Origin: Hypanus sabinus
Lineage: Eukaryota
Assembly (NCBI RefSeq): GCF_030144855.1
Contig: NC_082717.1
Location: forward strand, 86,924,001 to 86,988,000
Length of the DNA: 64,000 nt
Direction of reading: 5' to 3'
Shown: positions 1-64,000 of the stretch, one piece after another
Layout of the letters: every line of letters begins with the position of its first letter
Numbering within the stretch: position 1 is the first letter of the stretch
Notes under the pieces: model-generated
Told to the model about the DNA's origin: nothing
Database searches by the model: none
The model's input: only the letters and a program-made list of their open reading frames with translations
Position numbers and translations under genes: made by a program

Positions 1-128
1 ATGGAAGAGAGAGGTATAAAGGGGTATGGACTGGTTGCAGATAGATTGCTCGAGGCAGAAGACCAGGCTGGCATGGAATAGAAGGGCCAAAAAGCCTGTT
101 TCTGTGCTATGACTCTATGGCTCTGTAA
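1..128 (+). mobile_element. 3' tail of a CR1-type LINE (degraded)
   Basis: The tail GAAGGGCCAAAAAGCCTGTTTCTGTGCTATGACTCTATGGCTCTG resembles the CR1 tails ending at 52560 and 58535. Confidence 0.5.
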
Positions 129-1679
129 TTGCCTGAAGACATGGCCATGGTGTCTTCGTGCCATCTTTAATTGCCTTGCTTTTCCCACAGTCTCAATGTT
201 AGAAAGGTCTATCTTACCGTCTCCCTTTACTTTACCATGCTCTGTGTGACCCTGGAAAATATTCCCTTTCAAATGTGCTCCTAGAATCTCAGTAACATGA
301 ATCCTCTGTAGTATTTCTGCTGATTGCATCTGTGAAAGTTGTGGCAAGGCAAAGATTAAGATAATGTCCAGGCAGAGACCATGCAGTCAGCTTAGACAAG
401 AAATGTCTTTTTATAAAGGTCTTTGAAGAAAATGGCTTCCTTTTGCACAACAGAGGACAGGAGCTATTTGACATTTCAAGACAAGACAAGGATGCAAACG
501 AAGGATTCTAGTGTGACACTCACTATTGGTCAATTACTTTACTCATTTTGAAGTATCATTGGCCTTTATTCTATTGGCCTTCAATTTTATAATGTGACTG
601 GTGATTGGTTAAGCAAATAAGGAATCTGAACATTCACAGGTTACCATTTGGGTAGCATTTGTATCCAACTAGTCAATTCTGTAAAGAAATGGCATTTGTT
701 GTACAAACTTTGGAAGAATTTGTGACAGGACCATGTTGTTCTCCTTGTGCACAAGTAAATAAAAATGTGATTGAGGAACGAGTGCAAGTTGTTGGTGACA
801 ATGTATCCTTATATCCTTTGATGCCATTCTGGCTCATCACCATTTCCCATCCAACCTCCTGTGCTGTTCCAGGCATTCAGAAAGGATTTGGCATTATGAA
901 GTGAAACAAAGATAAAATAGGAGTAATGTTTCTAAGCTGTGGTTACACTAATTTGACTTGCCTGAGAAGTGAATTAATGAACAGGACTAGATCCAGTTAA
1001 AAGATTATAAAGCTCAGCTGTGCTTCTCCTTGAGAAAGATCTCTCAGCGTCACCAGTGTCTATTTGTCTCTCTACATTGCTCTATCTTTTATGATGCTTT
1101 TTCCCCCAGCCTTGTTGACAAAGCTCTTGGGCCATTTGACTAATCTCTCTTCCACCCAGTACTGAGCAGAATTCTAGAGCAGCTAATTATAGCAAGGCAA
1201 ACTTTGATCTGTCTTATATACTTCATTGAATTACCATTGACTCCATCTTGGCAGCTGCTGAATTTGAACCAAGTTGTTTACAATGTTTGCCTGATATTGG
1301 CCCAGAATATGAACTTTGAACCACATTTCTTTGCTGTTGTCTGGACTGCCCATTTTGAACTTTGCATCTTTGATTGGTTCTGGTGCTTGTTTCTAATTAT
1401 CTGTATTGGAACCTTACTTTTTATGAATCTGAATCTTTCTATTGCCCTTCTGGCCAGTCTTCTGTATTGCATTCTCCATACCAAGTTCATTTAAAATGCA
1501 TCAATACTTGTGCTAACTCTCCCTGTATCCAGTTCACCCAGTACCTTCATTCTAGCTCAGATGCTTCAGTCTATATGCTTATTTTCCAATACTGTTCTGA
1601 CAGCCATCTCTGCTCACCACCACCTCTATGCTCACTTGAGGTACCTAAAGAAATTCCTCCTCATTTTTGTTCTAACTAG

Positions 1680-2045
1680 GCCTTTTCAACATTCAAAAGG
1701 CTTTCAATGAGATCCTCCTTCATTCCTGTAAATTCCTGTGAGTAAAGGCCCAGAGTCATCAATCACTCCTCATATGATAAGTCCTTCATTCCTGGAGTCA
1801 TTCTCTTGAATCTCCACTGAACCTTCTCCACAAAGTCGGTACATCCTTTTTAAAGTAAGGGGCCCAAAACTGCTCACAATACTCCAAGTGATGTCTCACC
1901 AGTGCCTTATAAACATCTGCATTACATCCTTGCTTTTATATTCTCGTCCTCTTGGAATGAATGCTAATATTGCATTTGCCTTCCTCACCACAGACTCAAC
2001 CTGGAGATTAATCTTTAGAGAATCCTGCATGAGGAGTCCCTTTGC
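1680..2045 (-). mobile_element. CR1-type LINE RT C-terminal fragment
   Basis: The minus strand encodes [12 protein letters not shown], the CR1 ORF2 C-terminal motif also present at 57969 (HLEYCVHFWSPH). Confidence 0.7.
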
Positions 2046-4849
2046 ACCTCTGCTTTTTGAGGCTTTTGTTCCACAGTTGTCCTAGGAGTGGTGTGGACAG
2101 TATCTGGAGTTCAGGTGTAAAGCAATGTTTTATTTGGCCCAACGGGCAATTTGCCACTGAGAAGTTTGAATGTGACGGTTGAGTATTCCTACAGTTCTGT
2201 GTCATTGTTCTCCAGCTGCAGATTATCTACCATTGGAGAATATTGTGGAAAGTTGCTCGTACCTCTTACCATTTACCACATCCATTCAAATTCTGCATCT
2301 CAAAGTATTACTCTGTGAAGTGGGGTGTGTTGATGGGAGAGGATGACGAGGACAAATGTCACTGGAGACGAGAGATACAAACGGAGTTGCAAGAGACATT
2401 TAAATACGAACAGATTAAAGGCTTCTTACCAGTAACTGAAAATGTGGCAAGAAGACGATAGTACAGCCTGTTTAATTGTCGATAACACCATTCCAGTGTC
2501 GGTCTTTAATGATTAATGTTGGTCCTGAAGCACTGGGTATTCCTGTTCTATGATGTTCCCTTGTATCTGCAGCAAGTAAACCCCTACCATCACTCAATGA
2601 GATTGTTGAGATAATGGATTCCATAAAGTAACGTGTAGAAACTACAAACATTTGTAGTATAATTCATTTCAGTAGGAATGGGCAATGCATTTTTTACGTC
2701 GATGAGATAATTGAAATAGAAATTGTAACATATGTATTTTGACAATAATGTTGGAAAAGATTTTGTGATCTCACCCAACTGATCAAATGTTGGTTGCACA
2801 TTTTGAAGTGAAAGTACTCAGCTCTTGGATCGACAATGGCTGACATGTGCTTCATAGTGATTGTCCCCTCGTACAATGAGCTTTGGGGAAGATCTCACAT
2901 CCAAATCTGTGCACAAAATCCATTCAACCAAGTCAAGCTGTTCAACCAAAGATGTCTCAGTAAAATACGTTGATTTTGTTTTGTAAGACATGGAGACAAC
3001 AGCAGCTAACTGATGGGTGACAGCTTGAACATTCTGTTGTCATTATTAGAACAAGCGTTCCTGTGGCAAGCAGTGGAGCAATCAATAGATGATGGTGGTG
3101 TCTTCAGGTATAATGCTCCTTCCCATATTCTGTTCCTCTTATTTGACAGCCTTTCAGATTTATAAACAGTTCTGCCTTCATCCCAACTCTTTCCCTCATT
3201 CCTGCAAGATAGTGCCAGTGACCAACAATGACATCTTGCAGACAACTTACAAAACTACTGGATATATTTCTTCTAACTATTCTTCTTCTGAACTGGGATT
3301 GATTGCAGCTTGTAATTTCACTTTTACGAATGTAGTTTTGGGTCGACCGAATGATTTGGTACTTCTGTGATCTCCGGGGGGACTCAACATGAAGTGCCGC
3401 TATGGCCGCCACTGGGGGTATAAGCTGCATCAATTCCTAATTGTGGAATACGAACTTGTGGTTTGCTCCATTACTCCACGCTGATTAAAGCGACAAGCAA
3501 GTTTAAAATCAGTTAGGGTGAGAGCCGAAATTGAATGGATGTCCAGTTCTGCCAGCCTGGGTCTGACTGGTCTCCCTCTCACTGCTGTCACCTAAGGTGC
3601 AGGAGTCTTGGGTCCCAAGCTGGAAAGTTTGACTGCCAAAGTGGCTTGAGCTCGTGCATGTGGACTCACTGTGGCTCGATGTTTAATGTCCTGAGTGCTG
3701 AACGCACTTTACTATTTGCAAGGAGCTGGATCAGTTGCTGTGGCCTGCAGCCATTGCCACAGTACTGAACTGACTGACTCGATGGCTGAAGCCATGGCCG
3801 TCAGCTCCTGGACCTGCTTTATAAACCTCGACAGCTCGTAGCTGCGGACTCATTTTTGGGGACTCTACAGTTTGAAGTTTAACATTTTGGGTGTTAGTTG
3901 CTCACTCTTTGCTGTTTGCATGATTTGTTCTTTACTTTCATATGTCTCATGGTCTTGTGTGTGTGGGGGGGGTCTTTAAACGAGGTCTATGGAGATTCTT
4001 TGTTTTGTTTCGCTGTCTGCCCAAAGACAAACCTCATGTTTGTGTACTCTGTACAGACTTGGATTATAAATGTACTTGGAACTTTGAGCTTCCTGTATTG
4101 TAACCCAGCACGCTTGTCTTTGCACTTTGAAACAACTAAAAACAGAAACTAAGTCTAGAAAAGGAAGAAGATGAAGATGATGAAAAGCCACCAGCTGAGG
4201 TACTGACATCATGCACAGTTTCGACGTTTGTCCTGAGGTAGTATTTGCATGTTTTGTCAGACTAGACACAAGTAGGTTGTAGTTAGGGAAGGAGAGAGGT
4301 TTGGTAGGGGGACCAGCTCCCCAGAGGTCAATGTCAATCATGGGTTCTCCTGCAGAGGATTCAGCTGAATGTTTTATTTGGGCAGCCAGATTAGAAGCTG
4401 TTTCTATGGAGGATTAGTGTTGATTAGACTTGTGGGTCCAATATCATACTTCCATCCTGCAACAGAAAGCAATAACACAGTATTCAAAATTGGGAGATGC
4501 GAAGATACTGATGACCTTGCAAGGAACAAAAATGGAGCATTTGATGTAACTCTCAGAGATCAAGGACTGGAATAGGGGGAAATGGAAACAACTGCATTGC
4601 AAAGTGACAGCTCACCTCCCTAACAGAAAGCAAGCCACAATTGGGCAGGAGCAGGATACAAAAGCATGGGCTCTCCAGCACTGGGCTTTTTTCCCTGATG
4701 TCAGGTCAGCTCACAAAGAATTTGCTGGAGACCAAGTGAAGGGATCAGTCGTTGCCTCCATTCTCAGTGGGTGACCTGACCACAAAGTCTTGGAGTGTAG
4801 GGGTGGGGAGTGAAGGGGATGGACTTTTGCCTTTTATCAGCTGTATTCA

Positions 4850-5950
4850 GCTGGATGGTGGTGCACATGAAGAAGGACAGAATGAAGACTGAGTGTAGTC
4901 ATCCTCTGGAGTTGAGAATTTGAAGTAAGCGTTTCACAGACTGACAGAGATCTCGTTGCCCTCACAGGAAGTGAGTGGTGAAGGGACAAGAGTAAATAAA
5001 CGTGACAATTATAATATTCCCAGGAATGAGGAAGGAAGAGAGGAAGCAGAATCATGTACCCTGGCAATATTCAGTGTTCTTGCAGGTGAAGGTTACAGAA
5101 ACATTGAAACTTTGGTGGGATTTTTACAGGTTGTCCATTGACTGCATTAAGCAGTCAGGAGATTGAGGATGAAAGTAATTATTCCTCCAGAAACCCTTCG
5201 AGTGAGATGCTGGGATGAGGATTGGTTTGATATATAATCTCATCTGTCATCTGCAAAGTTGAGTAATATAGTTTTGTTGTCTTTATTATAAAAAGGTAAT
5301 TACTTTAGAAAATCATTTGCAGATGATCTATCACAGAAGTTGTCTCTGGCTCCACATCTCCTTCATTCTCCAGTTCGTTTGACTCTTACATCCATCCTGA
5401 GTCTCTCCGACCCTAGAAAGGATGTTTAAAACTGACAGCTCCCAATTACTCCAATTGTCAGACCACCCAGTGGACTGAGAGTGTTTCCCCAACCCTGTTC
5501 ATTTATTGTCCACCCATTTCACAATAGCATGGAACACATTTTCAAGCTAAAGCCAGCCCACACAGCGTACTGGTCTGTGTTTCACAGCTCTGATGAACAC
5601 AAAGTATTGGGGAGACTTTGCCTTTGTGATCTTGATAAAGTAAGTGATAGGGAGGTGAGAATCTGCTTTCCACCAATCCCACTTGTCAGCAGAGGTGGAG
5701 AACCAGAGAGTGACCCACCACCTGGCTTATGCAGACTGGTGCACAAAGCCAAGGTCAACCCATCAACGTCCCTCCTCAACCCTTTTTTCATTCCCTTCAA
5801 ACCCGCTCATTTCAGTCTGGAATAAATGTCAGTGGAACATTTGACTATCTTTTATCTTTTATTCTTGTTGAATAGAACCAATTCTCCAATTCTGCAATCT
5901 AAACACACGAAGAGAAAAAACAAGTTTTCCTTATTTTCTAAACATTTTTA
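4850..5950 (-). repeat. Paralogous 3' flank of the GPCR cassette (inverted copy of ~61125-62010; also related to 44690-45117 and 48316-48625)
   Basis: The reverse complement of 4921-5130 aligns with 61740-61990 and 48320-48560, and 5780-5950 aligns with 61125-61280. Confidence 0.75.
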
Positions 5951-6061
5951 TGAATCCTGGGGAATCCGTCACCTGATGATAACGTGGGTGTTGTGATTCT
6001 CATACTCAGAGCTCTTCGATGTATGCCTTCAAGGGGGTTCACTGGTCGGGAACAATAACAA

Positions 6062-8746
6062 TTACCCAGGGATGGATTTTCCTGTTTTTTCTGAACATCT
6101 AATGAAGTGCAGGTTGGCTGTAAAGGGATATTTTGTGCTATTTACCATCTCCTCCCGGAACTTGCGCTGAGTGATGGCATAAATAAACATGTTGGTGCAG
6201 GAGCTGAATAATTGAAGCATTGTTCCAGTGGTGCCTGGGATAAAATAATAACCTCTCAGTACAGAATACGATCCTTTGATTCGCTGAATTGTGAGACTTG
6301 CCACCTGTGTCATCCAGAACAAGATAAAACTGGCTGGAATTGTGAAGAGCAAAATAATGGATCTTCTTCGATTCCTCATCTCTTGGTCGTCCTTCTCCAC
6401 CCCATTCTGCTGACCCCTCAGTTTCCTGCGGACTGTACTGGCCCTGATGATGTGACTGACAGTGACAGCGTTCAGCGCCAGGATCCGCATGAAAGGAACG
6501 ACTGGGGTTAAAAGTTGGTGGCCCCAGTAAAAAGCTTCCCACACTGTTAATATTTGAAAGTGATACGACTCCAAGCATTTCCGTGCCTCGTACCTGAAGG
6601 GCCACGGGATGTTGGTTAACACACCCAGCACACTCACCACTGCAATAACAATAGCTGCACCTTTCTCAGTGCAGTATCTGATCTTCAGCCTCTGGAAGCA
6701 AATGGCCACCGTCCGGTCCAAGGTGAAGGCAACAGTGAGCCAGACGGAGCAGGCAATGGAAATGTAACCCATTGCATCAATAATCTTGCACTCGGGAGAG
6801 TAAAAAATGAAAATTATCTTCTTGAGAATGACATTAAATATGACAACAAGTAGATCTGCCACGGCCATTGCCAGAAGATACCAAGTGACACCTTTGGAGA
6901 GTCCACACCGCCCTCGTGATAGAGTTACAATTGCCACCAAGTTAGCTGTGAATATTGGAGAAGTAAATAATGTAAATTAGTCAAGTGAAGGGGAGAAACG
7001 GAGTGATTGTTAATTATTGCAGGTTTAACAGCTGATATGAAATAAATGAGGGGAATATGGGTGAACAGATAAATTGTCCATGAAACACAAGATGTAACGA
7101 GTTGAACTGGTGCAGTAAAATTCCTCAGTACAGACTCAGCAGTGTGGCATTTGGGATTCCATATTTTACCTCAGGGATGGGCTGGAACTGGAATCAAAGA
7201 GGTAGTGAGGCTCCATGGCCAACAATGGAAACCGCTTGGATGATTTGAGGAGTTGGACATCCAGCTGGGTTAACTCGTTCTCACAGGGAACGTATTGTTC
7301 TCTCACCTGACCTGAATAATTAGTGTTGCGGGTAAACCCAACCGTGTCAACCTCAGGATGGAAATGTCAGAACATTCCTTCTTCCAGCTTACATGGGTTT
7401 TGTTCCTCTCTCTTCACCTCATCATTTTGACTACTTGCAGTCAATTCCTGCTCACACTCTGACAACAGACGCTGGTTAAACGGCAGCTCGGGAGGGCAGA
7501 ATCTGGTTACCCTGCAAAAACTAACTGAGGACAGGCAAGCCAGCTATCTGGCCGTCACGTGCAAGAAGAGTGGGGTCAGTGTGGGTTATTTGTAGTGCGC
7601 GGTCACTGGGGTGAAATGGCAGTCCAGCACTTTCTGCAACACTTTACAGTGAGCTGTAAGATTGGGGTTCAATTCCTGCCACTGTCCTTAAAGAATTTGT
7701 ATGCTTTCCTCATGTATCTCCTCTGGGTGTTCCAGTTTCCTCCCGGTTAGGCTTAGTGAGTTTTGGCATGCTGTCTGAGTGTCAGAAGCATGATTGCACT
7801 TGCAGGCTGCCCAGCACGATCCACGCTGATTTGATTCAGCTCAAATGAGAGGGATCCACTCACGCCTTTGTCCACCTCCTGTGTCGCATCTTTACCACTT
7901 GCCAAGTTGTCATTGGCTTCTCCTTCCTAACCCCACACAAATCTCTCAGCCTCTGCATTCCTGCTTTTGGAAATGGCTTTTATCTTCTGATAGCATCGCT
8001 CTCCACTCCCCACTGTGTGCTTCAACGTACAGTCAAGCTAATCACTGGTGTTTGTCGGCATCAGGAACCAGTGAGTGGAAGGCTGGTGTTGTAAACAAGA
8101 CGTGCTTACAGTAAATGGAGGGAAGCTAGAGAAATCAGACTGAGGGACAACATGAAATGAAACACTAGTTTCAACTGTGGCCACATTTCAGGGAACTTCA
8201 TTGGGTGTTTTAGGGTTTGAGGATTCTAGGCTGGTTGTAAGAACTCCAGAAGTGCACGTTCATTGTTCCTTTGCACACAATTCATCAGCAGAGTTTAACA
8301 GCACTGAAGACATTGGATGAATTATCTCACATTGCAGACCATGATATAGAACAACATGGGTCTATTTACATATAATACATCACAATTTCAGGGGAACAGT
8401 GTAAATAAACCAGCAGGACTTGGAAATCAAGTGATCTGGGACCCAACACCCAAACACAGTGCAAATCCAAAGGTACAGGATGAAGGTAATAAGACTAAAA
8501 GCCAGTAAATGTGACTGAGAGACCAAGTAAAATCAGGGTAAAAGAGAAGAATATCAGTGATACTTCAGACTTGGAATAATTGTCAGAAATAAGCAAGGCT
8601 GAACAAATCCAAAACCAAATTCCATATCAGAACTGTCAAGGAGGCAATGGTTAGAAAGACTTACAGAGAACTCCAACGACTGCCAGGATCCGGTAGAAAT
8701 AAAATGCAGTATCAACCATCAGGTAGACTAGTTCTTTCTTTCCCAT
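6062..8746 (-). CDS. GPR139/GPR142-like class A GPCR, paralog 1; join(complement 8665..8746, 6062..6945), about 321 aa
   Basis: Exon 2 encodes seven-TM class A motifs: LAMAVADLLV (TM2), FTLDRTVAIC (DRY variant), NIPW (TM4), TPVVPF (TM5), SCTNMFIY..KFREE (TM7/helix 8). Exon 1 reads MGKKELVYLMVDTAFYFYRILAVVGVL, followed by a GTAAGT donor at 8664. The acceptor is TTCACAG|CTAAC at 6946/6945. The phase-1 join gives ...GVL-S-NLVAIV (TM1 GxxxN). Family assignment is from recalled motif similarity. Confidence 0.88.
7595..7845 (+). mobile_element. Degraded tRNA-derived SINE (V-SINE-like) in the intron of paralog 1
   Basis: B-box-like GGGGTTCAATTCCTG, followed by a V-domain-like CTCTGGGTGTTCCAGTTTCCTCCC. 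Confidence 0.45.
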
Positions 8747-8789
8747 GTTTACAGAAAAAAATTTGTTCTTTGAATCCACTCACTCAGTT

Positions 8790-8945
8790 AGAGCCTTTAT
8801 TTATACAGGCAGGAACCATAGAGTGACGTGATCATTGTTAGTTACTGGGATCAGAATAAACACATTACAGCATTAACACCATTTCTGAGACACCAATTAA
8901 CAAATAAACAACAGAATCTGGTCAGACGCACCTGGTATACAAGCA
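8790..8945 (-). promoter_or_regulatory. Putative core promoter of GPCR paralog 1 (TATA box at 8796-8805)
   Basis: TATAAATAAA on the minus strand, about 50 nt upstream of the ATG. It lies in a block that aligns with the upstream regions of paralogs 2 and 3. Confidence 0.6.
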
Positions 8946-9499
8946 CTGGGATGGAAACTGAAGGTCACTAAACTGGAAACACAAAGGAGTTTTTAACCTA
9001 TCCTACCCGCTGTGGGTTTGTAACAGTGACCCACTCATGACTTTGTCCATCTCCTGTCCACATAACTTTACTGCTTGACAAGTCTTCCATGAATTCTCCT
9101 CACTGGAGAGTGGAAGGGAAGAGGGAATGGAGCCAAGTGTGAGTGGAGTGGTAATGTGATAAAGAATGTAGAAGAGAGTTGGGGATGTGTTGAGTATAAA
9201 CATGGAAGCTGTTGGGAATAGAGTGTGAAAGGAACAATGTGAGAAAGGAATTGGTAATGTGGCCACAGAATGTAATAACTTAGACCTGGCCCCAAGGAGC
9301 TTCTCATGGGTGGTCCAGTGACCAAAATCCCATTGAATGCCAAGCATAGGTGGTTGGACTCTAGGTGATGGTCATTGCCCAGCATGTGTTATTCATTACT
9401 TCTCAACCCATGCTTGAAAGTTATCCTGGGCTGTTCATTCTAAGAGGGATGGAAATTGGACAATCATCAGTATGTATATATATATATACACACACACAG

Positions 9500-9945
9500 A
9501 AAGGTGTTGGAAAAGGGCCAGTAACGTCATGAAGGATCCCACCCACCCTGTTCATGAACTATTTGTCCCATTCGAATCAGGGAGGAAGCTACAGAGCATC
9601 TATGCCAGGACCACCAGACTCTAAAGCAGTTACTCTCTCCAAGCTGTAAGGCTGATTAACATCTCCACCCACTAACCCACCCCACCACAACTCCAACCAC
9701 TACTACATCATTTTCCACCTGAATCTCTTTATTACAGAAATTCTTGTGTCTGGTGTCACTTTATGGACATACAATTAATCTATATGTATAAGCTCTCTTA
9801 TGTAATTATATTAATTGTTTTTATTATTATCAGTGTGTTCTCTATCTTATTGTGCTTTATTTGGTGCTGCATCAGACCTGGAATAACAATTATTTTGTTC
9901 TCATTTACATTTGTATACTGGAAATAACATTAATCTTGAATTTTG
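9500..9945 (+). mobile_element. 3' end of a Rex1/Babar-like LINE
   Basis: Encodes KDPTHPVHELF-like C-terminal ORF sequence similar to 24440-24560, then an AT-rich 3' UTR and a TCTTGAA-type tail. Confidence 0.55.
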
Positions 9946-10549
9946 AACAATCCAAACTTCGGACCCTATCATGGGAGGAAGGTCACTGGTGATGTAGCCA
10001 CAGAAGGTTATGACTTAGACCCAGCACTGAGGAACTCCTGCTGTGATATCCCTGATATTTGACTTCAAACAAGCACCACCATATTCGACTGTGTGAGATA
10101 TTTCTCCAAACACTGGATGGTTTCCCTTGATTCCCATTGTCAGTTTCCTCGCATTTGCACAGTGACCCAGCTCTTGATAGTGACATGACTTCCTACTCTC
10201 TTGCTTTCAACTGCCATATAAGAACCTATATATAATTCATTGACAATGGACCTGATTCATATTCTGATTGTGAATAGTTGTGAAGACTTGCATCTGCATT
10301 ACTTGCTCCTCTCTGACCTGTGAGAATTATCTCTCACAGCAGACAAGAGAGCCTGTAGCACTTCACCTTACTCACACCCCATGCACTGTTGGGAGAAACG
10401 TTTTAGCCATGCCAACCAAGGGAAATAGTTTCAAACAATCTCCCTCATCTAGTCCCTTCGTATTTTCCCAGACTTTGATTAGGTTACATTTTGCATTCTC
10501 TGTTCTAGGGTAAAAATTCCAGCCAATGCAATCCATACCTACAACTGAA

Positions 10550-10830
10550 ATGTTACATTCCAGGCATCCTGGTCCATCTCTCTAGTGCAATCACACATGT
10601 CCTGGAGTGTGATGACCAGCTGATAATCCAGGTGTGATGAAACCGATATGTTATAAAGTTGTTACATTTTGTCCCTGCTCTTACGTTATTCACCACTGTT
10701 GATGAAGACAAATATCCATCAGCCTTCTTCACCACCTTATCCATTTGTGCTGTCTCATTCAAGGATCTATTGTCTTGTCACCCAAGGTCCATCTTTTCAG
10801 AGACAGTCCCTGGGACACAGCCATTTACTG
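10550..10830 (-). mobile_element. CR1-type LINE fragment
   Basis: The minus strand gives AQMDKVVKKADG...ALERWTRMPGM, a degenerate CR1 RT C-terminus. Confidence 0.55.
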
Positions 10831-10869
10831 TATCTGTCTGAACCTTTGAAAATGCAAATTCAGAAATCG

Positions 10870-11200
10870 GGAGTGCGAAGGGTCTTTGGGGGTCCTTGTC
10901 CATGATTCCCTAAAGGTTAACTTGCAGATTGAGTTGGGAGTAAAGAAGGCAGAGATAATGAGGAATTCCTTTATCTAAAGAGTGGTGAACTTGTGGAATT
11001 ATTGCCGCATGCAGCTGTGAAGGCCAAGGCACCGGATAAATTCAAAGAGAGGGATGATACATTCTTAATTAGTGAGGGCCTCGAAGGTTACATGGATAAG
11101 GCAGGAGATTTGGGTTGAGACGGCTAATAAATCAGCCATGATGAAATGAGTGGACTTGATGGACCAAATAGCCAAATTCTGCTCCTGTATCTTTCTGGTT
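10870..11200 (+). mobile_element. CR1-type LINE 3' fragments
   Basis: AGAGTGGTGAACTTGTGGAAT (RVVNLWN motif) followed by a CR1-like 3' UTR. Confidence 0.55.
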
Positions 11201-13665
11201 TATAATCTAAAATACATTATCTTCCATGTGTCAAATCCCTAATTTCTCATTACTTCAAGGCTGCGGAGTTATAGGTAACCAGCATGGGTTTTCCCAGACC
11301 TTGTGACCATTATGCAGTCTAAATGCATTCCCAACATAGGCCCTTTCCTCTTCCATGTATTCTATTAACTATTATGATGAAGAGCAAGACTGTATTCTTC
11401 CTGAATGTTTCTCAGTTCCAGTAATGAGGAAGATGATGGTTTAAATTAATGGGAAATGAATGATTGATGTCCATTTAATATCGATCTAAATATCTTTGAT
11501 ATGATAGAATCAGTAGAGGGAGGAAAACAAATCTGATTTCTCATGTTTGGCCAATAGTAACTAAAATATGCTGTTTCCATGTGATCACTATTAATTACAG
11601 TCACTGAACAAACAGGGAAATGGATTGCTTAATTTTAGGCAAGTTATTCTAAAAAAAGCCATAGTTTGGAAAATCCACTAAAGCCTGGAATTAATTTGAA
11701 ACACGTCTTTTAATACTGAAGAAAAGTAAGATCACAAAAGCTGTTTTTGGGATACAAAATAATATCCTTGGTTCATTAATCCCCAGGTAAGTCACAAGGG
11801 TGAACTTCCACTCAAACAAGGAGACTGAACTGCCCAGGTGGTTCAATCCAATTCATCTCCAACAACAGGTGAATAATGCAGTACACACCCTGGTTTTCAA
11901 AATGTGTTCTCCACTCTGCTCTACGGGTGAATTAATGTTCATTATTAAATGTGATCCACTCTTCCATTACTGTCTCTCTCTATTCTTTGTCTCCCTCTGG
12001 AGTTGAGCAGATCTGTTCTGATGAATCTGGTTGCATCAGCCTGCATGGCAGCTCATTCCAGACCTTACCCGATGGTTGAGTGGAAGTTTCTCCCCATCTT
12101 CACTCTGGGTCTCGCACCAATCACTGTAAATCAGCCATCTATGGTTATTGCCCCTTCACCCAATGCACACAGTGATGGAGACCTTGGCCTCTGTTGTACA
12201 CACTGAACACACGCTACACACAACCTCTGAAATTCATTGACAGGATACTGCAGCAAATATGGTCACTCCAGGCTATTAGTTCCCACAACAGAAGATGTAC
12301 TTCCACCTCAGTAATATGATGCTATCAACACTTCAGCCAAATCTGCTTTCAGCTTCTCTGCTCCAAGGAAAAGCACTGCAGACCTTCCATGTACCTATAT
12401 TCCCATTCCCATAGGGAAATCTCTTCTGTCAGCTTCTCTAAGTGTTTCCTGCCCATGTAGAAGTGCCCAATAGCAGGCACCAGATCACAGCTGAGAGTTA
12501 GACATTGGGCTGAGATCCCCGCCTGATTGTGGCTCCCTTTGTCACCATTTCTTGACCCAACAGAGGGGAGAGTTGTATGGTTAGTTCAGACTAGTGCTGA
12601 CATAACAGGAGTACATCTGCTTGATACTTCCTACAAAGTGAAACCCAACAGCATGAATTGCAGCGATGCTTCACTACCAGATGAACTCAATGCCTTCAAT
12701 GCCTGCTTTGAAAGGGAGAATATAACTGCAGCTGTGAAGATTCCTGCTGCACCCAGTGACCCTGTGATTTCTGTCTCAGAGGCCAATGCTAGATTGTCTT
12801 TAAAGAGAGTGAACCCTCGCAAGGCGGAAGGTCCCAATGGAGTACCTGTTAAGGCTCTGAAAACTTGTACCAACCAATTGGTGGGAGTATTCAAGGATAT
12901 TTTCAACCTCTCACTGCTACAGGCAGAAGTTTGCACTTGCTGCAAAATGCAACGATTATACCAGTGGCTAAGAAGAATAATGTGAGCTGCCTTGATGATT
13001 ATTGCCCAGTTGCACTCATCTCAACAGTGATGATATGCTTTAAGAGGTTGGTTATGACTAAACTGACCTCTTGCCTCAGCAAGCACCTGGACTCATTGCA
13101 ATTCTCCTATCACCACAATAGGTCAACAGCAGATGCAAGCTCAATGGCTCCTCATATGGCCTTAGACCACCTGGACAATACCAACACCCATGTCAGGATG
13201 CTGACTACAGCTCAGCATTTAATAACATCATTCCTACAATTCTGATTGATAAATTACAGAACCTAGGCCTCTGTACCTCCCTCTGCAATAAGATTCTCGA
13301 CCTCCTAACCAGAGGACCACAATCTGTGTGGATTGGTGATAATATCTCCTCCTCGCTGACTAGCAGGGGTGTGTGCTCAGCCCACTGCTCTACTCTATCT
13401 ATGCCCATGACTGAGTGACTAGGCATAGCTCAAATACCATCTATAAATTTGCTGATGGTAGAACCATTGTTGGTAGAATCTCAGATGGAGATGCAAGAGC
13501 GTACAGGATCGGGATATTCCAACTAGTGAAGTGATGTCGCAGCAACAACCTTGCACTCAATGTCAGTAAGACAAAAGAGCTGACTGTGGACTTCAAGAAG
13601 GGAAGACAAAAGAACACATACCAATTCTCACTGAGGGATCGAAAGTGGAGAGAGTGAGCAGTTTC

Positions 13666-16600
13666 TTTCTTTTTCAATATTTTTATTGATTACTTGCATA
13701 GACAAATACAAAATACACTATGATATTATGAAAACAGAAACAAAGTTGAAATGCCCCATATCTGTGTATAGTAAATTAAATGTAATATTGAAAAGATATA
13801 TTTTATTCTAATCTAAAACAAAATCAAAACCCATAACAAAAAAAAAGAGAAAAAAAAAGAAAAAAGAAAAAAAAATTCCTGTACATATAGTCATAAATTC
13901 AAACATATAATAGCCGTCATCATTGATGAACTAGTCAAAGATTGTGAAAGTAGTTCCAAAAAGGTCCCCATAATGTGAAAAAGTCTTGTCTAGGTACAGA
14001 AATAGAATACCAAATCTTTTCTAAATTTAAACATGACATAACATCAATCAACCAATGGGCATGAGTAGGCAGAGCAGCATCTTTCCATTGAAGCAACAAA
14101 ACTCTTCTGGCTAAAAGAGAAATAAAAGCTAAACTATGCCAATCATTTGGCTTAAGAACAAAATCATTTCCTCCAACAGTGCCAAACAAGACAGTCAGAG
14201 GGTTGGGTTTAAAGTTTACTTTAAAAAGCTCCAAGAAAGTTGGAAATACTTCTTTCCAAAATTTATCAAGCTGTGGGCAGGACCCAAAGACATGAATTAG
14301 AGAGGCCTCTTCAACATTACACCTGTTACAGTATGGAGAGAAATCTAAGTAAAAAGGAGAGAGCTTGTCTTTAGTCATATAGGCTCTATCAACCACTTTA
14401 AATTGTAAAAGAGAGTGATGCACACATAACGAAGAGGTGTGGACAAGTTTAAAAATTTCATTCCAAGTACCCCCATCAATTGAAATCTGTAGGTCTTGTT
14501 CCCAGAAGTTTTTAATTTTATATAACAGAATGTTTTGCATTGCCAACAACATACTATAAATATTAGAAATAGATCCATTATGAAAGGGTTTCAGAGTAAA
14601 AATTGTATCAATTCATATCTGGACATTTCGGAAATGTATGAAGTTGAGAATGCAAGAAGTCTCTAATTTGTAACTATCTAAAAAGTGAGCTTTACGGAGA
14701 TTATATTTAATAGATAGTTGATCGAATGAGGAAAGACTATCTCCAACAAACAGAATTTTCTAAATTGTAACCAATTCCTCAAAGAATGTTTAACTACATA
14801 ATTATGAGTTAAATTACTTAAGGATAGAGGAATTAAAGAACCAAGAAGAGAAATAATAGAAGATTTATTAACAGAATTAACTTCTGAGGAAACCCAGATC
14901 GGACAGTCTTCATGATTAATATAATATAACCAAAACCAATAAGGTGGCATATATTGACTGCCCAGTAGTAAAACCTAAAATTGGGTAGGGCTAATCCCCC
15001 ATTATTTTTAGTTTTCTGAAGATTAGCTTTGTTTAATCGGGGGGGGGGGGAGGGGGTTTATTCTTCCATAAATAAGAAGATATAATCAAAACTGAAGAGT
15101 CAAAAAAGGATTTAGGAATAAAAATAGGTATGACTTGAAATAAATATAAAAATTTAGGCAAAATATTCATTTTAATAGAATAGGTATGTCCAATTAGCAG
15201 CAAAGAAACGGGAGGCCAGTTTGATAGTACTTTCTTAACATACTCCAAAAGAGTGATGAAATCTTCTTTAAAAAGAGATTTATAACTTTTCTTTTTAAAT
15301 CTTTTTATAAATTTTCAAAGCATAAGAAGAAAAATAGCAAATACAGAGAGCTTGAGAGTACATAATTAATAAGGCTGGAATACAAATACAAAGAGTTAAT
15401 AACAGAGATATAATAAACTCCCAAACTCACACTGTCTTACAAAAGTGGACCCCCACCTCCAAAATAACAACAGCTAACCTAATTGACATGGGCTATTGTA
15501 TCACATCAGGCATATACAGTAGTATCAATAACTCCGCATCTCTATCCAAATAACTAAAGGTGATAAGAAAAAGGTTCAGGAAAGGTCAGTTTAACTCATA
15601 TGAAAATGTTGAATAAATGGTCTCCATTATCGAATAAAATTGAACAAAATTGATTAAATTTTACCGAATGGTCAAAAATGACACTTCTGATTTTTCTAAA
15701 CTCAAACAAGATATAGTTTGGGAAAACCATTGAAATGTAGTTGGGGGATTAATTTCTTTCCAGTTCAGTAGAATAGGTCTTCTAGCCATTAGTGTGACAA
15801 ATGCAATCATCTGTTGAGCTGAGGGGATAAATAAATGTTACCCACCATTGGTAAGCCAAAAATTGCAGTAATAGGATGAGGTTGCAAATTAATACTCAAA
15901 ACTGTTGAAATGATACCAAAAATATCTTTCCAGTATTTTTGCAAGCAAGGGCAAGACCAGAACATGTGGGTCAAATAAGACGCTTCAGAATGGCATCTAT
16001 CACAGATTGGATTAACGTGAGAATAAAATCGAGCAAGTTTGTCCTTAGACATTCGGCCCTATGTACCACCTTGAATTGTATTAAGGCATGTTTGGCACAA
16101 ATAGAACAGGAGTTAACTAATTGTAAAATTTTCTCCCATTGCTCTGTAGGCAAGGGACATCGAAGTTCTTTTTCCCATTCATTCTTAATTTTATCTGACA
16201 TCCCTGGCTGTATTTTCATGATCATATGGCTATTAAACCCTTCTGATAGGGATTTAAACCTAGATTTTTTTTCCTTAATGTCAATTGGGCATGAATTTGG
16301 AAAGGACTGTAACATATTATTCAAAAAATTTCTAATTTGTAAATATCTAAAAAAAATGGGCTCTAGGCAAATTATATTTATTAGACAACTGTTCAAAGGA
16401 CATGAAACAATTATCTAAAAATAAGTCACCAAAACATGTTATACCACTTGTTTTCCATAGCACAAAGGCTTGATCCATAACAGTGGACTTAAAAAGAAAG
16501 TTAGATATAATAGGGCTTGATAAGATGAACTTATTCAAACCAAAACATTTATAGAATTGAAACCATATTCGTAATGTATATTTAACCATAGGGTTAGTCA

Positions 16601-19600
16601 TTTGTTTATTTGTTATTGTATAGCCAGAAAAGCTACTAAACTGAGCGAGCAAGGATAACATAACAGGAATAGATCTCTCAGGGCCAGAGATATATAGTAA
16701 CATATCATCAGTGTATAATGATAGCTTATATGTCCCTTCCCCATGGGTAATACCAAAAATGTTAGATGAATCACGAATAGCAATGGCTAAGGGTTCCAAA
16801 GCAATGTCAAATAGTAGAGGACTTAAAGGACAGCCTTACCTCGTGCCACAAGACAACTGAAAAAAGGGAGATCTTTGATTATTGGTAAGAACCGAAGCCA
16901 AAGGCTGATAATATATTAATTTAATCCATGATATAAATGTTGCACTGAAGTTAAAATTCTGAAGTGTATTAAATAAATATGGCCATTCAACTCTGTCAAA
17001 TGCTTTCTCAGTGTCCAAAGAAATGACACATTCTGGGATTCTAGATGAAGGAGTATAAGTTATATTAATTAATATTCTAATGTTAAAAGATGGATAATGA
17101 TTTTTAATAAATCCGGTCTGGTCCTCAGAAATTATTTGAGGTAGTATATTTTCCAATCTGGTGGCCAATATTTTGGTAAATATCTTGGAATCCACATTCA
17201 GCAAAGATATAGGCCAATATGATACATATTCAATAGGGTCTTTGTCTTTTTTAAGAATTAGAGAAATGAAAGCTTCATAAAAAGATTGTGGTAACTTACC
17301 TACAGTTAATGTGTCCTTAAAATTTTTACATAACCAAGGAGAAAGTATAGAAGAAAAAGATTTTTACAATTCCACAGTAAAACTAGGGGTTTTACCTGAA
17401 TTCATTGGAAAAATAGCCTCTTTTATTTTGGCTTCTGTAATGGGTGCATCTAATGATACACAATCCTTGGCTGTTAATTTTGGGATACTCAGTTTCCTTA
17501 AAAATTCATTCATTATGGAAGAATCGTCAGAAAATTCTGATTGATATAAAGAGCTATAAAATTCTTGAAACTTTATTTATCTCTTTATGATCTACCATCA
17601 GAGTGCCATCTTGTTTATGGATCTTAATGATCTGACATTTAACTGAAGCAGTTTTCAACTGATTAGCCAATAATTTACCAGATTTATCCCCATGTATATA
17701 AAACTGTCAGATTTGGTAAATTGATTTTCAGTTGAAGAGGGTAATAGCAAACTGTGCTCCATTTGAAGTTCAACTCTCTTTTTATGAAGTTCTTTACTAG
17801 GAGTCACAGAGTATGTCTTATCAATTGCTTTATTCTTATCAACCAACATAAGTATTTCAGTGTTAAATCATTTTCTGACTCCAGTAGAGTATGAAATAAT
17901 TTGTTCATGGATAAATGCTTTAAAAGTGTCCCATAATATTCCATTAGACATCTCTTCTGCAGAGTTTGTTGAAAAGAACAAATCAATTTGTTGCTTAATA
18001 AAGTTGAAAAAGTCATGAATCCTGAAGTAGAGTAGAGTTGAACTGCCATGGTTTAACACTTGAGGATGAATCCATTTTCTTAATAGATAGCTTCGAAGGT
18101 GCATGGTCAGAGATAGTAATAGAATCATAGTGACAGTCAATAACATCCGTAAGTAAACAATGACCAATAAAGAAATAGTCAATTCTTGAGTAATTATGAT
18201 AAACATGAGAGAAATATGAAAATTCTTTATCCTTAGGATGTAGAAATCGCCAAATTTCATAAATTCCAGAATCAACCATAAAGGAGTTAATGAGAGTGGC
18301 CGATTTATTTGGAAGAACCTGGTAAACTTAGATCTATCCATCGAGGGATTTAAACAACAATTAAAATTCCCACCCATTATCAGCATATTTAAATTAGGAA
18401 GGGATGTGAATAAACACTTAAAAATTTGGGACAGTCTATATTCGGGGCATAGACATTAACTAAAACAACTTTTTGGTTAAAAAGTAAACCAGTCAGGAGC
18501 AAAATCCTACCCTGTGGGTCTGAAATTGTTTCATAATGAATGAAAAAGGTTGAGGAATCTATAAAAATAGCAATACCTTTTACTTTAGCTTGAGAATTCA
18601 AATGGTACTGCAGATCCTTCCAAAAAAAAAAACATTGACTATCCTCTTTCCTCACACGAGTCTCTTGTGCAAAAAAATTGGCATTCATTCTAGGAAATAC
18701 TTTAAGTATTTTTTTCCGTTTAATCAGATGGTATAGACCATTTGTATTCCAAGAAACAAAGTTAATAATCTTATCCATATTGCTAATATTTATCATAGTA
18801 AATGCACAAGGTTAAACAGAAAGTAAACTCATGAATCTGGAAGAGGAGAGCAGGTTCGAAGAGGAACCGGAAGTTACGACACTTCAGCCATTTTGGTAGT
18901 TTCAAGTCAGCCCATGAAGGAAAAATTAAGCGAAAAGCAAAAGAGAAACCCCCTCCCCCCACCCACGAAAACCCAAGAAAAAGCCAGAGAAGGGCCAGCA
19001 AGCAGACTAACACTAATTTTACCCCCATCTCTCAAGACTGCAGCTCAAAAAAATGAAAAAAGACACAAACCACACATATTCCAAAAAAAAAACAAAGGGT
19101 TAGTATAACAGGAAAAAGTCTGTAAAATTAATATTAAAAAAAGACAAGATTAAGAGAAAAAAACTAAACAGTTAGAGCCTAAAACAGGGTAGCATTATAC
19201 TAATATTGCAATAACACACCAGCACTCTTGTTCAGACACACCCAAACGGATGTGACGTGTCCAAGAAATTAAGATCTTATGGGAAGAAGAAACAACATCT
19301 TGAAAAAAGAAACTGAAAAAAAGACTGAATGCTCCAGCATAAAAGATATAAAAAAATGTTCAAACTTAAAAACATTTAATTAGTAACTTTCAAAATCAAA
19401 AGAATAATAATAAAAAAAGAGTCTCAAAAGAGACAGAAAACAAACCTTTACTTGGACATGTAAAAAGTAGTTGCACTATCAGTCGGCACATATGGATCTT
19501 CAAATTATGGAAGGTCAGAATCTATAAGATAATTGTTAGCTTAAAAAAAGAGCAAAGACAATAAATAACCATTAAAGACAGATAATAAAAATACAATATG

Positions 19601-22600
19601 TTAATCAGCTCGTAGTAGAGAGATGATGTTCCTCGAGAAATCTTTAGGTGTCAGCAGGAGATTTAAACGGCTGGCGAGAGTTATCGGGAAGTACAACTCT
19701 CAGATGCACTGGGAATAGCAGCACTTGATTGAAGCCTTTCTGATAGAATTCTGACATCACCGGTTTAAAAGCCATTCTTTCCCTCAAAACTTCAGGACTG
19801 AAATCTTGCACGATATGAAATTTGAATTCTTGAAAGTTGATCATGCCCTTCTGTCAGGAAACTCGAATCAGGTGATTTTTAATATGAGCATAGTGAAGCT
19901 GGAGGATTACTGGCCGTGATTTTTCACCTGGAACTGGTTTTAAGCGAGAGATGTGTTGCGTGTTGTCGATCACTGGAGGGGTATCCAGAACATTTGAGCC
20001 GAGAAGGATCTCCCTTCTCGACATCTTCCGAGAGCCCGATTATCCACAGGTTCTATCTTCAAGATTGATTTTCAAGAACAATAATTTTGGATTTGTAGCA
20101 TTCCAGAACTTGAGAAGTGGAAGGCAGCTTTTGTTCCAAAGTTTCAATTCTACAACCCCTCTGACGAGCAGCTTCTTTGAGAGCTGAAATTCTTGCTTGT
20201 TGTTGTTGAATTTCCGATTTAAGTGATTGAAGACTTAAGTCGACCATCTTTAAAGTTTCGTCAAGCAGGGAAAATTTTGGGCTAATTTTTCCTCCAGTCT
20301 CTCATCCATAAGTTTCCCGATTGTGTCCAGAGTTAACGGTTCTTTAGTTGCTCTTGCTTCTTTAGTTTCTCGTGGTCTCCCAGTCATTTTAACAAGTTGA
20401 AAATAAAACTCAGAAAGTCGAAAAGTATATCTTAAATACCAACCCCTTTAGTGTAGGTATAAATAAGTCTGTTGGGGGTGATTGCAGGTAAAAGAAGTAA
20501 AAGGATTGGAGTGAAGCCGAATTCAGCTTCACATCATGAGTGCCATATTGAGAGTTTCCAGAGATTTATAATTCTTAGCAATGTTATACCCAAACAAGTA
20601 AATTGATAGCTTACAATTTTAAAAGGTCAGAGTTGACTGACACCAAATTATTCAAAGGAAAAGGTTCATTTTTATGAAGGTTAAGTTTATATCCTGAGAA
20701 CTAACTAAATTCAGAAAATAAATAAAGTACTGAGGGTAGAGAGGACTCCACATTAGAGAGCAAAAGTCATCAGCATAAAACAACATCTTATGAGTGATAC
20801 CCCTCCTTAAAATACCCGAGATGTCAACGGTTTCACGAAACACATTGGCTAAAGGCTCTAAGAGCAAATCAAAAAGCAAAAGACTCAAAGGACACCCTTG
20901 TCTGGTTCCATGTTGAAGACTAACACTTGAGAACACTTGTAGAACACTTGAGAGTTAGTAAGAACCTGTACAGAGGGAGATAAATAAAGTAATTTAATGC
21001 ATCAAATAACATTGGACCCAAAGTTAAATTTTTCTAATATTTAAGATAAATAATTCCATTCAACCCGGTCAAAGGCTTCCTCAGCATCTAAAGAAATCAC
21101 ACATGCCAAAGTTTCTTTGGAAGGAGAATAAATAACATTCAGTAAATGGAGAATGTTAAAATGAGAATAACGATTTTTGATAAATCTGGTTTGGTCATCA
21201 GAGATAATAGAAGGCAGAATGTTTTCCATCTTAGGAGCAAAAAGTTTAGACAAAATTTTGGCATCAACATTAAGTAAAGAAATAGGTCTGTAGAAAGATC
21301 CAATCAGTTGGATCTTTAGTCTTTTTGTGAATAAGTGAAATAGAGGAGCCATGAAAGGATTGTGGCAACCTGTCTAATTTAAAAGAGTCAGAAAGAACAG
21401 AAAATAAGTGAGGGATAAGCAATGGAGCAAAAGCCTTACAGAACTCTGCTGAAAATCCGTCAGGATCAGGAGCCTTCCCTGAACTCAGAGAATGGACAAC
21501 CTGGGCAATTTCCTCAGAAGAAAAAGGTTGATCTAACCATTTTCAATTAACCTCAGAAAGTGAAGGAATGTTTAAACAAACTAGAAAATTATTCATAGCA
21601 AAATTGACTTTAGGGGAATCAGAGCTATACAGTTTAGAGTAAAATTCTCTAAAACTATAATTTATTTTTAATTGATCAGAAGTTATATCACCACTTGCTT
21701 TGAAGATTTCCTTAATTTGATGTTTAACTATTAAAGTTTTAAGTTGATTAGACAAAAGTTTGCCTGTTTTATCATCATGAACATAAAATTGACTTTTATC
21801 TTTTGAAAGTTGAATTTCCACAGGTTAAGTTAAGAGCAGATCATATTTAGTTTTAACTTCAGCACATCTTTTATATAAGACGGGATCTGGATTGGAAGCA
21901 TATTTTTGACCTAAGTGTTTCAACTGATTGGCTAAATCATTTCTCTCCTTATTAGCTTTTTTTCTCAATACTTGCTTAATACTTAATTTTCTTAATAATA
22001 AGAAATTATTTGGCCTCTAATATAAGCCTTGAAAGCATCCCAAATAATAAGGCTAGAAGTGCCATCTAGCATATTCTCTTAAAGGAAAAAGTAAATTGAC
22101 TCTCTAAGAATTAAAAAAACCTTATCCTATAGTAAGATTGGATTAAAATGCCAGAATCTGTTTGATTGAGAAACACCCGGAAGACTTAAAGATAAAAAGA
22201 CGGGGGCATGATCTGAAACAGCAATTTCTTTATATTCACAGGATCAAATGGAGGGAATAAAATGACTATCAACAAAAAGATATTCAATCCTGGAATAGGT
22301 ATGATGAACATGAGAAAAAAAGGTATATTCTCTACTTGTTGGATGTAAAAAAATGCCAAATATCAATAACGTCACACTTCATTAGAAAAGATTGAATAAA
22401 GGATGCAGATCTACTAATATTCAATCGTTTCAAAGATGAACGGTCTAAAATAGGATCAAGACAGCAATTAAAGTCACCTCCCAAGATTAAAGAGTACAAA
22501 TTTAAATCTGGTAAAAAAGAAAAAAAGTTCAAGAAAGCCCAAATCATCTATATTTGTAGCATAGAGATTAGCAAAAGCCATTAATTTGTTATCTAATTTC

Positions 22601-24104
22601 CCTGAGACTATAATGAACCGTCCATTAGGGTCAGACATTACATCAGGTTGAATAAAGGCAACTGAATTATCAATCAAAATCAAAGTACCTCTGGCCTTGG
22701 CTTGAAAGGAAGAATGAAAAGCTAGACCATTCCAATGTTTGATCCAACACCCACAGTCAGATCTGCGAACGTGTGTTTCTTGTAAAAAAAATAATTAAGA
22801 CACTCAATTTCTTAATATAGGTAAAAATCTTATTGCATTTCACAGGGTGGTTTAAACTTTTCACATTTAAACTAAGTAAATTAATATTGTGTACCATTTA
22901 AATATGTTTGAAACAGAGGTTAAACATATAAACCACTGGAATATACAAAAAAACCCAAACCTTAAAATTCAAAATACTTAACCAAGCAATAGATGAGATG
23001 GGGATAACCATATAGCTGATAAAAAGGAAAAAGAAAGAAACCAGCCCCCCCCCCCGCCCTCCTGCCTCTTAAAGAAAAAAATGCCCAAGAGAGGACGAAA
23101 GCTAATCTACTGATGAATCCCACCCACAGCATCCTACTGGTAGAGCTTCAAGAGAAGAGAAGATTAGTACAGAATGAATTCCAACCTAGACTAAATAACC
23201 TTCAAAAGAACTATATGGTACAGTATTAAACAATCTTCTGGACTTGATTCGGCCTGAAGAAAATCGTGCACTTCCTCAATCAAAAGAAACCACTTAGGAG
23301 ATCCAGTTTTCAAAATAATCCTGAGATGAGCGGGGTAATTTAGTGAAGGTTTATAGCCTTTGTTATATTACTCCGCCATGACCTTTTTATACTTAACATG
23401 TTTATTTAATACCTCAGGCGAATAATCTTTGACCAACCTTATCTTATAATCTTCAAAGTTAATCATACCTAAACAATGAGATTGGCGAATTATAGTAACC
23501 TTTGTGAAGAGGATTTAAACTCTGGGGCTCGGTGTGCCCGATCTATTCTTGGTGGAGTATCCAAAACATCAGAAAACAAATGAGCCAACAGCTTTGCAAA
23601 AAAATTTGAAGGTCGATCGCCTTTGACCAACTCAGGAAGTCCCAAAATTTGTAAATTGTTCCTTCTTGATCTCTTCTCCAAGGTGACAATCTTCTGTCTT
23701 AAAGATTCAACAATTTTCAATTGTTTATTTCCGAACTTTTCCAACTCATTCATCTTAGTATCCAGTCTCATTAAAGCATCTTCATGTTCTTGAATCTGAG
23801 TAGTATGTTCCTATAAAGTTTTTTGAATAGTCTGCAGCAGAATCTCCATTTGTTTAAGTTCCGTTGTAACTTTTAAACACACATCCGAAAGTTGTTTAGA
23901 CATTTTGTTCTGAGCTTTCTGAATTAGCTCCGCAATAACCTCCATAGTCACGGAAAGATCCGCTTCTTTTTTTTTACAAGTTTTAGCACGAGTCGTCATA
24001 ATACTCCAAGAGTAAGTTTTCAAAGCAGATTGGATTCAGTAATTTAAAAAGAACGGAGCCATTTGAGAAACACGTCTACTCCATGCACTGCCAGTAGGAG
24101 GAGT
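13666..24104 (-). mobile_element. L1 element A (near full-length, degenerate); segments 13666-15285 and 20572-24104, interrupted by L1 B
   Basis: Poly(A) tail appears as a T-rich run at 13666. ORF1 (23490-24023) includes RSRRNNLQILGLPE..IDRAHR. The endonuclease includes LGGDFNC. RT includes YRPISLLNVDAKIL, SLDAEEAFDRVEW, GTRQGCPLS and FYADD. The C-terminal Cys-rich region (CNRC..HVFGSC) is at 13935-14552. It is flanked by a 16-bp TSD. Confidence 0.88.
15286..20559 (-). mobile_element. L1 element B (near full-length, degenerate) nested in L1 A
   Basis: Own ORF1 remnants (19644-20390), an A-rich inter-ORF spacer, endonuclease (SWNTNGL, AQETRV, NVYAPN, GGNFN, SRIDYF, SDHAP), RT (LYTDD) and a C-terminal CDRC..HMFWSC. 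TSD AGAGATTTATAA at 15274-15285 and 20560-20571. Confidence 0.88.
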
Positions 24105-24779
24105 GAGAGTGAGCAATTTCAAGTTCATGGGTGTCAACATCTTTGAGGACCCAACCTGGTCCCAACATATCGATGCAGGTATAAAGAAGGCAAGACAGTG
24201 ACTATACTTCATTAGAAGTTTGAAGAGATTTGGTATGCCAACAAAAACACTTAAAAATTCCTATAGATGTACCGTGGAGAGCGTTCTGACAGGCTGCATT
24301 ACTGTCTGGTATGCGGTGGGGGGGGGGGGGTCCACTGCACAGGACTGAAAGAAGCTGCAGCGGATTGTAAATTTAATTGGCTCCATCTTGGGTACTAGCC
24401 TATAAAGTACCCAGAACATCTTCAAGGAGTGGTACCTCTAAAGGGCAGCATCCACCACTCAGGACGTGTACTCATCTCATTGTTACCATCAGGAAGGAGG
24501 TACAGAAGCCTGAAGGCACACACTCAGTGATTCAGGAACAGCTTCTTCGCTTCTGCCATCTGATTCTTAAATGGACATTGAACCCATGAACCCTACCTCA
24601 CTATATATTATTTATGTTTTTGCATGATTTTTATTATTCGATATACATATACTGTAATTGATTTACGTACTTATTTACATTATTTATGTTATATATTGCA
24701 TTGAACTGCAGCTGCTAAGTTAACAAATTTCATGACACATGCCAATGATAATAAACCTGATTCTCATTCTGATTATAAC

Positions 24780-27700
24780 TCCACTAGGTCCTGGGAGAGG
24801 CAGGGCCATGGGCCATCCATACTTTCCAAGGAAAGGCAAGTGTAGGCAAGAGTGCAGAATTGGAAGCCAAGTTTCCCATAGCTGAGGGTGAAGAATTTAA
24901 AGACAAGTTGCTTTCATTTCTGCAGAGCAAGGAGAAGGAGTGGTCTGATGAGGAAGGGCTTAATGAGTCCTCCGGAGAGGGATGAAAATTCTGGGTTGGT
25001 ATCAGACCTTAATTCCCTGAAGATAAATGGCAAATTGCACCAGCAGAGAGTCAAAGTTATCGTAGGGTGAAAATGTTCTCAGGAGTGAAGCCCACCCTGA
25101 TGGGGAGGAGGAATATGAGACTTGGGCAAAGCAGACTTCTCAGGTGCTGGATGAGTGGCCATCTAAACGGTTGAGGTGAATTAATTAGGAATGGACCAAT
25201 TGGCAAAGGGCGCACAGTCACAGGACATGATCGCTTTCTGCCTCTGAATGTCTCATAAGACCCCCCCCCCCAGCCGTTTGTTGAGCTAATCAGAGGGGGA
25301 AGAGAGGATGGAAGTGTGACGGAAGAGCAGGAGGCCTTCTTCAGCAGGGTACAGCCTCGGGAGGAACCTCTGTTGCTGAAGTGACCCCTGATGTCCCACA
25401 CATGGGGGTGTTACAGGAGATCATGAAAGATTTTAGAGCCGAGGTTTCCCGGTTGTTATCAGCAGGTGCTGCCACCAAACGTGACAAAGCCGATAGACAC
25501 ACTGAGGGAACATCCTAAGCAGAGGGCTGCTGTTGAACAGGGTCCCTTGAAAAGGGGAGCAATCAGTAATGGTTGTTACAACTGTGGTGAGGGGGACACC
25601 AGGCAGGAGTGTGAAGGGACGGGAAAACCTTTGGAAAGTGAGCCAACAGTTACTTAAGCAGAAAGGGAAGTCGGGAAGCTTCAGAGAGACCCAGTGAGGG
25701 AATGGCCTGGTGTCTCGGGGGGAACATGATGCTGTCAATGTAACAAGAAAGACACTAAAATGAAAAACCCTTTTGCTGAAGGCTTAGCAGGGTCAATCTC
25801 CAGTGTATCGCTAAGGATCAAAGGCATATTATGCCAGAGCCATACTTGACAGAGGTTCTCCGGTTACTCTGCTGTACAGATCCCGTATTTGATGTATTTA
25901 ACATTGATGCTACTCAGTGCCCTAGAGCCCTGGGGCCCTAGTACTGATGACTACCCATATGATGGTTATTTGTCATTGAAGCTGGAGTTTTCGGAGGCAA
26001 ATGTGGGAGTAGCTGAGGTCCTCCATATGTTAGTGTTGATTTGTCTTGACCTGGTCGAGAAGAGTGAAGCTTCAAATTTTGTGGGAACAAATACTCCTAT
26101 TGTGAGGAGGCTAATGGGAGCCTGCAAGGAGAAAGTTGGAGAGAGCTTTCTGAAAACTTTGTCTATTCACCCTGTGTTCAGAGCTGCTTTTGAGGAAGTT
26201 CACACCTGTCGTTGGCTGGATGATGAGTACAAACAAGGAATGATGTGGTACACCCAGTCCAACCCCAGCCTGGGGAAGTAGCTCGAATGATGGGAAACCC
26301 TACATTTCCCAGAATGCCTGATATCAAGGCCCTCCTGGTGGATGCTCTGAAAGACTCTGAAGTGGAGACACAATTACCTGCTGGGGTACTGGTGAGGCCC
26401 GAACTGCAGAAGCCCTTGGTTGTACAGGTGAACTGGATAACAGTGAATGTCAGGAACACTTTGGAGAGCGAAATCACCCTCAGGTGGAGAATGCTGATGG
26501 CATACTTTTTTCTCCAGTGACTGTAAGGTCTAGTTTTCCTGAAAGACAAGCAGGAGAGAAATCATCTCCTGGAAAGGAAAAGTCGACAGCCAAATCATTC
26601 AACTTTGGAGACTCTGCGGTACTGAAAGTTGGAAGAGGAGACTGACAGGGAAGATGTTGAAGTTCGAAGATGTCTTTTCTACTGACGAATTTGATGTGGG
26701 TCGTTCCAAGAGCACTTGCCTCACCATCTGAGTGACAGTGGACACCCCTTTCAGGGAAAGGCCTTGGCTTGACTAGCACCCGCTGTCGTTGAGGACGTTT
26801 GACAGCTTCTGTGTAGGCTGAAGGAAGCTGGGATCATCACTGAGTCACTGAGTCCATACGTGTTTCGCATAGTGGCAGTGACCAAGAAGAATGGGAAGAT
26901 ACAAATGTGGGTGGACTATTGGACTTTGAACTGATGCACAGTCCCTGACCAGCATGCTGTTCTGAGGATCGAGGACACACTGGCCTGCCTGAGTGCAGCA
27001 AACTGGTTCAGTGTGCTGGACCTAAGGAGTGGGTATTATCAGATATCCATTGGTGATGCTGGCAAAGAGAAGACAGCATTCATATGTCCACTTGGATTCT
27101 CTCAGTTTGAAGGGATGCCCAGGCCATATAATGAGCACCAGCTGCTTTCCAGTGTGTCATGGAGAAAACTGTTGGGGATATGAAATTGCTTGACCTGGAT
27201 GATCTCATAGAGTTAAAGTCCACCCTGGAAGAGGAGGAGGCAAGGCTAGAGAAGTTGCTGGGCTGCCTGAAAACTGTCACTGGACAAGTACCAGAGCTGC
27301 AAGATGTCTGTCAACTACATTGGGCACATAGTCTCAGGGGATGGAGTAACTACGGATCCATTAATGATAGAGATGGTGACCTCATGGCCAAGGCCAGGAA
27401 ATGCGAGTGCTCGACATTTGTTTCTTCAATTCTGTGGGTTCTATCGGAGGTTCGTGAAGGACTATTCTAAAGGGAGTCACCCTTTGAATCAGCTTCTGTG
27501 CGGTTACCCTCCCCGAGGAAGAATGGGAGGACAATGAAAGGAGAAAGTGGTAAAGATTTATTAGTCCTTTTGGAGTAAGATAGTTCACAAAACACGAAGA
27601 GGCCATTCATTTGCTGAAGGAGCTCCTAAAGAAAGTGCCAGTATTGTTTTTCGCAAGCCCCCAATTGAGAGCAGTTAGCTGAGAGGGCTTAGGGGCCATT

Positions 27701-29370
27701 CTCTATCATGATCAGGGAACAGGGTTGATACCTGACGATTTTTTCAGCTGGAGTCTGTCACCCTCCAAGTGAAACTATCTCATGCACAAATTAGAGTTTC
27801 TGGCATTGAAATGGGCTGTGATGGATAAGCTAAGTGACTACCTATAGGGTGCCAGGTTCGAGCAGAGGACAGACAACAATCCATTGATTTCTATCCTAAC
27901 ATCACAAAATTGGATGCCATAGGCCATCATTAGAAGACAGCGCTGTCTGCCTATGATTTCAACCTGAAGTACCAGCCAGGGAGCTAGAAGATTGATTTGG
28001 ATGCTTTGTCCCAATGTGTGCATGGCGGGCTGGAAATGGACAGAGAGTGGGAGAGGGTTCCTGCACCTGGAGTTAAAGAAATGTGCCAGTTTTCGGTCAC
28101 TGGGAAGTCAGAGGCAAGGCCAGGGCAGGATCAAACGGTGGATCATTTGGCAGTTTCTGGTTGTGCCATTCCACAAGCTTACTGCAACCTGTCCGCTCTG
28201 AATACGAAACAGTTGCCTGAGTTGTGTCCTGGGGAAGTGACCACTGCTCGGTGAGATGACCCTTTTATAGGTACAGTTTGGTCAGCTGTTGTGGAAGAGG
28301 ATATGGCTCAAGTGGACGATATGAAACACCCTGCTGTACCCCCACTGCTGAGAGAATGGAACAAACTGGAGTTGAGGAACCAGGTTCTATACTGGATCAC
28401 GTCTCCTCCAGCCAGGCCTCGGTGTTCCCAGTTGGTTTTGCCTGAGAAGCATCAGAGGATTGTGTTGAAATCACTTCATGATGGTTTAGGTTGTTTGGGG
28501 TTCTACTGGCCCCGAATGACGCCTGAGGTCGAAGAGAACTGTAAGTTGTGCATTCAATGTATTCAGAGGAAGATGCTACCTATGAGGGTTGGTCCTTTAA
28601 CCCATTTACCTGTGCAGGGCCACTTGATGTAAAGTGGATGGATTTCCTCTCCGTAGAGCCTGATTCCAGCAACACGGCAAATGTCTTGGTTATTACTGAT
28701 CACTATAGCACAACTCTTCCTTACAAAGGTTCAGATGGCATCCACCCTGCCCAAAGTGCTTTGGGAAAAGTATTTTGTTCATTATGGCCTTCCCAGATGG
28801 ATACACAACTATCAGGGAATGGATTTTAAGAGTAGGCTCATGCATGATTTACTGAGCATGCTTGTTGTTGAGAAGTTGAGGTCTATGCCTTATCACCCTC
28901 ATCGTAATCCCCAGCCTGAGGATGTTCAACCGGACATTGATAGACATGCTCAGAACCCTAGAGATCAGCAAGAAAGACAAAGGGAGTCCGCATATTGGGC
29001 ATCTTGTCCACTGCTACAAGTGTACACAGAGTGAAGCTACTGGATATTTGCTGTACTATTTGATATTTGGGCATGAATCAAGGTTTCCTGTTGACCTCTG
29101 TTTTAGGACTGGTGGGGAAGATTTGTCCCAGAAGATATGCCACTACCATTTACAAATGGATTGCAGGTTCTGACATCATGAAGTTCCTTTGAAAACTGTG
29201 TAATTAATGGGGGGGGGGGTTGATAAGCTTCAAAGTCATGAGGACCTGACTATTTTTAGTGGGGGGGAGAGTGTAACGCCCTGGTAAAGGTTTTACTGTT
29301 AATGTTGTAGGGTGTTTCACGCTTGTAAGACAACTGGCTGTGATGTTGTATCGGGCTGAGTACTGAAACC
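24780..29370 (+). mobile_element. Degenerate Ty3/Gypsy LTR retrotransposon with PNMA/Ma-like gag
   Basis: Gag reads YRRVKMFSG..GEEEYETWAKQ (~25060, frameshifted), with zinc knuckle CYNCGEG. Protease LDRGS at ~25845. RT WFSVLDLRSGYYQI at ~27005. RNase H KLEFLALKWAV. Integrase segments GFYWPRM, WMDFLS, PYHPHRN and MFNRTL. A polypurine tract GGGGGGGAGAG (29261-29271) precedes TGTAAC at the start of a truncated 3' LTR (29272). Confidence 0.82.
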
Positions 29371-29377
29371 CTATGAT

Positions 29378-31240
29378 CCAAATGGCTAGAGTGTGCAAGG
29401 ATATCTTCAGTCTCTGTCTCTGCTGCTGTCTGAGATGCTCACCACCTTCAAAAGGGCAGCAATCATATCGGTGGCCCAAGAAGAGTAGGGTGATCTGGAC
29501 CCATGACAGTCACCGTCGCACTCACATCTACTGTGATGTTGAGAGGTTGGTCACGAATAGAATTAACTCCTGCCTGAGACAGAAAGTGAACCCACTGCAA
29601 TTTGCCCGCGAACACAACAGGTCAGATTTCAGATCAGATTCAGATTCAGATTACTATCACATGTGCATTGAAACATATAATGAAATGTGGTGTTTGCATC
29701 AACAACTAAACACACCCGAGGATGTGCTGGGGACAGTCCGCAATTGTTGCTGCACATTCTGGCTCCAACATAGCATGCCCACAATGCTCGGCAGAGCAAC
29801 ACAGAACACAACAAAACAGAACAAAGCAACAGCAACAGAACAAGCCCCATTCCTTCCTCCAGCCACCCACACCCCCACACAGGCCTCTCACCCCAATAGA
29901 GAGCTTCTTTGGCCACCAAACACCAGTGAGCATGAACTCCCGGACATTGGTTTTTGATTTCCCCAGTGGGCTCAGAAGGATTCACAGACTCAGAGTTTTG
30001 GCCATCGCTCCTTGATCACCAGTCTTTTGATCGACCTTTGGGCTTTGATCTTTGGTATCAACCCAGGAATTGCCAATATTGGTGAACAAGGTCACTGGGT
30101 GAGAACCTAAACTCTGGGCTCACTGTTAACAGAACCCAAACTCAAACTCCAGTCTTGGAGATTCACGTACGTGGGGGCTCTAGGTCTACAGCAGAAACAA
30201 TCTCACTGGCTCCCCACTCTGCTTTGGAGCACCTAGACAACTGAAAATTAAACAGCTATTTATTGATTACAGCTCATCATTCAACACCATCTTCCTCTCA
30301 ACTCTACACAATAAACTACAAAACCTGGGCATCTGTACCTCCCTCCACAAAAGGGTCCTCGATTTTGTTATTGTGAGACCCAGCCAGTGCGGATTGCGAG
30401 AAACACCTCCTCCTCACTGAGAATCACACAGGGTCACATCAAGGATGCATGTTTTACACACTGACCTGTTCTCTCTACAACATTACTGTGTGGCTCAGCA
30501 CATCTACAGTATAAATTCACCGATGACGTGGATGGTAGAATGTCAGATGGCAACAAGAAGACATTCAGGAGTGAGATAGATCGGCTGCTTCAGTGGTTTT
30601 ACACCAACAGCAAGACCAAGGAATTGATTGTGGACTTCAGGAAGGGGGAGTCAGGAGAACACACACCAGTCCCCATGGAGATTTCAGCTTCAATTCATTT
30701 TTTATTGCGACACCGCACGGTATGAGCCCTTCCAGACCTTCAAGCTGTGCTGCCCAGAAATCCCTCAATCTAATCTGAGCAGACTCACAGAACAATTTAC
30801 AATGACCAATTAACTTACCAAGTCGTACGTTTCTGGGCTGTGGAAGGAAAACAGAGCACCTGGAGGAAACACACACACAGTCAAGGGGAGAATGTAAGAA
30901 CACATGACAGCAGCATCTGGAATTGTACCTGGGTTGCTGGTACTGTAAAGTGTTGTGCTGACCACGGTGCTACTGGGCCACCCATAGATGTAGGGTGGGG
31001 AGCATTCTGAGTGGGTCTATCACTATCGGGTAGAGAGGCTCTAATGCACAGTAACACAAGCGGCTGCAGAGGGTTATAGAATCAGACAGCTCAATCATGG
31101 GCACAACCCTCCCCACCAGCAAGGACGTCTTCAAGAAGTGATGCCTCAAGAATGCAGCATCCATCAGTAAGGACCCTTAACCATCAGGATATGCACTGTT
31201 TCTGTACTGTCATTGAAGGGGAGGTACAGGAGCCTGAAAG
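29378..31240 (+). mobile_element. Old Rex1/Babar-like LINE remnant containing nested repeats (copy A, upstream of paralog 2)
   Basis: RT-derived segments KDIFSL, LFIDYSSSFNTI, YKFTDD and SKTKELIVDFRKG. Interrupted by an unclassified element at ~29625-30175 and a SINE at ~30690-30983. Paralogous to 51290-54770. Confidence 0.7.
30690..30983 (-). mobile_element. tRNA-derived V-SINE-like element (HE1-like)
   Basis: The minus strand has a tRNA-like head (GGGTGGCCCAGTAGCACCGTGGTCAGCAC) and a V-domain-like TTTCCTCCAGGTGCTCTGTTTTCCTTCCACAG...TTAATTGGTCATTGTAAATTG. A related copy is at 62270-62577. Confidence 0.65.
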
Positions 31241-32699
31241 CCTGAATGTTTGGACTGATGTAGGCAGAGAGATTAGGATAAATGGGCTCTTGGTGTTTCA
31301 CGTTCAGGATAAGATGGGATCACATTTAAGTTATGAAACTGATGGAAGTGAATAGACCAGGTACAGGGAGAACAGTCCAAATGGTGGGAAGGACAGAGCC
31401 AACAGTCATATCTTGAGTTTACGAGGGAAGTAATTTCTGATGTGTCCTGATATATCTGGTGGGCAATGGCAGTGGACAATTGAACACATGATTGCAGGAG
31501 CATGTTCCAATAACCTTCCCATACTAAACAAGTGTGAAGCCCAGTATGAAATAAAGACTAGATGAAACAACCACCTCCATTTAGAAGCATCATGTCGATG
31601 ATCCATATCAGCTTCTGCAGACACTCCCATAGTTACAGACGACAGCTCCATTCATTTCATGGGATATCGAAGAAATGGCTGAGATCACCTAACATGCCAA
31701 AGCCTACAGAGCAGGCCGTACCTCAGCTGTAGGACTGAAACTTCCGCTCCAGATCTAGATGAGGCTCGAGCTAAAGTGTTCCCGCCCAGTTACTGCACTG
31801 GTTATGTTGTATTCATAAAAGCAAGGAAGGTCCATTCTAGCTAATTACAGCCTAAGCATTCTGTCTCTAAACTGTCAACCAAGCAATGGATGTCATCATC
31901 AAAAATGTTATTATATGACACTTGGTGACCACAGATCTCCTCACCAGTAACAAGTGTTGCTTTTGCCAGGACCTCCAGTTTCTGAGTTCAATTATTCCTT
32001 AAACAGCTCAACTCAACAGGGATGTGAGGAGAAACTGGTGCCAGATAAAATATGTAAGAATAAATTCTCCAAAGACATATTCAATCTTTTCCAATCATTG
32101 ATGTTCTTACCATGAGTCACTTAGACAGTCAAAAGAGTCAATACTGCATCGTTGAAACATGAACATGTCTAACATGGCTTTTCATGGTTTTTTCTGTCAG
32201 AACTTGACACTGGTTCATGTATAGTGATGTTGGAGATATTGTTCAAACGAAAGGAGCTACAAAGGATAGCAAGATGGTCTTAAAGAAGGAACTCGAGATT
32301 TATGGTCACCACTACTGAGGGCACAGCAAAATAGAGCAGATATTTAAATTGGGTGATAGAAATTGGAAATATTTATTGCTGGAGTATTTTTGATATATTG
32401 AACATTTTCTGAGCTCGAAAATTTATATCAGTCTATCAGAGCTGCTGAGTATGGAGTGGAGAACGCTGACAGAGAAGAAAAAAATAATTAATCACCAAAA
32501 ACTGGAATGCAGAGAGTGGGTAGCTGTTCTGTGTGAGTGTTTGTGGGGATAGGGGGGTGAAAATGTTGACAAGTTGTCAGGTGGAAAAGGATAGAAGAAG
32601 GTGTGAGTGGGTCACTGTTACAAGTCCACAGCAGACAGATACGTTAAAAAGTTTCCTTTGTGTTTCCAGTACAGTGACATTGAGTTTCCAACCCAGTAC

Positions 32700-32855
32700 T
32701 TATACACCAGATGTATCTGACTAGATTCTGTTAATTGTTGTGTCAGACACGGTGATAATGTTGTAAAGTGTTTATTTTGAACCTGGTAACTAACAATGGT
32801 CACGTCATTCTACAATCCCTGTGGATGCCACTTGCCTTTAAAAATAAAGGCTCAG
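32700..32855 (+). promoter_or_regulatory. Putative core promoter of GPCR paralog 2 (TATA-like TTTAAAAATAAA at 32837-32848)
   Basis: Positional homology to the TATA-containing blocks of paralogs 1 and 3. Shared motifs are CAGATG, TAATTG, TGTTTAT, AACAAT and CACGTCA. Confidence 0.55.
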
Positions 32856-32907
32856 ACTGTCAACATAAACTCCTCCCTGCTGAATGGTATATTAGTTCAC
32901 TGCAAAC

Positions 32908-35445
32908 ATGATAATAGATTATATAATCTACCTCTTGAACGATTTTAGACCTCATTACTTCCGGATCCTGGCAGTCATTGGAGTTCTCTGTAAGTCATTC
33001 TAACCATTGCCTCCTTGAATGCTCTGATATGGAACTTGGTGTTGGATTTGTTCAGCTTTGTTTATTTCTGACTGTTATTCCAGCTCTGAATCTTCACTGG
33101 AATTCCTCGTCTCTTCCCTGATTTTACTTGCTGCCTCGCTACCATATCTACTGGGCTTCAGTCTTTGTAGGTCAGCGTCCTTCATCCTTTGCACCTTCAG
33201 ATTTGCATTGGTCAGGCTGTGGATCCTGAATAACAAGGTGTTCATTGATTTCCAAATCCTACTGTCTGATTTTCAAAGAGTGAGGAACAAAACCCATGTG
33301 TGGCACGTGGCCAAGTGGTTAAGGCGTTGGACTAGTGATCTGAAGGTCGTGAGACTGAGGCATTGTGTTGTGTCCTTGAGCAAGGCACTTAACCGCACAC
33401 TGCTCCAGTCCACCCAGCTGAAAATGGGTACCAGCGAAATGCTGGGGTTAACCTCGCGATAGACTGGCGTTCTACCCGGGGGGGGGGGGGGGGAGAGGTG
33501 GGCGGGGAGTCTCGTATGCTCAGTCGCTTCATGCCACGGAAACCGGCATCAGCACCGGCCTGATGAGCCTATAAGGCTCGGAACAGACTTTAACTAGCTA
33601 ACTAACTCATTTTCAACGTAGCCAGATGGTATGATGCATTCCATGTAAAATGACTGATATTGGTAAAATTATTGCTTAAATGTCATTAAATTCTGCTGAT
33701 GGTTTTCCAGAGGTGTATATAGAATAAGAACCTCCATTTAACATCAATAACCAACATTGAATATTCGAAGGAATTTACAGCAATGAAGTTCCTTTGAAAT
33801 GTGACCACAATTGAAACTAAACCATTAACTCAACCTGTCCCTTGGGTTCCCCTTGTCCAAATCTGGAATTCACAGATTTGTCTAGCTTCACTCTCCTTTC
33901 TAAACAAAAGATTCTCTCATGGATCCCTGTCACTACCACATCCCAGTAAATGGAGATTGTTAGGTCAAGAAATGAAGAGCTGGAGATGGACCGTGTTGAT
34001 AAGGGACAGCTGGAAATTGCATTAAGTTTCCAATTACAGGGTGTGAGCAGGAAGTGGCTTCAATCAGTCAGATAGGTGAAGGAAAGAGTGGGGAACAAAG
34101 CCCATGTGAAACTGGAACAAATAATGTTCTAGATATAGCTCAGGTAGGCAAACTGGGAACACTATTGCATCACTTGCCAAGGCTTGTTGTTCAGAATGGT
34201 TGAGTGAACAGAATGTTCCCTCTGAGTATGAGTTCAACCAGCTGAATGTCCAACTCCTCAACTCATCCAAGTGGTTTCCATTGTTGGTCATATTGGGTGC
34301 TCCAATGGGTGACTGACTGGAGCCTCACTGCCTCTTTGATCCCAGTTCCAGCCCATCTCTGAGTTAAAATATGGAAACCACATTGCCACACTGCTGAGTC
34401 TGTGTTGAGGAAGTTTACTGTACAATTCCAAACTCATTACACCCCTGTGTTCCGTGGTCAATTTAGCTGTTGGCCCATTTGACCTTTCCATTTATTTCAT
34501 GTCAACTGTTCAACCTGCAATAATTAGCAATTACTCCATTTCTCCCCTTCACTTGACTAATTTACATTGTTTACTTCTCCAATATTCACAGCTAACTTGG
34601 TGGCAATTGTAACTCTATCACGAGGGCGGTGTGGACTCTCCAAAGGTGTCACTTGGTATCTTCTGGCAATGGCCGTGGCAGATCTATTGGTTGTCATATT
34701 TAACGTCATTCCCAAAGTGATATATTACTATTATAAACCTCCCCTTTGCAACATCATACATACCATGAGTTACGTATCTCTGGCTAGTTCCGTCTGGCTC
34801 ACGGTTGCCTTCACCTTGGACCGAATGGTGGCCATTTGCTTCCAGAGGCTGAAGCCCAGATACTGCACTGAGAAAGGTGCAGCTATCATTATTGCAGTGG
34901 TGAATGTGCTGAGTTTGTTCACCAACATCCCGTGGTATTTCACGTACAGGTCTTATATCTGCTGGGTATCGCTTGATTTCATAAATTCCCTCATGTGGCA
35001 AGCCTTTGACTGGGGGCACCGTATTTTAACCCCAGTTGTCCCCTTCGTGCTGATCCTGCTGCTCAATGTGGTCACTATTAAGCACATTATGATGGCCAGT
35101 GCAGCCCGCAGGAGACTGAGGGGTCAGCGGAATGGGGAGGAGAAGGACGACCAAGAGATGAAGAATCGAAGAAGATCCATCATTTTACTCTTCACTTTAT
35201 CGGCCAGCTTTATCCTGTTATGGATGACACATGTGGTCATTCTTGCAGTTGAGTCGATTACTATGCAGTATTTCGTAATGACATCTTCATATGTCGTGGC
35301 TCAAATGATGGGAGTAATGCTTCAGTCATTCAGCTCCTGTACCAACATGTTTATCTATGCCATCACCCAGAAGAAGTTCCGAGAGGAGATGAAAAATGTT
35401 GTGAAATATCCCTTTAGGGCCATCCTGAGTTTCTGTAGAAATTAG
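32908..35445 (+). CDS. GPR139/GPR142-like class A GPCR, paralog 2; join(32908..32989, 34592..35445), about 311 aa
   Basis: Exon 1 reads MIIDYIIYLLNDFRPHYFRILAVIGVL with a GTAAGT donor at 32990. The acceptor is TTCACAG at 34591, preceded by a branch-point-like GACTAAT. Exon 2 is an open 7TM frame with ADLLV, DRMVAIC, NIPW and SCTNMFIY. Confidence 0.9.
33277..33608 (+). mobile_element. tRNA-derived CORE-type SINE in the intron of paralog 2, with an 8-bp TSD
   Basis: A-box head GTGGCCAAGTGGTTAAGGCG, CORE-like GTGTCCTTGAGCAAGGCACTTAAC and an (ACTA)n-like tail. TSD ATTTTCAA at 33269-33276 and 33609-33616. Absent at the homologous intron position of paralog 3 (~57280). Confidence 0.8.
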
Positions 35446-38400
35446 GGAGAAGAGCTGGAAAATTCAATCCAGGACAGGTGGTAATATTATCGTTCTTGAC
35501 CAGCAAAGCCTTGTACTTCAGAGTCTATGATATCATGCTAAAATAAAAGAATCTGGTATTGAGCTTTATTTTAAAATTTCTCTGATGAACAGAGCTAGCA
35601 GAAAGAATGTACGAATCATCGGTCTACCTAAAGGTACAGAAGGCAGCCAACCAGTGAAGTTTTTTGAGGGCTGGCTGCCTAATTTCCTTGATTTGGAAAC
35701 CAAGGCTGGATGCATTAAAGTGGAAAGAGCTCACCGCACGCTGGCTCTAAAACTGGGCCCAGGCCAATGCCCTCGACCTGTTCTTGTGCAGTTCCATAAC
35801 TTCGGTGATAAGCAAAGAGTGATGGAGACTTAGAGACACCACGGGACTGATGCCCAGGTTTTAATATATGAGGGATCCAGGCTTATGTTTTTTCAAGATT
35901 TTTTGGCAGCCATTATTTGGAAGCAAGATATCTTATAGGATGGGTAACGTGTTTGTTTTGATTAATACAGTTTTATTATTTGTTTAAATTTGTGGTGCTG
36001 CTCTAGACTGAAGGAGTTTAAACATGATGGTAACAAATTGGTTGATTAATAAATTATACCCTGTTTTCATTTTTGATTATGTTAAATGCCATATTGGCAG
36101 TGGGGCAGAATATGGGGAGCTAGAGGGTTCAGATATCCCCATTAAGTTTGGGGTAAATCTCTTGCTCAGCACTGTTGGCACTTTGTTTTTTGTGAGTGTG
36201 TATTTTTTATTTAGTTATTGCTGCTCAGCTGATCTTAAGTCAGGTTTCTTCCCCTCCGGAGTCACATGACTGTTATAAAGGGTTATGACCAGTAATATAT
36301 TAAAATTGTGCACTTGGAACATTAAGGGGAGTCATTCACCAATCAAGAGAAAGAAAATCCTACTCAACCTGAAAAAGCAGAGGGTGGATATCGTCTTATT
36401 GTAGGAGACACATTTAAATGATAAAGAACATCTAAAACTGCAACAGAATGAATTTGATCAAGTCAATTTTCCACCTTTTAATACCAGGAGTAGGGGGTGG
36501 TCATTTTAATTAGGAAAACTTACCTTTTAAGTTATTAGACTGCATTAAGGATAAATATGGGAGATTTGTGATTGTTGAAGGCTTCAATATATGGAAAGGA
36601 AGATGGTATTTCAATGTTTACTGCCCTCCAGCTCATCCTCTCAAATTCCTAACAGATGCCTTTTTTCAAACTTACAAGCTTTTCAATACAAAACATTATT
36701 GCAGGTGGGGATTTTAATTCTCTCATGGACCCATTGATGGACAGAGCACCTAGTGGTCCCCCATTGCTCTCCTCACCGTCCAAACAAATCATGGGCTTAA
36801 GTGGAGAACTAGCACTTGTGGATGTCTGGAGGTTGTTACATCCCTCAGACAAAGACTTCAGAATTGTTTCTAATCCACACAAGTGTTACACCAGAATAGA
36901 TTTTTTCTAACCCCCAAAACGCCCCTAGATTTAGTTGTATCCTGCACAATTGGAAATATCACTATTTCTGACCATGCAGCAGTAGATTTAAATATTAAGC
37001 CCAAAGATAATTCAGCACGATCTAGGCATTGGAGGCTGAATCCCTTTATTCTAAAAGATAATAAATTTATAGACTACCTTACTTCCAAATTCAAAACTTT
37101 CCTATCTATTAAATCGATGCTCTGGGAAATCACGAATGCGTATGCAAGAGGATTAACTATATATCTTATTCTGCCAGTAAGAAGCGACAAGCTGTGGAAC
37201 AGCACCGCCTAGTGGAAGCAAGGCTTGCAGCAGCTGAAAAGAATTGTATTAATAAGTCTACTGCAGCAAAGTTACAGAATATCACAGTCCTATGCTGTAT
37301 GCTAAACACTTTACTCACACGAGCAGTCAAAAGAAAATTGACATTTGCTAAACAACGATTGTTTGAACATGGTGAAAAACCAGGTAGATAATTGGCTTAT
37401 TTAGCTAGAAAGAAGAATGCCTCTCACACTATTGCTTCAATTAGGGATGGGACAGGATCCCTCACTAGTAATTCTAAAATGATTAATGTTGTGTTTAAGA
37501 ATTTTTATTCTAAACTGTATCAATCTGAGCAATGTAATGATGGACAATTTATGATGGAGTGCTTTTTCAGGAATTTAGATCTCCTAGGCATTTCTTCCGA
37601 ACAAGAGTCCCAACTCAGTGCTCTGTTATCTATATATGAGATACAAGAAGCTGTGAGACAGCTCCAAAGTGGGAAGGTCCCTAGTTCTGATGGACTCACT
37701 AGTGAATTCTACATAGTTCACAGGGTTATTATCAGAGCCATTGCTAAACATGTTCAATCATGCACTTAATTATGGTCTCCTCCCACCATCATTGAGAAAA
37801 GCTAATATCTTAATATCTTAAGAAAGAACCCTGAAGATTGTACCTCCTACAGGCCTATTTCATCGTTAAATGTTGATTTTAAAATCTTATCTAAAACCTT
37901 AGCGTTGCGATTAGAAACTGTGTTACCTTTTATCATAAAAGAGGGTCAAACAGTTTTTATAAAAGGCCATAGATCATCTAACAATATCAGAAGATCACTT
38001 AATGTGAGTCAGGCATGTCAGCAACAGGCAGTGGACGGCTCGGTGGTTTCCTTAGATGCAGAAAAGGCCTTTGATCATGTTGAATGGCCGTATCTTTTTT
38101 TCACTTTAGAACAATTTGGTATGGGCAATAAATTTATTATGTGAGTAAAGGTTCTTCATAATGACTCTCTGGTTGTGATTCTCACTAATGGTGTTAGGTC
38201 AGATAATTTTAGTATTCTGAGGGGCAGCCTGCAGGGCTGCCCTTTATCTCCGCTACTTTTCACACTGGTGAGCGAGCCATTGGCTGAAGCTATTCGATAA
38301 GACCACAAAATATCTGCTCCAGACATAGGACTAAGGTCACATAAAATTACATTGTATGTGGATGATGTTCTAATTTTCTTATCAAACCCTGCTATATCAG

Positions 38401-39827
38401 TGCACCACTTTATACAATACATCAATTCATTTAGCTCCTTTTCAGGTTATAAAATCAACTTTACTAAATCAGAGGGTATGCCTCTGGGGAATCTGCAGCA
38501 GGTACCCAACACTCAGGGTGTTTTCCCCTTTAAATGGTCACAGACAGGTTTTGTTTACTTAGGCATATTTATCACACCTATGTTTGATCAATTGTTCAAA
38601 GCTACTTTACGCAGTTATTTGACAAAGTCAAACAGGATCTTGAGCACTGGAGCACTCTTCCCATTTCTTGTCTTGGCTGAATATCCTTGCTCAAAATGAA
38701 CATTCTTCCTCGTCTGCTCTACCCAATATGAATGATTCCAGTCATTTTCACCCAATAAACTCTTAAAAAAATAAATGGCTGGTTTGTTTCTTTCTTCTAG
38801 AACAAAAGAAGATTCTGTATTAAAATGCCTAAGTTACAGCTTCCCAGTCGTCTAGGGGGTCTGGATTTTCCAGACATCAAAAAATATCAAGTTCCTTTTT
38901 ATCTTATGTGGTTGACTGGGTTTGTATGGACCCCTCCTCAATTTGCCTAGACCTTGAAGCTTCACAAGCAAAGTGCCCTCTTATTAATTTGATTTTCCTC
39001 AATAAGATGAAACTAGTTAAGGAATATTGTTGCAATCCAATAACAATTAATAGAGTCAGGGCTTGAAAGTTGGTGTGACAAATTGAGAGCAATGCAGCGA
39101 AAATATCACCCTTCACTCCAATAACTGGCAGACCAGATTTTCAGCCTGGCATAATGGATTCTGGATTTAAACTTTGGATTTCTAAGGGTGTTTTCCATCT
39201 TGGAGATTTGTTTAATGAAGGAACGAAGATGTCTTTTAGTCAAATAGTGCAAAACTATAACATACCCAACAAGGATTTTTTTTGTTTCTTTCAGATAAGA
39301 GATTATATACAGAAAAAAACATTATTGTTAACTGATTTCTATAGTTCTGACATAGAAAGAGGGTGTTTCTTTCTTAGCGTGAAGTCTCCATTAGTACTTT
39401 TTACAGCATCCTGAGGGAATGTTCTTGTGGAGAGGCTGCGGCTGGGAAGGGTCTGGGAGGAAAAGCTGTGAGTAGAGATTACAGCTGAAACATGGGAAGA
39501 CATCTGTGAGAGTGCAAAGAAGATTTCAGTTTGTAATAGAACTAAAGTATTGCAACTCAAAATTCTGCAAAGAGCCCATCTGTCTCCAGATTGTCTCTTG
39601 AAATTTAAGACAGGAGTTTCTCCAATATGTTCTAAATGTAAAGTAAATACTGGAAGTTTCACCCACTGCTTTTGGACTTGTCCCAAACTTTAGGCATACT
39701 GGAGTGATATTTTGGGTGAAATGGAAAAGATTCTTAAGATAGACCTTGAACTGGACCCAGTGTCTTTTCTCTTAGGCTTACCCATCAGTCATATTATTAA
39801 TGTATATCAGAAAAAACTTTTTAACAT

Positions 39828-42800
39828 TGTTATGTACCCCGTTTTAAAAGAACCAGCAGAAATGGAACACACTTGGAGTCTGGTTTTGCTATAAACAAAA
39901 CACTGTTTATTAGTATCTACATAATAATAGTAATAAAATCAGATAAATCAAACAGGTTAGAAGAGTTTATGCATATATAAGTGTGTAAATATAAAACTTC
40001 AAACTTCTTCAAGCTGAGGTGGTAAATGCTACAATGTTACGATGGTATAGGAATGAAGTCAGGTCAGTTTGTCATATTGAGTTGAGTAGGTTTAGGAGAG
40101 AGAGAGAGGTGATTTATTTCCCAAGTAAGCTGATGCCGCTGATTCTTCCACGTCATCCTCCGAAGTCCTATTGAAGTCACCAACTGTGACCCCACAAAAG
40201 GGACCGTCTTCACTCGGTGAAGCTATCAACCCAGGTGAGGGTTAAACACACCGATAGCTTCCCAGCAGCTTTGTCACTAGCATCTACCGCTATAGAAAAT
40301 GGTTTATTAAAATCATGTGCTTTGAGCACAGGTTGATAACACAGGATGGTTTTTAGGCATTCAAATGTCTCCTGGCACAGATCACTCCATACAAATCTTT
40401 CACTCTTCCCTATTAGTTTTGTTATGGGGAGAGCGATATCAGCAAAGTTTTTACAAACCTTACGGTAATACCCAACCATTCCTCAAAACCTCCTTAATGT
40501 TTTCTTGCCTGTTGGAACAGGAACCTCTGTGTTAGCCTGACCCCTGGCCTGCACAGGAGCCATTTGGCCTTGGCCTACTACATCACCAAGATAAGTAATG
40601 GTGGCGTGACAAAATTCACTTTTAGCGAGGTTTACAGTAAGATTGGCCTTGGACAGACTGTCAAATAGTTTCTCCACCGCCGAGATATGCTCCTCCTACC
40701 TGTCATTCCATACAAACAAATCATCCATATAAGCCCCTGTATTTTCTAAACCTTGAATCACTGAATTTATCATCCTTTGGAATGTCCCTGGAGCTTTTTT
40801 CATCCCAAAGAGCAAAACATAGTACTCATGCAGTCCAAATGGTGTCACAAATGCAGAGATTTCTTTAGCCCTTTCCGGCAAGCAAACACACCAGTATCCT
40901 TTTAACAGGTCAATCTTTGTAAGGTATTTGGCCTTTCCCACCTTATCAATACAGTCATCCACTCTCAGGATAGGATAAGATCTGTTTTGGTTACTGCATT
41001 AACATTCCTGTATTCAATAAAGAATCTTATGCTTCCATCTGGCTTAGGCACAATAACACAGGGTGACACCCAGTCTGAGGTAGATGGCCTAATAGTGCCA
41101 TTTGTCAGCATGTATCCAATTTCTTGTGCAGCCATTTTACTTTTGTCTAGGTTCATTCAAAATTACCTTATACAAAGGCACGGACTCAGTCCCCTTTCCA
41201 ATACCTTTGATAATATTTACTTTGTCAGTTTTTATCTCCTCAACAAATTCTGAAACACTGCCCAATATTAGTGACTGGAAAGCACTAGTGTCTCACCAGA
41301 TTCTCACTAGAACCGGAGTTGACTCCCCTTTTACAGACAGAAACCCATTCAAGATAAAACCCTTAAATCCCTCTTGCACTCAGTCAGACCCGTCCTTCCT
41401 TAGCTGTGTCTCAACTGACTGAACACAAGCATTTGAAATTGTCTCCTTTTCTTTCCCTTTTTCCCTTTTCAGAGCAAAACAATTAGCCACCACATAACCA
41501 GGCTTCTTACAAAAGTGACATGTAAAACTGGAAAACTTTCCTTTTGACTGCTTTCCTTCCTCCTTACTTTTGTCACTAGTTCCCGACTTACTTTCTGTTT
41601 TTACCTGTGGGTGATCCTTGTTATCTCTGTTATGCTTTTGGTAGCTCTTACTCAGGACAAACTTAACCTTATGGGTTAAGGCATACTTGTCTGCCAACCT
41701 AGCAGATGCAGAAAGGGTCGTAGCCTCTTTTTCATTTAAGTACATCTTTATGTTATCAGAGACACAGTTTGTGAACTCTTACACCAAAATCAACTCTTTT
41801 AAGTTGTTAATATTCTCATCCACCCCTCTTGAGGTACAACAACGATTGAAGTACACCTGTTGTTCATGAACAAACTGCACATATGTTTGGCTCCGAGACT
41901 TCCTCAGATCTCGAAACTTTTGCCTATACGCCTCTGGAACCAACTCATAAGCCTTAAGCACAAAATCTTTCACTGTGTCATAATCAATTTCCTCTTCAAG
42001 TGTCAGAACAGAATATGCTTGCTGAGCCTTCCCCTTGATCACACTTTGTAACAAAACAGCCCACTGGTCCTTCGGTCACTTCCAATTCCTGGCCACTTTT
42101 TCAAAATGCAGGAAATACTTATCAATTTCTGCTTCATCAAATAAAGATACCAACTGACACTAAACCCACCAAGATCTGCCACTGGACCTCTTTGCTGCAT
42201 TCTCTCCCTCTTGAGCTCTCTCTGTTTTTCAGCCTCTCTAGCATCATACTGCCTTTGTCTTTCTGCTGAGCCCCTCTGTTTCTCTGCCCTGGCAGCTTTC
42301 GAGTTGTTTTAGTTGGAACTCATGCTCACACTTCATTTTTGCTACCTGAAGCTGAAGCTCAGCATCAGTAAATACCTTACCTTCAGCAAACATTTCCAAC
42401 ACATCCTCTTTGAACTTTCCCTTGGATATATAATACTGTGCTATTAACATCTGCATCTGAGCCTTCTTCATTCTAGTAGTCACTTTAACTTTTAATTTTT
42501 GAGCAATTCCCAACAGCACATCCCTCTTAGCATCATCAAATGCTTCAGGGGTTGGTTCTGTCAGACACATACTAACCTCAAACTCCATTTCTGCTTATAT
42601 TCCACGCAAGCAATCAACAGGGATTTTTTCCAATCTGATCAACAATTAGACACTCAATTAAGCCTGCAACAAATTTTTGTTCAGATCCGGGATGAGCCCC
42701 CAATTTAGTGATGTAGCCCGTAATGGGTTAAAAGAACCAGCAGAAATGGAATACACGGAGTAATATAGTAATAAAACCAGATAAATCAAACAGATTAGCA

Positions 42801-43391
42801 GAGTTTATGCATATATAAGTGTGTTAATATAAAACCCCAAACTTCTTCAAACTTAGATGGTAAATGCTACAGTCTTACAATGGTACAGGAATGAAGTCAC
42901 TTCAGTTCGTGGTATTGAGTTGAGTAGATTTAGGAGAGAGAGAGAGTTGATTTATTTCCCAAGTAAGCTGATAACATCGATTCTTCCACGTCATCCTTCA
43001 AAGTCCTACTGAAGTCACCGACTGTGACTCCACAAAAGGGACCATCTTCACGCGGTGAAGCTACAAACCCAGGCAAGGGTTAAACACACCGATAGCTTCC
43101 CACCGGTCTCCCCATTTCTAAACTGTGAGCAAAACCCATCCTTTTGTGGGCACACAAAATTATCCAGTGTCTATTTCTTCCATGTCTCCTGCGTGTCTGT
43201 CTGGAAAGGCAGTTGACCTTGTATACATTCCAAACATGCTGAACACCAGTGACAATCAAATAGGTCAGCCCTGCTGTAACCATAGCAACTCATGAGCTGT
43301 TCGGTGCTCTCTCTCTGAATCAGTACACCCATGCTCTCTCTCTTTTAAAAAGGAACATTCCATATTGAATAAACCTTGATATCTCATCACA
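39828..43391 (-). mobile_element. Ty3/Gypsy LTR retrotransposon with SCAN-related gag (Gmr1-like), internally deleted
   Basis: LTRs at 42707-43391 (5') and 39828-40264 (3', truncated). 4-bp TSD ACAT at 39824-39827 and 43392-43395. PBS TGGGGGCTCATCCCGGAT (tRNA-Pro-like) at 42685-42702. Gag KAYELVPEAYRQKFR with knuckle CHFCKKPGYVVANC. RT KIDLLKGYW..YMDD. RNase H AVDASD. Confidence 0.87.
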
Positions 43392-43637
43392 ACATCCTGA
43401 CTTTTTGTGCGAGGAAAAACATTTTACTTTGTTGGATATCCGATAAGGCCCCCGGAGGTTTTGGTTGGCACAAATTAATCATAGAACACATTCCTTTGGA
43501 CTTTTTGACATGTATGGTACACAGTCAACCATGTATGGTTTTCATAAAACATGGCACGTTTTCTGCAGACAAAAATGTAAACCTGTCTGCTATGCTAATA
43601 AGGGCTTTTGTATAGGATATTGTGGTGATGTCCATAT

Positions 43638-44556
43638 TGTTACAATACATGTCTGGCAACAATGAATATAGAATTGAGTCAAGGTTTGTAAATAACTTAA
43701 CATTTATTAAACTCTACTCAACAAAAATGAAAAGTAAATAGATGACTAATTTAACCAGAAGTTAACTGCTATACAGCAGTTGTGGAACAGTTCTTAAAGT
43801 GGTAAACGTGAACACAGTCTTAAAGTGGTAAATGTGAAAGTCCAAGTGATTTATAGAGTCAATTATGAGAGACTTTCCTGAAGTAACAAATTCCTCTACG
43901 ACGTGATGCTGCTACTGATCCTGGCCAAAATATGCCTTGTCTGAAGGATTCATGAAGAAGGAAATAAAAATGGCTTAAAGGAACTGACCTTTTCCTTGGC
44001 AAATGAACACTGCCCAATCCTTTCTACTCTTACAGGTAGGGTTTAACTCAGATGCAGGTCACTATTTCCTGAATGAAGATTCAATAAGGTCATTCCTTTA
44101 GTAAACCTCCAACGACACCAACATCACTCGATCCTTTGAGTTCCCATACTTCGGTAAAATCTTCACTCTCCAATACTCAGACTTTAAAATTAAATCAAAG
44201 ATACATCAAACAAAAACTGGCAGCGACTGGCCAAAACTGCCAGCACAATGAACACAGTAGCACAGTAGTACTGAGCACAGTAGAAAGCAAAACTCCACTT
44301 TAAAACAAAACTGCGTTGAGACAAATACGCAGTATAACGGATTAACTTATGAATTAAACGGCAACTCAACTCAAAAAATCCTGCATCACAGCAGGCTTTC
44401 CCATTTTATACTTGTTGGAAAATGTCATCACACAACCTCACACTGCCAGGAAATTACATAACCCCACCATCACAAGACCATTACATCATGCTCACCAGAT
44501 ATCCAATTACATCATGGTCATAAGACAGTCACAAGATACCCATGGGGTATGTAACA
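43638..44556. mobile_element. Solo LTR (919 bp) inserted in the 3' end of L1 C
   Basis: Inverted termini TGTTACA...TGTAACA and a perfect 4-bp TSD ATAT at 43634-43637 and 44557-44560. No coding remnant. Confidence 0.8.
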
Positions 44557-45117
44557 ATATTTTGATGGAAGTTTTCTGGTACCTGATATCTGTGAGTGGA
44601 AGAAATGTAAATATAAGTGTATCTGGAAATTGAAAGTTTTGTTTTCTGAGCAAAAATAAATAAATAATTCTTTTTAAAAAAATCTCTGACAGCATGACAG
44701 TGTAAAACATGTTCTCCATCTCAACTGTTAACACTGAGGTGGTATTAATCAGGCTCATTAACTCCATCAAATCTCTTCATTTCACTCGGTACCATTCTCA
44801 ACCACTGTAAAAATCATATTTCCCCTTCATCTGCTCAGATGCCGCTTTCTGTAAATGAATTGATTTATTATTTGGAATATTCTGAAAATATCCTTCTTTG
44901 TAATGAAGTCAATAAAATGACAGATCTATAGTATTTCTTAACTTCAGAAAATTGTGTTGTGAAATTCACTTGCAAGCCAATTCTCTTTCCATCTCATCCC
45001 AACAATTCACTAAAATGTCTTCTGCAGGATCTTCAATTCCTTCTGTCTTCTGTTTAACATATTCAGTGTAACATAACTCCGCAAACCCCACTTATGTTTC
45101 CATGTTTCTGTGACCAT

Positions 45118-48100
45118 TATAGGATAACATAACTGGGAGAAATGTACATAATTCACAACCACTGACATTGGGTTGGGGTTTTGCTTTAAGAGACTGGTCA
45201 GGTTTGATGACATCATTACATCAGAATTTTTAGTACTCTTTTGTGTTTAGGTTTTGGAGTTCAATTAAAATGTGTTATGGTTTCATTAAACATAAAATGC
45301 CTCATTTAATTTTATTTGTAAAATCCTGCATTGGTGACCCCAAGGGTCTAGGTAGATTCCAGAGTTATTGAATATGTCAGCCAACTCAGTGGCTTTGAAA
45401 CTGCTGGAGATTAGGAAACAAAAATGCTGTTATTTGGTTTATACAAGCTAAGGCCCAGTTTGATCTGCGAGGAATATCTATGGACAACACCAAATTCTAC
45501 TATGTGGTAACATTACTCAACAATTCCATGGCTGGGAGACTGGAGAGTCTGCTTGAACACCTGCCTGAACATGATAAGTACTGATTGCTGAAATCACACC
45601 TTTTACAGTCTTTTGGACTATTGGAGACTGAGTAGTTGTTCTCCTTACCTGGTCTTAGTGATGCTAGACCTTCGAAGACCATGGAACACTTGGCGTCTCT
45701 CCTGGGAAGTCACCATCCTTCTTTTATTTTCATTGACCTGTTCATGCAGCAGATGGATGATCAAGTTTGCATAGCCCTCGCCAATGAACCTGTGATGGAC
45801 TACAGGGAGCTTGCTGATAGTGCCAGTATTGCAAGATGTCTGTCAACTACATTGGGCACATAATCTCATGGGATGGAGTAGCTATAGATCCGTTCAAGGT
45901 AGAGGCAGTGACCGCATAGTCAAGGCCCAAAAATGTGAGTAAACCTGTCCAGGTGTCAGGTCTCTCAGTGGGAGAGTATTTTGGAAATAGTGATCACAAT
46001 TCTATCTCCTTTAGCATAGCATTAGAGAGAGATTGGAACAGACAAGTTAGGGAAATGTTTAATTGGAGTAAGGGGAAATATGAGGCTGTCGGGCAGGAAC
46101 TTGGATGCATAAATTAGCAACAGATGTTCTCAGGAAAACGTATGGGAGAAATGTGGCAAATGTTCAGGGGATATTTGCCTTGAATACTGCATAGGTATGT
46201 TCCAATGAGACAGGGAAAGGAAGGTAGAATATAAGATCTGTGGTGTACAAAGGCTGTTGTAAATCTAGTCAAGAAGAAAAGAAGAGCTTACAAAAGGTTC
46301 AAAAAACTAGGTAATGATAGAGATTTAGAAGATTACAAGGCTGGAAGGAAAGAGCTTAAAATTATATCAGGAGAGCCAGAAGGGGCCACAAGAAGGCCTT
46401 GACGGACAGGATTAAGGAAAACCCCAAGGCATTCTTCAAGTATGTGAAGTCCAAGAGGATAAGATGTGAGAGAATAGAACCAGTCAAATGTGACAGTGGA
46501 AAAGTGTGTATGGAACCAGAGAAAATTGTGGAGGTACTTAATGAGTACTTTGCTTCAGTATTCACAATGGAAAAGAATATTGGTGATTGTAGGGATGACT
46601 TGCAGTGGACTGAAAATCTTCAGCATGTAGATATTAAGGAAGAGGATGTGCAGAAACTTTTGGAAAGCATCAAGTTGGGTAAGTCACCAGGACTAAACCA
46701 GATGTACCCCAGGCTACCGTGGGAAATGAGGAAGGGGATTTCTGAGCCTCTGGCAATAAAGTTTGCATCATCAATGAGGACAGGAGAGGTTGTAGAGGGT
46801 TGGAGGGTTGTAGATGTTGTTCCCTAATTCAAGAAAGAGAGTAGGGATAGCTGAAGAAATTATAGACCAGTGAGTCTTACTTCAGTAGCTGATAAGTTGA
46901 TGGGGAAGATCTTGAGAGGCAGGATTTATGAACATTTGGAGAGGCATAATATGATTAGGAACAGTCAGCATGGCTTTATCAAAGGCAATTCATGACTTAC
47001 AGCCTGATTGAAATTTTGAGGATGTGACTAAACACATAAATGAAGGTAGAGCCATAGATGTAGTGTATGTAGATTTCAGCAAGGCATTTGATAAGGCACC
47101 CCATGCAAAGGAGGCATGGGATCCAAGAGGACTTTGCTTTCTGGATCCAGAACTGGCTTGCCCACAGAAGGCAAAGAGTGATTGTAGACAGGTCATATTC
47201 TGCATGGAGGCTGGTGACGAGTGGTATGCCTCATAGATCTGTTCTGGGACACCCTACACTTCATGATTTTTATAAATGACCTGGATGAGGAAGTGGAGAG
47301 ATGGGTTAGTAGATCTGATGATGACACAAAGGTTAGGGGTGGTGTGAATAGTGCAGAAGGCTGTCAGATGTTACAGTGGGACATTGATAGGATGCAAAAC
47401 CGGGCTGAGATGTGGCAGATGGAGTTCATCCCAGATAAGCCTCGTGTTAGGCTACATCACACCATGGCGATTCACCCACAGTCCAATGGAAATCATGGTG
47501 CAAGTGATTTCATTGCTTCTGAAAGGCTGATCTCAGAGCTCCCACGATAAATGAGTGTTAGCATGATCATCTTCAATTAGTTCTGTTGGGGCTCAGAAAT
47601 GCTCCAAAAGAACACATGCAGTCAGCCATGGCTGAGTTGGTTTACAGGCTGCTGTTATGAGTGTCAGGTGATTTCAACCACCTGGTCGGCCTCTCAACTG
47701 TGCTCAATCCTCCTCAATAAATTCAATTCCTTTCCACCTATTCCTACCTCCCACACAGAGCTCTTGTTGATCTACATTCTGCCTCATGTTTTCATCCACC
47801 ATGATGCACACCAGCATCCCTTTCAATGGACTGTTCAATAATTTGGAATGGGGAGAAAAGACTTTCATCATAGGTAAGAGGAGTAAGCCTGAACATATTT
47901 CGGTAGATTGCCTTAAACCGGCTCACCAAGATTTGGATTCCTCTGCCATGCCCCTGGTGTCACAACATGACCATGAGCACATTAATATACCTCTGGACAT
48001 GCGGTTTCTCCATTATTGGAGCACAGGAGCAGAGCTGGGTGGTTCATCTAAACTCTACACAGGCTCACAAAGCCAGCTTTATTGAAATCTTGGAGCAGTC

Positions 48101-48315
48101 CTGTGTAGGGCAATGTAATTGGGGGAAACATCCATAATTCGCAACCACCAACATTGGGTTAGGGTTTTGCTTTAAGAGGCTGGTCTGATGTGATGATGTA
48201 TCTCTGTAAGGTTTTTTTGTGAACTTTAGTTTTTATGTTTTGGAGTTCAATTCTTGCGTTACAGGTTTCATTAACCAAAAAATGTGTTAACTTCTTTTAT
48301 TTGCAAAAACGTCCA
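45118..48315 (+). mobile_element. Old Gypsy LTR retrotransposon with ~212-bp LTRs, internally deleted and interrupted by CR1
   Basis: Diverged direct repeats at 45118-45330 and 48104-48315. PBS TGGTGACCCC (tRNA-Trp-like) at 45332. Gag remnant WFIQAKAQFDLRGISMDNTKFYYVV..GLSDARPS. Integrase remnants HPQSNG and ISVDCLKPAH. TSD CCAT/CCTT. The empty site is visible in the paralog 3 flank (~61770, GTGACCTTGAC). Confidence 0.75.
45935..47436 (+). mobile_element. CR1-type LINE ORF2 fragment
   Basis: SDHNSISF, IKENPKAFFKYV, YRPVSLTS, DVVYVDFSKAFDK, FINDLDE and WQMEF. Confidence 0.85.
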
Positions 48316-48629
48316 CCTTGACCTTTAAGAACACAGAATATTGTCCATGTACATGAGCGTGTTTATTCCTTTATCCATCCCTCTACTCCTCTTCCTTCCT
48401 GACCACAGGGAATATTGTAATCATTATATTGATTCACACTTGTCCCTTAACCACTCACATCCACTGAAGGAAATCAGGTCTCTGTCGGGCTCTGATACAC
48501 TTGCTCCAAGTGCTCATCTCTCAGACAATGACAACAAGCACACTTCATTCTGCCTTGCCTCATACTCACAAACTTTCTTGAAGTTTTATCCATGTGTACG
48601 CAGAGGAATTGGTTGCTTGATTTATTGAT

Positions 48630-50726
48630 TTAGGGACATGGAGCCTTGGTCCCAGGCAAGACTGGGACACGGAGCCTTGGTCCCGGGCAAGACAGGAACA
48701 GAGGGATGTGGAACACAGCCAGGACCCCTCCTTAGGAACAGGACTTAAAGCCGGGGCTCTACACAGAGTCAGGACCCCTCCTAGGGAGCAGGACATAGAG
48801 CCGGGATTCATACACAGAACACAGAGAGACAGGTCACAAAACAAGGTAGCAGCAAATGGCCAGATCTACCTGGTGAAGGTTGGACACAAACAGTTCCAAA
48901 CAACAACAAACAGTTCCTTATCTAGACATAGCAAGGATCTGGTCTTATTCCCACAGTAGAACTAGACAGCAATACAGGCGAGGTTGTAGGCAAGGGCTTC
49001 GGATGGGAAGGAAACAGTCCAGCAAATGAAGCTGAACCCAGGAGCTATTTATGTAGCCTGCCCAAAATGAGAATCCGGTGCCTCAATTAGAGCACCCAAC
49101 AGAACAAGGGAAAACCGGAAACCTGGAATAAGGTACGATGGACCAGACCATGACAGTACCACCCTTCTTCCCTTATGGGAGCCTCCTGATGACCCTAAAG
49201 GCTTCCCCAGACTATAGATGACACGGCTGGGTAGGGGAGCATTCAACAGGAGAGAACACAGGAGTAACATGACAGCACCTGTGTCACTGGGTCTCTGCTT
49301 GGCTGGACTGTTCTGTCATATGGGGGCTGCTGAAGGCAGACCCAAATGCAAAACACCGTCAGTGAGGTACTAGGAACTGGACTGGACCAGTGTTAGGGAT
49401 GGGACAGGAACACAGACTTGGGCTAGGAAATCGGGAACAGGACAAGGAACTGGGAACAAGGAGCCTGGGCTTGGACTCTGAGCCAGACTGGACAAGGACC
49501 CAGAACCTGGGTCTTGACAGGCTCGATCCCCAGAACTAGGTGAGGACATGACGTGGCTGCAGGACTAGGTGGGGCTTGGGTTCTTCGAGGCCTGGCTGCA
49601 GGACTAGACATGGAACTCTTTTAAGGACGAGGCACATGGACAGGACAAGAACCCAAAGCCTTGACTCGATCTTGGGACACCTGGACATGGAGCCTTGGTC
49701 TTGAGAGAGGCTGTGACACGGAGCCTTTGTCTTGAGACAGGCTGTGACACGGAGCCTTGGACTTGAGACGGGCTGTGACAGGGAGCCTTGGTCTTGAGAG
49801 AGGCTGTGACATGGAGCCTTGGTCTTGAGATGGGCTGTGACACGGAGCCTTGGTCTTGAGACGGGCTGTGACACGGAGCCTTGGTCTTGAGAGGGGCTGT
49901 GACAGGGAGCCTTGGTCTTGAGAGAGGCTGTGACATGGAGCCTTGGTCTTGAGATGGGCTGTGACACGGAGCCTTGGTCTTGAGACGGGCTGTGACACGG
50001 AGCCTTGGTCTTGAGAGGGGCTGTGACAGGGAGCCTTGGTCTTGAGAGAGGCTGTGACATGGAGCCTTGGTCTTGAGATGGGCTGTGACACGGAGCCTTG
50101 GTCTTGAGACGGGCTGTGACACGGAGCCTTGGTCTTGAGAGAGGCTGTGACAGGGAGCCTTGGTCTTGAGAGAGGCTGTGACATGGAGCCTTGGTCTTGA
50201 GAGGGGCTGTGACAGGGAGCCTTGGTCTTGAGAGAGGCTGTGACAGAGGGACCTAAAACACAGAGATGGGACCCCTCCTTAGTAACAGGACTTGGGGCCG
50301 GGCCTCTGCACAGAGTCAGGACCCTTTCTAGGGAGCAGGACATAGGGCCAGGACTCATACACAGAACACAGAGATGGTTCTCAACACAAGGTAGCAGCAA
50401 ACGGCTGGACCTACCTAGCAAAGGCGTGGACACAGAGACAATTCCAAACAACAATGGACGGTTCCTTATCTAGACACAGCAAGGATCCAGTCTTGCTCCA
50501 GCAGTAGAACTTGACAGCAATACAGGCAAGGGCTTCAGGCAGGAAGGAAACAGTCCAGCAAATGAAGCTGAACCCGAACCCAGGAGCTATTTGTGCAGCC
50601 AAAAATGAGAATCAGGTGCCTCAATTAGAGCACCCGACAGAAAAATGGAAAACTGGAAACCTGGAATAATGACTGATGAACCGGACTGTGAACCAGAATG
50701 CAGACTCCACAGACTGGACCATGACA
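48630..50726 (-). mobile_element. Non-autonomous LTR element: 5' LTR 49314-50726, ~158-bp internal region, truncated 3' LTR 48630-49155
   Basis: TGTCAT...ATGACA termini. Long direct-repeat homology between 48720-49155 and 50268-50726. Purine tract AAGGGAAGAAGGGTGGTAC (minus strand) immediately before the 3' LTR. Confidence 0.7.
49689..50246. repeat. Minisatellite, 18 x 31-bp units (GGAGCCTTGGTCTTGAGANNGGCTGTGACAN) with a 4-unit higher-order period
   Basis: Counted directly from the sequence. The unit variants recur in the same order in units 4-7, 8-11 and 12-15 (one substitution in unit 15). Confidence 0.95.
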
Positions 50727-51682
50727 CCAAAGGGAGAAGCATATATGTCCATAAAAGGAACAGGATTGAGGATTGGTTCAGTTTTGAAGTATGAATGAAG
50801 AATGTCTGTGTAAGGTTGTCAAGGACATAAGATCATGAATCTTTTGAGAATAGAAAGGATGGTGAGGACAAATCTAGGCCATTCACAGCCAAAGACAGCC
50901 ACTTTATGTTTGACAGCAAAAGAGTGGCAAACTGATTAAACAAATCCTTGGGTCTGTCCTCACAAAGCAGAACTAAATTAATCTTCCAGAAAAGTTCATC
51001 AAGACCTGTGTGGATGAGTGTGTGAGACTTCGAGAACATGTCGAACATATCCAAGTCAGAAGCCCTGGATAAACCATAGGATTCACGGTCTAGTGAGGGT
51101 ACAAGTACTAAATAAACTGAAGGATTCACAGTCTATCTGTTGTTTTCAGGTATAGGTATGATCGAAGGAAGACAATTATAAGAATATAAAGGCAATTCCA
51201 TGTAAAATTAGAGACATATTTGGATGCAGGACTACTGTGGCAGGGTTTGCCTACCATTATTTGTTTTAAGGAGAAATCTTACTTGATAACTTAAATGGCA
51301 GTAATGCCTTACTCCCTGATGAGGTTAACACCTCTAATGCAAGCTTTGAAAGAATGAATAATACACCAGTGTGAATCTTCACAGCATCTGATGATCTTGC
51401 GATCTCTGATTCAGAGGCTAATGTCAGACATATTTTAAGAGGGTTCACCTCATAAAGAACCAGGCTTTATGTTGTACCTGGCCAGGAAACCAGTGACCAA
51501 ATGTCTAGAGTGTTCAAAGCTATCTTCAATCTCTCTCTCTGCTGTTGTCTGAGGTGCTCACTGCATTCAAAAGGCAGCAATCATTCCTGTGTTCAAGGAG
51601 AGCAGGGTGAGCTGCCTCAATGACAATCACTCAGTTGCACTCCCATCATCTATGATGAAATGCTTAGACAAGTTGGTCATGA

Positions 51683-52560
51683 GGTGTTGAGGATAGTGTG
51701 GAGTGCTGTCAGAGGTTACAGCAGAACAGCAGAGGATGCAAAATTGGGTTGAGAAGTGGCAAATGGAATTCAGCCCAGTTAAGTGTGAAGCGGTTCATTT
51801 TGGTAGATCAAGTTCATTTTGGCAGAATATACTATTAATGGTAAGACTCCTGGTAGTGTGGAGGATCAGAGGGATCTTGGGGTCAGAGTCTATAGGACAC
51901 TCAAATCTGCTGCGCTCGTTGACTCGATGGTTTAGAAACCATTAAGTGCACTGGCCTTCATCAATTGTGGGATTGTGTTTAGGAGCCAAGAGGCAATGTT
52001 GCAGCTATATAGGACCCTGGGCAGACTCCACTTGGAGTGCTGTGCTCAATTCTTTTCAAGTCACTGCAGGAAGGATGTGGAAACCATAGAAAGGGTGTAG
52101 AGGAGATTTACAAAGATGTTGCCCAGATTGGGGAGCATGCCTTATGAGAAAAGGTTGAGTGAACTTGGCCTTTTCTCTTTGGAGAAATGGAAGATGAGAG
52201 GTGACCTGATATGGTGTATAAGATGATGAGAGGCATTAATTGTGTGGATGTCAGAGGTTTTTTCCCAGGGTTGAAATGGATAGCATGGAAGGGCACAATT
52301 TTAAAGTGCTTGGAAGAAGGGACACAGGAGATATCAGGGGTAAATTTTTTTACGCAGACAGTGGTGAGTGCGTGGAATGGGCGGCCGGCGATGGTGTTGG
52401 AGGGTCTTTTAAGAGACTCCTGGACAGGTACATGGAGCTCAGAAAAGTAGAGGGCTATGGGTAACCCCAGGTAATTTCTCAGGTAAGGATATGTTTGGCA
52501 CAGCTTTGTGGGCTGAAGCGTTCTGTTTTGTACTTTAGGTTTTCTGTGGTTCTATGTTTC
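51683..52560 (+). mobile_element. CR1-type LINE 3' fragment
   Basis: MQNWVEKWQMEF, LYRTL..HLEC, VYKMMRG, and a tail TTCTATGTTTC. Absent from copy A at ~29555. Confidence 0.8.
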
Positions 52561-53761
52561 TAATAGGATTAACTCCTACCTGAGCAAGAACCTGTACATG
52601 CTAAAATCTGCCTATGGACACAACAGGTCAGGTTTCAGATTACAGGTTCAGACATTGAGTTAATTACTACAGGTACATTGAAACATACAAAAAAAATGGT
52701 GCTTGCATCAATAATTGACATAGCCAAGGATGTGCTGGGAACAGACTGCAATTGTTTCTGCACATTCTGGCTCCAACATAGCATGCCCACAATGCTCAGC
52801 AGAACAACACAGAACACAACAAAACAGATCAAAGCAACAGCAACAAAACAAGCCCCATTCCTTCCTCCAGCCACCCATATCCCCACATAGACCTCTCACC
52901 CCAGGACAGAGTTTCTTTGGCCTCCAAACACCAGTGAACTCTGACTCATAGGCATTGGGGCTTAAACTTCCCCAGCAGAATCACAAAGATTCATAGTCTC
53001 AGTGCTTCAGCCAACATTTTGGACCTTTGTGCTTTGATCTTCATTATTTATCCAGCAGGTGACAATATTGATGAAAAGGACTCTGAATGAGAACCTGAAC
53101 TCCAGACTCACCAATGATGGAACACAAACATTGGGCCTCAAACTCCAGTCCTGTTAATTCAAGTATATGGGGGTTACTAGAAAAATGCAATCTCACTGGC
53201 TACCACTGTCTCTTGAAGCCTCTTGTCAATTGCAAATTAAACTGATGTTTATTGATTACAGCTCATCAATCAATTCCATCATCTCCTCAATTCTACGCAA
53301 CAAACTACAAACCTGGGCACCTGTACCTCCCTCTGGAACTGGATCCTTGACTTTATCACTTGGAAACACAGTCAGTGTGGATTGTTGATATGTCTCCTCT
53401 CACTGATAACTACACAAGGTTACATCAAGGATGCATGTTTTACACACTGCTCTATTGTCTCTACAACATTACTGTGTGGCTCAGCACATCTACAGTATAA
53501 ATTCACCAATGACGTGGATGATAGAATCTCAGACAGCAACAAGGAGACATACAGGAGTGAGGTAGATAGGTGCTTTAGTGGTTTTAGAGCAACAATTTTC
53601 CACTCAGTGTCAGCAAGACTAAGGAATTGAATGTGGACTTCAGGAAGGGGAAGTCACGAGAGCTCAGACCAGCCCTCATTGAGGGGTCAGCTGTGAAACG
53701 TGTGAGCAGCTGCAAGTTTCTAGCATCAACAGTTCAGGTGACCTTCCTTGCACCCAATACG

Positions 53762-54293
53762 TAGAAACATAGAAAACCAACAGCACAATACAGTCCCTTC
53801 TGCCCACAAAGTTGTGCTGAACATGTCCCTGCCTTCGAAACTACTAGGGTTGCCCATAGCCCTCTATTTTTCTAAGCTGCATGTACTTATCCAAAGTCCC
53901 TTAAAATACCCTATCATATCCTCCACCACCGTCGCCGGCAGCCCATTCCACGTACTCACCACTCTCTGAGTAAAAAACTTATCACCGACATCTCCTCTGT
54001 ACCTCCTCCCAAGCACCTTAAACCTGTGTCCTCCTGTGACAGCCATTTCAGCCCTGGGAAAAAGCCTCTGACTATCTACATGATCACTGCCTCTCATCAT
54101 CTTATACACCTCTATCAGGTCACCTCTCATCCTCGGTCACTCCAAGGAGAAAAGGCCAAGTTCACTCAACCTGTTCTCATAAGGCATGCTCCCCAATCCA
54201 GGCAACATCCTTGTAAATCTCCTCTGCACTCTCTCTATGGTTTCCACATTCTTCTCATAGTGAGGTGACCAGAACTGAGCACGGTACTCCAAA
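53762..54293 (-). mobile_element. CR1-type LINE 3' fragment
   Basis: LEYRAQFWSPH..IERVQRRFTRMLPGL and RGDLIEVYKMMRG..RVVSTWNGLP, with a TTCTATGTTTCTA tail. Confidence 0.85.
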
Positions 54294-56694
54294 TATATTG
54301 ATGCAGTCATGAAGAAGGAGACCTTTCTGAGTGTTTTTATCACCACCTGGTGCAGAGGCTGTAATGCAGAGTCCCACAAGGTGCTGCAGAGGGTTATGGA
54401 ATCAGCCAGCTCAATCATTGGCATAACCCTCCCCACCACTGATGACATCTTCAAGAGCTGTTGTCTCACGAACGCAGCATCCATCAGTGAAGAACCTTTC
54501 CATACAGAGCATGCACTCTTTTTGTTCGTATCTTTGAAGAGGAGGTACCGGAACCTGAAAAATTACATCAGTAATTGGGGAACAGCATCTTCCAATTTGC
54601 CATCCAATTAGTGAAAGGTCCATAAAGCTATGAACACTACCTCCTCATTCCACATTTATTGCAATATACATTTGGTGATTTGTAGAAAATTTTTGTCTTT
54701 ACACTCTGCAGCTGCCGCAAATATAATGACGTATATGTCAGTGATAATAAACTGAACCTTGATTCTAACCTGACATCAGTGCTGATAAAATACTGGACTC
54801 CATGATTTAAGACATAGTGACTAGGACGGATTGAGTCACATGGCAGACCCAAGGTAATGGGGTAAATGGAGGGTGTCCACAGTGGAGGCAGAAGCAAAAA
54901 GGCAGATTGTTGTCTGAGTAATGAGGCATGGGGAATAAATGGAGTGAGATCTAGGTGTGCAGCAGTCACTGAAGATAAGTGAGACACTGGAGGAGCTCTG
55001 TGGGTCAAGCAGCATCTGAAGATGAGTATGAAGCTACAGCAGCAGTTAAGAAGGTAAGTTGTACATCGGTGCTGTGAGTGAGGTGGGTTCAGTGCAGGAG
55101 CAAGGGGATGTCTCACTGCAATGCTGTAGGTCATGTTGTGACTGCACCTTGAGCATTGCACCAGATTTGGTCTACTAATTCGAGAAAGAAACTTGTCGAT
55201 GTACAGGAAGCTCAGCAAAGCCACAGCTGACTGTTTGCTGACTTGTTTGGACTGTTGTACAGAGAGAAATTAGGATAAATGGGTTCTCATTGTTTCAAGT
55301 TCAGGATGAGACAGGATTATCACCCAGTTTATAAATTTGATGGAAACAGACAGCCCAGGTACAGGGAGAATTTTCCCAGTAGTGGGGAGGTGAGAACCAG
55401 GGCTCACATTCTGAGTTTAAAGGGGAAGTCATTTCTGGTATTTTCTGCCACAGCTGGTGAGCAATTGTGGTGGACAGACGAATAAATAATTGGAGCAGAT
55501 AGTTCTAATAATCTTCCCATCTTCAACATAGGTGCAACCCAGTACGTGAGAACAGAAGTCTAGCTGAACGTATCACAACCACCTTCATCTAGAAGCATCA
55601 AGAAAATGATGGTGTCAGCTTCTGCTGAGATCCTCCCCTCCCAAAGTCACAAACAACAGCTCCATTCACTCCACAGAATATGAAGAATTGGCTCAGATAG
55701 CTAGATTCAAAAAAAAGCTATGGAGCAGACAATTCACCAGCTGCAGGACTGAAAGCTGTGCTCCAGAACTAGCTGAGCCTTGAGCCAATAAGAGCTAGTC
55801 TAGTTACTACATTGGTTATGTCGTGTTCACTAAAGCAAGGAAGGTCATTCTGGCTAATTACAGCCTGAGCAGTCTTCTTTGAACTATCAACCAAGCAATG
55901 GATGTCATCATCAAAAATGCTATTATTTGCACTTGATAACAATAGATCTCCTCATCAAAAACTAGTTTGATTTTTGCCAAAATGTCCAAATTCTGATTTT
56001 AAATATTCCCGTAACAGTTCACCTCAAGATGGAAGTGAGGGGAAAAACTTATTAAAAGAATAAATTGTCCAAACACATTCAAATTTTTCCAATCATTGTT
56101 GTTCCTACCACGAGTCAAATCTTTAAGGAATTGCAAAGTTCTAAGCTTATACATTCAAAAGAACCAAAAGTATCAACGATGCATCGGTCAGACATGAACG
56201 TGTATCAAATGGCTTTTCAGGGGTTCTATCTGCCAAAACTTGACACTGATCCATTTACAGAGACTTTGGAGTTGTTGGGCAAACCAAAGGAGCAACAAAG
56301 GAGAGATGGTCTGAGAGAAGGAATTCAAGATTTAGGGTCAGTGTTACTGAATGCAGCAATGGAGCAAGGATTTGTAATATTATTTGGAAATAATTATAGT
56401 ACAGATCCTTTTGATGCTTTGAACATTTTCTGAGCAGGAAAATTTGCATCCATCTATCAGAGCCACTGAGCATAGAGTGAAGAATGTTGACAAAGAAAAT
56501 CCAAAAGCTGGAATGTAGAGAGGGGCAGATTGCTCTGTGTGAGTGAGAGTGGAGCTGGGTGGGGGAACCATTGAAGAGTTGTTGGGTGGGAAAGGATAGG
56601 AGAAGGTGTGAATGGGTCACTGTTAAAAGTCCACAGCAGATAGGATACTTTGTGCTTCCAGTTCTGTGACCTTCAGTTTCCATCCCAATGCTTG

Positions 56695-56845
56695 TACACC
56701 AGGTGTATCTGACCGGATTCTGTTTTTCATCTGTTAATTGATGTGTTAGACATGGTGATAGTGTTGTAATGTGTTTATAACTAACAATGATCGTGTCGCT
56801 CTATGGTCCCTGTGGATGCCATTTGCCTGTATAAATAAAGGGCCT
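56695..56845 (+). promoter_or_regulatory. Putative core promoter of GPCR paralog 3 (TATA box at 56830-56839)
   Basis: TATAAATAAA upstream of the ATG at 56916. The block is homologous to the other two promoters. Confidence 0.6.
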
Positions 56846-56915
56846 AACTGAGTGAATGGACACAACTGTCAGTATAAGCTTTTTCCTGCTGAAGGGCATC
56901 ATATTTGCTGTGAAC

Positions 56916-59900
56916 ATGATAATAGATTGTATAATCTACCTTTTGAATGGTTTTAAGCCTCATTACTATCGGATCCTGGCAGTCATTGGAGTTCTCTGTA
57001 AGTCATTCTAACCATTGCCTTCTTGAATGCTCTGATAAGGAACTTGGTGTTGGATTTGTTCAGCTTTGTTTATTTCTGACTGTTATTCCAGCTCTGAATC
57101 TTCACTGGAATTCCTCATCTCTTCCCTGATTTTACTCTCGCCTCTCTGTCACATCTACGAAGTTTCAGTCTTATTGGGTGAGCGTCCGTCATCCTTTGCT
57201 CCTTCAGATTTGCAATGGTCAGACTCTGGATCCTGAAGAGCAACATATTCAATGATTTCCAGATCCTACTGGCTTAATTCCAATGTAGTCAGATGGTGTG
57301 ATGTATTCCATGTAAAATGAATGATAATGGGTAGAATTGCTGTCTGCAACGTTTGATTATTCGTCCAATTCTTTAAATGTGGCTAAACCTTACTGATCGA
57401 TTTTCTAAAAGTTTATAAAGAATGAGAACCTCTATTTAACACCAATAACCAACACAGCATTTTCAAAGGACTTTATCGTCAATGAAGTTCATTTGAAATG
57501 TGACCACAGTTGCAACAAACCCAAAACCATCAACTTAGCTTCTGTTATTATCCAATTATCCAAGTCAGGAGCTCACAGATTTCTCCAGTTACCTTCCATT
57601 TTCTAAACAAATGGTTCTCAGTCACTTTGTGTTGATGATACAAAGTTGTGTTGTGTTGGGGGTGTTGTGGATAGTCTGAAGGGTTGTCAGAGGTTACAGA
57701 GGGACATCGATAGGATGTACAACTGGGATGAAAAGTGGCAGAAATCTTCCATGCAGATAAGTGTGAAGTGGTCATATTGGAAGGTCAAATTTTTAGACAG
57801 AATATAATAATGATGATAAGACTCTTGGCAGTGTGGAGGATGTGAGAGATCTTGGGGGTCATGTCCATAGGACACTCAAAGCTGCTGTGTAGGTTGTCAT
57901 TGTTGTTATGAAGGCACATATCATGTGTTGACATTCATCAAACTTGGGATTTCAAGAGCTGTGAGGTAATGTTACAGCTATATAGGACTTCAGTCAGATC
58001 ACACTTGGAGTACTGTGTTCATTTCTGGTCACCTCACTGCAGGAAGGATGTGGATACTATGGACAGAGTGCAGAGGAGATTTACAAGGATGTTGCCTGGA
58101 TTGGAGGGCACACCTAATGAGAATAGATTGAGTGAACTTGGTCTTTTCTCCTTGGAGCGACGGAGGATGTGAGGTGACCTGATCGATGCATGTAAGATGA
58201 TCAGGGGCATTGATCGTGTGGATAGGCAGAAGCTTTTTCCCAGGGCTGAATTTGCTAACACGAGGGGGCATAGTTAAAGGTGCTTGGAAATAGATCTCGA
58301 GCTGTTTATTACACAGAGAGGGCTGAGTGCATGGAATGCACTGCCAGCGCTGGTGGTAGAGGTGTATAAAATAGGGTCCTTTAAGAGCCTCTTAGATAGG
58401 TACATGGAGCTTAGAAAAGTAGAGGGCTATGTGCTAGGGAAATTCCAGGCAGTTTCTAGAGTAGGTAGCATGGTTGGCACAACATTGTGGGCCGAAGGGC
58501 CTGTAAATTTCTGTAGAATTCTCTGTTCTATGTTTACCCTAATAAATGGAGATGTTAAGTTAACAAATGAAGAGCTGGAGATGGACCGCGTTGATAAGGG
58601 ACAGCGGGAAATTGCACCAAGGTCACTGAAAGTTTCCAGTTCCAGGGTGTGAAAAGAAGTGGCTTTCCAATCAGTCAAAATGTGAAGGGAAGAGAGGGGA
58701 AGAAGACACATGTGAGTTTGGTATATAGAATGTTCCTGAGTTTCCACCCTGAGATAGGATCAACTGGGAACTCAATGGCTTCACCTGCCAACACCTTCTT
58801 GTTCAAACCAGGTGAGTGAACAAGATGTTCTCTGTGAGGATGAGTTAAACCAGCTGGATATCCAACTCTTCAACTCATCAAGTGGTTCCCATTGTCAACC
58901 AGATAGGGAGCTCCAATGGCTTCTTACATCTTATGTTTCATTGCCAAATTAGTCTTTAGCCCATTAGCCTCCCCATTTATTTATTTTTAGCTGTTAAACC
59001 TACAGTAATTAACAGTGATTCTATTTTCTCTCATTCACTTGACTAATTTACATTGTTTACTTTTCCAATATTCACAGCTAACTTGGTGGCAATTGTAACT
59101 CTATCACGAGGGCGGTGTGGACTCTCCAAAGGTGTCACTTGGTATCTTCTGTCAATGGCCGTGGCAGATCTACTAGTTGTCATATTTAACGTCATTCCAA
59201 AAGTGATATATTTCTATTATAAACCTCCCCTTTGCAATATCATAAATACCATGAGTTACGTGTCTGTGGCTAGTTCCGTCTGGCTCACTGTTGCCTTCAC
59301 CTTTGACCGGACAGTGGCCATCTGCTTCCAGAGGCTGAAGACCAGATACTGCACTGAGAAAGGTGCAGCTATCATTATTGCAGTAGTGAGTGTGCTGAGT
59401 TTGTTCACCAACATCCCGTGGTATTTCACATACAGGTCTTATATCTGCTGGGTATCGCTTGATTTCATAAATTCTCCCATGTGGCAAGCCTTTGACTGGG
59501 GGCACCGTGTTTTAACCCCAGTTGTCCCCTTCGTGCTGATCCTGCTGCTCAATGTGGTCACTATTAGGCACATTCTGATGGCCAGTGTAGCCCGCAGGAG
59601 ACTGAGGGGTCAGCGGAATGGGGAGGAGAAGGATGACCAAGAGATGAAGAATCGAAGAAGATCCATCATTTTGCTCTTCACTTTATCGGCCAGTTTTATC
59701 CTGTTATGGATGACACATGTGGTCATTCTTGCAGTTGAGTATATTACTATGCAATATTTCGTAATGACATCTTCATATCTCGTGGGTCAAATGATGGGAG
59801 TAATGCTTCAGTCATTCAGCTCCTGTACCAACATGTTTATTTATGCCATCACCCAGAGGAAGTTCCGAGAGGAGATGAAAAATGTTGTGAAATATCCCTT

Positions 59901-59931
59901 TAGGGCCATCCTGAGATTCTGTAGAAGTTAA
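56916..59931 (+). CDS. GPR139/GPR142-like class A GPCR, paralog 3; join(56916..56997, 59078..59931), about 311 aa
   Basis: Exon 1 reads MIIDCIIYLLNGFKPHYYRILAVIGVL with a GTAAGT donor at 56998. The acceptor is TTCACAG at 59077. Exon 2 is open and differs from paralog 2 at 19 of 283 aa (hand count). Confidence 0.9.
57655..58535 (+). mobile_element. CR1-type LINE 3' fragment in the intron of paralog 3
   Basis: HLEYCVHFWSPHCRKDVDTMDRVQRRFTRMLPGL, with tail GTGGGCCGAAGGGCCTGT..TGTTCTATGT. Absent from the paralog 2 intron. Confidence 0.85.
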
Positions 59932-60189
59932 AGAGAGAATTGGAAAATTCAACCGACAGGTGGTAATGTCATTGTTCCTGACCAGCAAAACCCAATTGTA
60001 AATTCAGATCAAAGAGCTTTGAAAATGAGAATTGATTGTCCACATTTAGTCAGTTGGTGTGTTCATTGGAATTGTAAAGCATCATCTCCAGTCTCCCAGA
60101 GAACCGTGGTCTATTAAAATGTGCCAATGGCTGAAACAATTCTACAGTGAATCCACAGCTCCCTTGTCAATTCTCTCCGCATTCATATC

Positions 60190-61080
60190 CTCCTGCTCTA
60201 ATTTTGCTCTAATTCCATCTAAAGGTTTGCAGAAGACATCACTGTTGTGGGCGGAATCTCAGATAATGATGAGTTACAGTGAAGAAAGGAAATAGAGAGC
60301 TTAGTTGCATGGTATTATAACAACGTCTTTCCCTTAGCTCAGCAAAATAAAAGAGCCAGTCATTGACTTTAGGAACATGGGCAGTGCACAGGATCCCAGT
60401 TGCATCATGAGATTGAGAGGGTCAAGAGCTTTAAGTTCTTAGGAGCGACCATCACCAACTGTCTGTACTGATCCAAACATTTAGACAACATTTCCAAGAA
60501 AGTACATCAGCACCATTACTTCCTCAGCATACAAAACCAATTAGGCACGTCCGCTTTGACACTTGACAACTTTTATAGATGAAAGCATCCTGTAGACATG
60601 CATCATGGTTTGCTTTTGCTGCTACTGTGTCCGAGCTCACAAGAAACTGCTGAGAGTTGTGGATGTAGCTCAGTACATCAATGAAACTAGCCTCCTCTCC
60701 GTGGACTCTGTCTACAGTTCTCGCCGCCTTAGAAAAGCAGCCAGCGTGACTGAAGTCCCCCTGCCACCTGGACGTTCTCTCTTCTTCCACTTCCTTTCAG
60801 GAAGTAGTTTACAAAAATCTGAATATACTGTACATATCTCTACGATGAAAGATAACTTTGGTCCTACCTTTATATGACCATTGAATGGTCTCCTAGCATG
60901 ATAAGATGAACCTCAACATCTACCTCATTGTGGCCTTGCACTTTATTGTCTGCCTGTTCTACACTTTCTCTGTAACTGTAACACTTTATTCTGCACTCTG
61001 TTACATTCCCTTGTTCGACCGCAAAGCGTTGAAATAATGAACTGGTCAGGATGGGTGGCAGGAAGAACAAAGGTTGTAAT
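60190..61080 (+). mobile_element. Rex1/Babar-like LINE 3' fragment downstream of paralog 3
   Basis: FAEDITVVG, KIKEPVIDFR, ERVKSFKFLG and KKLLRVVDVAQYI segments, similar to 13440-13660 and 24121-24560. Confidence 0.7.
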
Positions 61081-62074
61081 TGAGCCCTGTTAATATTAAA
61101 CCAATTTGCTAGTTATCAATTTTCATGTTTTAGAAAACAAGGACAATTTTTTCTGTGTGTTTAGACTGGAGAATTGGTTATATTTAATAGAATTTGAGAA
61201 GATATAGACAGTGGTCCAATATCATCATCCACATATTGAAATGGGTGGGTTTGAAGGGAATGAAAGAAAGTGGTTCAGGGATTGGATTATTCGTGCCTTT
61301 GTCTGACAGTGTGGAACATGTTCTCCATCTCAGTTATTAACACTGAGATGTTATGAATCAACCTCATTAACTCCACTAAATATCTTCATTTCACTCGGTA
61401 CCCTCCTCAACCACTGCTAATAAACACATTCTCCCTTCACATTCCATCCCCTCATTACTAAACTCTGTGTTTATCTACTCATTCTACCACTGGACCACTG
61501 CTTTCTGTAAATGAATTAATATGTTAACTGCAATATTCTGACAACATCCTTTTTGTAATAAAGTCAATAAAATGATCGATCCATTTCTTAAGTTTGGAAG
61601 CTTTTGTCATGAGATAAACTTGCAAGTTAATTCTCATCTCATCACATCACAGCAGCCCACTGGAATGTCTTCTACAGGAATAATTACCTTCACTTTCCTT
61701 TCTCTGCTTGACCATTTAACATAACAAATGAACATATTGTAAAATCCCACTGATGTTTCAGCTTTCCTGTGACCTTGACTTTTAGGAACACTGAATGTTG
61801 TCCATGTACATGAGTGTGTTTACTCCATTATCCATCCCTCTGCCCCTCTTCCTTCCTTACAATAGGGAACATTGTCATCATCATATTGATTCACACTTGT
61901 CACTTCACCACTCACTTCCATTGAAGGCAATGAGGTCTCTGTCAGGCTCTGATACATTTGTTACAAGTGTTCAGCTCTCAGACAATGACAACAAGCACAC
62001 TTCATTCAGCCTTGCCTCATAACTACGATATTCCTTGAAGGTTTGTCCTCCTGTACAAAGAGGAATTGACTGCT

Positions 62075-62577
62075 TTATTTATTTATTTAACAATATAACA
62101 CAGAGTAGGCCCTCCTGGCCCTCCGAGTCCCCCCCCCCACCCCAGCAACTGCTGACAAGCCCAATTAATCCAAGCCTTTACAATAACCAATTAATCTACA
62201 TACTGGCTGATAAAAGACCAAGGTCTAAACACCTCTTCCACAGCTGCCCTAATGGTCAAGTGTTACATAGTTATTATTTAGCAATACAGTGTAGGTCCTC
62301 TGGCTTTTCGTGCTACAGCACCCTACCACCCCAGCAACCCCTAAAAAACCCAATTAACTGAAACCTGATCATGGTCCAATTTACAATGACCAATTAACCT
62401 ACCGGGTACATCTTTGGACAGTGGGAGGAATCCGGATGACCCAGGGAAAACACATGCATTCCATAGGGAGGGCATACGGAGACTCCCTACAGTACGGTGC
62501 CGGAGTCGAACTCCGAACTGTGGAACGCCCCCGAGCTGGAATGCCAGCACGCGAACCGCTACACCATTACGTCGCCC
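62075..62577 (-). mobile_element. V-SINE-like element (62270-62577) plus an adjacent SINE tail fragment (62075-62195)
   Basis: The minus strand has a head GGCGACGTAATGGTGTAGCGG, a B-box GGAGTTCGACTCC and a V-domain-like GGATTCCTCCCACTGTCCAAAGA..TTAATTGGTCATTGTAAATTG. Confidence 0.7.
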
Positions 62578-64000
62578 AGTTTAATTCGATACTTTGATTG
62601 ATGGGATCAGACAACGCCTCCATTCTCAATCTTTAACGATTGTCGACACACACCCTGACACCAGGGAGGAAAGCCTTGTGAGGAAGAACTTTCTGAACCA
62701 AGGGCCCATAGTCACCATTTCCTCCCAAGCCTCCTCTGGATGATTACTGCATTAGACTGGAACCACCCTCACACTGCTTCCAAAGTGGGATTTCCTGGAA
62801 GAATGGGAATTTCAAATTCAATGAATTAGGCCCACAATGTTTCCACCATTACCATTGGGTATCAGTTCTACAGATTGAGCACTCTCTGGCTGAAATAACG
62901 CCTTCACAGATCAACTTTGAATGGATCCACCAAATATGGCCATTCAGATGCCAGTGAAGACCAGTCAGAGCTTCCTGTCTTGCTCAATTCAGCTCTTTAG
63001 CCCCTAACTGGACCAAGTTAATCAAGTACTCTGGAGCAGAGTGATAGAAGTCTAGCAAATGAAGGGAGAAAGCAACTAAAAGAGATGGCAGCACCATGTA
63101 GTCAGCTCTTTTTATACTCCACAGAAAAGAAAATTTCCATTCAGATTTGTAGATAAGAGTTAACCAATCAGATCACCGCTATCCAAATAATGTAAAACCA
63201 AGGGAAGCTTCCAGGACTTTCCAGAAGGTTACAAAGAACTGTAACCACTAGGGCATACACTGAACAATTACATTTACATACTGTGACTGCTAGGAAAGAC
63301 ACTAAACATTCACATGCATATAAGTAGTTATAAACATACTGACAAGCATAAATTGCTAAACTGCAAAAAAAAAGAATGATTAAACAGTTTAGTCCAAAAC
63401 TCCCCCCTTTGATTCTGAATCACACATTTAGAATCATTACATCTGAAAATTCAGAGGCAGGGAAATTTGTTTATATCCATGTCAAAATTAAAATAATCAA
63501 AAACTATCTAAGTTATGAAAATATCACAGGGAATATATTCTTCAAAATATTTACAGAATTGTGTCATGCACATTCACATGAGTTTGAACTATTCTATTGC
63601 TGATCTATAGCAACCAAACTATAACAACAAACTGATACTGGAATAAACTTCTTTTTGTCCAGTAGTAGACAACTTTGTTTGAAGTCTTCTGGCTGGTTAG
63701 TTACTTGTTCTCAGCAATGTACACTCTGAGTAAAAGGTTACAAGCACAGTATTTTTCTGGTTCGCATCGGGTACCACAATGAGTGGTTGGTATGCATTCA
63801 CCGACTTTTGCTTATTGCCATCACCACCAATTGGTAATTAACAGCAGTTGACAAGGACCTTCCTGTTGAGCTCCCAGTTTGTGTTTGCTTCATCAAGACT
63901 TACTCACCAGATATCAGGCTGTGTCATCCTTCTGATGAATGATGACACCAAACCGAACTGTTCCGCAAGCCCATAGTTTCTTCTCGCTCCAGACCCACTG

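Follow-up and report, generated by a model that had tools for sequence, protein, structure and literature searches.

A stingray cluster of two types of elasmobranch orphan class-A receptors, with an inner face probably kept alike by selection and gene conversion

Concerted evolution through gene conversion has been described in tandem odorant-receptor and opsin genes. Sharks and rays possess an acute chemical sense, yet they carry very few classical odorant-receptor genes. The nearest relative with solved structures (7VUG-7VUJ and 9M42) of the receptors considered here is GPR139, which is single-copy and highly conserved and which, like its paralog GPR142, is a receptor for L-Trp and L-Phe; the elasmobranch family to which these receptors belong has, in contrast, many copies, three of which lie in the window, the 64-kb stretch of stingray DNA that we analysed. 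A literature search found no published work on this elasmobranch GPR139-related family, and a large undescribed class-A radiation common to sharks and rays is an obvious candidate for the study of chemical sense. We propose, with a probability of roughly 0.75, that the three genes are functional and belong to a single old subfamily within an elasmobranch orphan class-A GPCR radiation, that they fall into two receptor types (gene 1 on the one hand, genes 2 and 3 on the other), and that the near-constancy of their inner face has been brought about by selection together with gene conversion.

Three receptor genes and their relation to GPR139

The window holds three intact two-exon class-A GPCR genes, whose spliced products of 321, 311 and 311 aa are stop-free. 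A reading made beforehand from the sequence only had proposed three intact two-exon seven-transmembrane genes, and the open reading frames, the GT..AG splicing and the Pfam 7tm_1 matches bear it out; every motif peptide that it quoted was found as quoted in the window translations. Each of the 292-aa open reading frames (6062-6940, minus strand; 34567-35445, plus strand; 59053-59931, plus strand) represents exon 2 of a two-exon gene, and the coding features are as follows.

8665-8746, minus strand: gene 1 exon 1, running from the ATG to ..GVL and followed by a GTAAGT donor; it encodes about 15 aa of N-terminal sequence, then TM1 up to its midpoint
6062-6945, minus strand: gene 1 exon 2, from the second half of TM1 to TM7, helix 8 and the stop; CACAG acceptor; Pfam 7tm_1, 60.5 bits
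4427-4456, minus strand: 3' coding exon that gene 1 uses as an alternative in the public model P0010, whose peptide ..DGSMILDPQV is located here
32908-32989, plus strand: gene 2 exon 1, with reading frame and splice donor
34592-35445, plus strand: gene 2 exon 2, an open reading frame; spliced product 311 aa; Pfam 7tm_1, 78.2 bits
56916-56997, plus strand: gene 3 exon 1, located by blastn with gene 2 exon 1; reading frame and donor verified
59078-59931, plus strand: gene 3 exon 2, an open reading frame; spliced product 311 aa; Pfam 7tm_1, 77.5 bits

In all three genes the intron is of the GT..AG type, in phase 1 and within TM1 (..GVL/S/NLVAI..). Exon 1 of gene 1 is a 100% match to residues 1-27 of the Hypanus sabinus protein P0010, and the alternative splice of gene 1 joins an ATG/GTAAAT donor at 6146 to a TTGCAG acceptor at the 4427-4456 exon; this donor is absent from gene 2. 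Genes 2 and 3 share 93% identity, and gene 1 shares 66% with either of them; the N-terminus of gene 3 is slightly unlike that of gene 2. A tBLASTn search of the window with family members returned zero extra copies and zero pseudogene fragments, and a fourth gene of the same type as genes 2 and 3, P0001, is located beyond the window. The intergenic DNA between the three genes is decayed LINE sequence, and a high-copy repeat occupies intron sequence at about 7650-7840. Searches of sequencing runs yielded no RNA run that contains the three genes. Two possible RNA runs were set aside as transcript evidence, as they matched only this repeat, and runs X1 and X11 were likewise rejected because their contigs span the intron and its flanks and represent DNA of close relatives. 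In this comparison the ECL2/TM5 sequence was single-copy.

The assignment to class A rests on several features. All three genes match Pfam PF00001 (7tm_1) at 60.5-78.2 bits against a gathering cut-off of 30.5, and an AlphaFold model (pLDDT 86.8, pTM 0.83), computed for the close relative P0002, which shares 86% identity with gene 2, places seven helices and helix 8 at residues 3-37, 45-72, 80-110, 121-144, 161-206, 215-251, 259-286 and 288-299 and matches solved GPCRs with TM-scores of 0.67-0.76. Residues N29, D58, C80, R105, C151, N279 and Y283 do not vary among 83 family members and W238 hardly does, and the landmarks N1.50, D2.50, the cysteine pair of C3.25 and ECL2, R3.50, W6.48, N7.49 and Y7.53 are all present. 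P6.50 of the CWxP motif and P7.50 of the NPxxY motif are absent, TM6 of the window genes reading L-W-M-T and TM7 reading N-M-F-I-Y; this is a deviation inside class A and does not exclude the genes from the class. A look-up in the ESM Atlas gave generic class-A neighbours only.

Human GPR139 is the best solved-structure match, both with a single sequence (46 bits) and with the family profile, on which it scores 72 bits and the next receptor 54, and at 23-24% it has the highest identity among the fold matches. The sequence-only reading had called the receptors GPR139-like, which holds insofar as GPR139 is their nearest solved relative, though at 23-24% identity the term is only a best-hit label. 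On profile scores the family appears to be a separate branch and not GPR139 itself, since its salamander and coelacanth relatives, at 200-234 bits, far outscore GPR139. Both groups have a short N-terminus and lack the proline of NPxxY in TM7 (N-x-F-x-Y). Of the residues that we take to be the agonist contacts of GPR139 (F109, H187, W241, R244 and N271), the first three align to Y88, H170 and W238 of the window genes, again an aromatic residue, a histidine and a tryptophan; R244 and N271 align to Q/H241 and T/V269, which rank with the more variable positions in the family (2.4 and 3.1 bits), and the contact set as a whole is not matched. The elasmobranch family differs further in having DR(T/M/F) in place of DRY and W-M-T in place of W-x-P in TM6; its ICL3 also carries a conserved acidic/basic insert of 12 residues, which is missing from GPR139, and both ICL1 and ICL2 contain cysteines that are invariant across the family.

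The range of the family is centred on elasmobranchs. A protein search gave 886 matches, of which the best 120 were all from sharks and rays, and a profile search gave 138 clusters (50% identity, E <= 1e-30); of the representatives sampled from the main radiation, 10/10 were elasmobranch. The window genes sit within a clade of 100% support that also contains shark and batoid sequences, and coelacanth and teleost relatives are placed outside the elasmobranch radiation. Relatives in coelacanth, salamanders and teleosts are few, and databases call the family "probable GPR139".

Variation in the outer and inner halves

With the outer and inner halves set by the helix limits of the AlphaFold model, gene 1 and gene 2 differ at 76/143 positions (53%) of the outer half and at 30/168 (18%) of the inner half (Fisher P = 5e-11). 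The same contrast is seen across the 83 family members, where the outer half has a column entropy of 1.76 bits and the inner half one of 0.90 bits (P = 2e-15). Together with the search result given above, 886 matches with the best 120 from elasmobranchs, this upholds the earlier proposal of a lineage-expanded family with a common intracellular face and a diversified outer half. The proposal that the ligand-facing parts diverge between gene 1 and genes 2 and 3 also stands in respect of the 53% against 18%, with the restriction that the divergence lies between the two old types: differences between genes 2 and 3 are evenly spread (8% outer, 7% inner), and their dN/dS is 0.12-0.37 throughout, loops included, so that purifying selection acts along the whole length of both genes.

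As to diversifying selection, dN/dS was 1.1-1.25 in the loops, which alone exceeded 1 and then marginally, and 0.71 in the outer half. The more specific idea of diversified ligand pockets found no support: canonical pocket positions showed no excess of variability over other outer-helix positions (P = 0.39 and 0.23), and hypervariability specific to the pocket is accordingly dropped as unsupported (P = 0.39). For the codon analyses, here and below, the genes were compared with skate copies, four of them close and two distant.

Gene conversion among the three genes

The constancy of the inner face is not distributed as protein conservation by itself would predict, in that some of it extends to synonymous and intronic sites. 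The stretches concerned are listed here.

6851-6998, minus strand: tract A on the gene 1 side; the last 53 nt of the intron and codons 28-59 (TM1, ICL1 and the start of TM2)
34539-34686, plus strand: tract A on the gene 2 side; 1/148 nt differs from the gene 1 copy
59064-59151, plus strand: tract A on the gene 3 side; an 88-nt core identical across the three genes
34828-34884, plus strand (gene 2), and 6653-6709, minus strand (gene 1): ICL2 block, codons 107-125; free of synonymous differences between genes 1 and 2
35095-35178, plus strand (gene 2), and 6359-6442, minus strand (gene 1): ICL3 block, codons 196-223
34448-35522 (gene 2) and 58934-60008 (gene 3), plus strand: stretch homogenised between genes 2 and 3; exon 2 with short flanks

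The single difference in 148 nt between genes 1 and 2 in tract A compares with a divergence of about 25-30% at neutral sites elsewhere; further upstream of the tract the intron is about 70% identical. A Sawyer-type permutation test of tract A gave P = 1e-4 and an unbiased run test P = 0.011; for the three longest identical runs of genes 1 and 2 summed, the run test gave P = 0.003. Between these two genes pS falls to 0 in codons 16-50, 106-125 and 196-220, with values of 0.33-0.8 outside them, and among codons for identical residues 0/63 differ within the blocks as compared with 31/110 elsewhere, a result with a block-test P of 1.6e-7 for blocks that were picked after the sliding-window result. 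Between stingray and skate the same blocks, when pooled, differ by 19-25%, as much as the rest.

The alternative is that no conversion took place, and that the identical blocks were preserved by selection on the protein or by a DNA or RNA element such as a splicing signal. In its favour, the blocks rank family-wide as the best-conserved regions of the protein, the splice acceptor lies inside tract A, and the synonymous sites of ICL2 and ICL3 evolve slowly between stingray and skate. Selection on the protein, however, cannot remove synonymous or intronic differences, and TM7/helix 8, an equally conserved part of the protein, has normal synonymous divergence between genes 1 and 2 (pS 0.44). Every block, the intracellular loops included, shows differences at 45-70% of synonymous codons between distant paralogs of the skate genome, whose loop peptides are still conserved. 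A constraint at the nucleotide level on tract A is similarly rejected by the comparison of stingray with skate, in which 8/25 synonymous codons of the tract differ and the last ~52 nt of the intron, with a third of its bases changed, are 63-67% identical (the first 90 nt of exon 2 are 86-89% identical). We regard the absence of any conversion as improbable, and for tract A as already largely refuted. Homogenisation by gene conversion among neighbours is thus what the nucleotide comparisons establish for tract A.

The comparisons are no more than suggestive of a conversion that also affected the ICL2 and ICL3 blocks of genes 1 and 2. In both blocks gene 1 agrees with gene 2 and gene 3 differs. 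None of the 18 codons for identical residues differs in ICL2, where the run test is weak when taken alone (P = 0.036), as it is in ICL3 (P = 0.076), and the Sawyer-type test on ICL2 and ICL3 alone was not significant. Between stingray and skate 1/17 synonymous codons differ in ICL2 and 2-4 of 17-23 in ICL3, and given this slow divergence the identity of genes 1 and 2 may partly reflect a low local rate. The ICL3 block, moreover, has seven residue differences between genes 1 and 2 and zero synonymous ones, which is not easily fitted to a single recent conversion. For genes 2 and 3 the case is firm: divergence counted on mismatches only rises from K = 0.075 in the exon 2 stretch to 0.21-0.26 in the intron and upstream DNA on either side, which makes exon 2 three times more alike than its flanks, and on this comparison exon 2 must have been homogenised as a whole.

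A tree from the conserved blocks groups sequences by order and rejects the clade of gene 1 with Pristis that the variable blocks give (AU p = 0.009); the variable partition is itself compatible with a clade restricted to the stingray order (AU p = 0.47), and the age of the split between gene 1 and gene 2 is consequently not fixed by the protein tree.

The explanation that we favour, a cluster of two old receptor types whose inner face is held by selection and by conversion, would then operate as follows. Purifying selection, demonstrable family-wide on ICL1, DRx-VAIC/ICL2, ICL3/TM6 and TM7/helix 8, would keep the cytoplasmic parts alike, and gene conversion among neighbours would add to their constancy. 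Conversion would presumably persist only between stretches that have remained similar and whose homogenisation spares ligand specificity. From the extracellular halves, which differ at about half of positions, we infer that the two types bind different ligands, and their nearly identical cytoplasmic faces suggest that they use the same transducer. The sequence-only reading had explained the constant inner face by shared coupling; family-wide purifying selection agrees with this, and a part of the constancy has to be credited to gene conversion instead. The mosaic is a clear small example of a tandem receptor family keeping one signalling face while its ligand-facing half diverges, and the cluster makes three intact genes, representing both types, available for cloning and assay, its value lying in defined genes and tract boundaries.

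Candidate ligands and comparison with known receptor systems

As to what the receptors might sense, we rank external or diet-derived chemicals first, at somewhat short of even odds, endogenous peptides or metabolites second, as a tentative choice, and immune signals a distant third. Vertebrate class-A families of such size are nearly always chemosensory, and this one is large, lineage-specific and tandem-clustered, with its variation concentrated in the outer half. It might then serve as a chemosensory repertoire, in olfactory, taste or solitary cells, that offsets the small odorant-receptor set of cartilaginous fishes, a proposal that we consider rather unlikely as it stands. The classical receptor set of the catshark is reported to be small, with only 2 canonical OR, 6 OR-like, 3 ORA, 3 TAAR and 2 TARL genes (PMC11979771). 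The same sensory paper makes no mention of the elasmobranch GPR139-related family, and no GPCR figures among the 50 most specific genes of its 'brain & olfactory epithelium' library, which counts weakly against the proposal as sparse receptors would be missed (PMC11979771). Further points against it are the age and slow turnover of the subfamily, which occurs in sharks and batoids and has no pseudogene in the window, the purifying selection on genes 2 and 3 even in the loops, and the pocket positions, which are not specially variable. The stronger version, in which the family would be the missing chemoreceptor repertoire of sharks and rays, sparsely expressed in olfactory, taste or solitary cells, with conversion keeping a common signalling interface as the ligand half diverges, is more doubtful still.

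A family of neuromodulatory or endocrine receptors for endogenous peptides or metabolites, as for GPR139, that diversified with its internal ligands is possible, if on the unlikely side. The nearest structures are those of galanin, opioid, somatostatin, chemokine and CCK receptors together with GPR139, the model predicts a short ECL2 beta-hairpin as in peptide receptors, and the two types have been long kept under purifying selection. To our knowledge, however, receptor families for endogenous ligands seldom grow to dozens or hundreds of copies in one genome, and we know of no ligand family that has expanded to match. A role in immune sensing, as in chemokine or formyl-peptide receptors, to which the presence of chemokine receptors among the better profile and fold matches might point, is very improbable: those matches represent generic class-A similarity at 17-20% identity, and the window, with its intergenic DNA of decayed LINE sequence, has no immune-related features.

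Set beside the described chemoreceptor families, the two-type cluster that we propose shares with OR, TAAR, V1R/ORA and T2R genes the tandem arrangement, the many lineage-specific copies and the combination of conserved intracellular motifs with a variable outer half. It differs from them in that a phase-1 intron in TM1 interrupts the stingray coding sequence, and in that the window is free of pseudogenes and the subfamily is old and under purifying selection. The conversion resembles that of odorant-receptor and opsin genes in its short tracts of near-identity between diverged neighbours, which run into non-coding DNA and are lineage-specific, and in the homogenisation of a whole exon between genes 2 and 3. 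In contrast to those systems, the tracts retained between the two stingray types coincide with the cytoplasmic face, and the ligand-facing half is spared.

Gene structures and their surroundings

The window carries three two-exon class-A GPCR genes, referred to here as genes 1 to 3 (gene 1 being type 1, genes 2 and 3 type 2), in each of which exon 1 lies 1.6-2.1 kb upstream of exon 2. The exon 2 reading frames come from an ORF scan, and the final entry belongs to a public gene model for gene 1.

6062-6940, minus strand: gene 1 exon 2, ORF of 292 aa
8665-8746, minus strand: gene 1 exon 1
32908-32989, plus strand: gene 2 exon 1
34567-35445, plus strand: gene 2 exon 2, ORF of 292 aa
56916-56997, plus strand: gene 3 exon 1
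59053-59931, plus strand: gene 3 exon 2, ORF of 292 aa
4427-4456, minus strand: last ten residues of P0010, reached from an ATG/GTAAAT donor at 6146, inside gene 1 exon 2

Exon 1 ends in ..GGAGTTCTCT followed directly by GTAAGT, and the acceptor ..TTCACAG immediately precedes exon 2. The intron is in phase 1 and interrupts TM1 just ahead of the conserved Asn (..GVL-S-NLVAI..). Splicing yields stop-free proteins of 321 aa (gene 1) and 311 aa (genes 2 and 3), all matching Pfam 7tm_1 well over threshold. The reading frames, splice sites, stop-free products and 7tm_1 matches bear out the three intact two-exon receptor genes described in the sequence-only reading, and all of the peptides quoted there are found in the window genes. 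Because tBLASTn with seven family members as queries returned only these three loci, the window contains no extra fragments or pseudogenes of the family.

The intergenic DNA holds decayed LINE reverse-transcriptase pieces, those between genes 1 and 2 (12500-18800) matching reverse transcriptase and zf-RVT, and a tandem array at 49684-50245, built of 18 copies of a 31-bp unit with a higher-order period of 124 bp, that gives rise to spurious long ORFs on the minus strand. In the intron of gene 1, a short interspersed repeat at ~7650-7840 reaches a summed contig depth of thousands-fold in runs from related species.

Gene 1 matches residues 1-294 of P0010, a public Hypanus sabinus protein. This putative splice variant carries ten residues in place of the last 27 of gene 1 (the end of helix 8 and the tail), and its donor is absent from genes 2 and 3. 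A second public protein of this species, P0001 (~93% identity to gene 2), represents a fourth type-2 copy; it is not encoded in the window, and the cluster therefore reaches past the window. The annotated first exon of P0001 (MFLSF..ANTFLF) has an 89%-identical counterpart at 58730-58813 on the plus strand, 264 nt before exon 2 of gene 3. Since the annotated exon would yield a protein without a proper TM1, the P0001 gene model is probably mis-annotated.

An elasmobranch family and its outer variation

A protein search returned 886 hits, the best 120 of which (E < 1e-75) are all from sharks or rays. Nearly all are labelled "probable G-protein coupled receptor 139", with a few labelled prolactin-releasing-peptide-receptor-like, GPR15-like, vasopressin-V2-like or capa-receptor-like; given this mixture, the family names stem from weak best hits. 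A profile of 83 members recovered 138 clusters at 50% identity (E <= 1e-30). All of the sampled representatives of the main radiation (10/10) are elasmobranch, and small numbers of relatives occur outside this group in salamanders (234 bits), the coelacanth (203 bits) and two teleosts (184 and 120 bits). In a quick tree, genes 1-3 fall within a 100%-support clade together with sawshark, catshark, skate, sawfish and manta sequences, and the coelacanth and teleost sequences branch outside the elasmobranch group. As this clade spans sharks and batoids, the window genes represent one old subfamily of the radiation. The family assignment first proposed is supported. Cysteines at residues 41, 110, 119 and 277 are invariant or nearly so across the 83 members of the family alignment, A1, and occupy cytoplasmic or inner-leaflet sites, one in ICL1 (RGRCGLS), one at each end of ICL2 (AIC..YCTEK) and one in TM7 (SSCTN); judged from the aligned sequences, these near-invariant inner cysteines are a family hallmark.

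With helix limits taken from the predicted model, 53% of residues differ between genes 1 and 2 in the outer (extracellular) half versus 18% in the inner (cytoplasmic) half (P = 5e-11), and mean column entropy across the family is 1.76 bits versus 0.90 bits (P = 2e-15). These values support the proposal that the receptors are shared inside and different outside. The further claim of a hypervariable pocket is not borne out, as 52% of 31 canonical ligand-pocket positions differ between genes 1 and 2 against 41% of other outer-helix positions (P = 0.39), and the family as a whole shows no excess variability at these sites over the rest of the outer helices (P = 0.23). Compared between genes 1 and 2, the outer half has a dN/dS of 0.71, and the loops and N-terminus reach 1.1-1.25, values that either relaxed constraint or episodic positive selection could explain. 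Differences between genes 2 and 3 are spread evenly (8% outer, 7% inner), with a dN/dS of 0.12-0.37, loops included.

Selection and gene conversion on the inner face

A sliding-window comparison of genes 1 and 2 revealed zero synonymous change in codons 16-50, 106-125 and 196-220, against a synonymous divergence of 0.33-0.8 outside these three blocks. Among same-residue codons, 0/63 differ in the blocks and 31/110 elsewhere (P = 1.6e-7, the blocks having been picked after the profile was seen). At TM7/helix 8, conserved in protein as strongly as the blocks, synonymous divergence is normal (0.35-0.54). When the stingray genes are compared with four skate copies, the pooled blocks differ like the remainder (19-25%), and among distant paralogs within the skate genome 45-70% of same-residue codons differ in every block, with the loop peptides conserved. 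Synonymous sites in the blocks are therefore free to change, and selection on the protein accounts for loop constancy across the family. The constant inner face is real, as first described, and was partly made by gene conversion, a cause left out of that description.

Conversion is well supported at the TM1-ICL1 stretch (tract A), which starts in the intron, 53 nt before exon 2, and runs to codon ~59. Here genes 1 and 2 mismatch at 1/148 nt, and all three genes share an unchanged 88-nt core; the intron farther upstream is ~70% identical, and stingray and skate agree at only 63-67% of bases in this end of the intron. A Sawyer-type permutation gave P = 1e-4 for tract A, and a run test independent of the chosen blocks gave P = 0.011 for tract A, 0.036 for ICL2, 0.076 for ICL3 and 0.003 for the three summed. 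At ICL2 and ICL3, conversion is only suggested: gene 1 equals gene 2 synonymously and gene 3 differs, although overall it is the close relative of gene 2, and both blocks are also slow-changing between lineages. In ICL3 (35095-35178, plus strand, versus 6359-6442, minus strand), genes 1 and 2 have seven residue differences, mostly K/R, Q/R and V/E, and zero synonymous ones, a pattern that poorly fits a single recent conversion in a sample too small for a positive-selection call. A second high-identity island takes in the 3' end of exon 1 and the adjoining ~130 nt of intron (32972-33122 and 56980-57130, plus strand; ~8560-8682, minus strand), with 93-100% identity between genes 2 and 3 and 83-93% between genes 1 and 2 in surroundings of 50-70%; either a further conversion tract or a conserved element of the intron could account for it.

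Genes 2 and 3 show a mismatch-only divergence of 0.075 (dS 0.11) over exon 2 with ~140 nt upstream and 80 nt downstream, versus 0.21-0.26 in the flanking intron and 2 kb upstream, about equal to the 0.20-0.25 that separates gene 1 from either. The simplest reading is that all three copies would be old, with exon 2 of genes 2 and 3 homogenised later. In the variable-block tree, gene 1 pairs with one sawfish sequence (support 91) and genes 2 and 3 with a different one (support 90); the conserved-block tree places all stingray-order sequences together (support 92) and rejects the gene 1-sawfish clade (AU p = 0.009). The variable blocks cannot reject a clade of stingray-order sequences alone (p = 0.47), so the tree conflict runs one way only, and dating of the split depends mainly on synonymous divergence. 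Away from the tracts this is 28% for genes 1 and 2, against 20-25% between stingray and skate.

Candidate function and relation to GPR139

A chemosensory role is a reasonable hypothesis, and genes 1-3 may instead serve an endogenous ligand or an immune role. In a catshark sensory-organ paper, the classical olfactory receptor families listed are very small and the GPR139-labelled family goes unmentioned (PMC11979771); our literature search found no paper on that family. Among the sequencing runs searched, none recorded as RNA contains genes 1-3, and two possible RNA runs matched only the repeat in the gene 1 intron. DNA contigs of relatives stack 4-7 fold on the conserved blocks and are single-copy over ECL2/TM5; although contig depth is a poor measure, this fits many paralogs having these blocks in common at no less than 90% identity.

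Human GPR139 is the top match among all solved structures, both for gene 2 alone (46 bits; galanin receptor 2 next, 39 bits) and for the family profile (72 bits; CCR5 second, 54 bits). Fold searches with a confident model (pLDDT 86.8) returned generic peptide receptors, among which GPR139 has the highest identity (23-24%). The window genes have in common with GPR139 a TM7 motif without proline and a short N-terminus, and carry aromatic, His and Trp residues where its F109, H187 and W241 align. The family is distinguished by DR(T/M/F) in place of DRY, a TM6 without proline, a conserved charged insert in ICL3 that GPR139 lacks, invariant cysteines in ICL1 and ICL2, and variable residues at positions aligned to R244 and N271 of GPR139. 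GPR139 is therefore the nearest known receptor, but the window genes are not GPR139.
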